A stretch of 56,733 bases of DNA from a virus (taxonomy: Duplodnaviria; Caudoviricetes): IMG/VR virus record IMGVR_UViG_3300014822_000065, positions 1-56,733 of that record; one strand, 5' to 3'. Numbering within the stretch: position 1 is the first letter of the stretch; each line of letters opens with the position of its first letter. This document shows, piece by piece, positions 1 through 56,733 of this stretch. Below the pieces are notes generated by a model. That model was not told the origin of the DNA. It made no database searches and saw only the letters and a program-made list of their open reading frames with translations. Both the position numbers and the translations under genes were made by a program.

Positions 1-547
1 CCCCGGAGGCGTCGATCCCAAAATCTCCGGAAGCGAACTGGTGACCCACACGAACGATCTTGGCACCGGACGGCGGCGACGCCTCAGCGGTCAAACCGGA
101 GGCCAAAACAGCACCGGCAGCCACGGAGGTAACGACCTTCAAACCATTGTTGGCGGCATTGGAGAAGCCGGAAGCAAAGATGAGGTCGTTGGCCGCAAAA
201 TCACTGGAGTCTGCAACCGTATACTGGGTTGACGTGACCGCCGTGGGCTCTTGCCGCCCCTTCTCGACAAACTCATCGAACATGAACCCTTGGAACAAAT
301 CCTGGATATTCGTTTGGGTCATGTCGATATTGAAGCCGCCAGCGCTCTCGAGGTCCGTCAGGACGCCCTTGTAGCGGGACCGCTTGCTGTTGATGGGCGT
401 GCGGGCGACCTTTGTGAAGCTCCCGCCGAAGTCGTTGTAGGAATTTGGATCGAGGGGATACCATACGGACCCTGCAACCCCGATGGAGCTTTCGACGCAG
501 TAACGGAGCCCCGTCACATTGCTGTCGATCTTGCTGACCTGTGCCAT
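1..547 (-). CDS. Major tail tube protein, 5' part (continues across the window junction into 55758..56733)
   Basis: Not in the ORF track. Read manually: GGAGG RBS, ATG at 547, MAQVSKIDSNVTGLRYCVESSIG...YPLDPNSYNDFGG, open to base 1. Lies between the tail terminator and the tail chaperones. Confidence 0.85.
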   Translation of the reverse strand, partial: MAQVSKIDSNVTGLRYCVESSIGVAGSVWYPLDPNSYNDFGGSFTKVARTPINSKRSRYKGVLTDLESAGGFNIDMTQTNIQDLFQGFMFDEFVEKGRQEPTAVTSTQYTVADSSDFAANDLIFASGFSNAANNGLKVVTSVAAGAVLASGLTAEASPPSGAKIVRVGHQFASGDFGIDASG

Positions 548-561
548 ATGAGAAGGCCTCC

Positions 562-999
562 TTACCTAAGTTGGTCATATTCAAAGTCCGCGGTCACATT
601 CGTTACACTGAAGGAGCCGGACTTTCCCTCTTCAGTTGCACGGACATTCCTGAAAATGACCCCACCAGCAGTGGTGGTGCCCTCGAGAGCGTCATGCACG
701 ATTGTAGCGAGTTCGTCTGCCAGCGTAAACCCGTCTCCTTCGGGGGTCTTAACCAGCACTTCAATGTAGCCATAGCGGGTAAACTTACGTTCACGACTGG
801 CACCAGTAGTGCCAAATGCGGTTTGAGTGCCGTTGATATGATAAACACCAACGACGGCATGGGCGCTACGATCTTTAGGACGGCGCTTGCTGTCATCGTC
901 GTCCCACAGGACCACGAAATTGGCATCATAGCTCGTGAGGGCCGTGTTAACAACCCCAAGCATCTCATCCCGTGCCTCAGCGCGTGTCAGGTTAGACAT
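562..999 (-). CDS. Tail terminator / tail completion protein
   Basis: 145 aa; directly upstream of the major tail gene; C-terminal FEYD; size and position typical. Confidence 0.7.
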   Translation of the reverse strand: MSNLTRAEARDEMLGVVNTALTSYDANFVVLWDDDDSKRRPKDRSAHAVVGVYHINGTQTAFGTTGASRERKFTRYGYIEVLVKTPEGDGFTLADELATIVHDALEGTTTAGGVIFRNVRATEEGKSGSFSVTNVTADFEYDQLR

Positions 1000-1002
1000 G
1001 GG

Positions 1003-1392
1003 TCACCTCTTGCAATAGATGATATAGCAGATGCGATCGTCCCCTGGTTCAATGACCTCCACGTCGTCAATACTCCAAACCCGGCCAGAAGTGTCCTCCA
1101 AATCAGTTGAGGTGGTCAGGTCAATGGCGCTGAACTGGTCATCGCCCGCCGTATCTTTCTCGGCGATCAGGAACCGGGTGTTGCTCCTACGGAACGTCCG
1201 GTCTTGGGCCTCTTCTTCCTCGTAGTCATATTGGATGGCCTTCACCGTCACAGTCTGAGTGCCCGTCGAGCCGCGCCAGGGCTTACCGCTCTCACGAACA
1301 GGCGTAGCGGCGCGGGCGGTGACAGTCATATCAGCCCCGTGCTTCTCAATCAAGCGGGCCGCAGTTCCCTGGAGGCGAGTGGCAAGGCTCAA
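1003..1392 (-). CDS. Head closure / head-tail joining protein
   Basis: 129 aa; LQGTAARLIEKHG N-terminus and W-x-I-x-x-V-x-x-I-x-PG C-terminus; neck gene order. Confidence 0.65.
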   Translation of the reverse strand: MSLATRLQGTAARLIEKHGADMTVTARAATPVRESGKPWRGSTGTQTVTVKAIQYDYEEEEAQDRTFRRSNTRFLIAEKDTAGDDQFSAIDLTTSTDLEDTSGRVWSIDDVEVIEPGDDRICYIIYCKR

Positions 1393-1964
1393 CGGCTCAC
1401 TCCTTTTGTGTTACGAAGGAACGGGCCCACAAGAAAATCGGCCTCCGGGTATTGAACCACTCGATCGTTGTCGACCAGGGCACTCCCCGAGCTTACCCGG
1501 GAGGCGTTAGTGCCGCTCACCGAGAAATAGGTTTCTTCGTATACGGGACCGACTTTTTCAATCTTGCGATTGACCCGTCCAAACGGGACAGGCGCCCCGT
1601 CCGACACCGGATAGATAACCGGCGGGATGAGGTCATTGGACAGGGCATGCTTGGCATACTCGGCGCAAGCGTGGGCAATAGCTGTCGGCACCTGGTCGTC
1701 AAGTGCCGTTCCGCGCTCATCATAGACATAATTGCGGGGCCAACCAAGCGCTTGTGTGGACGAGGCAGCCAAGCCCTTCCACTTGGTGCCGAAACGCTTC
1801 TCCATGTAACGGGTCGCCTGCACAATCGCCTGCTCTTTTGCGGTCGTATTGGCGGCGCTCCACGTTGCGTCGCCAATAGCCGAGAAATAGGTATCTGCGT
1901 CTGCCACCGAAATATAGGCATCCGAATTGGCGAGGCCAGTTCCGTCTTCGACAGTGATGGTCAT
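1389..1964 (-). CDS. Head-tail adaptor (DnaT-like family)
   Basis: VEDGTGLANSDAYISVADADTYF and QALGWPR motifs typical of phage DnaT-like adaptors. Confidence 0.8.
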   Translation of the reverse strand: MTITVEDGTGLANSDAYISVADADTYFSAIGDATWSAANTTAKEQAIVQATRYMEKRFGTKWKGLAASSTQALGWPRNYVYDERGTALDDQVPTAIAHACAEYAKHALSNDLIPPVIYPVSDGAPVPFGRVNRKIEKVGPVYEETYFSVSGTNASRVSSGSALVDNDRVVQYPEADFLVGPFLRNTKGVSR

Positions 1965-2083
1965 GAAACGATTACCTCCTCAACCCCGGTCGCCTCGCTA
2001 ACTGATCCGTAAGAGGTCGCAGAGGCTTGAAGGCGAGCGCGAACCGCAAGCGGACTGCCCAGAGTTGCAAGACGCTTCGCCAT
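1961..2083 (-). CDS. 40-aa small protein (MAKRLATLGSPLAVRARLQ...)
   Basis: Below the ORF-track cutoff. GAGGGGG RBS; stop overlaps the adaptor start as ATGA; fills the gap exactly. Confidence 0.6.
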   Translation of the reverse strand: MAKRLATLGSPLAVRARLQASATSYGSVSEATGVEEVIVS

Positions 2084-2095
2084 TCAGTTACCCCC

Positions 2096-2737
2096 TCATT
2101 CAGCCAGGGCGCCCTGACGGCGGGCTTTACGGCGGGCCGCCAAGGCGGCGTCAAGGGGCGAAGGCGTCCCGCCTGCGCCACGAGCCGCGGCCCGCTTGGC
2201 CAGTTCATTGCGCTGGAATTGCTGAATGGCCTCAGCTTCGGTCATGGGCGGGAACTGCCGGTTCTTTTCATCGACGAGCTTGCCCAATTCTTCCTCAGCC
2301 TCAGCCAGCAGGCGCTTGCCCTCTTCAAGGCGGCGTTGGATGTCGGAAACACGCTGTTGCGCTTCCGCAATTCCAGCGTCCAGCTCGGCCTCGAAGTCGG
2401 CCGGACCTTCTGCGAGAGGGTCGTCTTCGTCCAGTTCAGAACCGGTTGCCGAAGCCGTATCGATCTCTTGCACCGGCTCGGGGGACGATGGAACAGCCTC
2501 CTCGGTGTCGTAATCGTCTGCCGCCGGTTCACTGTCTTCAAGCGCGTCGGCCAGTTCACTTGCGACAGCGCGGGTAAAATCGGGCGCAGCATTGGTCACC
2601 GCTTTGCGGGTCACGTTGTCCCCGAGCAGGTTTTCAACGGCGTCAAGCCGGGGCATGCCATCAGCAGTCCAGTGTTCGTCGTTGTGCGGGTCCAAAGCCC
2701 GAACGGCTTCCAGAATTTCTTCGTTGGTCTTAGCCAT
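2096..2737 (-). CDS. Acidic coiled-coil hypothetical protein of the head-neck region
   Basis: GAGGAG RBS before MAKTNEE; LDPHNDEHWTADGMPRLDAV N-domain followed by an acidic linker and coiled coil. Confidence 0.7.
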   Translation of the reverse strand: MAKTNEEILEAVRALDPHNDEHWTADGMPRLDAVENLLGDNVTRKAVTNAAPDFTRAVASELADALEDSEPAADDYDTEEAVPSSPEPVQEIDTASATGSELDEDDPLAEGPADFEAELDAGIAEAQQRVSDIQRRLEEGKRLLAEAEEELGKLVDEKNRQFPPMTEAEAIQQFQRNELAKRAAARGAGGTPSPLDAALAARRKARRQGALAE

Positions 2738-2759
2738 CTCTTTGCTCCTCAAAGTTGAG

Positions 2760-2790
2760 GTAGGGCCAGCTTTACACCACTGGCCCTACT
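2760..2790 (-). terminator. Intergenic hairpin, possible weak terminator or processing site
   Basis: GTAGGGCCAG...CTGGCCCTAC inverted repeat; no strong U-tract. Confidence 0.4.
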
Positions 2791-2792
2791 TG

Positions 2793-3317
2793 TCAGTCGT
2801 CGCCCAGGACGACATACGCGATATGCAGGACGCCAGAAGCCGTGATGTCCACGCTCTGGTCATCGGTAATATCCGCGGCGTCCACGGTCAGGTTCAGGTT
2901 GATCTCCAGCGACCCGTCCGTGTTGTCGAAGACGGCAATACCGCTCTTCTCGCCACGAACCGCGCTGATAACCTCCGAACCGGCCGGACCAACTGCAGAG
3001 GTGTAGATCACGTTCCGCTCTGCATCAGTGTCGATCGCGGCGTTTGCAAGCGGCGCCGTTGCCATCGAGTAGTCACCGCTCCAGGTGTCCGACAGATTGG
3101 CGTCCGAGCCCGAGCCAGCAAACGCAACGTAGGCAACGGCTCCGAGGAACAGAATGTTGCCTTCCGGGAAGTCAGCGACAACGGTAGAGCCGAAGCCCGC
3201 AGCGGCGCCCGTTGCCGAAACAGTGATGGTGAGGTCATCGAAAGCAATCGATCGCTTGGTAATCAACTGCGCTGCGGCCGGTCCCCGGCTCAGCGAGCGT
3301 GTAAGCCCTTTGGTCAT
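2793..3317 (-). CDS. Virion structural protein (possible head decoration)
   Basis: 174 aa, beta-rich and Ala/Gly/Ser-rich, immediately downstream of the capsid gene; AGGAG RBS. Confidence 0.6.
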   Translation of the reverse strand: MTKGLTRSLSRGPAAAQLITKRSIAFDDLTITVSATGAAAGFGSTVVADFPEGNILFLGAVAYVAFAGSGSDANLSDTWSGDYSMATAPLANAAIDTDAERNVIYTSAVGPAGSEVISAVRGEKSGIAVFDNTDGSLEINLNLTVDAADITDDQSVDITASGVLHIAYVVLGDD

Positions 3318-3345
3318 GGTCTATCTCCTTTGAAAGCCTGGGTCA

Positions 3346-3375
3346 TACGAAGAGGGGCCGCCGAAGCAGCCCCTC
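3346..3375 (-). terminator. Intrinsic terminator-like hairpin after the major capsid gene
   Basis: Minus strand GAGGGGCUGC-UUCG-GCGGCCCCUC followed by UUCGU; cUUCGg tetraloop. Confidence 0.65.
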
Positions 3376-3382
3376 AGCTCGA

Positions 3383-4432
3383 TCAGCTCTCGCGAGTGAT
3401 GAGACGCGCGATTTTGATCTGCTTCCGCTCAGGGAAGACCCGCTGCCAAGAACCGGCGTTTGCCAGGTTGTTGGCCGTGGCCGCATTGGTCGGGCCCCCG
3501 TTGGGCGCGGTGCCCACGTAGGCGTGGCCCGTCGGGTGCAGACACCACATGATGCGATCGACCATATACTCCTGACCGCCGCCGTCGCCGGCAAGGGGCA
3601 GACGGTCGGTTTCGAAGGGCGTCTCCGGGGTGCCCACGCCATAGCGCACAGCGCCGGCGCCAAACAGCCAGGTATGATAGATGCCCGAGGCCGTCTGAGC
3701 GGCACCGGAACCGGCCGGGTTGGGCATGCTGTCATCGACGATCACGCGACGGCCCAGGAAGTAGGGAATGTCCACCTCGCCCCGAGCGTCGGGAATGAAA
3801 TCGATCAGGTTGTTCTTCTGCGCCCGTGCAAACACAATGGAGTGCATGAGACAAATTCCCAGTGCCTGTGCACTGTCGCCCATGGTCACAGCCGTGTCAA
3901 TAAAGGCCTCGGCCGAAAAGTCGGTCACGCCAGCCACATAGGACGAACCCGAGATGTCATTGGTCAGATCACCCTGCACGTGCTCGGAGCCTGACGGCGC
4001 GGCGTCGTTGTCGGCAAAGATGCCCTGCATGGTAGCAATGAACATCGCCTGCAGGCGCCGGGTCCAGTAGTAGCCGACGCGATTGGCAATAGCCGTCATG
4101 GGCTTCGAGCCGGCGAGGTCGGCGGCAAGGTCCATGGCGCTCCAGGCCTGGTTGCGCGAGAGGCGAACGGAGATTTCCGTCAGGGTCCCGATTTTCTTTG
4201 GCGAAGCGCTGGAGGTGTCGTCATCCGTCGAGGTGTTTTCCTCGTCGTTGTCAAGGTCCTTCCAGCTCGGGGTATTGAACGTGAGACCGCCGCCATTCAG
4301 AAGAGCGTCGATGCTCTCGTCCCGTGCAACAACACCCGACTGAACCAGAGCGGACTTCTGCTCGGTCACGTTCTGCTTGTAGGGCGTGTAGATTTCAGGG
4401 ACGACCACGTCCGAGATTTTGGTAACAGCCAT
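3383..4432 (-). CDS. Major capsid protein
   Basis: 349 aa; TKISDVVVPEIYTPY, SALVQSG, NLANAGSWQRV..RKQI motifs of phage coat proteins; follows the scaffold; AAGGAG RBS. Confidence 0.9.
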   Translation of the reverse strand: MAVTKISDVVVPEIYTPYKQNVTEQKSALVQSGVVARDESIDALLNGGGLTFNTPSWKDLDNDEENTSTDDDTSSASPKKIGTLTEISVRLSRNQAWSAMDLAADLAGSKPMTAIANRVGYYWTRRLQAMFIATMQGIFADNDAAPSGSEHVQGDLTNDISGSSYVAGVTDFSAEAFIDTAVTMGDSAQALGICLMHSIVFARAQKNNLIDFIPDARGEVDIPYFLGRRVIVDDSMPNPAGSGAAQTASGIYHTWLFGAGAVRYGVGTPETPFETDRLPLAGDGGGQEYMVDRIMWCLHPTGHAYVGTAPNGGPTNAATANNLANAGSWQRVFPERKQIKIARLITRES

Positions 4433-4600
4433 TGGAATGCTCCTTTGATTGGCTCTGATCTATAGGAGAGACCTGAGCCGAGCACCATGGCCAGCTCGGT
4501 AAAGCGAGTGCCAGAACCATGTCCAGTCTCGTGAAACGGTAGGCACGCGAGCCATGCCCGCGTACCCTATGGCTATGAATATGCGCCAGCTTAACTGGCC
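4433..4600 (-). promoter_or_regulatory. Structured capsid-gene leader with three CAUGG-loop hairpins
   Basis: CCATG on the plus strand at 4485, 4517 and 4552, each within an inverted repeat. Confidence 0.5.
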
Positions 4601-4612
4601 TGTAAGCCAGCG

Positions 4613-5449
4613 TTACACCGCTTCGGGCGGCGCAATTGCTCCGATCTTCGAACCAGCGGCGTTTGCCAAACGCTCGGCCTTGGCCCGATCCTGGCGAACA
4701 AGAGCCGCCTGAGCGTCAAGGTCCCAGTTTTTGGGGCTCCAAGGGTTCGAACCAGCGCCTCCGACGCCGCCTCCACCGCCAGCGCCCCCGCCCTGCGACT
4801 GCGGCCACCAATGCGGGCGCTTCTCCTTCATGTCAGAAAGCCAGACATCCGGAGTAATGCCACTTTCCACGCCACGAGCGCCCTCCTTGGCAACAATTGC
4901 GCCGTCTTCAGCGACCTCGAACAGGTGCGTGCCCATGAAGATGATGTCATCAAGGGCCGAGCTAACGACCTTCTCAGAAATCGCCAATTCACGCAGCTTG
5001 GCTTCGATGATGCTGTTATTGATCGTGGTGCGGAGCTGACTGGCCTCAGCCTCAAGTTCCTGGTTGCGAGACCTCAGCTGGTCGCGTTCCCGTTCAATGG
5101 GACGAAGCTCCCGCTTCATACGAGCTTCCACCAGCTCTTCCAGCTTCTTCTCGTCGACTTTGCCGCCTTCGCCGGCCTCGATGCGGGCACGCAGGTCTTC
5201 CAGCTCGTCAAGCTGTTCCACGATCTGGTCAATATCCACGTCATCACCGCCGAGCTTAGCCAGCTTGTCCTTGGTTTTCTTGTGGGCCGCGCGTTCCTCA
5301 CGCAGCGACTTGGACAGCTTGTCCGTGTCTTCCGTCGTTTTCATGCCCTCAACACCTGTCAGGTGCCAAGTGCCGTCTTTCTCGGAGTAGAGGTCGGCGA
5401 AGCCTTCCGGAATGTCTTCCCGATTGTCATACTTGAGCTTGAGTTTCAT
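4613..5449 (-). CDS. Capsid scaffolding protein
   Basis: 278 aa; DIPEGFADLYSEKDG N-terminus, long coiled coil, Gly-rich linker then NPW; upstream of capsid gene. Confidence 0.85.
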   Translation of the reverse strand: MKLKLKYDNREDIPEGFADLYSEKDGTWHLTGVEGMKTTEDTDKLSKSLREERAAHKKTKDKLAKLGGDDVDIDQIVEQLDELEDLRARIEAGEGGKVDEKKLEELVEARMKRELRPIERERDQLRSRNQELEAEASQLRTTINNSIIEAKLRELAISEKVVSSALDDIIFMGTHLFEVAEDGAIVAKEGARGVESGITPDVWLSDMKEKRPHWWPQSQGGGAGGGGGVGGAGSNPWSPKNWDLDAQAALVRQDRAKAERLANAAGSKIGAIAPPEAV

Positions 5450-5498
5450 CTTTCACTCCTCAGTTTGAAGCGCCATGCGCTTTGGCCACCATTGGCCG

Positions 5499-6518
5499 TC
5501 ACTGAAACGGTGGTTCCATTCCAGCGGCTTCGAAGACTTGGCGCTCACGCTTTGCCAGAGTCTCCAAATCTATACCGCGCCAATTAGGCTCGCGGAAATT
5601 CTGCAGGTCCAATTTACCTGCTCGAAAGGCTCGGCCCTGACGAGGGCCCAAAACCTCATCTTGGTCGGCTGCGCTCAAACGATTGAGCCATTCCCGGTAA
5701 CGTGGAATTCGACTGGGGCCGTCACCGACCAGCGGGACGCGAACCGATCGACAGAACCAGTGAACTGGCGGACGAGGACCTTCGTCATTGTTGAATACCC
5801 GGCCGTGCAAATCCCGGCAAGTCTGAGTGGTGCGCCCATCGAGGATGGCGACATAAACTTCTTTGTTGCGGGCAAATGGGTTATCCAGAGTAACGTTTAC
5901 CCGCGCCAGGTCAGCAAAGGTATCTGTTGCCGTTCTTACAAGCGTGTCCAGTTCGCGACGTGCAATGGCTGTTGCACCATCGCGCCCGCCGTAGCTGGCA
6001 TGGCCTATAAGACGAGCGCGCATAGCTGCCTCGTTTTCGCCGAGGCGCGCACCAAGCGACAGGCTCTCTCGAAGGCGCTGAATATCATTGGCCAAAAGCC
6101 TGTTTTGCCAGTCGCGCAGGGTGCTACCCATAACTTTGGCATCCGTCACATTGACTGTTAGTGACGGGTTCAGGTTCTGCCCGCCCGCGCGCATCAACGC
6201 TTCAAAAAATCGGCGTTCATATTCTGCCAGCTGCACCAAGTTGCTGTTGAGGGAAGCAAGCGCCCCAGTGAAACCGCGGCGACGCAGGGCCCAAGTCTCC
6301 TGAACCGCCTGTTCGAGACGGGCTTTAGCTGCGGGATCATCCAGGCGCAGGCCCCCGCGCGCAACCAGATAGGCGGCCAAAGCGCTGCCAAGTTTGCTGA
6401 GTTCTGGCTCCGTGCGATCAAGCTCCTCTTGGGCCTGCGCCTGGTAAAGGACGGACAGCTGCATCAAGCGAATTTGATGCAGTACGGCCCAATCCAGTAT
6501 CTGATTGAAGGTTTCCAT
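5499..6518 (-). CDS. Head morphogenesis / minor head protein (SPP1 gp7, Mu F-like)
   Basis: AILDGRTTQTCRDLHG...PPVHWFCRS motif. Confidence 0.85.
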   Translation of the reverse strand: METFNQILDWAVLHQIRLMQLSVLYQAQAQEELDRTEPELSKLGSALAAYLVARGGLRLDDPAAKARLEQAVQETWALRRRGFTGALASLNSNLVQLAEYERRFFEALMRAGGQNLNPSLTVNVTDAKVMGSTLRDWQNRLLANDIQRLRESLSLGARLGENEAAMRARLIGHASYGGRDGATAIARRELDTLVRTATDTFADLARVNVTLDNPFARNKEVYVAILDGRTTQTCRDLHGRVFNNDEGPRPPVHWFCRSVRVPLVGDGPSRIPRYREWLNRLSAADQDEVLGPRQGRAFRAGKLDLQNFREPNWRGIDLETLAKRERQVFEAAGMEPPFQ

Positions 6519-8071
6519 CAGTTATCCGTGGTGGTGTTCGGGCCCGGAGTCTGCTGATCCGTCTTTTGGCGAGGATCAATGGGCTTTCCCTGGTTATCCG
6601 TGGAGCCCGGGTCCTCCTTGGTAATGTCGAGAACGGTGCCCATTGTAAGTTCGCGTTCGCTCTCGATTTCCGCCATTTCGTCTTCAAAGGTCTTGTCTGT
6701 CAGTTCCTTCTTGCGGAAGTTGGTGTGCAGGGTCTTAAGCGACAGCGGAGCGCCCATCGCCTTCGCCTGCATGAATTCGAGAAGGTCTTGACCAGTGAAG
6801 GCGTCATCCGTGAAGTCTAGGTTGGGCTCGACAACTACCTGCTTGGGGTCTGCCCCGATGAACTCGGCGATCTGACGCAAGGCCCGTTGAAGCCCCTCCG
6901 CGCCGGTAATGGCAAGGGTGCGAAGCGTCGTGGTCCGTGCAGCAACGCGGATACGAAGCGCATCGCCGGACTGTCGAGCGGTATCACCGAAGTCCAGCAG
7001 ACGAGCACCACGCTCGGCCGCCTGCTCCTTGTCCGCCTTGAGGCTTTCTCTTTGCTCCTGGAGACCGTCCGAAGAGACCCCGATATACTTGGCGTCACCA
7101 CCCAAGGGGACCTCGATGCGAGCCCCGGAGCCAACCTTGAGGGTGTCATTGTCATCGTCCTGCATCAACGCGCCGATAATAACCAGCGTATCTTGGCCCT
7201 GCATGAACAGGGTCTGACGATAGTCCGCTTCCCCGCGATAAATCGCCAAGGTCAGGTTGGACAGGCCTATCAGAACGGGTGGTTCGGGGTCGCTATCCAA
7301 ATCACCAGCATTGATGAAGGTAAACGGAATGTAGGGCAGACCACGACCGGCGATTGTCGGCTGGATAGCGGGGGAGTTTGCGAGATTTCCATCCTTACCA
7401 CGAACCGGAATGGCCCAAAACTTGTCGGGGTCGCCCTTGAGCTTGCCGTCACCAAGCAAGTTTGTCAACTCGGATTGCGGAGCCAGCAAAACGCGGTATT
7501 TGTCCTGGTTCTCCCAACGGAACCCCTTGCGCTCGGCCTCACTCTCATCCAGCACCAAGAAGTCCAGGCTGGACGTATCATCCTCACGCCGACCCATGTC
7601 CCAGTTGATGATTGTCGGAGCCTCATAAGTTGCAATATACGGGAGCGCATTCGGCCCCTGTCCACTGCGCACGTCGACCAGCAGACCGTAGCGAGAGTGA
7701 AGAAGCTGATGGAAATTAATGTCCCGCAAAAGGGAGTTCAGTGAGTGGCCTTCAGCAGTGATCTTTTCACGCAGCGGCTCCATCCTCGGAGGCAGTTTGA
7801 TTTGGGCGGGCTTGCGGGCCATGATGTCTACCATCATTGTGATGGCGTCCTTGACAAAATCATGGAACACTGCACGAGTAAGATAGGCCTCATAGGCCTT
7901 ATACCCCGCCTGGTTGGGGTTGTCCATACCATCGGCCAGCATGTTGGCTGTGGCTGGGAGATACATGGTGCGGGCTTCCTTGACCGTGCGTTGTCCCGCA
8001 TAGGTATCGCTCATTTGCTGCCAGTCTTCGACAAACAGAGCGTAGAGAGGGTGTTTCTCGTCGACCGACAT
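6518..8071 (-). CDS. Portal protein (DUF4055-like)
   Basis: 517 aa; YLP...YLTRAVF and YGLLVD motifs; follows terminase. Confidence 0.85.
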   Translation of the reverse strand: MSVDEKHPLYALFVEDWQQMSDTYAGQRTVKEARTMYLPATANMLADGMDNPNQAGYKAYEAYLTRAVFHDFVKDAITMMVDIMARKPAQIKLPPRMEPLREKITAEGHSLNSLLRDINFHQLLHSRYGLLVDVRSGQGPNALPYIATYEAPTIINWDMGRREDDTSSLDFLVLDESEAERKGFRWENQDKYRVLLAPQSELTNLLGDGKLKGDPDKFWAIPVRGKDGNLANSPAIQPTIAGRGLPYIPFTFINAGDLDSDPEPPVLIGLSNLTLAIYRGEADYRQTLFMQGQDTLVIIGALMQDDDNDTLKVGSGARIEVPLGGDAKYIGVSSDGLQEQRESLKADKEQAAERGARLLDFGDTARQSGDALRIRVAARTTTLRTLAITGAEGLQRALRQIAEFIGADPKQVVVEPNLDFTDDAFTGQDLLEFMQAKAMGAPLSLKTLHTNFRKKELTDKTFEDEMAEIESERELTMGTVLDITKEDPGSTDNQGKPIDPRQKTDQQTPGPNTTTDN

Positions 8072-8086
8072 TTGGAGTGCATCCCC

Positions 8087-9730
8087 TTAATAATGGCCAG
8101 TGATCTTTCCGCCTTTGACCTTACGCGGTTTGAAACGAACACGATACCGGCATTCATCACCGATGTGATCTTCTGCTTCGCTATCCACGTCATCCATGTC
8201 ATTTTCATCACGGGGCAAGGCAGGCACCGTGCGCTGGAACTGTTCACAAGTGCTGAAGATAAACAGCCCAGGCTTTTCTCGAAGGCCTTCTTCCGGAGGG
8301 TCCCGCTTCTCGGGCGGAATGGCCGCCTTCATCATAGCGCGCATCTGTTCCCAGCCTTGCTTGCGCGAGCCCGGAGACTTGTCCGAGTATTCCCATGTCA
8401 CGCCGGCGTAAAGCTGACCGTCGATGCGAACAGGCTGAGCCATGTCCGTTGCTTTTGACTTGGCAGATGGATCATCCTTCTTTCGGCCCATCTCATCGTC
8501 AAAGATGGCGTTATCAGCGGGACCCGGCTTTACCCGGCACCAGCGGCGGTTATTCTTTTGCCGCCATCCCATTTCAAGTTCAAATTCCACGATGCCTCGG
8601 CTGATTTCCCATGCGAGCTTGCGCGTGCCCTCATTCGGTTTGCCCGTCCAGCCATACCACTCGGCAATACGGAAAAGGTCCCCGCGAACCGTAGATCGCC
8701 GGTGGCCAAAGGCGTCAATGTAATCGGAGCCATCGCTCTCGGCCCACCAGCCGACACTGAAAGGCTTATTCGAGCCCCAGTCAAAAGAGCGGTCAATTCG
8801 CCAGGACGCCGGAATTTCGAAGGGCTCAACGACAATGTAATCCTTGCCCATGAACCAGATGTCATCGAACATGCCGCCGGCGACAATATCCCACGACCCA
8901 TCAAGCCATGCCGCCAGTTCGGCCGGGTTTCTTGCCGCAGTGCGGATGTTCCGCTTGTAGTCCGGGTCAGCGGTCAATAGGACTTTGTTTTCGTCCAGAT
9001 AACCATGAACGGCGACGCGAGGCGCTTCGAGCTCTCCACTGTCGTCTCGTGCGTCAGTGATGATTTGCCCAATGATCTTGCCCTTTGCCACTGGAAGACG
9101 ATAACGCATCTTTACCCAGTTATGCCCGACACCATAAGGGTTGGTCGTTGCCCGCACTTTACGAGGCATGCCGACTTTTGTGGAACGCAGGCACGAAAAC
9201 ATAGACTTGAAGCACTTGTCGTCAGGCCAAGTCGTCAATTCTTCCCAACCGATAAACGGATAGGCGTGACCGTGGTATTTCCAGTAATCCGCCGGTTTAG
9301 CGAATTGGCGGAAATAGAGCTTTTCCCCTGTGGGCCACTCCCAGAAGGACTTTGTTTCGTTATACCGCGCGTTCGGCCATATACGCGGGATCCATTTGCG
9401 GGACTTCTCGATGATGTCCTGCAAGTCCGGATAGCTTTTGCGGAAAATAATCCCGCGCCACTCTTCGCCCCACCCCTTGCCAACGTCTTGGCAGAAGTCC
9501 ATAATTAGGGCGTCCGTCTTTCCGGGACCGCGAGTGCCCTCGTAAAGCACTTCCGTCAGGGGACAAGAGAGAAACGCCTCCTGAGACCCGGGCTGCGGTG
9601 CCCATACTACGGGCTCGGCTTTGCCACTCTGCTTGATAACGAAAGCTTGAAGGCCCTGCTCCGTCTTTCGCCACTCAATACGACTGGCGCCAGTACCGGC
9701 ATGAAACTGTTCCTGCGCGTGGTTGCCCAT
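8087..9730 (-). CDS. terL: Terminase large subunit
   Basis: PQPGSQ adenine-binding motif, Walker A GTRGPGKT, Walker B IGWEE, ATTNP coupling motif, nuclease FDWG and EDHIGDECRY. Confidence 0.92.
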   Translation of the reverse strand: MGNHAQEQFHAGTGASRIEWRKTEQGLQAFVIKQSGKAEPVVWAPQPGSQEAFLSCPLTEVLYEGTRGPGKTDALIMDFCQDVGKGWGEEWRGIIFRKSYPDLQDIIEKSRKWIPRIWPNARYNETKSFWEWPTGEKLYFRQFAKPADYWKYHGHAYPFIGWEELTTWPDDKCFKSMFSCLRSTKVGMPRKVRATTNPYGVGHNWVKMRYRLPVAKGKIIGQIITDARDDSGELEAPRVAVHGYLDENKVLLTADPDYKRNIRTAARNPAELAAWLDGSWDIVAGGMFDDIWFMGKDYIVVEPFEIPASWRIDRSFDWGSNKPFSVGWWAESDGSDYIDAFGHRRSTVRGDLFRIAEWYGWTGKPNEGTRKLAWEISRGIVEFELEMGWRQKNNRRWCRVKPGPADNAIFDDEMGRKKDDPSAKSKATDMAQPVRIDGQLYAGVTWEYSDKSPGSRKQGWEQMRAMMKAAIPPEKRDPPEEGLREKPGLFIFSTCEQFQRTVPALPRDENDMDDVDSEAEDHIGDECRYRVRFKPRKVKGGKITGHY

Positions 9731-9788
9731 TATCAACTGCTACCCTTGTTCCAACAATTCTATGCCTCTTGTCCGAACCGGCTTACTG

Positions 9789-10733
9789 TCATGCGAGCGG
9801 GTCGATGTCACTCTCCTCCAACGCCTTGAGCTCCGCGGGTGTCAGTCCCGGCTTCATGTTGTATTCCTTACCGCGCGGGCCGGATTGCATCAGGGGCTTA
9901 CCCCTGGGAGTCTTGCCCTTTTCCATATACCACTTGACGAACGCCGCCATCTTCTCTTCCAGTGCCGGGTCTTGCTCCATGGCCTTCTCGGCCAGTTTCT
10001 GCTCCATTATTGAACGAACACTTGTGCGCCCCGTGCGCCGCTCAAGCCCGGTCTCCGGGTCAACCTCATTGGGCGGCATCTCGTCCGGATAGACCGCCGT
10101 GCCGTCAATCGTCTTCCCGTCCGCGTTGTCACGGAACCGGGCAGCCCAGTCTTCCGCGCTGAGATTTGCCTGGTCGGACTGGGGAATAGCAAGCACGCCC
10201 CCGCTGATTTCTGCCTGAATTTTCATATTCTCGCGGAACTTCTCGGGACGCCGCGCCTTCAGGAGCACTTCCAGCAGCCGGTCACTGTAGCGGCGGATTG
10301 TCAGAGGTATAGGCCGCCCATTAGCATCCAATTCCAGTTCGCCGGTGTTGGGATCACGGACGAATGCCTGAATGCCCTTGTGGACCACCGGCTCCTCATA
10401 TCCCTCCACAGCACGCCGCTGCGCTTCCTGCTCCAGGTAATCATTGCCAATTTCGAGGGCTGCGTCCCAGGCCTCATGAAATTCTGCGACCAGAGGATTT
10501 CCATCGTCATCCAGCCCTCCCATGTTGATGGTGTATCCCGGAAACCCGTCTTCGCTCCGCCGTTTCCAATAATACATCAACCAAGGCGTCACACCAACGC
10601 GACGGGCGGTTTCTGACACGTTGGCACAATCCGCCAACTCTGCAACGCAACGCTGCAGCATCTCAGGAGACCGCTTTTGATTATGGTTGGTTTTCTGCAG
10701 CTCATCGGGCTGTCGGGGCCGGTGCATTGCCAT
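9789..10733 (-). CDS. terS: Terminase small subunit (extended; ends DPLA)
   Basis: N-terminal HTH (NVSETARRVGV), LEQEAQRRAVEG, YSDRLLEVLLKARRPEKFR; upstream of terL. Confidence 0.85.
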   Translation of the reverse strand: MAMHRPRQPDELQKTNHNQKRSPEMLQRCVAELADCANVSETARRVGVTPWLMYYWKRRSEDGFPGYTINMGGLDDDGNPLVAEFHEAWDAALEIGNDYLEQEAQRRAVEGYEEPVVHKGIQAFVRDPNTGELELDANGRPIPLTIRRYSDRLLEVLLKARRPEKFRENMKIQAEISGGVLAIPQSDQANLSAEDWAARFRDNADGKTIDGTAVYPDEMPPNEVDPETGLERRTGRTSVRSIMEQKLAEKAMEQDPALEEKMAAFVKWYMEKGKTPRGKPLMQSGPRGKEYNMKPGLTPAELKALEESDIDPLA

Positions 10734-11102
10734 ATCTATTGGTTCCTTGGGCTAGTTGGTGGTATTTCTTTCATATAGCCATCTTACAGCACCGGCGTAC
10801 GCCAGCGTTGGCTTTACAGAGTGCACTCTGTAAACTTGCTAGACTGGGAGGAACTTTGGGTTCAAACCTATTTTCTAATATTTTGGGAGGGCTAATAGGC
10901 GATCAGGGCGCCTAGGTTCCAAGGGCCCCGCATGGAAAGGCTATTAGAGGACTAGACCTACGGTCTAGATCACTAGAACTTTTGCCTTCAAACTGTCCAT
11001 GCCTGTGCGAAAACAGCACAGGGGGCACTATATACAGTAGGAGCTAGCACCTACCCCCACTGTATATCGACAAAAAAAGTTTGAAAAAGGGGAAATTGTG
11101 AT

Positions 11103-11131
11103 TTTACGTTACGGTGTTTCCCTGGTAACAT
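11103..11131 (+). promoter_or_regulatory. Putative sigma70-type early promoter
   Basis: TTTACG-N17-TAACAT preceded by A-tracts; upstream of the first plus-strand gene. Confidence 0.5.
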
Positions 11132-11253
11132 ATAACTACTTGAGGGACAGAGAAACCCTTGAGTGCCCCACGTGCGAGACACATGGGGCCTAACCGGGGT
11201 CTACCCCTAACCCAACCTGCGACATTTTTGTCGCACCTAACTGGAGACTAACC

Positions 11254-11481
11254 ATGTCCACTTTTCGCAACTGCACTCATGTTGTCAAAACCCTCCTCCT
11301 CGAGGGGGAACTGTCCTACAAAGAGATAGCCAATCGAGCCCGGTACCATTTCCCCGATGCCCGCACGACTGACAAGTCCGTGGCATCCATTGCCCGTGAC
11401 ATGCGGAAGGCTGGCCTGCTTGAAAAAAGGCAGCCCAAGACTAAGCGACCTGTCCAGCTCGAACTGGACCTGGGCCTCTAA
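11254..11481 (+). CDS. Small putative DNA-binding early protein (FPxAxTT family)
   Basis: GGAGA RBS; LSYKEIA...FPDARTT helix pattern; basic tail. Confidence 0.7.
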   Translation: MSTFRNCTHVVKTLLLEGELSYKEIANRARYHFPDARTTDKSVASIARDMRKAGLLEKRQPKTKRPVQLELDLGL

Positions 11482-11543
11482 GGCCCAGAGCCTGGACCAG
11501 GACCCTGGTCCAGGCACCCACACCCAACCAAGGAGAACTAACC

Positions 11544-11852
11544 ATGTCCAACTGCATCAAAGCCATCCTCATGGAGGAACTCGAAACCTGCGTGGAGGCC
11601 CTTGTGACTTACCAGTCCGATACAACTATGCACTGGCTTGAGCGTGACAGGGAGCTGGAGACCTGGACCCAACGTCTGGCTCGGGTCAAGAAGGCCCTGT
11701 TCGAGGTCGAGAATGCCCTCCACCTGACCCAGTCGGAGTGGTCCACCCTGCGGATGCTGGTCGAGTTCCACGAGGGCTCCTACGAGGACCCAAGTGAGGC
11801 ACCGTTCAACACCCGCGACTTCGAGGCCATCCTGGACAAGCTCCGGGGCTAA
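11544..11852 (+). CDS. Hypothetical early protein
   Basis: AAGGAG RBS; 102 aa; GC-rich third positions. Confidence 0.75.
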   Translation: MSNCIKAILMEELETCVEALVTYQSDTTMHWLERDRELETWTQRLARVKKALFEVENALHLTQSEWSTLRMLVEFHEGSYEDPSEAPFNTRDFEAILDKLRG

Positions 11853-12108
11853 GGCCTCCGGGTTAACAGCGCCCAGGCTCTGAGCTTGGAGCCTGGGCAC
11901 CGGAACGGCCCGCGAGGGCCAAGCACACTTACTCAGGCGCAGCTTGGGGAGAATGGGAGGGATGCCTTGTGACACGGGTACTTGGGCAGATGCCAATCCC
12001 ACACGGCCTCCGGGTCTTTTCGTGCTGGCTGGGCAAAAGCCCTACCGGCCTCAAGCACCCAGCCACTGTCTAGCTCAAACAAAAATGGAGGGACCCGCGG
12101 TTTTTCTG

Positions 12109-12138
12109 TTTACAACCCTGCCACTTCCGTTCTATACT
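12109..12138 (+). promoter_or_regulatory. Putative sigma70 promoter
   Basis: TTTACA-N18-TATACT. Confidence 0.6.
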
Positions 12139-12212
12139 GTTATTGTGAGACAGCGACAAACGCCCTCACGTCAACCAGGCCAACAGGCCAACAACCCTAG
12201 AAAGGAACTACC

Positions 12213-12671
12213 ATGTCCACCCTTGAGAACAAAACCATCGCCGAACTGGTTAAAATCCATGATGCCATCGAGGGCGTTGAGCCCATCGGCAAGTGGAAGG
12301 GCCGCAAGGACCTGCTGATCGAGAAGGTGTCCGCCGCCATGAAGGCTGCCCGCGGCACCAAGACGATCCGCGAAGTGGCCGAGAGCTGGCTGACCACGGT
12401 CGCCTACAAGGACGAAGATGGCAAGCCGATCGGCTATCCTTACGACTACATCCTGGAGCGTGTCCTGGAGGAGTTCCCCGAGGCCAACACGACGGTCAAG
12501 TGCCTGCGCTGGTACAACACCAAGCTGAACTCGGACCCCAACATCAAGATGCCTGTGCGCCCCCGCAAAAAGGTGGTCCGCCCGGAAAAGACCGAGGACA
12601 CCTCGGAACAGGTCGAGGTCCAGGTCGAGGCCGAAAAGGAGCAGGAGCAGGTGGCCGATCCCCTGGCCTGA
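12213..12671 (+). CDS. Putative DNA-binding early protein (FPxAxTT family; ends DPLA)
   Basis: AAAGGA RBS; EEFPEANTTVKCLRWYNTKL resembles the 30263 protein. Confidence 0.8.
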   Translation: MSTLENKTIAELVKIHDAIEGVEPIGKWKGRKDLLIEKVSAAMKAARGTKTIREVAESWLTTVAYKDEDGKPIGYPYDYILERVLEEFPEANTTVKCLRWYNTKLNSDPNIKMPVRPRKKVVRPEKTEDTSEQVEVQVEAEKEQEQVADPLA

Positions 12672-12678
12672 TTGCCTG

Positions 12679-12705
12679 GTGCCCCGGGGATAATTCCCCG
12701 GGGTG
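12679..12705 (+). terminator. GC-rich hairpin after the 12213 gene
   Basis: CCCCGGGG-ATAATT-CCCCGGGG palindromic stem; no U-tract. Confidence 0.35.
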
Positions 12706-12816
12706 CAGCGACGGGCTAGCCAGGTGCTATGATGGTGACGGGCGCTCTGACGCCGGCCGAGACGGGTAAACCCTGGCTAGTCCTTCCCTGCACCCCAACC
12801 AAGTAGGAGAAAACCC

Positions 12817-13203
12817 ATGTCCCACCACGATACCTTCTATCAGAGTTTTGATGACGTGTGCAAAGCACTGGTCGACACACCTTCGCCGGACCCCAAGAGC
12901 GTCCTTAGCCGGTGCTTCAGGCTCTACTTCCGCTCCCTGAATGCTGCGGAGAAGTTCGGTTTCACCGGCGTGGGTTGCATTACCTTCGCTGAGGTCCGTC
13001 TGACTGAGTTCCAGCGTCGGATCCTGGGCCTGCGTCACAGGATTGGCGACAAGGTGACGGTCGGTCAATTCGGGGGCCTGTATGAGGCCACCATCGTTGG
13101 CTACGGCGTCGAGCACAAAGGGCACAAAGCCATCCCGGTCTACGACCTGGAAACCCCGACGGGCGACCGGCGCTGGGCCTATAAGGATCAGATCGATGCA
13201 TGA
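12817..13203 (+). CDS. Hypothetical protein with C-terminal SH3/Tudor-like beta barrel
   Basis: AGGAG RBS; RIGDKVTV...ATIVG...VYDL...RWAYKDQI pattern. Confidence 0.7.
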   Translation: MSHHDTFYQSFDDVCKALVDTPSPDPKSVLSRCFRLYFRSLNAAEKFGFTGVGCITFAEVRLTEFQRRILGLRHRIGDKVTVGQFGGLYEATIVGYGVEHKGHKAIPVYDLETPTGDRRWAYKDQIDA

Positions 13204-13342
13204 CTCCTATACCCGACACGAATGCGGGATTACCACCTTCGTGCCCACGCGCTGGTCCCGCTTCGTGGACCTGTGTGTCCTTGCCGCCGGCTACGGGGTA
13301 ATTGCCCTGAAACTCTACCTGATCTGGAGGACTTTCCAATGA
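13196..13342 (+). CDS. 48-aa predicted membrane peptide
   Basis: AAGGA RBS; overlaps both neighbours; hydrophobic C-half. Confidence 0.5.
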   Translation: MHDSYTRHECGITTFVPTRWSRFVDLCVLAAGYGVIALKLYLIWRTFQ

Positions 13343-13653
13343 CCCTGAGTGAGCTCATCGACCAGCTGACCGAACTGCAACAGGAATTCCCTGACACGGA
13401 CCCTGAAGTGATTGTCGCCTACCAGCCGAACTGGCCCATGGAGACCCAGATCACCGACGTGGTGGCTGTTGACCCTCTGACCGACTGGGATGACGAGTAC
13501 GGCCCTGAGCCGGCAGAAGACGACCCTGACCACGACGCGTGGGCCCAGGATCGGTCGCTGGCCGAGGCCAAGCCCAAGTCTGTCATCATTGGCACGGCGT
13601 GGGGCAACGAATACCTTCGCGCTGGCGGCGCAGAAGCTTTGGGCTGGCGCTAA
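13339..13653 (+). CDS. Acidic hypothetical protein (MTLSELIDQL)
   Basis: GGAGG RBS before ATG 13339; AYQPNWP motif. Confidence 0.75.
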   Translation: MTLSELIDQLTELQQEFPDTDPEVIVAYQPNWPMETQITDVVAVDPLTDWDDEYGPEPAEDDPDHDAWAQDRSLAEAKPKSVIIGTAWGNEYLRAGGAEALGWR

Positions 13654-13672
13654 CAGCATACGGAGACCTGAC

Positions 13673-14023
13673 ATGACTTACCAACGCGTGGTACCGCGGG
13701 ACCTGTTTAACGAGGGCAACCTCCTAAAGTGCCTCGGAAAGCTGACCCTGTATATTCAGGACGGCTATCTGCCCCGACTTCGACTGGTGGAGAGCTCCTT
13801 GACTTCGGGGTTCAAAGTCGAGCAGAACGAGGCCACCGGGGGTATTTTCTGCAGGAACTACCTGCTTGTTACCCCTCTCTACAATGACCGCTTGCCAGTG
13901 TTCCACGAGCGACCATTGAACTCGCGAGAGCCCTGGCCTCTGTTCCTCTACCTCGAGGACCTGGAGTTCCAAGTCTTCAATGACGATGGCTCCCTTACTG
14001 AAGAAATGGATGTCTTCAGGTAA
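13673..14023 (+). CDS. Conserved phage hypothetical protein
   Basis: GGAGA RBS; YQRVVPRDLFNEGNLLKCLG and PLNSREPWPL motifs, recalled from other phages. Confidence 0.75.
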   Translation: MTYQRVVPRDLFNEGNLLKCLGKLTLYIQDGYLPRLRLVESSLTSGFKVEQNEATGGIFCRNYLLVTPLYNDRLPVFHERPLNSREPWPLFLYLEDLEFQVFNDDGSLTEEMDVFR

Positions 14024-14031
14024 CCCTTAGC

Positions 14032-14181
14032 GCTGGTGCCAGTGCTGGTGCCAGCGCTGGTGCCAACGCTGGTGCCCTAAGTGCTGGTGCCCTAAGTGCT
14101 GGTGCCGACGCTGGTGCCCTAAGTGCTGGTGCCAACGCTGGTGCCAGTACTGGTGCCAACGCTGGTGCCAACGCTGGTGCC
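14032..14181 (+). repeat. Tandem array of GCTGGTGCC (11 exact copies plus 1 variant; 12 or 15 bp period)
   Basis: Counted directly at 14032, 14044, 14056, 14068, 14083, 14098, 14110, 14125, 14137, 14149 (variant), 14161, 14173. Confidence 0.95.
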
Positions 14182-14188
14182 CTAAGCA

Positions 14189-14326
14189 CTGATACCCAGG
14201 TAGCGTAACGCAGGGCTGGGACCCTGAATGCTGGTAACCCTAAATGCTGGTAGTGTAATGCTAGGATTGAACCCTCAATGCTGATACCCAGGTAGCGTAA
14301 CGCAAGGCTGGGACCCTGAATGCTGG
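14189..14326 (+). repeat. 46-bp direct repeat pair (1 mismatch)
   Basis: CTGATACCCAGGTAGCGTAACGCA(G/A)GGCTGGGACCCTGAATGCTGG at 14189-14234 and 14281-14326. Confidence 0.9.
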
Positions 14327-14413
14327 CGGCGCAGAATTCTACCCACGAGCAGCATTTGTGTCCAATACCCACAATAAAAAGGAAGAAGCCCTGACAAAAC
14401 AGTAGAAATGAGG

Positions 14414-14442
14414 TTTGCTTCTGGCAAACAACACAGTACAAT
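14414..14442 (+). promoter_or_regulatory. Putative sigma70 promoter
   Basis: TTTGCT-N17-TACAAT upstream of the AAAGGAG RBS. Confidence 0.55.
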
Positions 14443-14470
14443 AGAACCACATAAAAGAAAGGAGCTAACC

Positions 14471-14947
14471 ATGTCTACCCAAACTCTTACGGAACGCAAT
14501 TCCATATGGCTCTACGGGGTCTGTACCTTCCAAGACGTGGAGGCTGAGCGGGATGACCCCTCAGTCGACATGGACATGATGTCTGCCCCGCAAGTGGCCA
14601 TCATAGCCCCGGGCTATTCCGAGGCATTCGTTCGGGAGCTGGCAACAGACGCCCTGGACGAGCTGGCCATTGAAGACGAGATTGCCGGGTATGACCCAGC
14701 ATTGGACCTTCGCGGAGTATCCCTCGATGACCTGGAGCACGTCATGTCCTGCGCCCGTCCGGAGAGATTGCAGGGCCTGCCCCACGTTATCCTCGAAACA
14801 GTGGTGCATGACTACTACCACCCGGCCGACAGTTGCCATCTGATCCGTGTGACCGTTCAGAAACGTTCGGTGCGCTCGCTCGACAACCACGAGCCGAAGC
14901 TTACCGAGCGCGTATCGGTCCGCCACACAGCCCCGGGGGACAATTGA
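14471..14947 (+). CDS. Acidic hypothetical early protein
   Basis: AAAGGAG RBS before ATG 14471. Confidence 0.75.
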   Translation: MSTQTLTERNSIWLYGVCTFQDVEAERDDPSVDMDMMSAPQVAIIAPGYSEAFVRELATDALDELAIEDEIAGYDPALDLRGVSLDDLEHVMSCARPERLQGLPHVILETVVHDYYHPADSCHLIRVTVQKRSVRSLDNHEPKLTERVSVRHTAPGDN

Positions 14948-15126
14948 TGAAGATAGTCGCAAACCTGATACTGCTCGGCTTTATCGCGTTGATATTCATC
15001 AACGGGATGCGGCTTACCTTCTTCGGGCCCCAAGCCTGTGACCTCGTAAGAGACAACCTGCCAATGCCCATCGAACAATCAGTGTTGGAATTCCACGCCA
15101 AATACGGAGACCACCTCAATGACTAA
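14947..15126 (+). CDS. 59-aa membrane protein
   Basis: TGATG coupling with upstream gene; N-terminal hydrophobic helix MKIVANLILLGFIALIFI. Confidence 0.6.
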   Translation: MKIVANLILLGFIALIFINGMRLTFFGPQACDLVRDNLPMPIEQSVLEFHAKYGDHLND

Positions 15127-15433
15127 GACAAATTCCCGAAATGCAGCCCCCGGTATTAAACAACGGGTGCAGATGCGCAAATACGAAAACTCCTGGGCGG
15201 TCTTTGTGGACAACTCTCCCAAATGGACTGGCCTGTCCCGATCCGAAGCCCTCTGGCGCCAAGACCAAGAGACCTGGAGACTCACCACTGCCAAAGCCAT
15301 CGCCACCTTGCAGGATCGCAGGCAGCGATACCCAGACTTGGACTGGACTTGCGTAGCGCAGTCCCTTGCACTTGAATGGGACGTCAATGAGCAAAGGCTC
15401 CTAAAAACCCTTGCCCTTACCTGGCAAGAGTGA
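15119..15433 (+). CDS. Hypothetical protein
   Basis: GGAGA RBS; overlaps the upstream gene; Trp-rich. Confidence 0.65.
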   Translation: MTKTNSRNAAPGIKQRVQMRKYENSWAVFVDNSPKWTGLSRSEALWRQDQETWRLTTAKAIATLQDRRQRYPDLDWTCVAQSLALEWDVNEQRLLKTLALTWQE

Positions 15434-15496
15434 GAGCGACCGGGAAACGACCAGAGGAACAAAGGTTCCTACCTGGAGTTTCCCGGCTACAGCACC

Positions 15497-15760
15497 TTGA
15501 CTATTAGTGGCATAGTCAAAATCGAGCGCACAGTCACTGGGTTTGCCAAGGAAAAACTGTTTATTTTTAAGTATTTAGGTGTCCTTTTGACTTTTGACTA
15601 CGACATTTTAATAAAAATAATGCATGCACATACACACATGCACATAAAAAACTTTTTGCGCGTAGTCGCAGTCAAAAGTCAAAAATAGCCTTAAGCTCTT
15701 GATATTGCTAGCTTTTTTTATTCGACTGCGACTGTGCCAGTTATTAAGCGCAGTCAGTAG
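15497..15760. other. Putative replication origin (AT-rich core flanked by a 20-bp inverted repeat)
   Basis: TTTTGACTTTTGACTACGAC (15585-15604) versus GTCGCAGTCAAAAGTCAAAA (15665-15684), 1 mismatch; conspicuously AT-rich non-coding stretch; about 1 kb from the primase gene. Confidence 0.55.
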
Positions 15761-16004
15761 AACCGAGGCTTGACAAGCCTTTGCCGCTTCTATCCTGTGC
15801 GTCCCAGTCCAAAACCAGGCAATCCGCCTAGCATTTATCACCGCTAAGACGCGATTAGAGCAGGAGCTCCGACCCACCTCAACCCTCCTCAGCCCTCCTT
15901 AACTTTCCTCAACCTTCCGCCGACCGTCACGATGGTTCACGGCATGGTTCACAGCATGAGAGGCGCTCACCGCCAAGCAAAAACTTCTGGTCGACAACTA
16001 CTGG

Positions 16005-16033
16005 TTTACTTCTCTACTCTAGCATGATATTCT
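16005..16033 (+). promoter_or_regulatory. Putative sigma70 promoter
   Basis: TTTACT-N17-TATTCT. Confidence 0.45.
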
Positions 16034-16059
16034 ATTTACAGTAACAACGGAGAAACACT

Positions 16060-16347
16060 ATGTCCACGTCCACGTCCACGTCCACGCCCATGCCCCAAAT
16101 CGTCTCAGTCACTCCATTCTCTATGACCGCCCGGGCGGCAAAAATTGTGTGGGGCCAAATCCTCAAAGACGTCGAGTTCCTCAACCCCGAGGACGCTGCA
16201 CGGTTCATCGTCGTCCTGGAGGAACTCGGGTACAAGCCGGAATATGGCTACATGACCAGCGAGTTCTACACCTTGCAGGCCGCAGCGAGCCAAGACCCTG
16301 TGATGGCGGACCACCTGTCCGGCCGGTTCGGGAGGACAGGCGAATGA
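16060..16347 (+). CDS. Hypothetical protein (N-terminal ST repeat from TCCACG x4)
   Basis: GGAGA RBS; ATGA coupling to the next gene. Confidence 0.7.
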   Translation: MSTSTSTSTPMPQIVSVTPFSMTARAAKIVWGQILKDVEFLNPEDAARFIVVLEELGYKPEYGYMTSEFYTLQAAASQDPVMADHLSGRFGRTGE

Positions 16348-16727
16348 CCTCACCGACCAACGTAACCAAGTTCCCCGATCAGGCGCTCGGCCTCGTAAAC
16401 CATCTGCCGGCGCTGGACTACGCTCTCCTGCACCAGCAGATCGATACCCTGGCGGAAGCCAAGGCCTACATCGAGATGCTCTGCCGGAACGGGCTCATGT
16501 ATCACTTCGACGATGGGCCGGAAGACATGCTGTGGGCTCTGCCCGTAAACAGCACTCCCCACCACAAAGACGTCGAGGTGATGCGCCAGCGCCAAGATGA
16601 ACTCTATTACGCTTATCCGGGCCGCCACGAACCGCGTCACTGGCCGGAGGAAGACGGCGGGAGCCCTCTCGGCTATGCAGTCATCTGCCTGAAACGAGCA
16701 ACAGCGGCAGCAGCAGCCAGTCGCTAA
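16344..16727 (+). CDS. Hypothetical protein
   Basis: GGAGG RBS before ATG 16344; GLMYHFDDGPED motif. Confidence 0.7.
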   Translation: MTSPTNVTKFPDQALGLVNHLPALDYALLHQQIDTLAEAKAYIEMLCRNGLMYHFDDGPEDMLWALPVNSTPHHKDVEVMRQRQDELYYAYPGRHEPRHWPEEDGGSPLGYAVICLKRATAAAAASR

Positions 16728-16759
16728 TCTACCGCTAATCTACTGGTCGATGATATGAT

Positions 16760-16791
16760 AAGGCCCCGGGCATTTCTGCACCGGGGCCTCT
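16760..16791. terminator. Hairpin between convergent genes
   Basis: AGGCCCCGG...CCGGGGCCT between the 16727 stop and the primase stop. Confidence 0.55.
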
Positions 16792-16844
16792 AAGCCTGGG
16801 ATCAACTCAGGGTTTGCGGACACATGGAGGTCCAGGCTTATCAG

Positions 16845-19190
16845 TCAGGCAAGCGGATCGGCATTACGCTTTACCAAGTCTTCTACCGTCTCGTTAGACT
16901 GATCTGCACGGCCGCGGCGCCGATCAGGCAATGAGACAACAGCAGCCGACGTGTCGTTTATATCATCGGCCTCGTCCCATTCGGACCCTAGAACTGCTTC
17001 CTCAGCACGCTGCTGATATTCCAGCGACATTTCACGGTTGTAGACAGCGGCCTTCATCTTAGGAGACCGCTTGGCTTCCCGCTCCCGAAGCTTATTCATT
17101 ATGGCCTGATGATTGAAACGGTTTTCCCGGTCTTTAAGATCAGGCAAAGCCCATAGCACCACTCGGCCGGCGTTTGTGTGGGACTGCTTTCTGGTATTAA
17201 CAGCAGGAACCGTGTTATTGAGGAACTTCCGGGCATGGCTCCGGACATTCCGTATCCGCATCTTCTCAGGTAGGCACTCAACGAGGTCCCGCTCAGCCAC
17301 GTATTGTCCATGGAACGGAGGCAAACCGCTTTGATAACGGTGCAGCCACTCGGCATCGTAGTCCGTCCGCGCTGCCTCTCGCATCTCGTCCTTAGACTTG
17401 CTGGTCGGTGCTCGGCCCTTCCCATTGAAATTCCCGATGTCCCGCTTCTTGAGATAGTCCCAGATGATGGCATCGCCACCTTCCTTTTCGGCCCAAGTAA
17501 ACAGTCGCCGGTAGTATTCGTCTTCTTTAGGGAACGCGTCCGAGATGGCGATGGCATACCGTCGGTCGTCATCCTCAACCGGCAGGGCGTCGTCATGGTT
17601 TGTGAAGGCCAGGATCACGCAGTTGTTGGTGACATGCTGCGTGGGCATGTATTTCTCATTGATCTCAATTACAGGGTCCGTCACCATCGGCTTGAGGTGG
17701 TTCATCAGGTCCACACGACCTTTGACCATCAGCTCTTCGATAACGACCAGTTTGACATTTCGTGCCCAGCCGTTGAACTGCGATTGGATGGATGCGTTCA
17801 TAGGCCGGCCGGTATTGTGCGGGCCAAAGATGCGTTCCATCACTTGTCCGATGAAAGATTTACCTGTACCCTGCCTGCCTTTGATAACAAGTGCAAAATT
17901 GGGCTTTTCGGCCGGGTTCTGGACACACCAGGCAAGGTAATCCAGCACCATATTCCGTTCCGTCTTGTCCTCGAACATATAGGTCATGTGCTCGAGGAAG
18001 ATGGTCGGGTCACCCTCGGCAGGCTTCAGGTTACTCGGCCTCCAAATGTTATACACCTCGTCGCCATTAACAAACTCAGGCTGCTCTGGCAAGAAGTCCA
18101 TTCGCATGAACTTCCGCATGGACCGTTTAGAGGCAAAGATTTCCGAGGAGATGCTGCCCTTTTCAGCAATAAAATTATATTTGGAGTCAAAAGACTTGGT
18201 ATCAAGCATCAGCCCGTCCTTACGACGGTAAAACATTTTTGCTTGGACAATCCAGACCCACTGGTCCATGATGCCCGCATACCGTTCTTCTTGCTCACCG
18301 CTTACCGGCGGCGGGCCGTATTCTCCTTCGTCATCCGGCAGGTCCGGGTCCCCAAAGTCATGCTCCGGGGTATCCCCGCCAGGAGGCACCACGCTTGCAT
18401 AGCTGAAAGCGTTCTTGACAATCTGCCGGAGCTCTTCGTCCGACCAAGGCGGCTGGCAACGATCATTCCAATGCTCCGCCATAAGCTCATAGGCCATATC
18501 CTCGGACAGGCCCTTTTCACGAAGCACGCATGCAAGGTAAAAGGACGTTGAGTTGCCCTTCTTGCCCTCGATTGCAGGTTTGGCGTCATATTTGAGATGT
18601 TTGATCGCCCAGTCAATGTATTGCGGTTGATCTTGGTCGACGACGGCCTCTTGCTGATGCTCACGATCCGCTCTGCGACCAGCAAGATGCACAATCCATT
18701 CCGGGACTTCGGCGACTGGTATCTGGCTGCTCTCAGCCCACTCGTATTCACCGGTATCGGTGCTGGACCCAGGCGCCAGAACATATCCGCCTGCGCCACC
18801 AGAGCCCCGGGTATCAATGCCTGGGCCTAGTTGCTCAACCGTGGTTCGAGCGTTGCCGTTGAAATAGAAATGCCGGCCACCAGAAGGTGTGACAGCCATA
18901 AGAGTGCGGGGAAGCTCTCCATAGTCAAGCTCCAAAAGGTCCAGGGTTTTTTGCCCGTTCTTTCCGTGTTTCATGTCTACGTCAATGACGCAGAGACCGG
19001 ATGGCTTGGTGGCAATCCCGATATTGTCTTCGGGCCAAGTTTTCCACCAGCCCTGAATAGTTTTCTCGTCTGTGGTGGCGTCACTGCCCCACTTCACCCT
19101 CGGCTTGTTCGTAGTTCCCTTTTTAATCGGAAAAACGTGCCAGCCTCTTTTGGCATAGCTCAAAGCGAGGGAGAGTTTGGATGAACCCAT
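16845..19190 (-). CDS. Bifunctional primase-polymerase fused to an SF3-type helicase (ends DPLA)
   Basis: GWHVFPI, NIGIAT, VIDVD, TPSGGRHFYF, GYVLAPGS prim-pol motifs; PriCT-like region; Walker A GRQGTGKS, VIEE, NEKY, DDRRY; GAGGAG RBS at 19190. Confidence 0.9.
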   Translation of the reverse strand: MGSSKLSLALSYAKRGWHVFPIKKGTTNKPRVKWGSDATTDEKTIQGWWKTWPEDNIGIATKPSGLCVIDVDMKHGKNGQKTLDLLELDYGELPRTLMAVTPSGGRHFYFNGNARTTVEQLGPGIDTRGSGGAGGYVLAPGSSTDTGEYEWAESSQIPVAEVPEWIVHLAGRRADREHQQEAVVDQDQPQYIDWAIKHLKYDAKPAIEGKKGNSTSFYLACVLREKGLSEDMAYELMAEHWNDRCQPPWSDEELRQIVKNAFSYASVVPPGGDTPEHDFGDPDLPDDEGEYGPPPVSGEQEERYAGIMDQWVWIVQAKMFYRRKDGLMLDTKSFDSKYNFIAEKGSISSEIFASKRSMRKFMRMDFLPEQPEFVNGDEVYNIWRPSNLKPAEGDPTIFLEHMTYMFEDKTERNMVLDYLAWCVQNPAEKPNFALVIKGRQGTGKSFIGQVMERIFGPHNTGRPMNASIQSQFNGWARNVKLVVIEELMVKGRVDLMNHLKPMVTDPVIEINEKYMPTQHVTNNCVILAFTNHDDALPVEDDDRRYAIAISDAFPKEDEYYRRLFTWAEKEGGDAIIWDYLKKRDIGNFNGKGRAPTSKSKDEMREAARTDYDAEWLHRYQSGLPPFHGQYVAERDLVECLPEKMRIRNVRSHARKFLNNTVPAVNTRKQSHTNAGRVVLWALPDLKDRENRFNHQAIMNKLREREAKRSPKMKAAVYNREMSLEYQQRAEEAVLGSEWDEADDINDTSAAVVSLPDRRRGRADQSNETVEDLVKRNADPLA

Positions 19191-19350
19191 TGCTCTCCTC
19201 CATGGTCCGCTTAACCAGATTATCACGCAGTATTCCAGTGGAAAACCATTTTAATACAAGAACTTAGTAACGCCGGTTTTTCTCATTTAAGGTTTTTATC
19301 AATCAAGTTCTGCTGTATTAATTACATATGCACATGAAATAGGTGAGACC

Positions 19351-19644
19351 ATGGCTAATAAAATCAAACTGACCGCACCGGGTTTCCGCAATATCGACCC
19401 CGAAATCCTTCAGGAATTTATCCAGTGCCTCAACACAGCGAGTTATTATCGTGCTGGCGAAGGATCTAATTACGATGAGGCGAGCGCAAGAAAAGAACTG
19501 GATCGTGCAGCGAACATCGCTATTGAAAACCGGTTCAATTTTTGGATGATTGATAACCTATTCAATAACACCAATCCGCTTGCCCAGCGAAATGAAATTG
19601 TTGATCGTATTTTCAAATCCTATTATGCAAGTCTGGAAAAATAA
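19351..19644 (+). CDS. Hypothetical protein (AT-rich gene)
   Basis: AGGTGA RBS; 97 aa; divergent from the primase. Confidence 0.7.
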   Translation: MANKIKLTAPGFRNIDPEILQEFIQCLNTASYYRAGEGSNYDEASARKELDRAANIAIENRFNFWMIDNLFNNTNPLAQRNEIVDRIFKSYYASLEK

Positions 19645-19747
19645 TTCGCTTATACTTGATAAGTATTTGTAGGTTTCCTCCTCGGTTCACCCGTTATACT
19701 GTGAAGAGGATGAATGTCATCGCAAACGTATCAAGAGGAGCCCAATC

Positions 19748-20278
19748 ATGACGAAGACCATCGATGAGCAATTGGAGAGGCTTGCCTCGGCTCAGGAGCG
19801 AACGGCCACGGCCCTGGAAGCCATTTTGGAAGCCGTGACGAATTTCCAGTTCACGCAGGCTGGTGAAATCGCGATGGCCGGCGTCAATATCGAGGAAGCG
19901 CCTGATGCCGGAGCCGACCACGAAGCTGCCCCCAAAGAAGCCACATCCGAAGAACCGGAAACGGTCGAGGAAGAACCCGAGCCCAAGGAAGAAGGAGCTG
20001 CGGAAAGAGCGACGGAAGATGAAGCAGCTGGCGAAGACGGCGACGAGGGCGACCCCCTCGGAGATGGAGAAGCTGCTGATGACCCCTACCAGCTCCCCGA
20101 GAAGCTGACCAACGACACGCTCCGCAGCTTTGCACGGGACCTGGTAGAGAAGGAAGGCAAGGCTGCGGTTTTTGAAGTTCTGGCCGACATCGGAAAGGGC
20201 TACAAGGCCGTGGGCGAAGTGTCGAAGGCTGACCTCCTGGAGGCTCACGAAAAGATGATCGCCCGCCTGCGCGGCTAA
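19748..20278 (+). CDS. Highly acidic protein of the replication module
   Basis: GAGGAG RBS; short N-helix, E/D-rich linker and small helical C-domain, a type often seen near DUF2800/DUF2815 genes. Confidence 0.75.
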   Translation: MTKTIDEQLERLASAQERTATALEAILEAVTNFQFTQAGEIAMAGVNIEEAPDAGADHEAAPKEATSEEPETVEEEPEPKEEGAAERATEDEAAGEDGDEGDPLGDGEAADDPYQLPEKLTNDTLRSFARDLVEKEGKAAVFEVLADIGKGYKAVGEVSKADLLEAHEKMIARLRG

Positions 20279-20540
20279 CTCCGCCGGAATTGGCGGAGCT
20301 ACTAAAAGGTAGCCATGTTCTGGTTCCTACTCTTCCTATTCCGATTGGGGCGGTCTCCTCCCTACTGCTTCATCGGAATGCCTGTCGAGCGGTGCATCAT
20401 CGCGTTGTCACCGTTCGGCAGGCACCAGTGCGACACCGCCACGGTCCGGCCGGGGTATGGGCCACATAGTTAGACGCACACCAAGCCAGGAGGGATCATG
20501 GGCCCTCCTGGCGCCCTATCACATCGTATATGGAGACATC

Positions 20541-20789
20541 ATGTCCCAACGTGTTGAAGTTGACTTTGCACCAGTCTCGCGCAAGAAAGCGGCAGAACTG
20601 GTCGTTCACCACCTCGCAATAGCAGCGGGCCTGTTCCAGGCACTGGAAGATGATACCGAGATGGAAACGCTCGGACCAATCATCGAAAAACAGTTTCAAG
20701 GCTGGTGCATCGAGGGCGCAGCTGCCCGGGCCTTCGTTGTCAGTCTCAATAACTCCTACTCGGCGCTCAGAAAGGAGCGGGGCGAATGA
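20541..20789 (+). CDS. Hypothetical protein
   Basis: GGAGA RBS before ATG 20541; ATGA coupling. Confidence 0.7.
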   Translation: MSQRVEVDFAPVSRKKAAELVVHHLAIAAGLFQALEDDTEMETLGPIIEKQFQGWCIEGAAARAFVVSLNNSYSALRKERGE

Positions 20790-21049
20790 CTGAGCAGAAG
20801 TTCCCCTATACTGTGGCTTACGGGCTGAGCCGCATATTCCGTGTCCGGCACATGGACATCAAGTCCTATCACGTTGAACAGAAGGTCACACGAGCAACGA
20901 CAGACGAGTGGAAGCTGCTTGCCGTCAGCAATCATTTCGATGCCACTGAAGCTTTGGGGGTTATGCATGAAGCCCAAATGTCGTATGCTGTAGAGTTGAG
21001 AGCACGGCAACAAATGGCAAGGAGCATGGCCAATGGACCTCATGGTTGA
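20786..21049 (+). CDS. Hypothetical protein
   Basis: AAGGAG RBS; coupled to neighbours. Confidence 0.65.
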   Translation: MTEQKFPYTVAYGLSRIFRVRHMDIKSYHVEQKVTRATTDEWKLLAVSNHFDATEALGVMHEAQMSYAVELRARQQMARSMANGPHG

Positions 21050-21659
21050 CATCGAAACCCTGGACACGAAGCCCGGAGGGGTTATCCTCTCGATCGGGGC
21101 TCTGTTCTTCGACCGCAAGACTGGCCTGTGCCCTGGTGAGGGCATGTTCCACGTGGAGCTGAACATAGAGAACCAGGCTCTCTGGGGCGGCACCGTTTCG
21201 GCGGACACCATGGACTGGTGGATGCGCACGGACCCTGAGCACATCGAGCGGGTCATGAGCGATGAATACCAGGCCACCAATACGGTCTCGGTGCAGGTCG
21301 CCCTGACGCAGCTCAACGAGTTCTGCTCCAAGCACTATCTGTCCAGCCAAGAATTCAACCTCGAAGGTGTCTGGTCCCAGGGCGATATGGACCAGCAGAT
21401 GATCGCCGCCCTCTACCGGAAGGCCTCGCTCAACCTCCCCGATTTCAAGGCTGACCTGCCGTGGCCCTTCTGGCGGTTCCGGGACACGCGCACTGCCTAC
21501 GACCTCGCCAATTTCGACCCGAAAACCGTTGAGCGCACCGGCCGTCACCATCATGCCCTTGACGACTGCTTTCACCAGACCAAATGCCTGCTGGCCGCCA
21601 TCAGTAACATCAATTCCTCGTCTGCAGAAACCAGGCACGGCTCTCCGATAGAAGGCTGA
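21033..21659 (+). CDS. DEDDh 3'-5' exonuclease (Rv2179c-like)
   Basis: MVDIETL, ILSIGA, RDTRT, HHALDD motifs. Confidence 0.85.
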   Translation: MDLMVDIETLDTKPGGVILSIGALFFDRKTGLCPGEGMFHVELNIENQALWGGTVSADTMDWWMRTDPEHIERVMSDEYQATNTVSVQVALTQLNEFCSKHYLSSQEFNLEGVWSQGDMDQQMIAALYRKASLNLPDFKADLPWPFWRFRDTRTAYDLANFDPKTVERTGRHHHALDDCFHQTKCLLAAISNINSSSAETRHGSPIEG

Positions 21660-21665
21660 CACAAT

Positions 21666-22547
21666 ATGACCTTCAGACCGCTGCTTGCATACACCGTCAA
21701 GGACGCAGACAAGCTTACCTATCCTCAGCTGGCCTCGCCAAAACTGGACGGTATCCGCTGTTTGATACGGGATGATATTCCCGTATCACGCGCCCTCAAG
21801 CCCATTCCCAATCGGTTCATTCAGGACCAGCTCCACTGCTACCCGGATTTTGATGGAGAACTTCTGGTCGGCGACCCGGTGGACCCCGCGGCCTTCAACA
21901 GGTCGACCAGCGGGATCATGTCGCGTGACGGGGAGCCTGATTTCACCTATTGGGTCTTCGATTATATCCATGAGCTGACCCTGCATGAACCTTTCGAAGC
22001 TAGGCTGAAGATGATCGACGAAGTGCTGGCTGACGGCACTAAGTGGCCCCGAGCTAAGTTGGTGCCGCACACCCGCGTTGATAGCCCTAAAGAGCTGATG
22101 GATTTGGAAGCGCATTATGTTGGACTTGGCTACGAGGGCATAATGGTCCGTAGTCCGCATGGCCCCTACAAATTTGGGCGGTCGACAGCAAACCAGCAAT
22201 TGCTTGGAAAAGTGAAGCGGTTCTCCGATACTGAGGGAACCATCGTCGGCTTTGAAGAACTCATGCATAATGAAAATAAGGCGGAAACCAATGAACTTGG
22301 TTACACGGAGCGTTCCACGGCGCTGTCCGGACAAGTTCCTGGAAATACGCTTGGGGCGCTGATTGTTTCTCATCCGGACTGGGAAGAAACATTTGGAATT
22401 GGAACGGGGTTTACAGCAGATGAAAGGTTTACGCTATGGCAAAACCGCGGCATACTGAAAGGACAGAGCGTGAAGTTCAAACACCAGCCAAGCGGAGCAA
22501 AAGACAAGCCCCGCTTTCCGGTGTATCTGGGTCTTCGAAAGGACTGA
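21666..22547 (+). CDS. ATP-dependent DNA ligase (minimal type)
   Basis: KLDGIRC, DGEL, VFD, EGIM, GTGF and PRFP motifs. Confidence 0.92.
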   Translation: MTFRPLLAYTVKDADKLTYPQLASPKLDGIRCLIRDDIPVSRALKPIPNRFIQDQLHCYPDFDGELLVGDPVDPAAFNRSTSGIMSRDGEPDFTYWVFDYIHELTLHEPFEARLKMIDEVLADGTKWPRAKLVPHTRVDSPKELMDLEAHYVGLGYEGIMVRSPHGPYKFGRSTANQQLLGKVKRFSDTEGTIVGFEELMHNENKAETNELGYTERSTALSGQVPGNTLGALIVSHPDWEETFGIGTGFTADERFTLWQNRGILKGQSVKFKHQPSGAKDKPRFPVYLGLRKD

Positions 22548-22549
22548 AT

Positions 22550-22804
22550 ATGCAAAAGCTGTTCAAAATCAAGCCCATCAAGCTGTCGTCGACGATCTAT
22601 TCCGAATTGCAGGAAAACCTGCAGGAAGCTCGGAAGATGGACGACTGGCACTGGTATGGCGACCTGTGCATCGAGGCGCATGCCGCTCTTGTTGACGCCG
22701 GCGTGCTGGAGGAAAGAATGCCGATCAGCGTCACCCGCTTTCCGACACTGCTTCAGCACTGCCACCTTGACGCCCAGGTCTCCGAGGAGGAGAAGGAAAG
22801 CTGA
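22550..22804 (+). CDS. Hypothetical protein
   Basis: AAGGA RBS; TGATG coupling downstream. Confidence 0.6.
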   Translation: MQKLFKIKPIKLSSTIYSELQENLQEARKMDDWHWYGDLCIEAHAALVDAGVLEERMPISVTRFPTLLQHCHLDAQVSEEEKES

Positions 22805-23136
22805 TGCACATTCTTCCCGGGAGCCCGGTGGCACAGTATATTATTGCGGTCGAACTGGACGGCAAACCGGTCAACGCCACCTATATTGACATGGAAACCG
22901 GCCGGGTTCAATACTGGCGCGCCGGCGAACAGGTCGAGGCGCACGGAGAGGTCAAAGTGCTTCTCCAGGCCAAGCAGAAAACCGAGACCCTGGACCCGGC
23001 CATGGCGGTCGAGCTGGATCGTCTCCTGGAAGAAACCAAGCAAACGCTTGCATTGATGTCGCCTGAGGAGAGGAGCAAATACTATGTCCAATACAAGGAT
23101 TACCTTGTCAAGGCCGCCAAGCTGCCAAAGCCCTAG
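22804..23136 (+). CDS. Hypothetical protein
   Basis: AAGGA RBS; coupled start. Confidence 0.65.
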   Translation: MHILPGSPVAQYIIAVELDGKPVNATYIDMETGRVQYWRAGEQVEAHGEVKVLLQAKQKTETLDPAMAVELDRLLEETKQTLALMSPEERSKYYVQYKDYLVKAAKLPKP

Positions 23137-23330
23137 CGCCGCTTTGCGCTACGACCGCTGGGCTGATCGTGGTCGGTATATCGATCTGGAGTATGACGAC
23201 CTTGCATTCCAGTGGTCTCCTCTGGTTCGCGACGGCATGATTTGGGTGCCCTCGATGGTTCTGTGGTATTTCACCTTCATTTGCCCGGCATACGACCTGG
23301 TGATTGCCCTGTTTAACTAGGAGTTTACCC

Positions 23331-24716
23331 TTGGCTTTCCACGCTAAGCTTTCCGCCTCCAGTGCCAAACAGTGGATTAACTGTCCCAAGTCCATCGCCA
23401 TGGAGGCTCTTAACCCAAATCCTCGTGGCTCATCTATTTTTGCCATGGAGGGCACCGCGGCGCATCTCCTGTGTGAGCTCTACACCAGGGAGGGCATTCG
23501 CCCCGAGGAGTTTCTGGGGGATACCATCGTGATTTGGAACGATGACGCTTACCTGGAGAAAGACCTCGCCGAAGCCAAGCGTCGCGTTATCGCGGGCGAA
23601 GATGTGTCTCGCCGTCCCAAAAACCCGGATGCGCCCATTGAGGCGGAATTCCTTGTCGACCAGGACATGGTTGATGCCGTGGAGTATTTCGTGGCCGCAG
23701 TGGAAGCTGCTCGCGCCCGTCTTGATCCCCGAGGACGCGAAGAGCGCTCTGAACAATGGCTTGGTGAACTTGAGAAAGTTCATCCGCTGCTCGGCGGCAC
23801 CGCGGACTATATTGGCGTGGAAACTTTCGGTTGGGCAGAGCTGATCGATTACAAGCACGGAAGGGGCGTGCTCGTCGAGGTGTGGGACAATTACCAGCTC
23901 AAAATTTATGGATTGGGCGTTTTGCTGGAGTTCCCGGACTGCGAAGGGGTGCGCATGACCATCGTGCAGCCGCGCAAGGAACACGAAGACGGCCCCATTC
24001 GTTCGATCGAGTATACCCGCCAAGAGCTGATGGATTTCAAGGACGAGGTCCTCGTGCCGGCGGCCGAAGCAACCCAATCTGCGAATGCTGAGCTGAGGGC
24101 TGGCGATTGGTGCACCTTTTGTGATGCCAAAGCCTATATTGATGAAGACGGGGTATTCCGCGAATGCCCTGCCCTCGTTGAGGCCATGCAAGAAAGCGCC
24201 CAGTTTGATTTCTCCGACGACCCGCCGGAAGCAGGCCTCAGTGTGCCGACAAATGCCAATGACCTCGCAGAACGGGCGAAATGGCTCCCTGTCTTTGATA
24301 AATATGTAAAGGCTGTTGAGGGAGCAATCCAGCGAGAACTCCTTGCTGGTCGGCCTGTCGCGGGCAAGAAGCTTGTGCGAAAGCGGGCCAACCGGACCTT
24401 CGGGGTCTACATCGAGGAAATTGATGAACTGACGGACCAGGAAGACAGCTACTGGGAAACCATGAGTGAGGACGACGTAATTGCCATTATGGAGAGCGAG
24501 CTGGGTCTTCCTCGCGAGAAGTGTTTCATGCCTGGCAAGCTGAAGTCCCCCGCGCAGTTCGAGAAGATGGGCAAAGAGGTCAAGAAGCTCATTAGCGAGA
24601 TGGCCTACAAACCGGAGGGCGGCTTGACTGTGGCGGATGAAGACGATCCACGTCCGGCCGTCGAGGTGGCTGTCGGCGGAGCCACGGATTTCCCGGATGA
24701 TTTGGGAGATAACTGA
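23331..24716 (+). CDS. DUF2800 / Cas4-like PD-(D/E)XK exonuclease
   Basis: HAKLSASSAKQWINCP, EGTAAH, GTAD, IDYKHGRG, QLKIY, CTFC..K..CP; AGGAG RBS with TTG start. Confidence 0.88.
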   Translation: MAFHAKLSASSAKQWINCPKSIAMEALNPNPRGSSIFAMEGTAAHLLCELYTREGIRPEEFLGDTIVIWNDDAYLEKDLAEAKRRVIAGEDVSRRPKNPDAPIEAEFLVDQDMVDAVEYFVAAVEAARARLDPRGREERSEQWLGELEKVHPLLGGTADYIGVETFGWAELIDYKHGRGVLVEVWDNYQLKIYGLGVLLEFPDCEGVRMTIVQPRKEHEDGPIRSIEYTRQELMDFKDEVLVPAAEATQSANAELRAGDWCTFCDAKAYIDEDGVFRECPALVEAMQESAQFDFSDDPPEAGLSVPTNANDLAERAKWLPVFDKYVKAVEGAIQRELLAGRPVAGKKLVRKRANRTFGVYIEEIDELTDQEDSYWETMSEDDVIAIMESELGLPREKCFMPGKLKSPAQFEKMGKEVKKLISEMAYKPEGGLTVADEDDPRPAVEVAVGGATDFPDDLGDN

Positions 24717-25033
24717 TGGGCAAGCGCGCCGTAGTTCTATTCATTGGAGACACTCCGTATTACTTGACGGGTTTCCGCGATAGCAATACTCATATGCGCG
24801 GAATGGTGGAGAACGGCGGCTGGTCTCTTTACATTGTGAAGGATAGCAAGTCTAGTTGGCAAGCGTTCGCCGCGACCTCCCGGGGTCAATGCGTAGAAGC
24901 CAACCGCGTTGGCGAGCCCTTCAATCCCGCGACCGTTTGCTGGGTTGATATTCCCGTGACTTTGCTGGCAGATTACATTACTGTCATCAACTGGGCCAAA
25001 CAACGAAAGGAGATTGCCCATGTTCCAAGTTAA
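24716..25033 (+). CDS. Hypothetical protein
   Basis: TGATG coupling; GGGAG RBS. Confidence 0.6.
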   Translation: MGKRAVVLFIGDTPYYLTGFRDSNTHMRGMVENGGWSLYIVKDSKSSWQAFAATSRGQCVEANRVGEPFNPATVCWVDIPVTLLADYITVINWAKQRKEIAHVPS

Positions 25034-25065
25034 GCATCTGAGCTTCCGCCGGGAGGAAGAACGCA

Positions 25066-25158
25066 ATGTGGACTGACGTCTTGTCAATCCTCGGAACGGT
25101 GGCCATCTTCGCGATTGCAGGATGGGCACTTCTCAACGATCATGAGGACGTCCCTTGA
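25066..25158 (+). CDS. 30-aa single-pass membrane peptide (MWTDVLSILGTVAIFAIAGWALL...)
   Basis: GGGAGG RBS; stop overlaps the TTG of the next gene. Confidence 0.55.
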   Translation: MWTDVLSILGTVAIFAIAGWALLNDHEDVP

Positions 25159-25349
25159 CCGACCAGCAAGACCCAGCCGAACTCCTAGCCCTGGCGAAAG
25201 TGGTTCAGGCTGAAGTAAACAGGGCTTGCCCGGACATGGACCCGCTCAAAATGCGAGCGGTTGCCCTGCTGGTCGGTGAGGCCTATCTTCAGACAGCGGC
25301 GCTGGAAAAGATCGTCAACGATTATTACCGGCGCCCGCCAACTAAATAA
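25155..25349 (+). CDS. Hypothetical protein
   Basis: GAGGA RBS; TTG start. Confidence 0.55.
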   Translation: MTDQQDPAELLALAKVVQAEVNRACPDMDPLKMRAVALLVGEAYLQTAALEKIVNDYYRRPPTK

Positions 25350-25462
25350 ACATTTCCCCGTTGAGTATTATCGGGATAATGTAATCGAGCGGCGCATACT
25401 GTGCCGCTACATAACAGCCATCCCACAAAGTTTTGGGATATTCAGAAGTCAAGGAGACAAAG

Positions 25463-26050
25463 ATGGCTGAGAGAATGAAAGTGGTGACCCCGCCTTTCCG
25501 TGTGAGCTTCCCCTCGGTTTTTGAGGCATCATCCTACCAGGGTGGTGATCCGAAATACTCGGTGGTGATGCTCTTCTACCCCGAAAAATTTACCGACGCC
25601 GACAAGAAAGCCTGGAAAGCCATGCAGGGGATCGCCGACGCCGCGTCCAAGGACAAGTTCAAAAAGCTCATCAAGGACTTGCCGGCCAACTTCAAGCGTC
25701 CGATCCGCGATGGCGCTGAAAAGGCGCATCTTGAAGGCTACGGTGAGGGGTGCATGTTTGCCACGGCCTCGTCGAAACAGCGCCCCGGTCTTGTTGACCG
25801 CAACAAGCAGCCCATCCTCAGCGAGGAAGACTTCTATCCCGGCTGCTGGGCGCGAGCCACGATCACGGCCTACGGCTATGACAATGTGGGCAAAGGCGTG
25901 GCTTTCGGCCTGCACAACCTGCAGAAGCTCGGAGACGATGAAAACTTCACCGGCCGCGTCGCAGCTGAGGAAGATTTTGACGACGACGCGGACCAGGTCT
26001 GGGCCGGCGCCGACATTGCTCCCTCGGAGGACGAAGACCCGCTGGGTTAA
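25463..26050 (+). CDS. ssDNA-binding protein (DUF2815 / gp2.5-like; ends DPLG)
   Basis: RVSFPSVF, KYS, RDG, FYPGCWARA, GVAFGLHNLQK motifs and an acidic tail. Confidence 0.9.
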   Translation: MAERMKVVTPPFRVSFPSVFEASSYQGGDPKYSVVMLFYPEKFTDADKKAWKAMQGIADAASKDKFKKLIKDLPANFKRPIRDGAEKAHLEGYGEGCMFATASSKQRPGLVDRNKQPILSEEDFYPGCWARATITAYGYDNVGKGVAFGLHNLQKLGDDENFTGRVAAEEDFDDDADQVWAGADIAPSEDEDPLG

Positions 26051-26128
26051 GTCTGGACTTCAATCCGACCCAACCAAGCTGAAAAAGCCAGCGGTTTTTT
26101 CCGGAGCTACCGGGAAAAGTAAGATTGG

Positions 26129-26158
26129 TTTACGCGGCGCTTCGGCGTCGCGTATACT
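26129..26158 (+). promoter_or_regulatory. Putative promoter whose spacer forms a UUCG hairpin
   Basis: TTTACG-N18-TATACT; overlaps TACGCGGCGC-TTCG-GCGTCGCGTA. Confidence 0.5.
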
Positions 26159-26163
26159 GAAAA

Positions 26164-26358
26164 GGCGTTTTTAGACGACCTACCGGACCAGCCTCCATAA
26201 GCCCGGGTCGATGTGTTAACAGGGAAGGGCCTTTCTAGTGCTTAGAAAGCACGGCTCCTCCGGCAGGTCTTCTAAGAGCGCATTGAATTTCCCGATTGGG
26301 CAATAGCGCTCGGGGGGCCTGGTGTTATGGACGTGGTGCACCAGGTCCCCTTTTTTAT
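26164..26358 (+). ncRNA. Candidate structured ncRNA or polA attenuator
   Basis: 23-nt arms 26165-26187 and 26259-26281 pair at 21 of 23 positions around a three-way junction; ends in a terminator. Confidence 0.55.
26312..26358 (+). terminator. Intrinsic terminator immediately before polA
   Basis: GGGGGCCTGGTG...CACCAGGTCCCC followed by T6. Confidence 0.75.
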
Positions 26359-26369
26359 CGGGGAGAGTC

Positions 26370-28649
26370 ATGAGACATAAGGGAGTAACCTTAGATTTTG
26401 AAACGCGGAGCGTCTGTGACCTTTTGAAGGCCGGGGCATACGCTTACTCGACGCACCCCACAACCACGGTTATGTGCGCCTGCTGGTCATTCGACGAAGA
26501 GCCCATTGACGGGCCTGTTCATGAATGGCAAGCGGGGTACCCCCATCTCGGCATCGACCAAAGTGATTTTCCACAGGAACTGGCCGATCATATTGCTGCC
26601 GGCGGTCTAGTAGAAGCCCATAATGCGTTCTTTGAATGGTGCATCTATAATAACGTGTGGCGCAAGATGCTACCGGAGCTGCCTCCGCTGTCCCTCGATC
26701 AAATACGCTGCTCTGCAGCCAAAGCGGCAGCATTTGCTCTGCCTCGTGCTCTTGACAAAGCCATCGAAGCTCTCGGTCTTCCGCATAAGAAGGATATGGC
26801 AGGCTCGGCCAATATGAAAAAGCTCTCAAAGCCCCGCAAGCCGACGGCAGCGGAAAAGAAAGCTTTGAAGGCTGAAGGCAGGGACCCGGACAATATGATC
26901 TTCTGGGTCGAAGACCGAGATTTGATCCTGAGAAACACCAAGTATTGTGCCCAGGACGTCAGAGCCGAACGAGGGCTGTCGTCTGTCCTGCGAGACCTGA
27001 CGCCGAGGGAATTTGAGTTTTGGCAGATGGACCTGCGGATGAACCTCCGTGGCATTTCGTGTGACATTGAGCTGGTGCATATTGCCATCGAGCTAGCCGA
27101 GGCTGAGCAGTCCCGCTTGAATAGTGAGCTTTATGATCTGACGGACGGATATGTTCAAAAGACCACAGGGCGAATTAAGTTCAAGAAATGGATGGCTGAT
27201 AACGGCTCGCCTATTCCAAACACTCAGGGTGCTACGCTGGACCTCTTGCTTGGTCTAGACCCGGAAGACGATGAAGCGGTCGCAGAGTTAAGGCGAGAAC
27301 TTCAAGGAATTACTTTGAACGACAAGACCCGTAGGGCATGTGAGATTGTGCGGGACGGCAACAGATCGTCCCTTGCCAAATATAAGCAGATGCTCATTCA
27401 GCTTTCTGAGGGCAATCGTCTGCGGGACATGATGCTCTACTGCGGAGCTTCAAGAACCGGCCGGTGGTCTGGTTGTGGCACTCAGCCCCATAACTTTATC
27501 CGTGGATATTCGGATATTATGGAGGAAGTCTGCCAAGATATTTTGACGGCCGACCCGGAATTGCTACAGCTCCTTTACGGTGCATCGGTTCTAGAAATCT
27601 TGTCCAAAGCTACCCGGGGCGCCCTAATTGCGTCAAAGGGTAAGAAACTCGTAGTGGCAGACTTTGCCGCGATTGAAGCCCGTGTGTTACTCTGGCTGGC
27701 GGAAGCAGATGAAGCGCTCCAAGTATTCTATCGCGGAGAAGATATTTACTTGGATATGGCTTCGTCTATTTTTAAATACCCCTGTACCAATAAAGACGAT
27801 TTCCCGTTTGAACGCAGGGTTGGCAAGGCGGCAATCCTCGGTCTAGGCTATCAAATGGGCTGGGAAAAATTTGAAGAAGAATGTCGGAATAAGAATGGCA
27901 TCACGGATCAAGAGCCCAAATTCTTTAAGGACGTTGTCAGAGTTTATAGGGAAGAACGCTTTCCTGAAGTCAAGTCTTTCTGGTATGAGATGAACGAAGC
28001 TGCCATCGAGGCAGTCAAGCGTTATGACCCTAAGAAAAATGTAAAAGGCCCCCGGATTACCGTTCGCAGGATTACCTGGTTTATGTGGGGTCAGTTCTTG
28101 CATATGGAATTGCCTTCTGGCCGTCTGCTTTCCTACTTCCGCCCGATCGTCAAAGTTCGCAAGACCCTCATGTTTCCGGCCGTCAACGAGCGCGGGCATG
28201 AGTGCTCTGTGATGGTGTCAGGGCCGGCAAATATGACAGTCCAGCAAGGGCGTCGCCGAGCCATAACAATCGCGAAGACTGCAGGCAAGAAGCTCATACC
28301 CAATGGTGAGCCGAAAGAGTTCCAGAACGAGACGCTTACCTTCATGCATGAAAATTCCAAGACGCGAAAGTGGGAACGCAAAGAAACCTACGGCGGCGAG
28401 CTGGTTGAGAACGCGACTCAGGCAACCGCCCGGGACTTGATGGCCGAGGCAATGTGGCGCGTCGACCAGCATCCGGACTACGACCTGCTCCTGTCGGTTC
28501 ACGATGAAGAAATTGCAGAGATAGACGAGGATAAAATCCATGACGGCACCCTCAAAGAGTTTGAGGCACTGATGGAAGAGCTGCCGGCGTGGGCCGAAGG
28601 TTGTCCTGTTGAGGCTGAAGGCTGGATTGGCTTCAGATATAGGAAGTAG
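26370..28649 (+). CDS. polA: DNA polymerase, family A, with 3'-5' exonuclease domain
   Basis: LDFET, AHNAFFE, YCAQD exonuclease motifs; TGRWS; motif A DFAAIEAR; motif B RRVGKAAILGLGY; motif C VHDE. Confidence 0.93.
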   Translation: MRHKGVTLDFETRSVCDLLKAGAYAYSTHPTTTVMCACWSFDEEPIDGPVHEWQAGYPHLGIDQSDFPQELADHIAAGGLVEAHNAFFEWCIYNNVWRKMLPELPPLSLDQIRCSAAKAAAFALPRALDKAIEALGLPHKKDMAGSANMKKLSKPRKPTAAEKKALKAEGRDPDNMIFWVEDRDLILRNTKYCAQDVRAERGLSSVLRDLTPREFEFWQMDLRMNLRGISCDIELVHIAIELAEAEQSRLNSELYDLTDGYVQKTTGRIKFKKWMADNGSPIPNTQGATLDLLLGLDPEDDEAVAELRRELQGITLNDKTRRACEIVRDGNRSSLAKYKQMLIQLSEGNRLRDMMLYCGASRTGRWSGCGTQPHNFIRGYSDIMEEVCQDILTADPELLQLLYGASVLEILSKATRGALIASKGKKLVVADFAAIEARVLLWLAEADEALQVFYRGEDIYLDMASSIFKYPCTNKDDFPFERRVGKAAILGLGYQMGWEKFEEECRNKNGITDQEPKFFKDVVRVYREERFPEVKSFWYEMNEAAIEAVKRYDPKKNVKGPRITVRRITWFMWGQFLHMELPSGRLLSYFRPIVKVRKTLMFPAVNERGHECSVMVSGPANMTVQQGRRRAITIAKTAGKKLIPNGEPKEFQNETLTFMHENSKTRKWERKETYGGELVENATQATARDLMAEAMWRVDQHPDYDLLLSVHDEEIAEIDEDKIHDGTLKEFEALMEELPAWAEGCPVEAEGWIGFRYRK

Positions 28650-28651
28650 AG

Positions 28652-30166
28652 ATGACAATAGCTTACCTTAAATCTGGAGCGGCGCATTGGCCACTGGTTG
28701 ATCCGACTAAACCCCGATGGCGTCACCAGATCGAAGAGCTTGAGGAGCACGGGCTCAAAAAGGCTCGTGGCCTACTGTGGGGAATGCGGACTGGTAAGAG
28801 CCGCGTTATAGTTGACAGCGCTTGTGCTTTGCGTTCAGGCAACCAAATACGGGGTGGCCTGGTTCTTGCGCCTAACGGCGTGCACATAAACTGGGTACTA
28901 AAACAGATACCATTCCATTCTTGGCCTGGTATGTCCTGGTCGGCGGAATACTGGTCTTCCAACTATGCGCGTGAACGCCCGAATGAGTGGCAAGCCAAAT
29001 TTGATGCCCTACTCCGCTCTAATGCGGATATGCGCTGGTTTACCGTTAACTCCGAAAGCCTCGTCATGCCTAAAGTCAAGAAAGCTATCAGTGACTTTCT
29101 GGATAGTGTGCATGGAGAGGTTATTGCAATTGCTGATGAGAGCGTCGACTTTCGGACACCGGGATCTAAGCGGACGAAAGCGGCCCGAGGGCTGTTCAAA
29201 AAGCTGCCTTACCGTCGTATACTGGACGGCACCGCCCTCATGAACAGCCCCTTGCATGCATTCAGTCAGTTCGAGCTGCTGGAACCCGGAGCCCTCGGTT
29301 TCAAAACCTTTTCCGAGTTCAAGGACTACCATTCAGTCTGGAAACAGCAAAGGACTAAAAGTGGCCGATATTATCCTGCTCTTGACCATTATCGCAATTT
29401 GGAAACTTTACGAGAAAATATTGCAGATTATGCGACTGTAGTTCTCCGCGAGGACTGCGATGATATGCCGGAGCTTCTGCCGATTGAGGTGGTGGTGGAG
29501 ATGTCCCAACCTCAGAAAGACGCCTACCTCGAGCTACTGGAGAAATACCTCCTCGAATTTGAGAACGGAGCCGAAATTGACGCGCTTGAAGGTGGCAAGC
29601 GGGCTATCAAGTTCCATCAGATTGTTTCCGGTTTCGCTATCGATGACTTTGGGGAGGTTCAGAGTATCGATGACGATCCACCTATCCTACAAGAGCTCAG
29701 AAGACAGGTAAGCGACACCCCTAAATATATTGTGTGGTGCCGCTTCCGAGAGGATATTAGGCGAGTTTGCATTGCTCTGCGCGGAATGGGACATAAGATC
29801 GTCGAGTATCACGGAGGCGTTCCACAAAGCGTTCGGGCATCCAATGTCGACCAGTTCAATAATGACCCTGATACAGTTGGTTTCGTCGGTCAGCCCCAAG
29901 CTGGCGGCCGAGGACTTGAACTTCCTTGTGATACCATTGTCTGGTATTCCAGCACTTATGACGCAATTGTCCGCAATCAGGCAAACGAGCGGGGAACAGT
30001 TATGGGAGGCCGTTCCGTTGCCATTGTCACGCTGGCCACACCAGGAACCGTGCACGATGACATCGTTGCGTCCGCGGAGGGAAAAGTGCGCACTGCTGAC
30101 TGGGTTTCTGGACGCGGGCTGCGCGACAAAATGCGTGAGTGGAAGGCTAAACTTAGTACTGGTTAA
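28652..30166 (+). CDS. SNF2-like superfamily 2 helicase
   Basis: HQ Q-motif, GMRTGKS, IADES, LDGT, GRGLEL; motif VI divergent (QANERGTVMG). Confidence 0.8.
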   Translation: MTIAYLKSGAAHWPLVDPTKPRWRHQIEELEEHGLKKARGLLWGMRTGKSRVIVDSACALRSGNQIRGGLVLAPNGVHINWVLKQIPFHSWPGMSWSAEYWSSNYARERPNEWQAKFDALLRSNADMRWFTVNSESLVMPKVKKAISDFLDSVHGEVIAIADESVDFRTPGSKRTKAARGLFKKLPYRRILDGTALMNSPLHAFSQFELLEPGALGFKTFSEFKDYHSVWKQQRTKSGRYYPALDHYRNLETLRENIADYATVVLREDCDDMPELLPIEVVVEMSQPQKDAYLELLEKYLLEFENGAEIDALEGGKRAIKFHQIVSGFAIDDFGEVQSIDDDPPILQELRRQVSDTPKYIVWCRFREDIRRVCIALRGMGHKIVEYHGGVPQSVRASNVDQFNNDPDTVGFVGQPQAGGRGLELPCDTIVWYSSTYDAIVRNQANERGTVMGGRSVAIVTLATPGTVHDDIVASAEGKVRTADWVSGRGLRDKMREWKAKLSTG

Positions 30167-30262
30167 ATTGTTCAATATGCTGGCTTACGCACGCTGAGAA
30201 GAAGACTATTCTCAATTTTGTTCGCTGAAATCGAAACCAGGCCAAATAATGAGGAGCCCACC

Positions 30263-30721
30263 ATGAACACCATTCTGACCTATTCGCTCGGTTCGCCGGC
30301 CGCTGCTGTCACCTTCGCCCCCGCTGATGCCACCTCCGGCTCGAACGGGAAGCCCACTGCGGCCGACGCCAAGCCGAAGCCGGCCGAAGCCAAGAAGTCA
30401 AAGGAGCCGAAAGAGCCGAAGCGCGGCATCGGCACCGTGGCAATGGAGGCTATTCTGAACGGTGCTTCCAACGAGGAAGCTCTGGCGGCGGTCCGCAAGG
30501 AATTCCCGGACGCCAACACTACAAAGGCGTCGATCAACTGGTATCGGAATAAGCTGCGTAAGGACACTGCAATCTGCACCGGCGGCGCCTGGAAGGGCAA
30601 GCCCGTTCCGAACGCCCGCGAGATGGCCAAGGCTGCCAAGGCCGCGCAGGAAGGCAAGGATGCCGACAAGGCGAAGGCCGGCGACAACAAGCCGACGGCC
30701 AGCGACGATCCGACCGCCTAA
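30263..30721 (+). CDS. Lys/Ala-rich putative DNA-binding protein (FPxAxTT family; ends DPTA)
   Basis: GAGGAG RBS; KEFPDANTTKASINWYRNKL core with histone-like K/A-rich flanks. Confidence 0.75.
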   Translation: MNTILTYSLGSPAAAVTFAPADATSGSNGKPTAADAKPKPAEAKKSKEPKEPKRGIGTVAMEAILNGASNEEALAAVRKEFPDANTTKASINWYRNKLRKDTAICTGGAWKGKPVPNAREMAKAAKAAQEGKDADKAKAGDNKPTASDDPTA

Positions 30722-30756
30722 CCAGTGGTACCCTCCGCTCACGGGGCAAGGCAGGT

Positions 30757-30791
30757 AGAGGGTCCGGACATCTGTCCGGGCCCTCTTTTTT
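30757..30791 (+). terminator. Intrinsic terminator
   Basis: AGAGGGTCCGGACA...TGTCCGGGCCCTCT followed by a T-run. Confidence 0.8.
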
Positions 30792-30876
30792 ACGGAAGCG
30801 CGTTCTGCAAACTTACCGGTTTTCATCTCTGCTATTTTGCTGTATTCTAGTGATATAATGTGAAACGGAGAACGCC

Positions 30877-31959
30877 ATGTCTACTGAAGTTCTTGAAGCT
30901 CCGGCTCCACTCGAAATCAACGGGGTTTTCTACCAAAACGTCTATTACCAGCCTATGGGAAAAGGCATGGGGGGAGACCGCAAGGGCCTCTATGAAATCA
31001 AAGACCCGCCAAACACCGGCTGGTCGCGTGCCCTGGTTATCTGGCCTGAGGACGACGCGGAAACCCGGGCTACAAGTTCCCGCAAAAAGAAGGCGGCCAA
31101 GCGGGTTACGGTTTTCTGTCCCTATACTCTACAAGCATATCAGGTGCGGTTCACCGCCCGCGAAGTCTCGGGTCAAAAGGCGTATCGCTTTACCCCCGAA
31201 CTGATTGACCGGCTTGCAGCTCTCATTGACCGCAACTGGAAAATGTATTCGAATTTTGGGTTCCATCGCGCTTATGATGTTGCAGCCCTGGTTTTGACAC
31301 GACTGGGCAAGCCGGTTCCCAGCTATATGCGGCCGGCAGACAAAAACTTGGAGTTTACGGAGACTGAGGTTCCCAATCGCAAAGGTAAGCCAGTTGCGGA
31401 GTCTCTGCTTCGACCAGTAAATCCCTCTAGCAAGCGAGGACAGGTTTGTGCCTTCTTTATGAAGAACGGCTCCGGCTCCTTGCGCGAGGCAATGGCCGTC
31501 TTCGATATGTCCCGCTCGGGCGTCCTAACGCATCTCCACGGCCTGCACAAATATCATGGCTTGGGCTACGTCCTTCAGGGCGATATGGCTACCGTCATGT
31601 TGCCGCCGGGGTGCACTGACCCGATGGCTGACGGTGCGCAAGCCGCGGAGCACGCCAAAATTGTGGAAGCCGCCGCGGTCAAAAAAGCGGGCAAACCGTG
31701 CAAGCCTACTGTGACAGCGCTGCCAGGGAAAGGCAAGCGTCGGGAAGTTGCCCTTGCTATGGTCGAGGAAGCCGCCATTGAGGACGTTGCCAAAAAGGTC
31801 GGCTGCACTGTTAACTCCGTTCGGTCACACCTTCACGACCTGCATACAAAACACGGGTTCGGTTATGAGTTGTCTCCGGACAAGTCACGTGGTAAGCTGA
31901 TCGTGCCGGAGGGGTGGACACCGGATTATGATCCCGACAACCTTGACCCACTAGCCTGA
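30877..31959 (+). CDS. Putative regulator with two winged-HTH repeats (ends DPLA)
   Basis: Internal duplication: KRGQV...SGVLTHLHGLHKYHGLGYVL and KRREV...NSVRSHLHDLHTKHGFGYEL. Confidence 0.7.
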   Translation: MSTEVLEAPAPLEINGVFYQNVYYQPMGKGMGGDRKGLYEIKDPPNTGWSRALVIWPEDDAETRATSSRKKKAAKRVTVFCPYTLQAYQVRFTAREVSGQKAYRFTPELIDRLAALIDRNWKMYSNFGFHRAYDVAALVLTRLGKPVPSYMRPADKNLEFTETEVPNRKGKPVAESLLRPVNPSSKRGQVCAFFMKNGSGSLREAMAVFDMSRSGVLTHLHGLHKYHGLGYVLQGDMATVMLPPGCTDPMADGAQAAEHAKIVEAAAVKKAGKPCKPTVTALPGKGKRREVALAMVEEAAIEDVAKKVGCTVNSVRSHLHDLHTKHGFGYELSPDKSRGKLIVPEGWTPDYDPDNLDPLA

Positions 31960-31968
31960 GGAGCAATC

Positions 31969-33069
31969 ATGGAACTCAAGTCACCTGCAACGTGGATAGA
32001 GAAGTTCTTGGCACTTGTCCACCAGTTCAATGCTGACATCATCGGTCTGCCAATTCCTGAGGAGCCTACGCGTCTTGACGTTGAGCGCAAGAAATGGGCG
32101 TTTGCGGCCCTCGACGAAGAGCTGCAGGAGTTCCTTTCGGCTGAAACTCTGGAAGACGAAGTGGATGCCCTTCTTGATTTGGCCTATTTTGCTCTCGGCC
32201 GTGTCATCGAAATGGGCGTTGTGCCCGGAGCCGCGTTCGAGGAAGTCCATGCCGCCAATATGACCAAGCGCCGGGGCAAGCTTTCCAAGCGGAAATACTC
32301 CAAAGGCTTCGACGCCGTAAAACCTGAGGGATGGACGCCTCCGAACCTGCTTCCGTATCTGGCTCTGGATCGCCGACAAGTGCTTGCGGCATATGAGGCA
32401 GCACTGTCTGAGCAAGAGGCTGCCGAAGTCGCACAGATGCCTGAGAACGAGCCGGGGAACAATAGAAAGCCGAAGTTGCTCGTGCTCGGTCACGCTCGGC
32501 ACGGCAAAGACACCGTGGCCGAAATCCTCCAGCAGGAATACGGCTTTACCTTTACGTCCTCCTCTCTTTTCTGTGCCGAGAAGGTGATTTGGCCGGCGGT
32601 CCACAATCACGGCGATGCTCTTGATCGTCATGAAAAAGCCGGATGCCCGGGCATGTCCACGGACGACCTTCACAATGAGCTGAAGATGATGCGTGAACGG
32701 GCCTATGACGATTATGAGGCTTGCTTTAAAGATCGGGGTAACTTCCGCACGGCCTGGTTCTCCCTGATTGCCGCGTATTGCTACCCGGAAAAAGAACGCC
32801 TTGCACGGGAAATCTTCGATGCTGGCAATGATGTCTATGTGGGCATTCGCAATAGACGAGAATACTACGCGGTTGTCAATTCTGGTATTGTTGACGGCGT
32901 GATTTGGGTAGACGCCAGTGATCGCGTCAAGCCCGAAAGCTTTGGGTCCTGCACAGTCGAGCCGTGGATGTCCAACTGGATCATTGACAACAATGGAACC
33001 GTCGAAGAGCTGCACCACAATGTGCACCAACTCATGTCTTATCTTGGCTTTGAAAGGAATGAAGTATGA
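31969..33069 (+). CDS. MazG-like dNTP pyrophosphohydrolase fused to a dNMP-kinase-like P-loop domain
   Basis: N-domain EELQEF...DALLDLAYF...EVHAANMTK...KPEGW; C-domain GHARHGKDT, YVGIR..RE, IWVDAS.R, IIDNNGT. Confidence 0.85.
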   Translation: MELKSPATWIEKFLALVHQFNADIIGLPIPEEPTRLDVERKKWAFAALDEELQEFLSAETLEDEVDALLDLAYFALGRVIEMGVVPGAAFEEVHAANMTKRRGKLSKRKYSKGFDAVKPEGWTPPNLLPYLALDRRQVLAAYEAALSEQEAAEVAQMPENEPGNNRKPKLLVLGHARHGKDTVAEILQQEYGFTFTSSSLFCAEKVIWPAVHNHGDALDRHEKAGCPGMSTDDLHNELKMMRERAYDDYEACFKDRGNFRTAWFSLIAAYCYPEKERLAREIFDAGNDVYVGIRNRREYYAVVNSGIVDGVIWVDASDRVKPESFGSCTVEPWMSNWIIDNNGTVEELHHNVHQLMSYLGFERNEV

Positions 33070-33356
33070 TTACCATGATCTATGGCCCGCAGGCCAGTGG
33101 CAAAACCCGCAACAAAGAAGCCCTGGCTCGCCAGTATGCCCATACGAACATTATCGACGGCGTGACGAGACAGCGCCGGTCTCGTAAGTTCTATGACGAC
33201 AGCGGGCGGACGCATACCGAAGTCCCGGCGGATGCACTGCTCCTCACTACCATGAGCCGGCAGCAGTGCTTGTCATTCCTGGCTAAGCATGAAATCACCA
33301 ATGCCACCGTCGTGTCGATCGACGAAGCTTTGGCGGAACTGGAGGCCAACGCATGA
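33066..33356 (+). CDS. Small P-loop protein
   Basis: IYGPQASGKT Walker A; 96 aa; coupled on both sides. Confidence 0.75.
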   Translation: MITMIYGPQASGKTRNKEALARQYAHTNIIDGVTRQRRSRKFYDDSGRTHTEVPADALLLTTMSRQQCLSFLAKHEITNATVVSIDEALAELEANA

Positions 33357-34294
33357 ATACCCGGTCCTTTCATGAGGTCTACTATGACCTCCTCACTGAT
33401 TTGCTTCATCGCGGGGTGACCGAAACCAACGCTCGAACGAAGACCCAAATCAAGATGCTCCAGGGTGCCTTTTCGTTCAAGCTGGACCTCAGCAACGGCA
33501 AGCTACCGATTGCAGGTAACCGGCGCTACTTCCCGCACGTTTCTGCGGCCGAGGTTGCCTGGCAGTTCATGGGCACGCGCGATCCGTCCTTCATTCTGAA
33601 GCATGCACCGAAGCTCTGGTCGAAGTTCGTGGAGACTGAGACCGTCGAGGAGGAGGACCGCGGCAACGGGATGCGCCCCGTCGAAAAGCAGGTGCTCAAG
33701 ACTGCCTACGGCTGGCGCTGGCGTGAAGCATTTGGCCGGGATCAGCTGGCTCTTGCCGTCAAGGAGCTGCGAGACAACCCGACAAACCGCCAGCTCTGGG
33801 TTCAGGCATGGGACCCGCGCAGCGACGGCCTTGGCGGCCCGCAGCCAAAAAACATTCCCTGTCCCATTGGCTTCTCTGTCTCGCGCTTCCAAAACGACAT
33901 CCATATGAGCGTGTTCGTCCGTTCCAGTGACGTGTTCGTCGGCCTTCCCTATGACGTCATGGCTTATGGCTTGACGCTGGATGCAATCGCTGCTTCGGTG
34001 GGGTGTCGACCAGCAACGTTGCACTTTACCCTTGCCCATCCGCATCTCTACGAGCCGCACTGGAATATGGCTCGGGCGTGCACGTTGGCCAACTGGAGCG
34101 CCGGTGAATGGCGTGAGCAGAAAGAGCTCGCTGGCGCCTCGACTTCGTGGGCCAACGATGCGCAGCCCGCGCTCCCGTGCTGGGGCATTGACGACATTCT
34201 CAGGGCCCCTGACAATTATGTCAGCGTCATGAAGAACTTGGCGGGGCGCACGCGGCAGAACTCCTGGAACCCTCTGCCGGTCGTTGTGGAGTAG
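33353..34294 (+). CDS. Thymidylate synthase-family enzyme with Asp at the specificity position (predicted dCMP methylase or hydroxymethylase)
   Basis: AYGWRWR, PTNRQ, catalytic IPC (Cys170), RSSDVFVGLPYD (Asp201), HLYEPH. Confidence 0.88.
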   Translation: MNTRSFHEVYYDLLTDLLHRGVTETNARTKTQIKMLQGAFSFKLDLSNGKLPIAGNRRYFPHVSAAEVAWQFMGTRDPSFILKHAPKLWSKFVETETVEEEDRGNGMRPVEKQVLKTAYGWRWREAFGRDQLALAVKELRDNPTNRQLWVQAWDPRSDGLGGPQPKNIPCPIGFSVSRFQNDIHMSVFVRSSDVFVGLPYDVMAYGLTLDAIAASVGCRPATLHFTLAHPHLYEPHWNMARACTLANWSAGEWREQKELAGASTSWANDAQPALPCWGIDDILRAPDNYVSVMKNLAGRTRQNSWNPLPVVVE

Positions 34295-34317
34295 AACACG
34301 GCTTATGGGGAAGCTAA

Positions 34318-34785
34318 ATGGACACATCTGGAAATAATACCTCTCACTGGGACGCAAGGTTCATGGAGCTGGCTCTTGTTGCGCGGTCTTGGACCAAGGG
34401 CTTAGGCGCTGGCGTGGATCGCGGCGTCGGGGCCTGCATCGTCTCTCCGAGCCGTCACCAGTTCTCCCTCGGCTACGCAGGTTTCCCGCGTGGCCTCCAG
34501 GACGAGGCTGCGCGGCTGCAGGAGCCCGAATACCGTATGTATCACACCGTCCATGCGGAGCTTAACGCCATTCTCAATGCCCGCTGCTCGGTGGAAGGCT
34601 GGACAATCTATGTTACAGAAGCCCCGTGTCACGATTGCGCCAATGCCATTGTGCAGGCCGGTATCAAACGAGCGGTAACCGGAGCACCCCGGCAGGACTC
34701 CAGTTGGTATCGCTCTCAACTTGAAGGCCGTGAGACCATGCGGGAAGCAGGCCTCATCGTCGATACTTGGGAGAAGCCCCTATGA
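34318..34785 (+). CDS. dCMP deaminase
   Basis: VGAC, HAELNAI and PCHDC zinc motifs, IVQAGIKR. Confidence 0.9.
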   Translation: MDTSGNNTSHWDARFMELALVARSWTKGLGAGVDRGVGACIVSPSRHQFSLGYAGFPRGLQDEAARLQEPEYRMYHTVHAELNAILNARCSVEGWTIYVTEAPCHDCANAIVQAGIKRAVTGAPRQDSSWYRSQLEGRETMREAGLIVDTWEKPL

Positions 34786-35297
34786 AACTCATCATGGCGG
34801 TCAGCAAAGACGGGTTTGTAGCCCGTGGGTCCGACGATGATATGACTTGGACTGGACCGATCGACAAGGCGGTATTCAAACTGCTGACAAGCACTAGCGA
34901 CGTTCTTGCCGTATCGGCCAAGACCTTGCAGTATATGCCGAATACGCTCCCCGGGCGCGGCAAGCTCTATGCCCTGTCGACCGATCCGCGGCGCGGGATC
35001 GCTCTGGAAGACTTTGCGGGCATGTTCCCCGACGCTTGGTTGCTGGGCGGTCAAGAGCTGGGCCTGTATGCAATGAAAAACGGGTTCGTGAGCAAAGCCT
35101 ACATTTGCCGGGTCCTCGACAAGGAGCTGGGTATTGGCAATCCCAACGCGATCGACGATCAACTGACGGGTTATCTTGCCCGCCGGCGCTACTCCAAGGG
35201 CCGCGGCTCTTGGTGGGACGAAGCGCTGCGGGTGAAGATCGATCAGTCGCTGGTCGAAGTTTGGGAACGCGGGAGCGCCGTTGCAGATGACGTCTAA
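34782..35297 (+). CDS. Dihydrofolate reductase-like protein
   Basis: MKLIMAVSKDGFVA...MTW...DKAVFKLLT, LPGR and WLLGG follow the DHFR pattern. Confidence 0.75.
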   Translation: MKLIMAVSKDGFVARGSDDDMTWTGPIDKAVFKLLTSTSDVLAVSAKTLQYMPNTLPGRGKLYALSTDPRRGIALEDFAGMFPDAWLLGGQELGLYAMKNGFVSKAYICRVLDKELGIGNPNAIDDQLTGYLARRRYSKGRGSWWDEALRVKIDQSLVEVWERGSAVADDV

Positions 35298-35757
35298 GAC
35301 CGCCGAGAAAAACCTGTGGTATCGAATGCGGGAGGCTATGAAGGTCTTTCGCGCCGACGTTCATTACACCCGCATTGAAAACTCTATTTCGGACGGCTTT
35401 CCCGACGTAGAAGTTAGCCTTATGTGGGAAAAGGTCAATTACTCTGCAACGTTTGAGTTGAAGACCACGCATCGACCAGCGCATCTTGGAACCAACGTGG
35501 ACGCTTCCCATATTCGCATGGGTCAAATCCGCTGGCTAAAGAAGCGGTGGGCAGTCCGGGGTTCCGCCTGGATACTGATCCAGGTAGGATCAAAGAGAGA
35601 CCTCGCTTGTTACCTGATCCCAGGCTATCTTGCCGAGGAAGCGCAACAGGGCAAACCGGAGAGCTGGTATATCGCCAACTCTGTCTGTGACCCAAATGAC
35701 CCACTGGACCGCATCGTGCGGATTGGCTGCACGTGGAGATGGCTGGATGAAAATTGA
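35287..35757 (+). CDS. PD-(D/E)XK nuclease (VRR-NUC / Holliday junction resolvase-like)
   Basis: RIEN...GFPD...FELK...GQIRW motif. Confidence 0.8.
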   Translation: MTSKTAEKNLWYRMREAMKVFRADVHYTRIENSISDGFPDVEVSLMWEKVNYSATFELKTTHRPAHLGTNVDASHIRMGQIRWLKKRWAVRGSAWILIQVGSKRDLACYLIPGYLAEEAQQGKPESWYIANSVCDPNDPLDRIVRIGCTWRWLDEN

Positions 35758-36079
35758 AACCGCTATTGCAGGAGCCTCGTTTCGTGAAGAAGGGGTTGAT
35801 ATTGTTTTCGCGCTGAAAGTGGGGCAACGCTTTCGCTTGGAAGCTGAGCCGTCTAACCCATATGACCCAAATGCGGTTAAAGTATTGGTGGATGATTTCG
35901 TTTACGGGCGGAGAAAACCACGGACTTACCATCTCGGCTATGTTCCGCGTAAGTGGTCCGGCACCGTAGCTGCAGCCCTCAGAAATACCCGACTCCATGT
36001 CTGGGCGGTCAAGGAGAACGATTTGTGGGGAACATTTTCCGTTATTTGGGAAGATGCCTCTAAAGACCCACTGGCCTAA
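35747..36079 (+). CDS. HIRAN-domain protein (ends DPLA)
   Basis: IAGASFR, LEAEPSNPYDPNAVKV, LGYVP; GGAGA RBS. Confidence 0.85.
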   Translation: MKIETAIAGASFREEGVDIVFALKVGQRFRLEAEPSNPYDPNAVKVLVDDFVYGRRKPRTYHLGYVPRKWSGTVAAALRNTRLHVWAVKENDLWGTFSVIWEDASKDPLA

Positions 36080-36113
36080 CCGGAACAATGCCAAAAGGTT
36101 GTGGAAATAGAGG

Positions 36114-36142
36114 TTGACGTGACAAACAATCAGTCGTAAGAT
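36114..36142 (+). promoter_or_regulatory. Putative sigma70 promoter
   Basis: TTGACG-N17-TAAGAT. Confidence 0.65.
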
Positions 36143-36174
36143 ACAAAGACAGTAAGTAGAAAGGAGCTACTACC

Positions 36175-36633
36175 ATGTCCATGTACCTTAGCTGCACTGT
36201 TCCCGTCAAAAAATCTCTTGACGGTTATACTACCATTTTGGAAGCTACGCCGGAAGTGCTTAGCCGTCTTATTACCTCCTGTGCCAAAGACGGCAGCAAA
36301 GCAAGCGAGGACGCCGTGCTTATGCTGTTCATAAACGGGGCTGAACAAATCGGGAAAAACGGCGTGCGCTGGCAGCGCGTTCAAAAGCCTCTCAACTTCG
36401 CGCCCTGTCCCACGCACTGTGACATCACTGGTGAACCCCTCGGTTCGATCATGTATGACGGCAAGACCATTCACGGGTCTTGGGCCTGCATGAGCGAACG
36501 CGGGTGGGAGCGAGAAGGGTGCGGCCGGGTAGGACCTGGTTTCGCTCAGAAATACCGTCGCAACGAAGAAGGCCAGTTCTACTTGTCTGAGGGCATGATT
36601 TCCAAGCCGAAGCCGTATCGGGTTGCCGCATGA
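36175..36633 (+). CDS. Hypothetical protein with conserved C-terminal domain
   Basis: AAAGGAG RBS; CDI...YDGKT..GSWACM...G.G..QKY motif. Confidence 0.75.
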   Translation: MSMYLSCTVPVKKSLDGYTTILEATPEVLSRLITSCAKDGSKASEDAVLMLFINGAEQIGKNGVRWQRVQKPLNFAPCPTHCDITGEPLGSIMYDGKTIHGSWACMSERGWEREGCGRVGPGFAQKYRRNEEGQFYLSEGMISKPKPYRVAA

Positions 36634-37010
36634 CCCGCATCAACTGTATACCTCCTTCCGAGCTAACTGGGCCGCACCTTGTAGCCGAGTATCGGGAGCT
36701 CCCGCGTATTTTTGGCATGGTGCGCAAGATAGTGGAGCGCGGGATAACTGATCCCGCGCTTTGCACCATTCCGTCGGCGTATTGCATGGGCACTGGTCAT
36801 ATGAAGTTCTTCACGGACAAGCTTGGCTATCTTGTCAAGCGCCAAAAAGCCCTAATCGCCGAAATGCAGGCGCGAGGCTATCAGCCCAGCCACCTCAATC
36901 CGGACAGTCTGCTGGCCGGCATCCCTGAAGCCTTTCATGGCAACTGGGAACCGGACGCCGCTGCAATTGCCATATCCCGAGCACGTATTAAGGAGCGATT
37001 AAATGGCTAA
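36630..37010 (+). CDS. denV: Pyrimidine-dimer DNA glycosylase (T4 endonuclease V-like)
   Basis: MTRIN N-terminus, HLVAEYRELPRIF, GTGHMKFF.DKL.YL..R, RARIKER. Confidence 0.9.
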   Translation: MTRINCIPPSELTGPHLVAEYRELPRIFGMVRKIVERGITDPALCTIPSAYCMGTGHMKFFTDKLGYLVKRQKALIAEMQARGYQPSHLNPDSLLAGIPEAFHGNWEPDAAAIAISRARIKERLNG

Positions 37011-37335
37011 CGGCCGTCTATCCCCAAGTGAAGAGGCTACTCAAACTGCACGGGTTACCACCTACAAGGTTCTGTGCGGGATTGTGAAGCTTTACGGAGA
37101 GGCAACTTTGCCGGAAATCCGCGCCAAATACAAATCTGTGGCTCGACCTTGGAACCTACCCATTCAGTGGGTCTCAGAAGAGAGTGCCCGGGCTTATCTT
37201 AACCAGGGCGTGAAAAATGGCCTTCTGCGCTACGAGCGCCGGCAGCGCGGGAAGGTTACTACCCGGCGCATCCATGGAATGGCTGACGGATCGGGATATT
37301 ATATCTGGATCGGAGACGAGGAAAACAGCGGTTGA
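37003..37335 (+). CDS. Basic hypothetical protein, possible winged helix
   Basis: AAGGAG RBS; ARAYLNQGVKNGLL helix-strand pattern. Confidence 0.65.
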   Translation: MANGRLSPSEEATQTARVTTYKVLCGIVKLYGEATLPEIRAKYKSVARPWNLPIQWVSEESARAYLNQGVKNGLLRYERRQRGKVTTRRIHGMADGSGYYIWIGDEENSG

Positions 37336-37360
37336 CCTCGCTGCTCAATTCTGCTATATT
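37332..37360 (+). promoter_or_regulatory. Putative sigma70 promoter
   Basis: TTGACC-N17-TATATT. Confidence 0.6.
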
Positions 37361-37389
37361 ATAATTGCGAAGATGAAAAGGAGAAAGCC

Positions 37390-37797
37390 ATGTCCACACA
37401 GAAGAAACCGGCAACCACCTTCTATGCCTCGTCGACCCATGAGACAACTGAGCTTGCATGGAAGCTGAAGCGCCTGAACGAAACTCACGAGATGCATCAA
37501 CGCAAGCTGCGCGAGGAATTCTATCAGAAGTCCAAAGCCATCACCGATAAACTCCAAGCGGAGCAGACGGCAATGTTTGAGGAGCTCCGCCAAGCGATGA
37601 ACATCCCGGATGAAGACTGGGGCGACGGCGGTGCTTGGGCATTGAACATTGAAAATCTCCTTGACGGCACTGTTGCTCTGGTCCACAATCAAGACTTGAC
37701 CCGCGCCGCTTGCCAGTGTCCGATCTGTATTCTCCGCCGCGCCATCGTCGACCAGCTGGTCGGTGACAGCAGTGACGAATCTCCCGTGCTCCACTGA
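37390..37797 (+). CDS. Hypothetical coiled-coil protein with CxCxxC motif
   Basis: AAGGAG RBS; CQCPIC. Confidence 0.7.
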   Translation: MSTQKKPATTFYASSTHETTELAWKLKRLNETHEMHQRKLREEFYQKSKAITDKLQAEQTAMFEELRQAMNIPDEDWGDGGAWALNIENLLDGTVALVHNQDLTRAACQCPICILRRAIVDQLVGDSSDESPVLH

Positions 37798-37805
37798 GGT
37801 TTGCT

Positions 37806-37994
37806 ATGGGCCACAGAATTAATGAAACCTACCATCTAAGCCGCGAAGACGCAGAGGCCGCTCAGAAGGATCGAGGCATCCCAGGCTATAGCGAGACCTA
37901 TCCCAGAGGCGTCTTTCCGTGCAAAGTCATCCATCCTGAGACCAAAGAAATAGTTGACGGCTGGAAATCGGTGACAGAAACCTATTACGGATAG
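37806..37994 (+). CDS. Hypothetical protein
   Basis: GAGGT RBS; 62 aa. Confidence 0.6.
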   Translation: MGHRINETYHLSREDAEAAQKDRGIPGYSETYPRGVFPCKVIHPETKEIVDGWKSVTETYYG

Positions 37995-38081
37995 CTTTGA
38001 AAGCCGGCAGGTCGCACTGCCGGTTTTCCCGTTTAGCGACATGCGCTAGTTTAAAATTCTCCGTATAATATGAGGAAGCTC

Positions 38082-41000
38082 ATGAAACATCCGGCAATTG
38101 CGAAACAGATTTGGGACAAGAAATACCGCTTCAAAGACTCCAAAGGCGAACCGCTGGACCACTCGGTTCACGACACCTGGGCGCGTATCGCCAATAGCCT
38201 TGCGTCTGTCGAAGACAACTCGAACGTCTTCTATGAAGCGTTCTACAAGGCCCTCGAAGACTACCAGTTCCTTCCCGCCGGTCGTATCATTGCAGGTGCC
38301 GGCACCGGCCGTCAGGTTACCTTGTTCAACTGCTACGTCATGGGCACTATTCCTGACAGCATGGACGGCATCTTTTCAATGCTCCGTGAGGCCGCTCTCA
38401 CAATGCAGCAAGGCGGCGGGATCGGCTATGACTTCTCCACAATCCGCCCCAAAGGCGCCGAAGTAAAGGGCGTCGCCGCAGACGCCTCGGGACCTTTGAC
38501 GTTCATGGACGTGTGGGACGCCATGTGCCGGACTGTCATGAGCGCAGGCGAACGTCGAGGCGCCATGATGGCGACCATGCGTTGCGATCACCCGGACATT
38601 GAGGAGTTCATCGAGGCCAAGCGAGACGCTTCCCGTCTTCGCATGTTCAACCTCTCCGTGCTGGTGACCGACGACTTCATGGAAGCTGTTCGCATGGGCG
38701 CAGAGTGGGATTTGTGGTTCAGGCACAAGGACGGCGAAGAGCGCATTTACAAGACGGTCAACGCTCGGGAGCTGTGGAACAAGATCATCCAAACAACCTA
38801 CGATGTGGCCGAACCGGGGGTCATCTTCATCGACCGTATCAACCAGTTGAACAACTTGGGCTACTGCGAAACCATCTCTGCGACAAACCCCTGTGTCCCG
38901 GGTGATACCCCAATTCTTACCCTTGATGGATACCAGCCAATCCAAGACCTTATTGGCCAGGAAACGTCCGTCTGGAACGGCAAGAGCTGGGAGACTGTAA
39001 CCCCGTTCAGCACCGGCTTCAATCCACTCGTGCGCGTTACTCTGTCCAATGGCCAAGAGCTTATCTGCACTCCGGCGCATGACTTCGTTTTGGAAGACGG
39101 AACCAAAGTGCCGGCGGACGAGCTTGTTGTGGGCCAAGCATTGCAGAAGGCTGAGCATGAAGGCTATCAGGGCTCGGGCTCTTTGGCAAACGCCTATAGC
39201 CAGGGCTTCTATTCTGGCGACGGCACCAAGAACGCCAAGAAGAGCTGGGTCTACTCGTCCAAATATGAAGTCATCCCGCGCCTATGCGGCTCGGTGGCCG
39301 AAAACGAGCACCCCGAACGCCGGTTCCGTGTTTGGAGCCACGGGACAATGTTGGCCAAAGATTATGTGCCTATGAATGAGTGCCTTGAAGACCGCATCGA
39401 ATGGTTCACCGGCCTGCTTGACGCCAACGGGACTTTGGCCATAGCCTCCAATGGCGCACCAAGTCTTCAGCTCACGTCTATGGATGAAGAGTTCATGCGC
39501 CGGGTCCAGCTGTTTCTGACCGGCTTGGGCGTGCCTGCGCATCTGGGCGTTGAGCGGCATAAAGAAGCCAATTGGTCCAGCTCTCATACGGCGGCGCGTA
39601 TTTCCATTTCAACGCCTGGGGTGCGCCGATTGCAGGAGCTGGGCTTGAAGCCCTCGCGCCTGAAACTCCCTGAAGGTTATCCGGTTCATAACCGGGCGCG
39701 CAAGCTTCGGGTCGTATCTGTGACAGACCTGGGGCGTAGCGAAGAGACCTTCTGTTTCACTTCCAAAGAAACGGGTATGGGAGTATTCAATGGCATTTTG
39801 ACCGGGCAATGCGGGGAACAACCTCTGCCGCCGTATGGGGCATGTCTTCTGGGCTCCATTAATTTGTCGCGTCTTGTCCAAGCAGCATTCACCAAACAAG
39901 CCGAGCTGGATTTGGACCGCCTCGACCAGCTGGTTTCCACGGCTGTGCGGATGATGGACAACGTGATCGACGTTTCTCTATTCCCTGTGCCTCAGCAGAA
40001 AGAGGAAGCTCTCGCCAAGCGCCGTATCGGTCTTGGCGTGACTGGCCTCGCCGACGCTCTGGCTATGTGCCGTATCAAGTATGGCACTGCTGAGGCGGCA
40101 AGGCAGGTCGAGGAGTGGATGGAAGCCATTGCTCTGTCTGCCTATCAGGCGTCGATCGAACTGGCGAAGGAGAAAGGTGCTTTCCCGCTGTTCGACGCCG
40201 ACGGCTTCCTGCGTAAGGGCTCATTTGCTGCGGAGCGCCTGCCGATCGAAATGCAGGATGATATTCGCCAATATGGCATTCGCAATGCTCTCCTGACTTC
40301 CATTGCACCGACTGGGACTATCAGCCTGTATGCCGGCAACGTGTCGTCAGGCATCGAGCCTATCTTTGCCTATGGCTACACCAGGAAGGTCCTTCAGGCC
40401 GATGGCAGCAAAGTTGAGGAGGAAGTCGTCGACTATGCCGTCGCTCTCTACCAGAGCATGTATCCAGGTGAAGAACTCCCCGACTACTTTACGACGGCTC
40501 AGGACCTCAAGCCCAGCGAGCATCTTCGTATGCAGGCGGCAGCGCAACGCTGGGTCGACAGTTCCATCTCGAAGACGATCAACGTTCCAGTGGACATTTC
40601 CTTTGAGGAGTTCCGCGACGTCTACGAGGTGGCCTATGAACAGGGCTGTAAAGGCTGCACGACTTACCGTCCCAATGACGTGACTGGATCGGTGCTGGAA
40701 GTGAAGACTGACAAGCCCGCGAAGATCAAAGCACCGGCCGACCGGCCAAAGCGTCTGGAAGGAGCCACCTACAAGCTCAAGTGGCCAAATGAGCCGCACG
40801 CTTTCTACATCACCTTTACGGACCAAGTGGACTCCTCTGGTCGTCGCCGACCCTTCGAGGTATTCATCAATTCCAAGAGCGTTGAGCACTACCAGTGGAT
40901 TGTTGCCTTGACCCGCATGATCTCGGCAGTTTTCCGCCGGGGAGGCAATGTGGCTTTCGTGGCCCGGGAGCTCCAAGAAGTCTTCGATCCAAAGGGTGGT

Positions 41001-41246
41001 GCCTTTATGGGCGGGGCATACGTGCCTTCGCTTCTTGCGGCCATCGGCGGGATCGTAGCTGAGCACATGCAATCAATTGGCTACGGGGATATGAAGGGAG
41101 TCGCCCTTGCCGACCAGAAGCCTCCGATCGATCTTGAATGGACCCAAATTCCGCAGCACCAGTGCAAGGACTGCGGGTCCTACAACGTGAAGAAAGAAAG
41201 CGGCTGCGAGGTGTGCAAAGACTGCGGTTCAAGCAAGTGCGGCTAA
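38082..41246 (+). CDS. nrdJ: Class II (B12-dependent) ribonucleotide reductase with intein and C-terminal TSCPD/Zn-ribbon region
   Basis: FLPAGRI, TLFNC, GGGIGYDFS, NP-(intein)-CGEQPL, RRIGLG, IAPTGTIS, DSSISKT, CxxC..CxxC tail; no nrdB in the window. Confidence 0.92.
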   Translation: MKHPAIAKQIWDKKYRFKDSKGEPLDHSVHDTWARIANSLASVEDNSNVFYEAFYKALEDYQFLPAGRIIAGAGTGRQVTLFNCYVMGTIPDSMDGIFSMLREAALTMQQGGGIGYDFSTIRPKGAEVKGVAADASGPLTFMDVWDAMCRTVMSAGERRGAMMATMRCDHPDIEEFIEAKRDASRLRMFNLSVLVTDDFMEAVRMGAEWDLWFRHKDGEERIYKTVNARELWNKIIQTTYDVAEPGVIFIDRINQLNNLGYCETISATNPCVPGDTPILTLDGYQPIQDLIGQETSVWNGKSWETVTPFSTGFNPLVRVTLSNGQELICTPAHDFVLEDGTKVPADELVVGQALQKAEHEGYQGSGSLANAYSQGFYSGDGTKNAKKSWVYSSKYEVIPRLCGSVAENEHPERRFRVWSHGTMLAKDYVPMNECLEDRIEWFTGLLDANGTLAIASNGAPSLQLTSMDEEFMRRVQLFLTGLGVPAHLGVERHKEANWSSSHTAARISISTPGVRRLQELGLKPSRLKLPEGYPVHNRARKLRVVSVTDLGRSEETFCFTSKETGMGVFNGILTGQCGEQPLPPYGACLLGSINLSRLVQAAFTKQAELDLDRLDQLVSTAVRMMDNVIDVSLFPVPQQKEEALAKRRIGLGVTGLADALAMCRIKYGTAEAARQVEEWMEAIALSAYQASIELAKEKGAFPLFDADGFLRKGSFAAERLPIEMQDDIRQYGIRNALLTSIAPTGTISLYAGNVSSGIEPIFAYGYTRKVLQADGSKVEEEVVDYAVALYQSMYPGEELPDYFTTAQDLKPSEHLRMQAAAQRWVDSSISKTINVPVDISFEEFRDVYEVAYEQGCKGCTTYRPNDVTGSVLEVKTDKPAKIKAPADRPKRLEGATYKLKWPNEPHAFYITFTDQVDSSGRRRPFEVFINSKSVEHYQWIVALTRMISAVFRRGGNVAFVARELQEVFDPKGGAFMGGAYVPSLLAAIGGIVAEHMQSIGYGDMKGVALADQKPPIDLEWTQIPQHQCKDCGSYNVKKESGCEVCKDCGSSKCG
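38892..39809 (+). mobile_element. 306-aa intein with LAGLIDADG homing endonuclease in nrdJ
   Basis: Starts CVPGDT after ATNP; block B CTPAHDF; motifs QGFYSGDG and TGLLDANG; ends FNGILTGQ before the active-site Cys of CGEQ. Confidence 0.9.
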
Positions 41247-41263
41247 TTGCCGTGACCGAATAA

Positions 41264-41310
41264 GCCGAAGCCCGAGCGACTCCATAGTCCCTCGGGCTTC
41301 TGTGTCTTTC
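41264..41310. terminator. Hairpin between convergent nrdJ and lysis transcripts
   Basis: GAAGCCCGAG...CTCGGGCTTC followed by TGTGTCTTT. Confidence 0.6.
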
Positions 41311-41377
41311 GGCAGCGCATTCGGAGCGTGTCAGCGGCATAACCGAGTAGTGCGTATTCACCGAGCAGCTTACAGAT

Positions 41378-42058
41378 TTATCCAGGACGCGTGCCCTCGA
41401 TCATGCGATATGTAAGAACGTCGGTCCGCTCGTTGACAATTTTGCCATCGCAGTCGTATTCGAGGGCCAAATAGACTTCTATACGGCCTGGGACCAAAAT
41501 ACGCTGAAGACTACCGTCAGGGCGAATGTCTGGCGGGATCATTTCAATACGAAGGCGAGTTGTCTCAGTCCCAATTTGGCGAGTAACTCCATTGCCATTA
41601 CCAATGTGACGCCCGGTATACGTGATGCCCGTGGTGTCCGTGAATAATGGAAGCCAGCGCAATAGCCGGCAGTTAGCTCCCAAAGTCGTCCGCTGCACTA
41701 CAAGGATCATGTAAATGTGTTCCCAGCGATAAACTGGTTCTTCAATATACGAAAGGCCGCGTGGTTGGCGAATTACTCGGTCTTCGCCAGTGACACGATC
41801 CACGGTTTTTTGCAGCTGGGCAATTTTATCTTGAAGCTCTTCCTGTGCCTCAATCACTGTTTTGAAGCCCTCGGCCATTGTGGCCGGCGTATTCCACACC
41901 GCGCGAGCATTATCCCACCAGGGAGTGAATATCGCAAGTATAAAAGCGCCCAGGACAAACAAGAAGGCACTTATAAGCCATTTAAGAGACTCGTCAAATA
42001 CCAGGCGCTTTGCCCATTCCTTATCCTTGTCTGTCATTATACTAGCCAGCAGCGCCAT
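41378..42058 (-). CDS. Single-pass membrane protein at the end of the lysis cassette
   Basis: TM segment WLISAFLFVLGAFILAIF, coiled coil, C-domain with two Cys. Confidence 0.65.
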   Translation of the reverse strand: MALLASIMTDKDKEWAKRLVFDESLKWLISAFLFVLGAFILAIFTPWWDNARAVWNTPATMAEGFKTVIEAQEELQDKIAQLQKTVDRVTGEDRVIRQPRGLSYIEEPVYRWEHIYMILVVQRTTLGANCRLLRWLPLFTDTTGITYTGRHIGNGNGVTRQIGTETTRLRIEMIPPDIRPDGSLQRILVPGRIEVYLALEYDCDGKIVNERTDVLTYRMIEGTRPG

Positions 42059-42120
42059 TTTGATGAGTTCTTTTTTAAGTTTATACTTGACAGCTTCAGG
42101 TTGTATGCCAGCAATTAGGG

Positions 42121-42402
42121 CTACTTGGAGTTATTACCTAGAATAGCGTTTAGGGTTGCTTGGTGCTCTGTCACCAAGCCGGCGTGGCGGCTGCGGCAGT
42201 TAACGAGGTTTCGGCGATCGACCAGCCAGTAGTTCTCGACTTCCGACTGGCTCAGCTCACGGTTTGGCAGACGGACAGGACGAGGGCACGGCTGAAGAAG
42301 AGACGGGGCTGCGCGCTGGATATTTAGCTTGCTAATAGACGGAGTTGAGGCGCTGCACGCTCCCAGTGCCAAGGGCAGGGCGATCAGCATCAGGGTCTTC
42401 AT
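42121..42402 (-). CDS. o-spanin (Rz1-like lipoprotein)
   Basis: Lipobox LGAC; Pro-rich PCPRP; overlaps the i-spanin. Confidence 0.85.
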   Translation of the reverse strand: MKTLMLIALPLALGACSASTPSISKLNIQRAAPSLLQPCPRPVRLPNRELSQSEVENYWLVDRRNLVNCRSRHAGLVTEHQATLNAILGNNSK

Positions 42403-42643
42403 GCGCTTGTCTCCTCAGTTCCTCAACTTCTTCGTTGAGTGCTTCCATTTCAGCAAGCCGTTGGCTTTCCAGTTTGTCTAGCTCTGCTTGCCGGCGCCTT
42501 AGTTCTGCGTTCAGCTTGTCGATGGCTTCCTGCTGAGCAGCGCGCTCAACCGATTTGCCGTCGGCACGACCTTTCAGGTATGCACCGCCCGTCAGCGTGC
42601 CGATAACCGCCAGAGCGGCTAGCAAAACATATATCCTATTCAT
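42332..42643 (-). CDS. i-spanin (Rz-like)
   Basis: Start MNRIY; N-terminal TM, YLKGRADG, coiled coil. Confidence 0.8.
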   Translation of the reverse strand: MNRIYVLLAALAVIGTLTGGAYLKGRADGKSVERAAQQEAIDKLNAELRRRQAELDKLESQRLAEMEALNEEVEELRRQAHEDPDADRPALGTGSVQRLNSVY

Positions 42644-42893
42644 CGAATATCTCTTGCGGGCGTTGCTGTGGCGGAATTTGGGGCTGGATTTGCTTTGCCC
42701 AGCTGTCCATTCCGAAGGCTGTCGCGGCAAAGCCGTAGACCCAAATTGCCAGTCCGGTTGCGAGGTCAACAAGAGCAGAAATATCGCGGTCATTTTGGGT
42801 GGTCGCAATGTAGACGATGCTCATGACCAGTATCCAGTGCAAGACCAGCTGCAGAGTGGCAAGTTCACGTTTGTAGGTTTTTGGCTTTGCCAT
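42636..42893 (-). CDS. Holin
   Basis: 85 aa with two hydrophobic helices, between endolysin and spanins. Confidence 0.7.
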   Translation of the reverse strand: MAKPKTYKRELATLQLVLHWILVMSIVYIATTQNDRDISALVDLATGLAIWVYGFAATAFGMDSWAKQIQPQIPPQQRPQEIFDE

Positions 42894-42894
42894 C

Positions 42895-43620
42895 TCAGGC
42901 CTCGTTTTGACTGGCGACCTCTTGCGAAGTCATGAATGGCAAATTGATGGGCTCGCGAGGATAGGTGGACGGCCAGCGAAAGCTCTGCGGAGTGAACCTG
43001 GATTTGCTGATCGGAGACACTCGAATTTGGTTGGACTGGTTACCACCGAGACAGTAGTAACGGGTGCGATCCTGGCCGACCAGAAACGCCACGTGACCGC
43101 CGCCGTTGCGAGAAATGGAAATCACGCAACCATAGGTGGGCTCAGTGGGAACACCCCACTTTTGCCAGTTCAGAGCCCAATAAGGGTTGGCCGGAACCGG
43201 CTCGTTGGGTAGGGCTAAACGGATGGCAGTCTCAACGGCGTCCCCGCACCACGGGAACTTTGCTGGGTCTCCCAGAGCATGACCGTCCGAGGCCAGCCAG
43301 CGGCGAAGACCAGCGTTGTCGTAAACCTCGTGCATGTTCATCACTTTGCGGATTTCTTCCATCCAGGGAAGCTCCGTAATGCCGTGCTGGCTGCCGAAGT
43401 CAAGCTCGCCCTGGTGCAGCAGTTCCCAAGTCTTTGGACCAACATATTGGCGCGCACGAAGGCCCTTGCTGCGCTTAAACGCAATGATTGCCGAGGCTGT
43501 ATGCGGGCCGTAGATGCCATCAATTGGCCCCGGGTCAAATCCGGCAGCCTCTAGCTGTGTCTGAATGGATCGGACTTCTGCAGACGTGAGGTCCGAGTTG
43601 TCTTGAGCGGTAAAAGGCAT
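42895..43620 (-). CDS. Endolysin (peptidoglycan-binding domain plus TIGR02594/CHAP-like peptidase)
   Basis: DPGPIDGIYGPHT..AI..F, PWC, GGGHVAF, LGGNQSN. Confidence 0.9.
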   Translation of the reverse strand: MPFTAQDNSDLTSAEVRSIQTQLEAAGFDPGPIDGIYGPHTASAIIAFKRSKGLRARQYVGPKTWELLHQGELDFGSQHGITELPWMEEIRKVMNMHEVYDNAGLRRWLASDGHALGDPAKFPWCGDAVETAIRLALPNEPVPANPYWALNWQKWGVPTEPTYGCVISISRNGGGHVAFLVGQDRTRYYCLGGNQSNQIRVSPISKSRFTPQSFRWPSTYPREPINLPFMTSQEVASQNEA

Positions 43621-43630
43621 CCGGCTTCTC

Positions 43631-44866
43631 CTAGTCAAAAACGATATACAACGAGGTAACAACGCCTTGAGCCGGCCCTCCGGCGGTGTTGCAGATCATG
43701 TTGAGAGCGTCTCCCGCGGAAAAGGAAAGCGGGCTGCTTGAAAAATCGGTATATCCAGTTTCCACGCCCGAGCCGCTATAGTTGACTGCCACTTGGTAGC
43801 TGGTATTTTCCACTTTATTGACGGCAACCGATACGATACAGTTACCGCTGGCCCCAGCAGTGATAGACATGCCAGCCGCGACTATCTTTCCGGCTTGGGG
43901 CATTACCGCTCCGGCAGTGGTCATAGAGCCGTCGCCCATGGACATAAGGGCGCCTACGGACATATTGCCGTCTTCTTCCCCACATATAACAATTGCATGG
44001 CCGCTGAGCGGGCCGTTGCCAGTATTGAAGCCCTGAGGCATCGTGACTTCGGCGGTAGTCTCGTCAATCACCATAGCCGTAGTGAACGAGCTGCCCACTT
44101 TAATGGTAAAATCATCATTACCGAGGAGCCCAAGAAGCGCTTTGGTGGAGAAGCCCGTTTGGAACGTCATGCTGGCGTTATTGCCGCTCGCGCCCTTATT
44201 ATATTTCATGTCAATACTGCCACCCGAATTGAGCAACAGATTGGTGCCGTAGAAAGCAAAGGCATTAGTAGCATCAGCCGAAGAGCCCCCGACGCCAAGG
44301 CCGTATTCATTGACCTCCAACTTTTGGCTGCCGTCAATCAGCACCTGGAACGTGCTGCCGGCGTCCACGTTGTTATAGTCAACAGAGATTTGGAAATTGA
44401 CCCCGTTGGTCTGAATAAGGGTATCGCCACTGATGTCGGTGTCCCCGAAACGGATCGACGGCGAAGCTTCTTCCAAGGCAAGGTCACCGGTCATCGTTCC
44501 GCCAGCAAGCGGAAGATAGAGGGTACCGATCATAGAACTAAGGGTGCTCCAGCCGCCGTCATAGAAATAGAGTTCACCCTCGTCCTCAACCCAGCAGAGC
44601 CAACCAGTATTGGGAGCCCTGAAGACCCAGCCATCGCCGTCATAAGTGGCGATCTGATTGTCTTTCGAGGCCCAGTCGCCAGTAGCAGACGCGCCCACGA
44701 TATACCGGTCTCCTGTGGTCGGAGAGCCCGGCGGAGCAGTAAGGTCCTTGTCTGCAACGGCCAGTTGAACAAGGGTGTCGAGGTAGAACAAGGCCTCATT
44801 GTGGGTCACATGCTTCTGAGACTGGCTTGCAGTCAGCTCAGGCAAGCTGAGATGGGTTGTGGTCAT
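43631..44866 (-). CDS. DUF2793-family tail fibre / receptor-binding protein
   Basis: QSQKHVTHNEAL..LD.LVQ, PPGSPTTGDRYIV, GW.F..P..GW motifs. Confidence 0.85.
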   Translation of the reverse strand: MTTTHLSLPELTASQSQKHVTHNEALFYLDTLVQLAVADKDLTAPPGSPTTGDRYIVGASATGDWASKDNQIATYDGDGWVFRAPNTGWLCWVEDEGELYFYDGGWSTLSSMIGTLYLPLAGGTMTGDLALEEASPSIRFGDTDISGDTLIQTNGVNFQISVDYNNVDAGSTFQVLIDGSQKLEVNEYGLGVGGSSADATNAFAFYGTNLLLNSGGSIDMKYNKGASGNNASMTFQTGFSTKALLGLLGNDDFTIKVGSSFTTAMVIDETTAEVTMPQGFNTGNGPLSGHAIVICGEEDGNMSVGALMSMGDGSMTTAGAVMPQAGKIVAAGMSITAGASGNCIVSVAVNKVENTSYQVAVNYSGSGVETGYTDFSSSPLSFSAGDALNMICNTAGGPAQGVVTSLYIVFD

Positions 44867-47800
44867 CGGCTATAAGTCTCCTCTGCGGGAATGCCTCGGC
44901 CCACTGCGGCGCTCATTTGATAGACCCTGAATTTCAAGGATGTAGTTTGAGCGGAGCCGAAGTCAGATACCTGCATTGCCTCTGTATAAGTATACGCCGG
45001 TGTCGTCAGGCCTGTAACCTCGCGAACGACGGTCGAACCGTCAAGAATTTCCAGCTCGTATTCCTCCGCTTCCTCGTTCAATGGGACACTCGCCAGTTCC
45101 CATGGATCACCGTCAAAACGCGTGCGCCGGACCCAGCTTAGTTCAATATCATTATTTACGCTGAGGTTCCAAGTAGCTTTCAAATGCACCGGGGCATAGG
45201 GCTTTTTGGCCATTGCTTCGTGCGTGAAGGTGGTTTCCAAGTAGGCATTATCGTCATCGATGCTCTTGTAGGCGCTACCAAAGCGCAGGGTGTGGGTCAC
45301 GTCACGATCACCGGCCGTGAGCGGCAGATATGGGGCAGTGGACGGATTGATAGAGAATTGGTTCTCCAACAGCACAAAGGCGTTCCCGGCAGAGAACGCC
45401 GCTTCGTTCATAACCCATTCCGTGCCAAGTTGACCCCGAATAAGATTGGACAGAACGTAATTCCCGTTGCTGTCGAGAGTTGCGGTCTGATACTGGAAAA
45501 TTTCCCAATGCCCATTGTCATTTTGCATAGCAACGACGTTGTCCCCGTTCAGCACACGGATTTCACTGTCCGCCGAGGGCATTGCGCCGCTAAACGGGCT
45601 TACGGTAATAGTCTGGTTTCGAAGCCAGACACCCGTTTTGCCCGTGCCAACTGCATCGACAAGGGTGCCCATGACGTTTTCCAAGTTCAAGCTGCGCTTA
45701 AGCACCCAGTCTTCGGTTCCCGCGTCGGGATTTTCATCCAAATAGACCGCAACGGTGCCAGGCCAAGGGGAAGCGTAAACTGCCAGCCTCGGCGACCAAT
45801 GAGACGGTTCGTCGCCGGAGTAGAGCGGAATGTCTAGCACAAACAATTCCGGGAAGCCCGGGACATTGGTCAGAATACTGGACTTCGTTTGCGGCGGATA
45901 AACCGGCAAGGAATACAGGCTGAGGTCAAATGATTGGAACTGCACTTCACGGAACTCGCCAGTATCAATCGACTGGATGCGAGCTTGACCAACTCGACCC
46001 TCATCACCAATTGGGAAGGTAATGCCGTCGCCGGGGTCCAGCTTAAACATGGACGGCGGCAGGTTCACCGCCCCGGTCTCACGAGCCATCCAAGCCTGAT
46101 GAAGCAGGCTGTCGGCAAGTCCGCGAACGTAATCGGGGGCCAACGAAATGGGAAGGCGCACGTTGGCCGTATCTTTGTTGGTCGTCTGATGGCGCTTGGC
46201 GTCCAGTGAGGAAACTTCATAGTCGTTTCCTGCGTCAATGAAGTCCACTACTACAGACTTTGGCAATTCAGAGGTCTGAGTGCGTGTGATGGTAAAGCCG
46301 GTCGGGTCGCTGTCAGTGGAAACAAAGCTATCGGTAGCAAGGGCCGTAAGTGCTGTGGTGGATTTCAGGGCAAACTTGATCTTGCCTTCACTTTCGAAAG
46401 CATCGAATTGGAAACCGGTCATGAGCGAGCCGATCGCGTCCCGCACTGCGGTAATGCTGTCGATGAAATAGCCTTTCACAAGGCTTTGTGTGCCGTTCAG
46501 CCGCTCGGTGTCATAGTCTGTTACTCCGACGCTTTCACAGAGCTCCTCGATAAGCCGGGGGAGCGCAGGATACGCAATCCGGCCGGTCATCCAATGACCG
46601 TAGCGCCAAAGGTCGCCGTCACTCCAAACATCAAGGCGGGCCGGGTAATCTGGATAAGGACGAGCGTCCCAGCACCAAAGGTGCATATCATTGATGTCCA
46701 GCATCCCGCTTGGCGAATTATCGCGCCAATATTGAAGCATAGCTTCGGCATAAACACGGGAAATATACTCGTCCTGTAGCCCGTTCGAATAATATGGCAA
46801 AAGGCTTTCTGACGATTTAGGATCGTAAAAGACATTGGGCTGATTTGTGCCCTTGTCTACACAAGGACAGCCAAACTCAGTGAACCAAATAGGCTTAGAA
46901 CCGGGGACATAGGCTGTTGATGAACTACTTTCTACTCCGCCAGGACGATTGTAATGGGCGTTACTCCACCAGTTTCGAATATCCTTTTGACGGAATACCC
47001 AAGGCTTGCCATATGCGCTATCTACGATAGGCGTGCGGGTTTGACTATCACGATCAGCTTGACTGGCGTAATACCAGTCATAATATTCTCCACCTTCAAT
47101 ATTTGACTTGAGATAATCAATATTGTGCGGAGTAACAATCCCGTTATCTGCGTCATAGTCAAGATGGGATGAACCGTCACGCCAATCGGAAAGAGGCATA
47201 TAATTATCAATCCCGATAAAATCGATATTGCTATCTGCCCAGAGTGGATCTAGATGGAAATAAACATCATTGGAACCGTCAGACGGGCGATGGGAGTGGT
47301 ATTCCGACCAGTCTGCGGCGTAACCGATTTTGGTCCCGGAACCGAGGATGCCGCTAACCGTTGCCGCCAGGGTTTGAAGATGCCCAATTGCAGGATACGT
47401 CGAAGCGCTTGACCTGATAGTCGTCATACCAACCATCTCGGTGCCGATGATGAACGCGTCTACGCCGCCCGCGTCTGCGCAGAGCTGGGCGTAGTGCTCA
47501 ATGAAACGGTTATAGCCCCAAGTCCGGGTAAAAAAGGTTCCGACTTGAGTTGCCGCGGCGGCAGTCTTGTCCACGGTGCCCGCGTATCCGGCCGCAGGGC
47601 TACAAGTGATCCTACCGCGCCAGGGGAACACTGGCTGGCCAAGGGTAGCCGCGTTGTCGCTATACGGGTTAGGGAGCACATTGCCACTCTCAATATGCAT
47701 GAAGGTAAACGGGTAAAAAATAACCCGGATGCCACGCGCCTTCAACCACTGAATAGCCTCGATCACCACGTCATCAGAGGGAGTGCCTCCGTAGATTGGG

Positions 47801-48918
47801 TTGCCCTCATTGTCTCGACCAACTTGTGGAATATCAGCATCAGAACGGACATACCCTGCAACATTCCATTCGCGAGGAGTTACAACGCCGTCCCGGTCTT
47901 TATATTCTACCATTGGCTTGATCTGGCATTCACCAATGCGCAGGTCATCTCCAAACCAACCAACAACCAGTGTAATTGCATCCAGATTAGGCTGGAAAGC
48001 AATCAATTGTTTTATAGAGCGGACAAAATCGCTTTTACCCGTTTGATTGTGCATGTTCATGTTTTGAGCGGAGATACGATCACCGCTACGCGAGGGAAGG
48101 CTCAGGGTATCACCGGCAAGATTGGTAAATGAACCGCCAGGAAAGAAGTTATTTAACACACTGCCTGAGGCATTCTGCAGGGTATAAATATCCGTTCCAT
48201 AAACAAACTCGCCGGAACCCGGGATGAGACAAAAAGACCGAGCAATATTGGAAATGTCGTCCGGATCATCGGTTTCAATAGGACAAATGATTTCTGCGGT
48301 CACCTGCGGAATGCGATTACCAAAGTCCTCAAGCTGGAGGTCTTCGAAGACAATATAGCAGGTTCCGCGAAAAGCAGGAGTATTTTCAACGCCCTCAATG
48401 CCCTGGATAACGGAGTCCGGCTGCTGAGTCTCTGTGCCGGAGTAAAATGTGCTCTGGATCGTGGTAAGATCAATTTCTTTTCCATCCATCCACAGGCGCC
48501 CGAGGGTCGTCCGCTCATTACCCTCGCCGAAGGCCACGGCAAATGAGCAAGAATAGGTATACGTGGTGGTTTCCACCTTCTGGCCGCCGCCGCCGCCTTT
48601 GCCCCCGACTTCTTCGGTCTCCGTCGTCTTAGTTTCTTTGAAACGGGAGGACCAGATAAGATTACCCCCGACGCGCATCATCCCGTAGAGACGACCCACA
48701 ACGGCGCCCTCGGTGGACTGCATGACAGTGATTTCTTGGAGACGCGCACCTTCGTTACGGACTGCAGGCTGCAAGGAAGCAATGATGAGGCTATCAACAT
48801 AGGAACCAACGGTGGCGCCAATCATACCGCCAATGGCCGCAGCGCTGACGCCCAGGACACCCCCGCCAATCGATCCGCCGATCGCAGTGCCTACGATACC
48901 AAGGGCAAGAGTGGCCAT
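44863..48918 (-). CDS. GTA-like baseplate 'megatron' / host-specificity protein (RcGTA g15-like)
   Basis: 1351 aa; PAFRG, LIPGSGEF, GGTPSD, YAADWSEY, GIDNYMP, KPIWFTEFG, WDARPYP TIM-barrel motifs. Confidence 0.92.
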   Translation of the reverse strand: MATLALGIVGTAIGGSIGGGVLGVSAAAIGGMIGATVGSYVDSLIIASLQPAVRNEGARLQEITVMQSTEGAVVGRLYGMMRVGGNLIWSSRFKETKTTETEEVGGKGGGGGQKVETTTYTYSCSFAVAFGEGNERTTLGRLWMDGKEIDLTTIQSTFYSGTETQQPDSVIQGIEGVENTPAFRGTCYIVFEDLQLEDFGNRIPQVTAEIICPIETDDPDDISNIARSFCLIPGSGEFVYGTDIYTLQNASGSVLNNFFPGGSFTNLAGDTLSLPSRSGDRISAQNMNMHNQTGKSDFVRSIKQLIAFQPNLDAITLVVGWFGDDLRIGECQIKPMVEYKDRDGVVTPREWNVAGYVRSDADIPQVGRDNEGNPIYGGTPSDDVVIEAIQWLKARGIRVIFYPFTFMHIESGNVLPNPYSDNAATLGQPVFPWRGRITCSPAAGYAGTVDKTAAAATQVGTFFTRTWGYNRFIEHYAQLCADAGGVDAFIIGTEMVGMTTIRSSASTYPAIGHLQTLAATVSGILGSGTKIGYAADWSEYHSHRPSDGSNDVYFHLDPLWADSNIDFIGIDNYMPLSDWRDGSSHLDYDADNGIVTPHNIDYLKSNIEGGEYYDWYYASQADRDSQTRTPIVDSAYGKPWVFRQKDIRNWWSNAHYNRPGGVESSSSTAYVPGSKPIWFTEFGCPCVDKGTNQPNVFYDPKSSESLLPYYSNGLQDEYISRVYAEAMLQYWRDNSPSGMLDINDMHLWCWDARPYPDYPARLDVWSDGDLWRYGHWMTGRIAYPALPRLIEELCESVGVTDYDTERLNGTQSLVKGYFIDSITAVRDAIGSLMTGFQFDAFESEGKIKFALKSTTALTALATDSFVSTDSDPTGFTITRTQTSELPKSVVVDFIDAGNDYEVSSLDAKRHQTTNKDTANVRLPISLAPDYVRGLADSLLHQAWMARETGAVNLPPSMFKLDPGDGITFPIGDEGRVGQARIQSIDTGEFREVQFQSFDLSLYSLPVYPPQTKSSILTNVPGFPELFVLDIPLYSGDEPSHWSPRLAVYASPWPGTVAVYLDENPDAGTEDWVLKRSLNLENVMGTLVDAVGTGKTGVWLRNQTITVSPFSGAMPSADSEIRVLNGDNVVAMQNDNGHWEIFQYQTATLDSNGNYVLSNLIRGQLGTEWVMNEAAFSAGNAFVLLENQFSINPSTAPYLPLTAGDRDVTHTLRFGSAYKSIDDDNAYLETTFTHEAMAKKPYAPVHLKATWNLSVNNDIELSWVRRTRFDGDPWELASVPLNEEAEEYELEILDGSTVVREVTGLTTPAYTYTEAMQVSDFGSAQTTSLKFRVYQMSAAVGRGIPAEETYSR

Positions 48919-48921
48919 CCT

Positions 48922-49353
48922 TTAGTCCTCAATTTGAGGGAACTTAAAGGCTCCAACTACCCGCTGTTCCCACCGTTGTCCTAGTGTCACCTCATAGACT
49001 TCACGTCCACTATGCGAGTGCACCATGTCTGTGTCATTGGTCATGATACCGCAGTGCCATGCCGCCAATTTAGGGTGCGTGCGGAACACCAAAACAATTC
49101 CCGGGCCCCGAGTGTCGACCGGGACTTCGACCAGATACTCCCGCGCGGCATCTAGCATGGTCTCTTGACCTAGTGAGGCTCGCGGCGGGCGGCCGGCATA
49201 AGAGGGCGGAGTTATGAGCTCCCCAGACACCTCGGCGTAAATTCCGCGAAGTAGCCCCAGGCAGTCGCATCCCCTCCCCCTAACGGCTGCCATTTTATGA
49301 TACGGCGTGCCGATCCAGGAACGAGCCAGTGTTACTAGTTCCTCAGCTTGCAT
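48922..49353 (-). CDS. NlpC/P60 tail peptidase (RcGTA g14-like)
   Basis: ARSWIGTPY, GCDCLGLLRG, HCGI; GGAGG RBS before MQAEEL. Confidence 0.88.
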   Translation of the reverse strand: MQAEELVTLARSWIGTPYHKMAAVRGRGCDCLGLLRGIYAEVSGELITPPSYAGRPPRASLGQETMLDAAREYLVEVPVDTRGPGIVLVFRTHPKLAAWHCGIMTNDTDMVHSHSGREVYEVTLGQRWEQRVVGAFKFPQIED

Positions 49354-49363
49354 TTCTGGCCTC

Positions 49364-50260
49364 CTAACCGAACAACGACCCGCCGTCCAGGTTGTCGTCC
49401 CCGATTTTAGGGTAGAACAATAGCATATCGGGTCCAGGAATGAGATTGAAGCCCCGGAAATTAGCAATGTTATTGAACTTGGTGCTGCAGGTGCCTGCGT
49501 CTTGCTTGCATCCTGCCGTGGCCGTAAACGTGTCACCAATTTGGATGTCAAAAGGCATGGGCTGCCAAAGCTCAAAAGTCGCCACGCCAGAGGTATAATC
49601 GTGGAGTTTGACTTCCATGGAGGCTGAGGCGTTGTTGCCCGTAGCCCAATTCACCATTCCGGCAGTGAACCAGTCGTCGGCAAAGCTTGTCAGGCCGGTC
49701 GCGGTAAAAGTTCGGTTGCTGCTCACACTGTCAACCGTGCCCGAACCTCTGTAGACGGCGTTCGTAAGGTCGATACCGCAGCGGGCGTCGCCGATTACGG
49801 CATTACAATAGCGCTGATACTTGCGCCCAGTCTTTTGTTGTAATGCATTGGACAGCCCGCGCATCTCTGCTTGAAACATGACCCCGTGCCGCTTAACCTC
49901 ACCGATAAAACCCTTGCTGACAATGTGCCGTTCAGACACATTGCTCCAGTTCACCCAATAGACTTCTACTCCGGCATTGTCGTAAAAGCCACCAGCCAAG
50001 TCCTCCTCGTTAATACTGTTAGAAGACAGGGCGCCTTGGACTTCCAAGTTATCAACAGCTAAGCCCATGCTTGCCGCAAATTGCGAGGCCGTGAAACCCG
50101 TTGCCGCCTCATAGGTCACGCTGTCAAAAACAAGGTCTTTGTCGTGGTCAGTGAAGCCCTGCACGATCCCATCGTTACGAGTGATTTTCCAGCAGTAGCA
50201 CATGGTAGTCGCCCGACCATCCAGGTGCGCTTGTAGTGCCGCCGAAATGCTCTTAACCAT
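49364..50260 (-). CDS. DUF2163 baseplate hub protein (RcGTA g13-like)
   Basis: GFTDHD, C...GDARC, GC....TC..KFNN..NFRGF Cys cluster. Confidence 0.9.
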   Translation of the reverse strand: MVKSISAALQAHLDGRATTMCYCWKITRNDGIVQGFTDHDKDLVFDSVTYEAATGFTASQFAASMGLAVDNLEVQGALSSNSINEEDLAGGFYDNAGVEVYWVNWSNVSERHIVSKGFIGEVKRHGVMFQAEMRGLSNALQQKTGRKYQRYCNAVIGDARCGIDLTNAVYRGSGTVDSVSSNRTFTATGLTSFADDWFTAGMVNWATGNNASASMEVKLHDYTSGVATFELWQPMPFDIQIGDTFTATAGCKQDAGTCSTKFNNIANFRGFNLIPGPDMLLFYPKIGDDNLDGGSLFG

Positions 50261-50892
50261 TAAACCCGCACCTCAATAACGTTGATTTGGGGAGCCTGAC
50301 CCGCGTTGAACAGCTCCACGGTAATATCCAGGTGGTCATTGGCAAAGCGGACTGGAACATCAAATTCGTATCCCGCTTTGACGACGTGGGTGCTCGCGGG
50401 AGCGGTAACGAAGGTGATAACGCCTGTCTCTGTATTCACAGAGTAATCCGCCGGGTCAACCAGCGATCCGTTCACTTCGACCAGAACTGTTCCACTGACG
50501 GGCTTCTTGATGGTGCGCGTCCACGAAGTTGGGCCGGACGAGTAAACTTTGACAAGCTGGAACTCAGTCGTGACCCCATCGCCGGTACCGATTACTTGGT
50601 CGTCGCGGGCAGGGTCTTGGTTCGGGGCACAGGACTTGTAATCCGCCCAATCCTTCCACCGGAAGCCGTAGAGACGACCAAGACGGGCCTCGAAAAACTC
50701 GAGGACCTCGTGTAGGTCATTGATGTTGCGAATGCCCAAGCCAGCGTCATATTCCCGGCGGCTGTCCGCCCACACAGCGTTTCGCTCCTCAAAGCCCGAA
50801 CGAAGGGTAACAATATCAGTGCGACGCCGCGGACCTCCTGAAGACCCGCGGCTGATAGAAGTGGGGAAACGGACCTCGTGAAAATCAGCCAT
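50260..50892 (-). CDS. DUF2460 distal tail protein (RcGTA g12-like)
   Basis: FHEVRFP, GGP, SGFEERN, FFEAR.G..GFRWKDW.DY, FDVPVRF. Confidence 0.92.
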   Translation of the reverse strand: MADFHEVRFPTSISRGSSGGPRRRTDIVTLRSGFEERNAVWADSRREYDAGLGIRNINDLHEVLEFFEARLGRLYGFRWKDWADYKSCAPNQDPARDDQVIGTGDGVTTEFQLVKVYSSGPTSWTRTIKKPVSGTVLVEVNGSLVDPADYSVNTETGVITFVTAPASTHVVKAGYEFDVPVRFANDHLDITVELFNAGQAPQINVIEVRV

Positions 50893-53800
50893 CAGTTATT
50901 CCTCTGACCGCGTGCCAGCATGCGCTGGGCCCGAACAGCCATTTGGCTCTCAGACCGCCGGAAGCCTTCAACGTCCGGGGTGGTAATGTTGAACACCACC
51001 GTGTTGCCGCCTTCATCTTTGCCCTTACCCGCTGGAGTAACTTGGACGCGCTCACCGCGGGAAGCCCGGAAGGCAACAACATTTTTGTCCACTCCGCCCG
51101 TGCCTCCAACTACAAAGTCGGCGCCCTCATTGAGCCCCGGGAGGCTCATGCCGGGGATAAAACTGCCCATAACGCCTCCGAAGAAATTCTTCAACGGGGC
51201 GATAATCATCATTTGGACACCAATACGAGCCAGGTCTTTAATAACCGAGGAAGCGAACTCGTTGAAATTGAAAGTGCCAGTTTCAACGAAATTGTTGAGA
51301 GCGTCCCCCAAGTTATCAAAGAGGGCGTCACCCGCCTGTTTAACAAGATCAAGCTTCCACTGAAGCTCGGTCAGGGCTTCGACGCGTTGCCGGATGAGAG
51401 CCACGTCTTGCTGGTCAAGCACAACGCCTTCTTGACGCGCCCTTTGCAGGACGTCGTAAAGCATTTTCTCCTGCTCAAGGGCCTCATTGTTGAGAACCAT
51501 TTGAGCATGGCGGCTATCCAGTTCTTGGTTGATGGACTGCAGGACGCTGAGGTATTCTTCCGATTGACCTGTGCGATTGCGGCCTTCAAGGATATTGCCT
51601 CCGGCGCCAAGACCGGTTTGACCCAAGCTCAGGCTAGCGGTAGACAAGGTGCTATCCAAAGTCGCCACGCCGTAGTCGGCGAGCGCAGCAAGCATAGCGC
51701 CATACGTCGCGTCGTCCAGGCTTCCTCCTCCAGCTCCGCCGGCGGCAAAGGCCATTGTACCTGGAGTGTAGGCAGCCTGGACGACTTGCGGCTGGCCGCT
51801 GGGCATTCCGACGGAGCCAGAGCGCCCTCGGATAAGCTCAACGGCTGCAGCCGCACGGATCAATTCGTCCGCAAACCCTCGCGCCCCGTCTTGCAGAGGC
51901 GTGAAATTGATCCGGTCGAGAGTGGCCTCAGTTTGGCTTGCTGCGTCAGCACCTCCCTGCATAGGCTTACGGAAGCGGTTTGCCTCTTCGGTGAGTTCCT
52001 GTAGAACTTCAGTATTGGCGCCGAGAGCTTCAAGCATAAGCGCCTCTTGTTGCCGCGCCCGGTCAAGAGCATTCAGCAAGTCGGCAGTATCCTTCACCCA
52101 GCTAGAGTTATTCACGAAGGCGCCCGCCTGCTGGGCTGCTTCAAGAGCGGCTTGCAGGGCTTGCAGAGCTTCAACTTTTTCCGGGAGAGCGTCGGCAGCG
52201 GCAACTGCGTTCACCTGATCTTCAAAGCCGCCAATCAGGGTTGCAATACTAGTCAATTGCTCCTCAGCTTGGGTCAACCAGCGCTGGGCTTGGGCCGAGG
52301 GCTCCTCTGCAAGATTTTCCGGAAGGGCCTCAAGAGCAATAGCCAGGCCCTCGGCAGCCCGAGTAACCTCAGGGCCAACACCGCGCACCCGGTTCACGGC
52401 TGCCACAAAGTCTTCGATGGTGCCCGTGCCTTCTTGAACGGCCTTCAGCAGGTTATACAGGTTCTCAATTTCAGCGTTGCCATATCCGACAACACCACGG
52501 TTGAAGCCGGGGCCGGCCAGTTCTCCTAGGGCTGCACGAACATTGTCTATATTAAACGGGTTGAGGGTAGTCCCGTTAATCTCATTCTCCATGTCACGAA
52601 TGCTACTCTGCAGTTCGCGTAGGGCGTCTTGCAGTTGGGCACGCGACTGACGGAGCATGGCCTCGGTGGTGAGGTTGATAGCCCCGCCAAGCTCTTCCTG
52701 CTCATCAGCAGCAGCCTGCACCAGGGCGTTATAGCTCTCAAGAGCGTCAACCCCGTTGTTCATAGCTGTGTGCAGGCGTTCGATCTTGTCCGCGGCGGTA
52801 TCGGTGTTCTGATAGACCCAGAACGCCGCACCCGCAAGAAGCGTGAGCCCACCGACGATCGGCCCACCAGCAAAGCCGAGCACCCCACGAATGCCCGCAA
52901 GAGCGGCGCCCACAGCCCCAAGATTGGTAGCAGCAGTGGCGACCAAAGCAACCTTTCGTGCCGCAAAACTGAAGGCCATGGCCGCACCAATTGAGAACAG
53001 GGCGTCTGCAATGGGCTCAATATTGTCGGCAATGAGCAGGATGGCGTCAGCCAGCGTACCAGAAATGGTTTGGGCTTCCTCCGAAGTGGAGATGTATTCC
53101 GTCAGCTTATTGCGGAAAACTGTAAAGGCCTGGCTGATAGTGCTCTCAGTTTGTCCAAACATATCCGCAATCATCGGATACTGCGACATAACGGCGTTAA
53201 AGAACTGTTCGGAGGTAATCTCGCCGTTAATCACCATCCGGCGAAGGCGCGCAACAGAACCACCGGCCTCGTCAATACCACGGGCAGCGGCCAAGGCGAT
53301 TGGATAGGCGCCTTCAAGAATGGAGTTGAATTCTTCAGCCCGCACAATGTCCGTGCCAATGGCTTGCGAAAGCTGAATGAGGGCCCCTCGTGCTGTTTGG
53401 GCAGAAGAACCTTGGATCGCCAGGCCCATACCAACAGTCTCTACAAATTGCAGAGCTTCTTGCTGGGAAATACCAAGCTCCTGAGAAGCCATCATGGCCT
53501 TCTGGTAGAGCGAGGACAGTTCTTCGATGGGCGAACGGGTGCGACGGGCAATTTTATAGAGTTCGTTGAGAGCAACCTGGGCCTCTCCAGTGCTATCGCT
53601 CACGATATTAATGCGGTTTGCCACCACTGTTGCGCTGTCGGAAAGTCGCATCAATTCATGGGCAAGAACCCCGGCACCGAAGGCGCCCACATACCGATCG
53701 AGGAGCATGAACGGACGGTGGGCGCCCCGGGCCGAGACACCAACCCGGTCCACCCCTTCGGAAAGACGGTTGGCGCCTTGGGCCGCTCGTTCCGCGTCCC

Positions 53801-54302
53801 GGGCAAATCGGTTCACCTCAGGGAGCGTCACGACACGCGGGATCGTCGGGGGAAGGCCAGTAGTCCGGTCCCGCAAGTTATTGGAAGAAATAAAATTCGT
53901 CTGCATCCGGCGAACAGCTTGAAGCTTGCGGATTACATCGTTGAGCTCCTCTTCTGCTTGGCGGAACTCGGAGACCGCGTCCCATTCCACGTTCGTGCCC
54001 ATCTCAACACGTGCAGCGCGGAGGTTCTGGCCAATTTGGATGAGAGCCGCGTTGGCATCAGCAATGGGAGTGCTGAGCCACGAAGCCCGGGTGCGCGGAG
54101 CCGCAAGCGCCTGGCGCAACGCCTGAATTTGCTGCAGGGTCCGGTTAAGCTCTGCTGTGGGTGAGATATTGCGCAAGGCACGACGGAGTTGACCCAGCTC
54201 GCTCTCAGCCCGATCGGAAGCGGCGGCCACATCTTCAATTTTGCGCTTAACTTGGCGCGAGCCCCGTTCTGTGAGGATAATGTCAATGCGTTCTGTGGGC
54301 AT
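50892..54302 (-). CDS. Tape measure protein
   Basis: 1136 aa helical; tape-measure domain QLSQAIG..IVRAEEFNSILE; C-terminal TPDVEGFRRSESQ. Confidence 0.92.
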   Translation of the reverse strand: MPTERIDIILTERGSRQVKRKIEDVAAASDRAESELGQLRRALRNISPTAELNRTLQQIQALRQALAAPRTRASWLSTPIADANAALIQIGQNLRAARVEMGTNVEWDAVSEFRQAEEELNDVIRKLQAVRRMQTNFISSNNLRDRTTGLPPTIPRVVTLPEVNRFARDAERAAQGANRLSEGVDRVGVSARGAHRPFMLLDRYVGAFGAGVLAHELMRLSDSATVVANRINIVSDSTGEAQVALNELYKIARRTRSPIEELSSLYQKAMMASQELGISQQEALQFVETVGMGLAIQGSSAQTARGALIQLSQAIGTDIVRAEEFNSILEGAYPIALAAARGIDEAGGSVARLRRMVINGEITSEQFFNAVMSQYPMIADMFGQTESTISQAFTVFRNKLTEYISTSEEAQTISGTLADAILLIADNIEPIADALFSIGAAMAFSFAARKVALVATAATNLGAVGAALAGIRGVLGFAGGPIVGGLTLLAGAAFWVYQNTDTAADKIERLHTAMNNGVDALESYNALVQAAADEQEELGGAINLTTEAMLRQSRAQLQDALRELQSSIRDMENEINGTTLNPFNIDNVRAALGELAGPGFNRGVVGYGNAEIENLYNLLKAVQEGTGTIEDFVAAVNRVRGVGPEVTRAAEGLAIALEALPENLAEEPSAQAQRWLTQAEEQLTSIATLIGGFEDQVNAVAAADALPEKVEALQALQAALEAAQQAGAFVNNSSWVKDTADLLNALDRARQQEALMLEALGANTEVLQELTEEANRFRKPMQGGADAASQTEATLDRINFTPLQDGARGFADELIRAAAAVELIRGRSGSVGMPSGQPQVVQAAYTPGTMAFAAGGAGGGSLDDATYGAMLAALADYGVATLDSTLSTASLSLGQTGLGAGGNILEGRNRTGQSEEYLSVLQSINQELDSRHAQMVLNNEALEQEKMLYDVLQRARQEGVVLDQQDVALIRQRVEALTELQWKLDLVKQAGDALFDNLGDALNNFVETGTFNFNEFASSVIKDLARIGVQMMIIAPLKNFFGGVMGSFIPGMSLPGLNEGADFVVGGTGGVDKNVVAFRASRGERVQVTPAGKGKDEGGNTVVFNITTPDVEGFRRSESQMAVRAQRMLARGQRNN

Positions 54303-54312
54303 CTGTCACCCC

Positions 54313-54885
54313 TCACCGTGCGTTCTGGTTGAACCCGCCAATGCGGGCTGGTCGCGCGGCTCGAGCGGGATATGCTCCACCGCCCAAGTCCTCAAAAATT
54401 TTGTTCCGCCGGACTTCGGCCGCTGCCAGTGCAATGCAGCGTTTCACAAAACCCGCAGCCTGTTGCTTTGAGTGCCCTCGATCCAGAGCCTCGATGTAGT
54501 AAACCGGGTTAGAAACGTAGAAGCTAACTCCTCCGTCTGCGAAGCTCATGTCACCGGCTGCCTCAGCCAAGTGGCGAAGGTAGCCAATTGTGAGAGCCCG
54601 ATCGATAACTGCGTAGGCATCGGCAATAGCAGCAGCAGCGTTGCGCGTCTCGCTGATCCCGAGATGTCGCCCGGGCGCAAAAGCCGGGCGCACGGAGACG
54701 GGGTCTTTATCGGAGGAACGAACTTGCCAGTTAGAACGCGCCACGCCGCGATCAACGGGCGTGGCGCGAATTAGGGATGACGCCAGGACTTTGGTCGCCT
54801 TACGGGGAGTAGCGTCGGCCCATCGGCCAACTTGGTAGGCGCGAACACGCAGCCTCCGTCCAAGCTCGCCAAAACCGTTTGCCAC
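54313..54885 (-). CDS. Tail completion / neck protein (HK97 gp10-like)
   Basis: TPVDRGVARSNW, NPVYYIEALDRGHSKQ. Confidence 0.8.
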   Translation of the reverse strand: MANGFGELGRRLRVRAYQVGRWADATPRKATKVLASSLIRATPVDRGVARSNWQVRSSDKDPVSVRPAFAPGRHLGISETRNAAAAIADAYAVIDRALTIGYLRHLAEAAGDMSFADGGVSFYVSNPVYYIEALDRGHSKQQAAGFVKRCIALAAAEVRRNKIFEDLGGGAYPARAARPARIGGFNQNAR

Positions 54886-55229
54886 TACTTTGTTCCTCCG
54901 TTACTTTTTTCTGCCTTCTTTCGTCTGTATTCTAGCAGAGCGTTGTCCAAATTCCTGACATGGAACATCACATCGTCCCGTGTCTCCCCGTCTAGCCCCT
55001 CGTCTCGGCAGTAGGCCCGGATCGCTGAACCAGGAATGGGCCCGTCTACCCTTTCCGAGGAGAGCTCCTGAAACGCCTTATAGAAGTATCCCAGGCCAAG
55101 GGGTATTTCAGGAGCATTCGCGATAGGGTCCGGAAGAGGCTGGTTAGACCGCATCGCAATTTTAATGATCTGTTCCTCTACTGGCCCTTGCTCCAGCTGA
55201 TAAATGAGGAACTCGACTAGGCGTTTCCC
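54885..55229 (-). CDS. Tail assembly chaperone, -1 frameshift extension (gpGT-like)
   Basis: Open -1 frame continuing from the slippery GGGAAAC; no own RBS. Confidence 0.75.
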   Translation of the reverse strand, partial: GKRLVEFLIYQLEQGPVEEQIIKIAMRSNQPLPDPIANAPEIPLGLGYFYKAFQELSSERVDGPIPGSAIRAYCRDEGLDGETRDDVMFHVRNLDNALLEYRRKKAEKSNGGTK

Positions 55230-55702
55230 TCCTCTTCCCGGCGTGTCTGCAGAAAGAGAGCTTCCTTGCCAGACTGGATGCGAAGATCGTTGTAAAGGTT
55301 CTGAATTTCGGGATGCTTGAGCACCGTGAAGACGTTTTCCCACGTGAACGGGAGCAGCTCGCCAGTGTCCGGGTCTTCAACGCCCTGTTTCCAGTCCTGG
55401 CCCTCCGGGTCCGGATTGCCCTCGGCGTCGACCAGAACTTCCCAATTCAGAATGATGGCCTTTGCCATCGCTTCTTTCATGATCTTCTCGGAAATTTTCG
55501 GATCGAGGGTCTCGAGCTGGATCGCTCGGCGGTAGGGCTTGGTCAGAACCTCCAGCAGGCGTTCATAGGACTTGTTGGCTCCTCCGGCACGTGCGATAGT
55601 GACCCGAAACGCCCCATAGTCCAGTTCGACGCCTTCCTGTTCGGCTACGGTATCAGAACGGAAGGCCCTGTAACCGCCTCCCTTTTTCTTTTGCTTGGCC
55701 AT
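55217..55702 (-). CDS. Tail assembly chaperone (gpG-like)
   Basis: EGVELDYG..RVTIARAGGANK.Y; between major tail and tape measure genes. Confidence 0.85.
   Translation of the reverse strand: MAKQKKKGGGYRAFRSDTVAEQEGVELDYGAFRVTIARAGGANKSYERLLEVLTKPYRRAIQLETLDPKISEKIMKEAMAKAIILNWEVLVDAEGNPDPEGQDWKQGVEDPDTGELLPFTWENVFTVLKHPEIQNLYNDLRIQSGKEALFLQTRREEEGNA
55223..55229 (-). other. Programmed -1 frameshift site G GGA AAC
   Basis: XXXYYYZ heptamer in correct phase, two codons before the TAG. Confidence 0.8.
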
Positions 55703-55757
55703 ATTACGCTCCTCTGGCTAGCTGGTTGAGGAGGGCCTGGAGGGCCCTCCATAGAAT

Positions 55758-56733
55758 TTAGGCCTCTGCCGCGTCGGGCAGATAGTCGTAGAAGCTCATC
55801 ACAATGGTGTGAGCCAAGTTGGAGTTGACGTCCGCCGCATCGGCGGCCATCAGACCAAGCGGAATGGTCACCGCCTGGTTCAGCTCCACATTCAGCCGAC
55901 CGTCGTCGAGAGACAGCAGCGGCAGATCGAAAGAAAAGCCGGCGTTATCCTTCACCACGCAGACGTCCAAGGTCACATCCGAGTTGGCCCGCAGGGCCGC
56001 CAGAGCGTCGACGTTCTGAAAGTAGGCGGTGACATTCCCACCAACTTCGAAGGTCCCGGCGGTCGCATCGAAGGCGCCGAGGGTCCCAACCGCCTTGTTC
56101 ATGGTAATATTGTTGTTGATGGTCAACCGGGCTTCCGTCACATAGGCGAACAGGGCATCCACATACTCGTCCGTGTTGGAGCAGAGCCCCATACGGATGC
56201 GGGTCACATGGGTCGAGGTATTGAATGCTTTACCGGAGCCGGCAGCCAGCGCCGGACGAGTGCCAGCCTTGAGACCCGTTGCGGCATCGCGGGTCTCGTA
56301 GTCCGTGCCCATAAAGCCCATATCCACCATGATCTTGTCGGCGGTGTTGATGGCCATTGTCATCTCGTTGGGAACGGCGCCAACAATGTATTCGGCCTGC
56401 TCGTTAGAGGGCGACGCGTCGTCAGGAGCCCCAAGGGTCCGCTCAAGCTGGTAGGTCGTGCGAGTGATCGCCGTGCCTTCCTGGTTCTTCAGGGTGCGCC
56501 CGAAGAAGATTTGGATGGTTTTGGACGCTCCGGCGTCGGTTACCATTTGGCCGGAAGCTTTGTCGATGGTCACCTCGTTGGCGCCCACCGTCGTGCGAAC
56601 TCGGCACCAGCCATTGTTCGCGGCAGTGGCGAATTCGGTGGCCGAGGTGTCCCCACCGATGAAGATCAGTTCACCGTCCACCAAGGCGAGTTCCGTGAGG
56701 TCTTTGGCGGAGGTGACAAGGCTCGGCAAGTCC
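55758..56733 (-). CDS. Major tail tube protein, 3' part
   Basis: Open to the window end; INNN, G.FEVGG.VTAYF, FDLPL...GRLNV tube motifs. Confidence 0.88.
   Translation of the reverse strand, partial: DLPSLVTSAKDLTELALVDGELIFIGGDTSATEFATAANNGWCRVRTTVGANEVTIDKASGQMVTDAGASKTIQIFFGRTLKNQEGTAITRTTYQLERTLGAPDDASPSNEQAEYIVGAVPNEMTMAINTADKIMVDMGFMGTDYETRDAATGLKAGTRPALAAGSGKAFNTSTHVTRIRMGLCSNTDEYVDALFAYVTEARLTINNNITMNKAVGTLGAFDATAGTFEVGGNVTAYFQNVDALAALRANSDVTLDVCVVKDNAGFSFDLPLLSLDDGRLNVELNQAVTIPLGLMAADAADVNSNLAHTIVMSFYDYLPDAAEA

Follow-up and report, generated by a model that had tools for sequence, protein, structure and literature searches.

The question raised by this window, by which we mean the whole 56,733-nucleotide stretch of viral DNA analysed here, is why proteins of unrelated fold should finish on the same four residues. 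The original prediction listed seven such proteins, and all seven termini were recovered, in position and in strand. Five of them end in DPLA: the small terminase subunit TerS (9789..10733, minus strand; tag plus stop 9789-9803; terminus ...ESDIDPLA), a small protein made of a three-helix domain and a linker (12213..12671, plus strand; 12657-12671; ...QVADPLA), the Prim-Pol/PriCT/DUF5906 (D5-type) primase-helicase recognized by Pfam and PHROGs (16845..19226, minus strand; 16845-16859; ...KRNADPLA), a protein with two HTH-like repeats (30877..31959, plus strand; 31945-31959; ...DNLDPLA) and a HIRAN-domain protein of 110 aa from its ATG (35747..36079, plus strand; 36065-36079; ...ASKDPLA). The gp2.5/Enc34-type SSB (25433..26050, plus strand, probable start 25463; 26036-26050) ends in ...EDEDPLG, and a second small protein, with a three-helix domain, a long helix and a low-complexity linker (30263..30721, plus strand; 30707-30721), ends in ...SDDPTA. 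As judged by Pfam and PHROGs, every one of these terminal bearers is a DNA-binding or DNA-handling protein. The two small proteins are paralogous, as indicated by alignment and by shared PHROGs (38698, 34102 and 17205), and the seven bearers therefore represent six independent families.

The sharing of these ends far exceeds what composition would produce. DPLA closes 5 of the 67 called proteins, all other terminal 4-mers occurring once each, and 0.002 such termini are expected from the pooled C-terminal composition; in 16,985 residues the string is found six times, five of them at the extreme C-terminus. Among the 450 six-frame ORFs of at least 40 aa, only these seven end in D-P-[LT]-[AG]. 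Enrichment against shuffled termini had been set beforehand as a check, and when the last 12 residues were shuffled 20,000 times, no terminal 4-mer was shared by more than two proteins (718 shuffles reached two), compared with the five observed. Compared pairwise at third codon positions, the five DPLA tags agree in only 13 of 40 cases, the DNA flanking them is unrelated and so is the protein sequence upstream, indicating, as had been proposed, that selection acts on the peptide. An origin by chance or at the DNA level, for instance recombination having carried a common 3' end from gene to gene, or a signal that overlaps with stop codons, would suit the paralogous pair, which holds its tag by descent, but is at odds with the retention of the tag across deep divergence; given the shuffles and the differing synonymous positions and flanks, we rejected it as having a negligible probability.

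The shared terminal motif expected in homologues from related phages was found, and in the relative RDJL3 it is present on all seven orthologues. TerS (phrog_4044, E 5.8e-31) ends in DPLA in 33 of 34 close homologues and in DPLR in the remaining one, its last four columns being conserved at 1.00/1.00/1.00/0.97 versus about 0.65 for the preceding 26 columns; its tagging becomes patchy in five remoter genomes with a DP-type SSB, where it ends in DPLS (one), in GPLA (one) or is untagged (three), a point against a common docking role. For the HIRAN protein (PF08797, E 9.8e-12), 23 of 25 homologues end in DPL or DPLA (18 and 5, respectively; the others in DPF and DLF), and because 18 lack the final alanine, the last residue of DPLA is dispensable. 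Ten homologues of the primase-helicase in the collected loci end in DPL[AE], including two with only 22-25% identity that retain an EFDPLA end (L017 and L065). From comparisons of this kind in TerS, HIRAN and the primase-helicase, purifying selection seems to act on the tip only, while the linkers drift.

The 30263 gene lies directly 3' of the SNF2 helicase gene, and its product has a DP-type end in all 15 homologues from the loci; a domain at residues 56-100 is predicted with pLDDT above 90, the tail with 52-57, and comparison with PDB folds gave no significant match (best E 0.68, generic HTH-like). In two loci (L037 and L038) the last residue of this protein matches that of the SSB (DPLD), and in another (L035) a HIRAN homologue of 28% identity ends in NDPTA next to an SSB ending in SDPTA. 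The 30877 protein belongs to phrog_11422 (E 2.9e-72), with 6 of 12 orthologues from the loci being tagged, and matches Sigma70_r4 weakly, under the Pfam cut-off. A candidate internal copy, DPMA, is seen at its residue 248.

No protein bears the tip more constantly than the SSB (25 loci), which matches PF10991 (E 1.5e-44) and phrog_112, "Gp2.5-like" (E 9e-50), and whose family is grouped with gp2.5 in the Enc34 ORF6 paper. Ten of its last 25 residues are Asp or Glu and their pLDDT in the predicted structure is about 55-57, so that DPLG is, as modelled, the tip of an acidic disordered tail. Among the 120 SSB homologues listed (56-90% identical), 94 end in DP[LMTIVF]x, 33 of the 120 exactly in DPLA, and three in IPF, the tip of bacterial SSBs.

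Two further copies of the tip are internal, bringing to nine the tip-bearing proteins of this marine phage. The protein of unknown function at 19748..20278 (plus strand) has EGDPLGDG (20051-20062) in an acidic low-complexity linker, and a motif of this type is retained in 8 of 8 homologues although the linker is variable, and is duplicated in L012. The other copy, DEDDPLAEG (2411-2422), lies in an acidic linker of a head-region protein encoded by the second gene after the major head protein gene (2096..2752, minus strand; phrog_17843, function unannotated), and the RDJL3 homologue retains DEGDPLAEG within a linker of other length and sequence. The observation that no virion protein ends this way thus stands for termini, but this head-region protein has a conserved internal copy.

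These internal copies bear directly on the proposal that the tag is a C-terminal degron through which a host or phage protease clears early proteins at set times. The tag is short, conserved and C-terminal, finishes in a small non-polar residue and is present on early and middle proteins, all of which would suit such a role. However, copies are conserved internally, the last position is taken by A, G, E, T or D or is missing altogether, the main bearer is the abundant SSB, and in other lineages these proteins have typical SSB-tip classes such as DDF, GGF and IPF; the free C-terminus and fixed terminal residues of an ssrA-like degron are not what is found here. Of the docking or degradation code that had been proposed, degradation is thus disfavoured, with a remote probability, while docking fits an invariant tip on drifting linkers, a tip belonging to the SSB family, conserved copies inside acidic linkers and tail classes that differ between lineages.

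The last of these features is best seen in loci with SSB tails of another type. In the lineage of L031, the SSB (EDFLD), TerS of phrog_4044 (ESYLD) and the phrog_11422 protein (DGWLD) have [FYW]-L-D ends instead of the DP type, and a phrog_4212 protein there ends in DDDFLD. Elsewhere, the SSB shares its tail with the primase-helicase (ASDLE and TSDLE, L029), the DUF2800 nuclease (GDWDE and NDDWD, L052), an HNH nuclease (DEGGF and DENGF, L061) or a 30218-family protein (DEDGGF and SEGGFD, L040). Since the same families share another tail class in another lineage, the tails change together. Among 43 non-redundant loci, 13 have a DP-type SSB, and in 8 of these another protein has a DP tail too; such a tail is present in 4 of the remaining 30 (Fisher p 0.0025, shared ancestry ignored). 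In non-DP loci the tail of the resident SSB is shared in 6 of 30 cases versus 27 of 840 for foreign tails. A tree-aware co-occurrence test, which had no power with its three supported independent pairs, gave about one change in the same direction and none in the opposite one.

Joint change also weighs against a reading without any common receptor, namely that each acidic tail folds onto the DNA-binding surface of its own protein as an inhibitory DNA mimic. It is true that every bearer binds or handles DNA, and the acidic tails of gp2.5 and Enc34 ORF6 are reported to modulate DNA binding. Yet neither a class switch made jointly between lineages nor an identical four-residue tip on folds as unrelated as TerS, Prim-Pol, HIRAN, OB-fold and HTH would be expected if each tail fitted its own surface, and we regard this explanation as very unlikely.

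We consider, instead, that DPLA is probably a tail by which its bearers dock on one shared receptor. It is conceivable that this receptor is a host replication, repair or transcription factor recruited by the tip, as DDDIPF-tipped phage SSBs would do; the IPF ends on three of the 120 SSBs listed imply that the tail position is usable for host partners, and within 10 kb of the SSB gene no gene family was specific to DP-type loci (best p 0.058), as would be the case with a partner from the host. On the other hand, the SSB tip reported for Rhodobacter, which is related to the likely host group, differs from DPLA, being DLDDEIPF, and the 20 changes of tail class on the SSB tree fit a fast-evolving phage socket better than conserved host hubs, which makes a host partner quite unlikely.

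The receptor could also be the SSB itself, the tip binding its OB-fold or concave sheet and the other bearers being clients on SSB-coated DNA or in an SSB-rich replication compartment. Such a view keeps the docking interpretation and changes only the socket. It would account for the SSB being the most constant bearer and for the absence of a lineage-specific extra gene in the interval searched, and client tails that follow the class of the SSB tail are most simply understood if plug and socket reside on one protein. There are also published precedents: crystals of Enc34 ORF6 show the C-terminus of one molecule occupying the concave sheet of its neighbour, and the T7 gp2.5 tail vies with ssDNA for the gp2.5 groove. 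Nevertheless, none of the 14 SSB-core columns most associated with tail class tracks it (a weak test, in which 20 changes supplied 8 supported independent pairs), and the pLDDT of about 55 of the tail in the monomer model indicates that it is not docked in cis. We rate the SSB as an unlikely receptor.

Within the docking reading, the first candidate receptor, on the T7 precedent and only as a tentative choice, is the family A DNA polymerase PolA of the phage (26322..28649, plus strand; PF00476). In 47 loci its gene is the neighbour of that of the SSB, and the protein is tagged in none of them (0/47). The SNF2 helicase is never tagged either (0/32 loci), and the PolA C-terminus, RYRK in at least 90% of sequences, is structurally fixed and its never being tagged consequently says little. 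A co-fold of PolA (residues 15-775) with the SSB (residues 11-205) scored 0.00 against a mark of 0.32, which weighs on neither side of the question of binding. Transfer of the front basic patch of T7 gp5 to PolA by sequence found no footing, as gp5 was not among the best 60 of the 72 matched structures, and those 60 were of Pol I type only, over about 120 residues. That the socket belongs to some other phage protein seems improbable.

Taking docking on one receptor as the preferred reading, the following picture can be proposed. The tip of the SSB tail would have been placed on the primase-helicase, TerS, the HIRAN protein, the two-HTH protein and the two small paralogues, and set within acidic linkers of two more proteins; having a common tip, all bearers would thereby be able to plug into one receptor that co-evolves with the tail. 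SSB, primase-helicase and accessory factors would likely be kept at the replication machinery and trade places on it, packaging proteins would likely be brought to replicating DNA, and the shared plug would tie DNA copying to DNA packaging. A broader generalization, to which we give somewhat less than an even chance, is that a plug-and-socket code particular to each lineage operates in phages whose SSB is of the T7 type, with one socket physically coupling replication, regulation and packaging and the plugs drifting jointly. Such a code would copy the SSB tip onto the termini or into the flexible linkers of proteins working at replicating DNA, including primase-helicase, nucleases, the HIRAN fork remodeller, regulators, TerS and the head-region protein, and its classes by lineage would be DPLA, [FYW]LD, GGF, DDF and DWD, with all plugs of a genome following.

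If one socket does read the tail, this would provide a rule to predict unknown phage proteins acting at the replication fork, and in this genome the rule would point to the two small paralogues, the 19748 protein and the head-region protein. The tag on TerS points to a physical link between replication and packaging; to our knowledge, such a link is known in outline only, for T4. Tail classes could, moreover, mark matching replication modules in mosaic phage genomes. The original prediction knew of no description of this tag, in agreement with our literature search, which found no published account of a DPLA tag or of a proteome-wide shared tail, subscription journals and supplementary files lying outside its range; the word C-terminal is absent from the RDJLphi1 genome paper.

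Among known systems, the gp43, gp33 and gp55 proteins of T4 share C-terminal peptides that are ligands of the gp45 clamp. The likeness is that several proteins, in T4 of replication and late transcription, have one C-terminal plug and one hub couples the processes; unlike in T4, the polymerase here is untagged. The clamp-binding consensus is of the Q-L-x-L-F type, which the DPLA motif does not resemble: neither Gln nor a Leu-x-Leu-Phe pattern occurs in any of the seven tails, and no sliding clamp was annotated among the scanned proteins or in the RDJL3 annotation.

The SSB-Ct of bacteria (DDDIPF type), the hub of SSB-interacting proteins, is similar in that the tail is acidic and disordered and finishes in a short conserved tip serving protein-protein docking, the role predicted here as well. 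In bacterial SSB one tail serves many sockets, whereas here many proteins have one tail, implying that the sockets are few. The tip is also different, DPLG on a gp2.5-type SSB in place of the DLDDEIPF reported for Rhodobacter.

Bacterial SSB-Ct, clamp tails and degrons had been named as analogues from the outset, but the closest one, the tails of T7 gp2.5 and gp4, had not. According to the T7 work, the acidic tails of both proteins dock on basic patches of the gp5 DNA polymerase; their termini are EDGDF (gp2.5) and NDTDF (gp4), and only 2 of 56 T7 CDS have such an end. As in T7, the SSB is of the gp2.5 fold family (PF10991, phrog_112) with a disordered acidic tail, the replicative primase-helicase (DPLA) and the SSB (DPLG) end in the same tip, and the gene of a family A polymerase adjoins that of the SSB. 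Unlike in T7, where the tails end in DF, the tip is DP[LT][AG] and lacks a C-terminal Phe anchor, the enzyme corresponding to gp4 belongs to another family (Prim-Pol plus D5-type helicase), and instead of two proteins there are nine bearers, including TerS, the HIRAN and two-HTH proteins and the head-region protein, with two of the copies internal. A paradigm of two T7 proteins may become a proteome-wide code in many uncultured phages, and our best reading, by analogy, is that the gp2.5/gp4 arrangement has been extended in this phage to packaging, fork-remodelling and regulatory proteins.

Seven proteins encoded in the window end in DPLA or in its variants DPLG and DPTA, all at the coordinates and on the strands originally predicted. 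Among 67 genes called by codon usage after training on twelve long genes, DPLA closes five proteins, DPLG the SSB and DPTA one more, and D-P-[LT]-[AG] ends are limited to these seven among 450 six-frame ORFs of at least 40 aa. The bearers are the small terminase TerS (9789-10733, minus strand; phrog_4044), a Prim-Pol/PriCT/DUF5906 primase-helicase (16845-19226, minus), the SSB of the Enc34/gp2.5 family (25433-26050, plus; PF10991, phrog_112), a phrog_11422 protein with two HTH-like repeats for which Pfam support falls under the cut-off (30877-31959, plus), a HIRAN-domain protein (35747-36079, plus), and two small proteins (12213-12671 and 30263-30721, both plus) in which a confident three-helix domain, without significant match in a search for structural relatives, precedes a low-complexity linker. 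As these last two are paralogues, the seven tagged proteins represent six independent families, not seven.

Of the six DPLA copies in 16,985 residues, five lie at the extreme C-terminus, where the pooled C-terminal composition predicts 0.002. When the last twelve residues were shuffled 20,000 times, three or more proteins never ended in one and the same 4-mer, and 718 shuffles reached the maximum of two. The third codon positions of the tag match in only 13 of 40 pairwise comparisons and the surrounding DNA is unrelated, indicating that the constraint acts on the peptide, as had been proposed. Chance and a DNA-level cause of the shared endings are therefore excluded.

The contig (56,733 bases) covers all or nearly all of a phage genome, with ~77-81% identity and identical gene order to Roseobacter phage RDJL3. 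Genes for TerS, TerL, portal, scaffold, major head protein and tail run on the minus strand from ~10.7 kb down to 0.5 kb, early and replication genes lie at 11-41 kb, and tail and gene-transfer-agent-like genes occupy the remainder. A major tail/structural protein gene is divided over both contig ends (2-547 and 55758-56732, both minus), which indicates a permuted whole genome; its pieces of 182 and 324 codons add up to 506, as many as in the RDJL3 orthologue. Joining the end directly to the start leaves a surplus of two bases and breaks the frame, so the junction is inexact. The class II (B12-dependent) ribonucleotide reductase (38070-41246, plus) has 1058 aa versus 756 aa in RDJL3, and because the extra ~300 residues include, besides a weak intein-splicing match, a LAGLIDADG domain at residues 444-506, it probably carries an intein that RDJL3 lacks.

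In RDJL3, all seven orthologues among 82 annotated CDS are tagged (DPLA in four, DPTA in two, DPL in one). The 34 close matches among 46 to TerS end in DPLA (33) or DPLR (1), and the 12 weaker ones, mostly shorter (172-281 aa), have neither the extension nor the tag. When 34 full-length TerS sequences were aligned (33 matches of at least 250 aa plus that of the window), conservation of the final four columns was 1.00, 1.00, 1.00 and 0.97, against a mean of ~0.65 for the preceding 26. TerS tagging is patchy at greater distance: in five more distant genomes whose SSB has a DP-type end, one TerS ends in DPLS, one in GPLA and three are untagged. Most HIRAN homologues stop at DPL (18 of 25; DPLA 5, DPF 1, DLF 1), so the last residue is dispensable, and EFDPLA still closes primase-helicase homologues at 22-25% identity (L017, L065).

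A survey of 63 IMG/VR loci, each a 20-kb stretch with the SSB gene at its centre, found tags on the SSB in 25 loci, on the 30218 family (taken as relatives of the 30263-30721 protein) in 15, on the primase-helicase in 10 and on the phrog_11422 protein in six, and once each on homologues of HIRAN, the DUF2800 nuclease (DLDPLA) and an exonuclease. DP-type tails were also seen on small proteins without a window homologue (L004 13533-14018, minus; L008 407-811, L020 7859-8419, L018 6036-6314 and L027 7056-7397, all plus), one of which has a weak head-protease PHROG match. Since relatives tag such extra proteins, the tagged set is gained and lost between close phages.

The SSB is central to the finding. 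Among 120 listed homologues (56-90% identical), 94 close with DP[LMTIVF] and up to two residues after an acidic stretch; DPLA (33), DPMA (17), DPTA (14) and DPLG (13) are among these DP-type ends, and IPF (3), [FL]L[NSDG] (12), GGF and others form a minority. The last 25 residues of the SSB are modelled at pLDDT of only ~55-57. Given these ends and the low pLDDT, DPLA forms the tip of a flexible acidic tail shared by an entire family of T7-type phage SSBs, and the core finding is that further phage proteins bear the SSB's tip.

Where the SSB has another tip, that same tip is found on other proteins of the locus. In L031 the SSB ends in EDFLD, TerS (of the window's PHROG) in ESYLD, the phrog_11422 protein in DGWLD, a phrog_4212 protein in DDDFLD and the 30218-family protein in QDPLD; the SSB is paired with the primase-helicase in L029 (ASDLE, TSDLE), the DUF2800 nuclease in L052 (GDWDE, NDDWD), an HNH nuclease in L061 (DEGGF, DENGF) and the 30218-family protein in L040 (DEDGGF, SEGGFD). 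Among 150 phrog_11422 representatives, only the closest ends in DPLA, in 17 an acidic stretch leads into a final W[LG]x, and many stop tail-less right after the second repeat. Counts were made on 43 loci non-redundant at 80% SSB identity, after exclusion of L003 and L004, which duplicate the contigs of L009 and L011, and of every locus whose SSB call was missing or fell short of 150 aa. With shared ancestry ignored, a DP tail on a protein other than the SSB is present in 8 of the 13 loci whose SSB is DP-type and in 4 of the remaining 30 (Fisher p 0.0025), and non-DP loci share their own SSB tail (at least three of four residues) in 6 of 30 cases versus 27 of 840 for foreign tails; a tree-aware test had only three supported independent pairs and hence no power. 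Acidic tails might instead be self-inhibiting DNA mimics, a role that would hardly require an identical tip on unrelated folds or classes that switch in step, and we consider it very improbable.

The motif also occurs internally. The 19748-20278 protein has EGDPLGDG within an acidic low-complexity linker; all eight of its eight homologues retain the motif although the linker around it changes, and L012 has it doubled. The head-region protein (2096-2752) contains DEDDPLAEG, with DEGDPLAEG in its RDJL3 counterpart; these conserved copies imply that a free carboxyl end is not required. They also speak against the degradation code offered in the original prediction: a degron is unlikely given the internal copies, a last residue that varies or is missing, an abundant SSB as main bearer, and typical SSB-tip classes on the same proteins in other lineages. 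Other candidate copies are CTDPMADG at residue 248 of the phrog_11422 protein (30877-31959, plus), at the end of the first repeat (CDDPLAD in L007, CTDPLAD in L008, absent from L005, L006 and L011), and NDPLD at residue 140, 15 residues from the end, of the phrog_2165 ('DNA helicase') protein directly upstream of HIRAN (35281-35757, plus). Single-repeat phrog_11422 homologues often end in ...LPxGxxDP[FL][AE] right after the domain (9 of 150 representatives).

The nearest known parallel is the pair of shared tails of phage T7, in which gp2.5 (SSB) ends in EDGDF and gp4 (helicase-primase) in NDTDF, the only two such ends among 56 CDS. Both tails are described as docking at basic patches on gp5, the polymerase, an interaction that serves loading, exchange and SSB displacement (PMC12339929, PMC12593628); the Enc34 SSB paper likewise has the gp2.5 tail docking on gp5, and its crystal places the Enc34 tail in the concave sheet of a neighbouring molecule (PMC5686142). 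Because T7 tails dock on gp5 and the window has the same three players, DP[LT][AG] is rather likely to be the tip by which its bearers dock on a single shared socket that co-evolves with it. The shared, conserved tip and the co-switching tails agree with the predicted docking code to one partner, while the binding itself we infer.

The first candidate socket is the family A polymerase (26322-28649, plus), whose gene adjoins that of the SSB in 47 loci, and the second is the SSB itself. The polymerase, with a C-terminus that is structurally fixed anyway, is tagged in 0 of 47 loci and the SNF2 helicase in 0 of 32. No SSB-core column tracking the tail class and no gene specific to DP-type loci within 10 kb of the SSB gene were found, and the T7 basic patches are not placeable on the window polymerase by sequence alone. 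A host protein could also be the socket, which seems improbable; a Rhodobacter SSB tip is reported as DLDDEIPF (PMC13490951), so the tag is no copy of a host tip of that kind. Close relatives of the 30263-30721 protein (L005, L006, L007, L008, L011, L012) have a hydrophobic, signal-peptide-like start (MKSIIALTAGILPLIAYAAPDA...), weak in the window and absent from distant homologues, which is odd beside a cytoplasmic docking tail.

A search of the main texts of indexed, open-access papers found no published account of the DPLA tag, in agreement with the original prediction, and none of proteome-wide sharing of a phage SSB tip; protein termini are not a topic of the RDJLphi1 genome paper. The tag is real and well supported as a pattern, from which we infer the mechanism. 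Under the docking reading, all plugs, among them HIRAN (a fork-remodelling type domain), the probable regulator, TerS and the head-region protein, would reach one socket, which would bring packaging and regulation to replicating DNA. The tag would be an apparently undescribed variant of the T7-type shared tails. Like T7, the window has a gp2.5-type SSB, a primase-helicase with the SSB's tip and a family A polymerase, whereas its plug set is far larger.

Follow-up and report, generated by a model that had tools for sequence, protein, structure and literature searches.

The window analysed here is the whole stretch of 56,733 nucleotides that makes up positions 1–56,733 of the IMG/VR virus record IMGVR_UViG_3300014822_000065, a phage (Duplodnaviria; Caudoviricetes) with an estimated completeness of 93%. 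It contains a block of genes, all on the + strand, with the following features:

30757..30786, + strand: terminator-like hairpin preceding the block (stem of 13 pairs, then a T run)
30877..31959, + strand: conserved protein of 360 aa, first gene of the syntenic block (phrog_11422 at 2.9e-72)
31969–33069, + strand: fusion of a MazG and a kinase-fold domain, whole ORF, 366 aa (PRA-PH/MazG plus P-loop domain)
31969..32436, + strand: MazG-like all-alpha NTP pyrophosphohydrolase domain, residues 1–156 of the fusion (PF01503 at residues 23–97, 43.2 bits, cut-off 21.3)
32461..33069, + strand: P-loop NMP-kinase-fold domain, residues 165–366 of the fusion (P-loop GHARHGKDT)
33066..33356, + strand: P-loop protein of 96 aa with Walker A GPQASGKT (phrog_14685 at 5.4e-8)
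33353..34294, + strand: thymidylate synthase (TS) homologue of 313 aa, predicted deoxycytidylate 5-methyltransferase (5-methyl-dCMP synthase) (PF00303 Thymidylat_synt, 113.2 bits, cut-off 24.3)
34318..34785, + strand: zinc-dependent enzyme of the dCMP deaminase family, 155 aa (PF00383 dCMP_cyt_deam_1, 65 bits, cut-off 25)
34782..35297, + strand: putative divergent dihydrofolate reductase (DHFR), 171 aa if started at ATG 34782 (open frame from TTG 34767, 176 aa; phrog_13578 'dihydrofolate reductase', 1.3e-37)
35287..35757, + strand: conserved downstream neighbour, part of the syntenic block (PDDEXK_9 of Pfam at E 0.0094 only)

The first-pass annotation had pointed to five tightly packed genes at 31969–35297, and the ORFs were found at these coordinates with short or overlapping junctions, which measure 9, −4, −4, 23 and −4 bases along the block. 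The hairpin at 30757..30786 probably delimits the transcription unit of the block on its 5′ side; no other terminator-like site was found on the + strand beyond it, up to 38200, and a terminator is annotated at the equivalent position in the record of Pseudomonas phage PaMx74. The whole block is homologous to and syntenic with those of PaMx74 and Xanthomonas phage Xp12. The gene order common to the three comprises DNA polymerase and helicase and, further on, MazG, TS, deaminase, DHFR and a nuclease-like gene, and pairwise identities of six genes of the block to Xp12 and PaMx74 were 33–51%. Among cultured phages, the Roseobacter RDJL phages are the closest to that of the window, with TS identities of 64–68%.

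The 360-aa product of the first gene shares 82% identity with its RDJL3 homologue, 38% with PaMx74 gp55 and 34% with a hypothetical protein of Xp12; of 80 related viral loci, 26 have a homologue. The gene at 35287..35757, found in 27 of these loci, encodes a protein that shares 35% identity with a hypothetical protein of Xp12 and 33% with its PaMx74 counterpart; its comparison with PDB sequences gave no match, and atlas leads toward RecU/Hjc suggest that it is probably a RecU/Hjc-like PD-(D/E)XK nuclease. It is given no role in the proposed pathway. MazG was present in 37 of the 80 loci, the deaminase in 32 and DHFR in 30. Since the patterns by which the loci were retrieved include GLPYD, they are unusable for counting the active-site Asp of the TS homologue.

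The catalytic Cys170 of the TS homologue (codon 33860–33862) aligns with E. coli C146, and Asp201 (codon GAC, 33953–33955, checked by script) lies 31 residues past it; as had been proposed, the alignment places the two residues in the columns of C146/N177 of E. coli ThyA and C148/D179 of T4 gp42. The protein aligns along its full length with the Xp12 enzyme (40.6% identity over 308 aa, E 9e-78) and is 42.4% identical to that of PaMx74 and 67% to that of RDJL3. Its active-site signature, C170/P171/N167/D193/D201, equals C165/P166/N162/D188/D196 of Xp12, and reads in both enzymes, in E. coli numbering, N177D, H147P and L143N with D169 kept. Asp201 and Pro171 thus stand in place of the canonical ThyA residues Asn177 and His147, the two positions that PMC8670742 links most strongly to contigs with modified cytosine.

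The relatives came from an unbiased phmmer search of 1.84 billion proteins, from which the best 150 representatives were taken; 130 of these were at least 240 aa long and were treated as full length. Among these 130 the N177 column holds Asp in 128, and Asp201 is therefore neither chance nor error; the H147 column holds Pro in 104, the L143 column Asn in 102 and Asp or Glu in none, and the D169 column Asp in all 130. The position of the phosphate-binding Arg127 is occupied by Gln in the window enzyme and in RDJL3 and by Arg in Xp12 (Gln in 88, Arg in 32 and His in 10 of the same 130 relatives). In the tree, ThyA and T4 gp42 were separated from the Asp-type family with an SH-like support of 94.

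A ThyA fold with the catalytic Cys, Asp at N177, a non-acidic L143 position, Asp at D169 and full-length homology within the same cassette are the traits of the Xp12-type methyltransferase, all found in the window enzyme. In the in vivo assay described in bioRxiv 10.1101/2024.12.05.627091 the Xp12 TS homologue gave a 5mdC product, and two of seven Asp-type TS homologues gave none. From the homology and the active-site signature common with the assayed Xp12 enzyme, we infer that the window enzyme would methylate dCMP. Its gene is the sole PF00303 match in the record, and ThyX is absent. In public records the relatives of this protein are named 'thymidylate synthase'.

The deaminase carries both the HAE and the PCxxC motif, shows identities of 36.6% with the Xp12 and 36.8% with the PaMx74 enzyme, and found its best PDB match in the PBCV-1 dCMP/dCTP deaminase 7FH4 (2.8e-17). 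Its Trp130 aligns with Xp12 Trp128, and it combines the zinc motifs, the Xp12 homology and the aromatic residue at the C5-methyl position that mark the Xp12-type or mSCD enzymes. According to PMC12088426 the XP-12 deaminase turns 5mdCTP into dTTP, its Trp128 sitting at the methyl group, and the same conversion is given in bioRxiv 10.1101/2024.12.05.627091 for 5mC-selective deaminases adjoining such TS genes, among which mSCD-B5 depends on the triphosphate form and favours 5mC. The window enzyme is a predicted 5-methyl-dC nucleotide deaminase, whose reaction would most likely lead from 5mdCTP to dTTP. The deamination to a thymine nucleotide bypassing dUMP that had been suggested earlier corresponds to the route documented for the Xp12 cassette; its level has to be corrected, being the triphosphate in the relatives covered by these sources, not 5m-dCMP.

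DHFR scored 19.2 bits against Pfam DHFR_1, below the cut-off of 25, and its best PDB match was the DHFR 6CXM (4.8e-5), with the column of the active-site Asp retained; it is 41.6% identical to the Xp12 and 48.6% to the PaMx74 protein. The DHFR-like gene had previously been placed at 34767–35297. Its identity is supported by phrog_13578, by the PDB match and by the Xp12 homology, and its start is most likely ATG 34782, as in relatives, rather than TTG 34767. The DHFR of Stenotrophomonas phage AXL1, stated to be about 91% identical to that of Xp12, raised the trimethoprim MIC of E. coli from <1 to >256 (PMC9206674).

The N-terminal domain of the fusion (about 120–145 residues compared) is 51% identical to the Xp12 'hydrolase' and 48% to the PaMx74 pyrophosphohydrolase. 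The AF2 model of the domain (pLDDT 89) gave the DR2231 MazG-like dUTPase as best Foldseek matches (E 2e-5, TMt 0.59–0.71), and 42 homologues all keep the acidic residues E50, E51, E54, D66 and D70. The PRA-PH/MazG domain, the conserved acidic metal ligands and the four-helix fold are those of a MazG-like pyrophosphohydrolase. The domain is a predicted dCTPase and/or dUTPase, which would supply dCMP and remove dCTP; dCTP hydrolysis is an assumption here, because the closest solved structure, DR2231, is a dUTPase.

In the C-terminal domain, the P-loop GHARHGKDT and the C-terminal motif IDNNGTxEEL resemble T4 gp1. The model (pLDDT 94.2, pTM 0.86) had T4 dNMP kinase gp1 (1DEK) as best Foldseek match, at E 2.5e-4 and a TM of only 0.36–0.40, followed by dephospho-CoA, adenylate and cytidylate kinases. 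Pfam DNMK (PF21448) scored 15.9 bits, below the cut-off of 27.1 and over the P-loop only, and hhalign paired the C-terminal motif alone, with a probability of 17.7%; one homologue of the fusion (P0102) carries a precomputed PF21448 match. The 'MazG-dNMP kinase fusion' of the first-pass annotation was right in the MazG domain and in a P-loop domain that can be assigned with confidence to the NMP-kinase fold; membership of the dNMP kinase family itself is tentative, with the DNMK score below cut-off and the TM of the gp1 match below 0.5. The domain is a candidate 5-methyl-dCMP kinase. It occurs in 13 of the 37 related loci with a MazG domain, and the fusion is 77% identical in RDJL3. No homologue of the kinase domain was found in the Xp12 and PaMx74 records, and the fusion is a trait particular to the lineage of the window, absent from these two phages.

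The 96-aa P-loop gene overlaps each neighbour by 4 bases. Its Pfam matches are weak (AAA_22 0.011, TK 0.031), its atlas neighbours are P-loop clusters of about 90 aa without a common family, and a homologue was found in one of the 80 related loci; the gene is sporadic, outside the conserved set of cassette genes.

Six-frame scans of the record showed no ThyX, trimeric dUTPase, TET/JBP or C5 DNA methylase, and among 58 scanned ORFs none matched a glycosyltransferase, an arabinosyltransferase or a methyltransferase, in agreement with the earlier observation that no glycosyltransferase or TET/JBP gene is present. Such a gene may lie in the part absent from the record, since this is estimated to be 93% complete.

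With good though not full confidence, the block is read as an Xp12-type cassette that would replace C by 5mC before replication of the phage DNA and provide thymine nucleotides without dUMP. The MazG-like domain would convert dCTP, and perhaps dUTP too, to the monophosphate, feeding in dCMP and keeping dCTP from the DNA. Asp201 of the TS homologue would read the amino group of cytosine, and the enzyme would form 5-methyl-dCMP and dihydrofolate from dCMP and methylene-tetrahydrofolate; DHFR, whose homologues are functional, would return the dihydrofolate to tetrahydrofolate. The fused P-loop domain may phosphorylate 5-methyl-dCMP, a host nucleoside-diphosphate kinase completing 5-methyl-dCTP, which the family A DNA polymerase would put into DNA. 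The deaminase would turn part of the 5-methyl-dCTP pool into dTTP, as in Xp12 and mSCD-B5, and this route would compensate for the absence of a dUMP-methylating TS in the phage.

The idea put forward earlier, that a dCMP methylase provides for a 5mC genome and/or a dUMP-independent thymine route, is sound because the cassette is the same as that of Xp12; for the window, the reading depends on homology with these documented genes. It is not new, as the 5mC cassette system is already described in relatives: that of Xp12 replaces every cytosine with 5-methylcytosine and makes thymine nucleotides from 5-methylcytosine nucleotides. The earlier statement on Xp12 agrees with Table 1 of PMC7653180, in which LC-MS gave 100% 5mC for its DNA; PaMx74 is likewise stated in bioRxiv 10.1101/2024.12.05.627091 to replace C with 5mC. 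For the thymidylate route, papers of 1982 are cited in the later literature, and the gene assignments date from 2020–2024.

The cassette could instead serve only as a dUMP-independent thymine route, from dCMP through a 5-methyl-dC nucleotide to a dT nucleotide, with the cytosine of the virion ordinary or partly substituted. A phage lacking a dUMP-methylating TS or ThyX needs the deaminase route in any case, and exclusion of dCTP depends on a putative dCTPase whose best structural match is a dUTPase. This explanation is nevertheless unlikely, as the cassette relatives for which a DNA composition was reported in the sources cited are Xp12 (100% 5mC, measured) and PaMx74 (stated 5mC), and a pyrophosphohydrolase with a fused kinase would be costly if 5-methyl-dCTP were not destined for DNA. 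Quite improbable is a dCMP hydroxymethylase like T4 gp42, giving DNA with 5-hydroxymethylcytosine or a derivative. Asp at the N177 position is common to gp42 and does not alone tell the product; PMC13326640 gives an acidic L143 position as the mark of 5hm-dCMP synthases, and this position, Asp or Glu in T4-type synthases and MilA (Asp145 in gp42), is Asn167 in the window enzyme as it is Asn in Xp12. The long C-terminal extension of the 313-aa window enzyme is absent from gp42 (246 aa), so that neither trait of the T4-type enzyme, the acidic L143 column or the short C-terminus, was found; gp42 is also distant in the tree and absent among the best 60 of 121 PDB matches (E up to 0.001). The presence of DHFR and the outcome of the 58-ORF and six-frame scans for glycosyltransferase and TET/JBP genes argue in the same direction.

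It is very unlikely that the genes form an ordinary thymidylate synthase operon, in which dCMP deaminase would give dUMP, TS dTMP and DHFR would complete the set, with a tolerated Asn-to-Asp change. The public labels of the relatives speak for it, and deaminase, TS and DHFR are also the classical dTMP set; on the other hand, Asp is fixed in 128 of the 130 full-length relatives from the best 150, His147 is replaced too, and the Xp12 orthologue yields 5mdC according to bioRxiv 10.1101/2024.12.05.627091. Hardly any weight falls on another C5 product, such as the 5-hydroxy-dCMP of RB69 and DLP3, even if PMC13326640 shows that TS homologues whose N177 position holds Asp can have unexpected chemistry: D169N, the mark of 5-hydroxy-dCMP synthases in the same source, is absent (Asp193 in the window, Asp in 130 of 130 full-length relatives from the best 150), and the 58 scanned ORFs include no arabinosyl- or glycosyltransferase genes.

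The proposed Xp12-type 5mC cassette can be compared with the known systems. Xp12 (Bosavirus, Mesyanzhinovviridae) has the cassette genes in the same order and direction, lying downstream of those for DNA polymerase and helicase, an identical TS active-site signature and the deaminase Trp in the same column; it differs in its MazG protein (257 aa), which has another C-terminal domain, its genome holding no homologue of the kinase domain, in lacking the 96-aa P-loop gene that the window adds, and in Arg instead of Gln at the position of E. coli R127. PaMx74 and AXL1 (Pamexvirus/Bradleyvirinae group) have the same cassette, with the Xp12-type C-terminal MazG domain and no kinase fusion; AXL1 DNA is refractory to GC-site restriction enzymes, and the phage has a functional DHFR (PMC9206674). 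In the mSCD-B5 group, dCMP_cyt_deam_1, Thymidylat_synt, PRA-PH and DNA_pol_A domains are described as co-localised (bioRxiv 10.1101/2024.12.05.627091), and the closest solved structure is likewise PBCV-1 7FH4. The T4 set (gp56 dCTPase, gp42 dCMP hydroxymethylase, gp1 dNMP kinase, cd and frd) also destroys dCTP, modifies dCMP at C5, phosphorylates the modified monophosphate and deaminates for thymidylate. T4, however, hydroxymethylates, with an enzyme that has Asp at L143 and a short C-terminus, then glucosylates, and has a separate true TS (td), whereas in the window a single TS homologue of the predicted methylating type was found and no transferase.

The RDJL phages are the closest in culture, RDJL3 having the same Asp/Pro/Asn signature in its TS; in their records the genes carry the labels 'thymidylate synthase' and 'Cof hydrolase', and a literature search found no paper linking them to 5mC. 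In RDJL3 the 96-aa P-loop gene is missing, and TS and deaminase are separated by an unrelated gene of 88 aa. The window has GTA-like tail genes, a trait of roseophages in which it differs from Xp12.

The cassette and its neighbours are arranged in the window as follows:

30757–30786, plus strand: strong terminator-like hairpin, preceding the tightly packed gene run
30877–31959, plus strand: conserved protein, no function assigned
31969–33069, plus strand: two-domain protein of 366 aa (MazG-kinase fusion)
33066–33356, plus strand: P-loop protein of 96 aa
33353–34294, plus strand: TS homologue of 313 aa
34318–34785, plus strand: deaminase of 155 aa
34782–35297, plus strand: DHFR (the ORF opens at TTG 34767; the start is at the ATG in relatives)
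35287–35757, plus strand: nuclease-like protein of 158 aa
35747–36079: HIRAN-domain protein
36630–37010, plus strand: T4 endonuclease V-like pyrimidine-dimer DNA glycosylase (Pyr_excise, 54.6 bits)

The gaps from gene to gene, in bases, are 9, −4, −4, 23, −4, about −11 to −17, and −11, and no further terminator-like site was found on the plus strand up to 38200. The Pfam and PHROG assignments made for the cassette genes in the first-pass annotation were borne out, except that the DHFR call fell below the cut-off at the Pfam level (19.2 bits, cut-off 25) but was supported by PHROG, PDB and homologue evidence. The gene for the Pyr_excise glycosylase lies close 3′ of the cassette and adjoins the HIRAN-domain gene.

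In the Xanthomonas phage Xp12 and the Pseudomonas phage PaMx74 the gene order is DNA polymerase, helicase, small protein, conserved hypothetical protein, MazG-type hydrolase, TS homologue, dCMP deaminase, DHFR and hypothetical protein, and the window is in agreement with it. BLASTP paired six window proteins with counterparts in Xp12 and PaMx74, the identities being 33–51%. The scan for related viral loci returned three loci when a single protein was used and 80 when it was alignment-based. Among these 80, the MazG domain was found in 37, the deaminase in 32, DHFR in 30, the downstream protein in 27 and the upstream protein in 26, with the strand and order of the cassette neighbours the same in every case; the rest of the 80 loci are more distant and their neighbours gave no single-sequence matches. 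Judged by sequence and gene order, the window cassette is the Xp12 cassette.

The TS homologue was aligned with E. coli ThyA, T4 gp42 (dCMP hydroxymethylase) and the corresponding proteins of RDJL3 (a cultured Roseobacter phage), Xp12 and PaMx74. Cys170 and Asp201 (GAC, 33953–33955), on which the prediction of a 5-methyl-dCMP-forming enzyme had been founded, were confirmed in the sequence, and the catalytic machinery is kept (R28, E67, W89, Y119, R146, C170, R190, S191, D193, H231 and Y233). The Xp12 and window enzymes show the same three changes from ThyA (E. coli numbering): N177 to Asp, H147 to Pro and L143 to Asn. N177 and H147 are the two positions most associated with modified-cytosine contigs in the eLife MetaGPA study, where the classical Asn-to-Asp mutants that make TS a dCMP methylase are also cited (PMC8670742). 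An acidic residue at L143 is described as the mark of 5-hydroxymethyl-dCMP synthases and MilA, and D169N as that of 5-hydroxy-dCMP synthases (2026 NAR, PMC13326640); the window TS homologue has neither.

An unbiased phmmer search of 1.84 billion representatives gave 6010 matches, from which the best 150 were taken; 130 of at least 240 aa were kept and 20 shorter ones dropped. In these 130 full-length relatives from the best 150 of 6010, the N177 position is Asp in 128, H147 is Pro in 104, L143 is Asn in 102 and Asp or Glu in none, and D169 is Asp in all 130. The 80 related loci were not used for the Asp count because the scan patterns contain the Asp motif. At R127, the second member of the phosphate-binding arginine pair in ThyA, the window has Gln147 (33791–33793); Gln is also found in RDJL3 and 88/130 relatives, and Arg in Xp12, PaMx74 and 32/130. 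A FastTree phylogeny of the 130 relatives and six anchors split ThyA and T4 gp42, the latter on a very long branch, from all the others with an SH-like support of 94, and grouped the window protein with that of RDJL3 (support 100), the deep branches being poorly resolved.

Xp12 DNA contained 100% 5mC and no C by LC-MS (PMC7653180, Table 1), and the complete replacement of C by 5mC in both Xp12 and PaMx74 is stated in a preprint (bioRxiv 10.1101/2024.12.05.627091). According to the same preprint, the Xp12 TS homologue together with T4 gp1 (dNMP kinase) in E. coli gave 5mdC in DNA, as did five of seven deaminase-linked Asp-type TS homologues with T4 gp1, and these TS and deaminase genes co-localise with PRA-PH and DNA_pol_A domains. 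Of 31 restriction enzymes, all except five failed to cut the DNA of the Stenotrophomonas phage AXL1; the DHFR of this phage, for which an identity of about 91% to that of Xp12 is stated, raised the MIC of trimethoprim for E. coli from <1 to >256 (PMC9206674).

Both zinc motifs, HAE and PCxxC, are present in the window deaminase, whose Trp130 lies in the column of Xp12 Trp128, the residue that sits at the methyl group in the XP-12 deaminase (PMC12088426). The XP-12 enzyme is stated to be specific for 5mdCTP, which it converts to dTTP (PNAS 2025, with reference to Wang and Ehrlich 1982 and to Kuo et al. 1982; PMC12088426). The best solved relative of the window protein is the PBCV-1 dCMP/dCTP deaminase 7FH4 (2.8e-17), which is also the structure closest to mSCD-B5, a 5mC-selective enzyme with a strict need for the triphosphate (bioRxiv 10.1101/2024.12.05.627091). 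The dCMP-deaminase-family genes adjoining such TS genes include 5mC-selective enzymes, and deamination of 5mdCTP to dTTP is proposed in the preprint to make another TS unnecessary (bioRxiv 10.1101/2024.12.05.627091).

A dCMP methyltransferase of Xp12 was reportedly described by Feng, Tu and Kuo in 1978, and a 5-methyl-dCMP kinase induced by XP-12 is said to have been described by Wang, Huang and Ehrlich in 1982. The model of the 366-aa fusion protein of the window (pLDDT 89) showed two domains with a disordered linker between them (residues 157–164). By Foldseek the N-terminal domain resembles the MazG-like dUTPase DR2231 (E 2e-5); hhalign paired it with T4 gp56 at a probability of only 0.5%, not a meaningful match. 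When modelled on its own (pLDDT 94.2, pTM 0.86), the C-terminal domain had the T4 dNMP kinase structure 1DEK as its best Foldseek match (E 2.5e-4), with a TM of only 0.36–0.40 and other NMP-type kinases close behind. Its sequence likeness to T4 gp1 is limited to the P-loop (GHARHGKDT) and a C-terminal IDNNGT-EEL motif; hhalign paired the last 20 residues and no more, and the matches of the domain profile among PDB sequences were all weak, to the P-loops of dephospho-CoA and adenylate kinases. The fusion is widespread, with 304 proteins at E ≤ 1e-5; nearly all of the best 120 of these 304 cover at least 93% of the query, and many lie on contigs of about 60 kb.

Xp12 and PaMx74 share the MazG part of the fusion with the window, but in place of the kinase domain their protein (L002:5210–5983 in the Xp12 locus, L003:5246–5983 in the PaMx74 locus) carries another C-terminal domain of about 110 aa belonging to no Pfam family, and no homologue of the kinase domain was found anywhere in the two phage records. 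The Xp12-type domain occurs in 16 and the kinase domain in 13 of the 37 MazG loci, and the two are mutually exclusive among the related loci; they would be alternative partners of one MazG module. The MazG-kinase fusion is a candidate for encoding the 5-methyl-dCMP kinase, a step for which Xp12 and PaMx74 have no recognisable gene. Structure prediction for a T4-like metabolon of two copies of the TS homologue with the fusion scored 0.00 (mark 0.32), which speaks neither for nor against such a complex.

Two further proteins of the block were considered. The 96-aa P-loop protein was dropped as a pathway member because it matched no Pfam family above the cut-off and had no homologue in RDJL3, Xp12 or PaMx74 by alignment; it recurs in one other locus only among the 80. 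The downstream 158-aa protein gave no PDB sequence match, and its proposed role as a cytosine-DNA-specific nuclease found no support, the leads favouring a RecU/Hjc-type resolvase.

Taken as a whole, an Xp12-type 5mC pathway of six steps is the likely function of the cassette. The MazG domain would convert dCTP to dCMP, and the TS homologue, by strong homology, would convert dCMP to 5-methyl-dCMP and dihydrofolate, the latter to be reduced by the phage DHFR, whose homologue is functional. The fused kinase domain, followed by host enzymes, may then phosphorylate 5-methyl-dCMP, and the resulting 5-methyl-dCTP would enter DNA, a part of it being deaminated to dTTP, as shown for Xp12-type enzymes and predicted for that of the window.

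The main alternative, that the cassette supplies thymine nucleotides only and the DNA keeps cytosine, appears unlikely; it shares with the 5mC pathway the deamination step, and is to be set beside the full replacement of C in Xp12 and PaMx74. Six-frame scans across the record (completeness estimate 93%) gave a single PF00303 match and none for ThyX, trimeric dUTPase, TET/JBP or C5 DNA methyltransferase, and Pfam scans of 58 ORFs found no glycosyltransferase or DNA methyltransferase, so that the earlier remark that glycosyltransferase and TET/JBP genes are missing holds. Hydroxymethylation, the reaction of the homologous T4 gp42, is improbable, ordinary TS activity is very improbable, and synthesis of another C5 product is slightly more so; the residue signature speaks against each of the three.

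The window covers the whole of an IMG/VR virus record (56,733 bases). Its nearest records are those of Ruegeria phage Tedan and of the Roseobacter phages RDJL3, RDJL6, RDJL Phi 1 and RDJL Phi 2; nucleotide identity to RDJL3 is 73% across 80% of the cluster, and the TS proteins are 64–68% identical to that of the window. The Xp12, PaMx74 and AXL1 group is next nearest (TS identity 38–44%, full length). The 5mC pathway itself is already established, and for this reason no new question is opened; the novelty is modest and consists of the prediction for RDJL phages and of the fusion as candidate kinase gene. It is tentatively proposed, at somewhat less than even odds, that roseophages of the RDJL type and their uncultured relatives, the phage of the window among them, have C fully replaced by 5mC and that the fused P-loop domain is a dedicated 5-methyl-dCMP kinase. 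If so, a single polypeptide would break down dCTP and channel the methylated monophosphate selectively towards DNA, and in this lineage there would be a gene for the step that the Xp12 pathway lacks. Cultured model marine phages annotated with an ordinary thymidylate synthase set would then have fully 5-methylated cytosine, affecting restriction, sequencing and methylation-based analyses of RDJL phages and marine viromes. The predicted dCMP methylase and 5mC-nucleotide deaminase, as further natural examples of such enzymes, could also serve in the development of enzyme tools, as in the 2024 preprint. The literature search found no paper joining RDJL-type phages with 5mC, although the IMG/VR survey and supplements of the preprint may include such contigs; in the text of the RDJL Phi 1 genome paper the terms thymidyl-, deaminase, methyl-, restriction and Cof are all absent.

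The other genes of the window fit a siphovirus, with a family A DNA polymerase and a ligase in addition to the following:

16845–19226, minus strand: Prim-Pol/DUF5906 primase-helicase (141.9 bits)
23304–24716, plus strand: DUF2800/PD-(D/E)XK Cas4-like nuclease (194.9 bits)
38070–41246, plus strand: class II (B12-type) ribonucleotide reductase (1058 aa, versus about 756 aa in RDJL3)
44863–50892, minus strand: GTA-type tail/baseplate genes (GTA_TIM 457 bits, Rcc01698_C, DUF2460, phage BR0599)

Gene-transfer-agent-type tail genes have been noted for RDJL roseophages as well. For phages of the Xp12 group, a Cas4-like nuclease was pointed out in the AXL1 paper (PMC9206674). Among the public runs listed, the stretch 31969–35297 was contained in one DNA run (share of words 0.97) and in no RNA run; this DNA run is probably the source sample and carries the label of a hot springs metagenome, and the nearest cultured relatives are marine roseophages. 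The insert in the ribonucleotide reductase matched LAGLIDADG_3 at residues 444–506 (25.9 bits, cut-off 22.5), with a weak intein-splicing match; this intein, which carries a homing endonuclease, is located within the reductase barrel.
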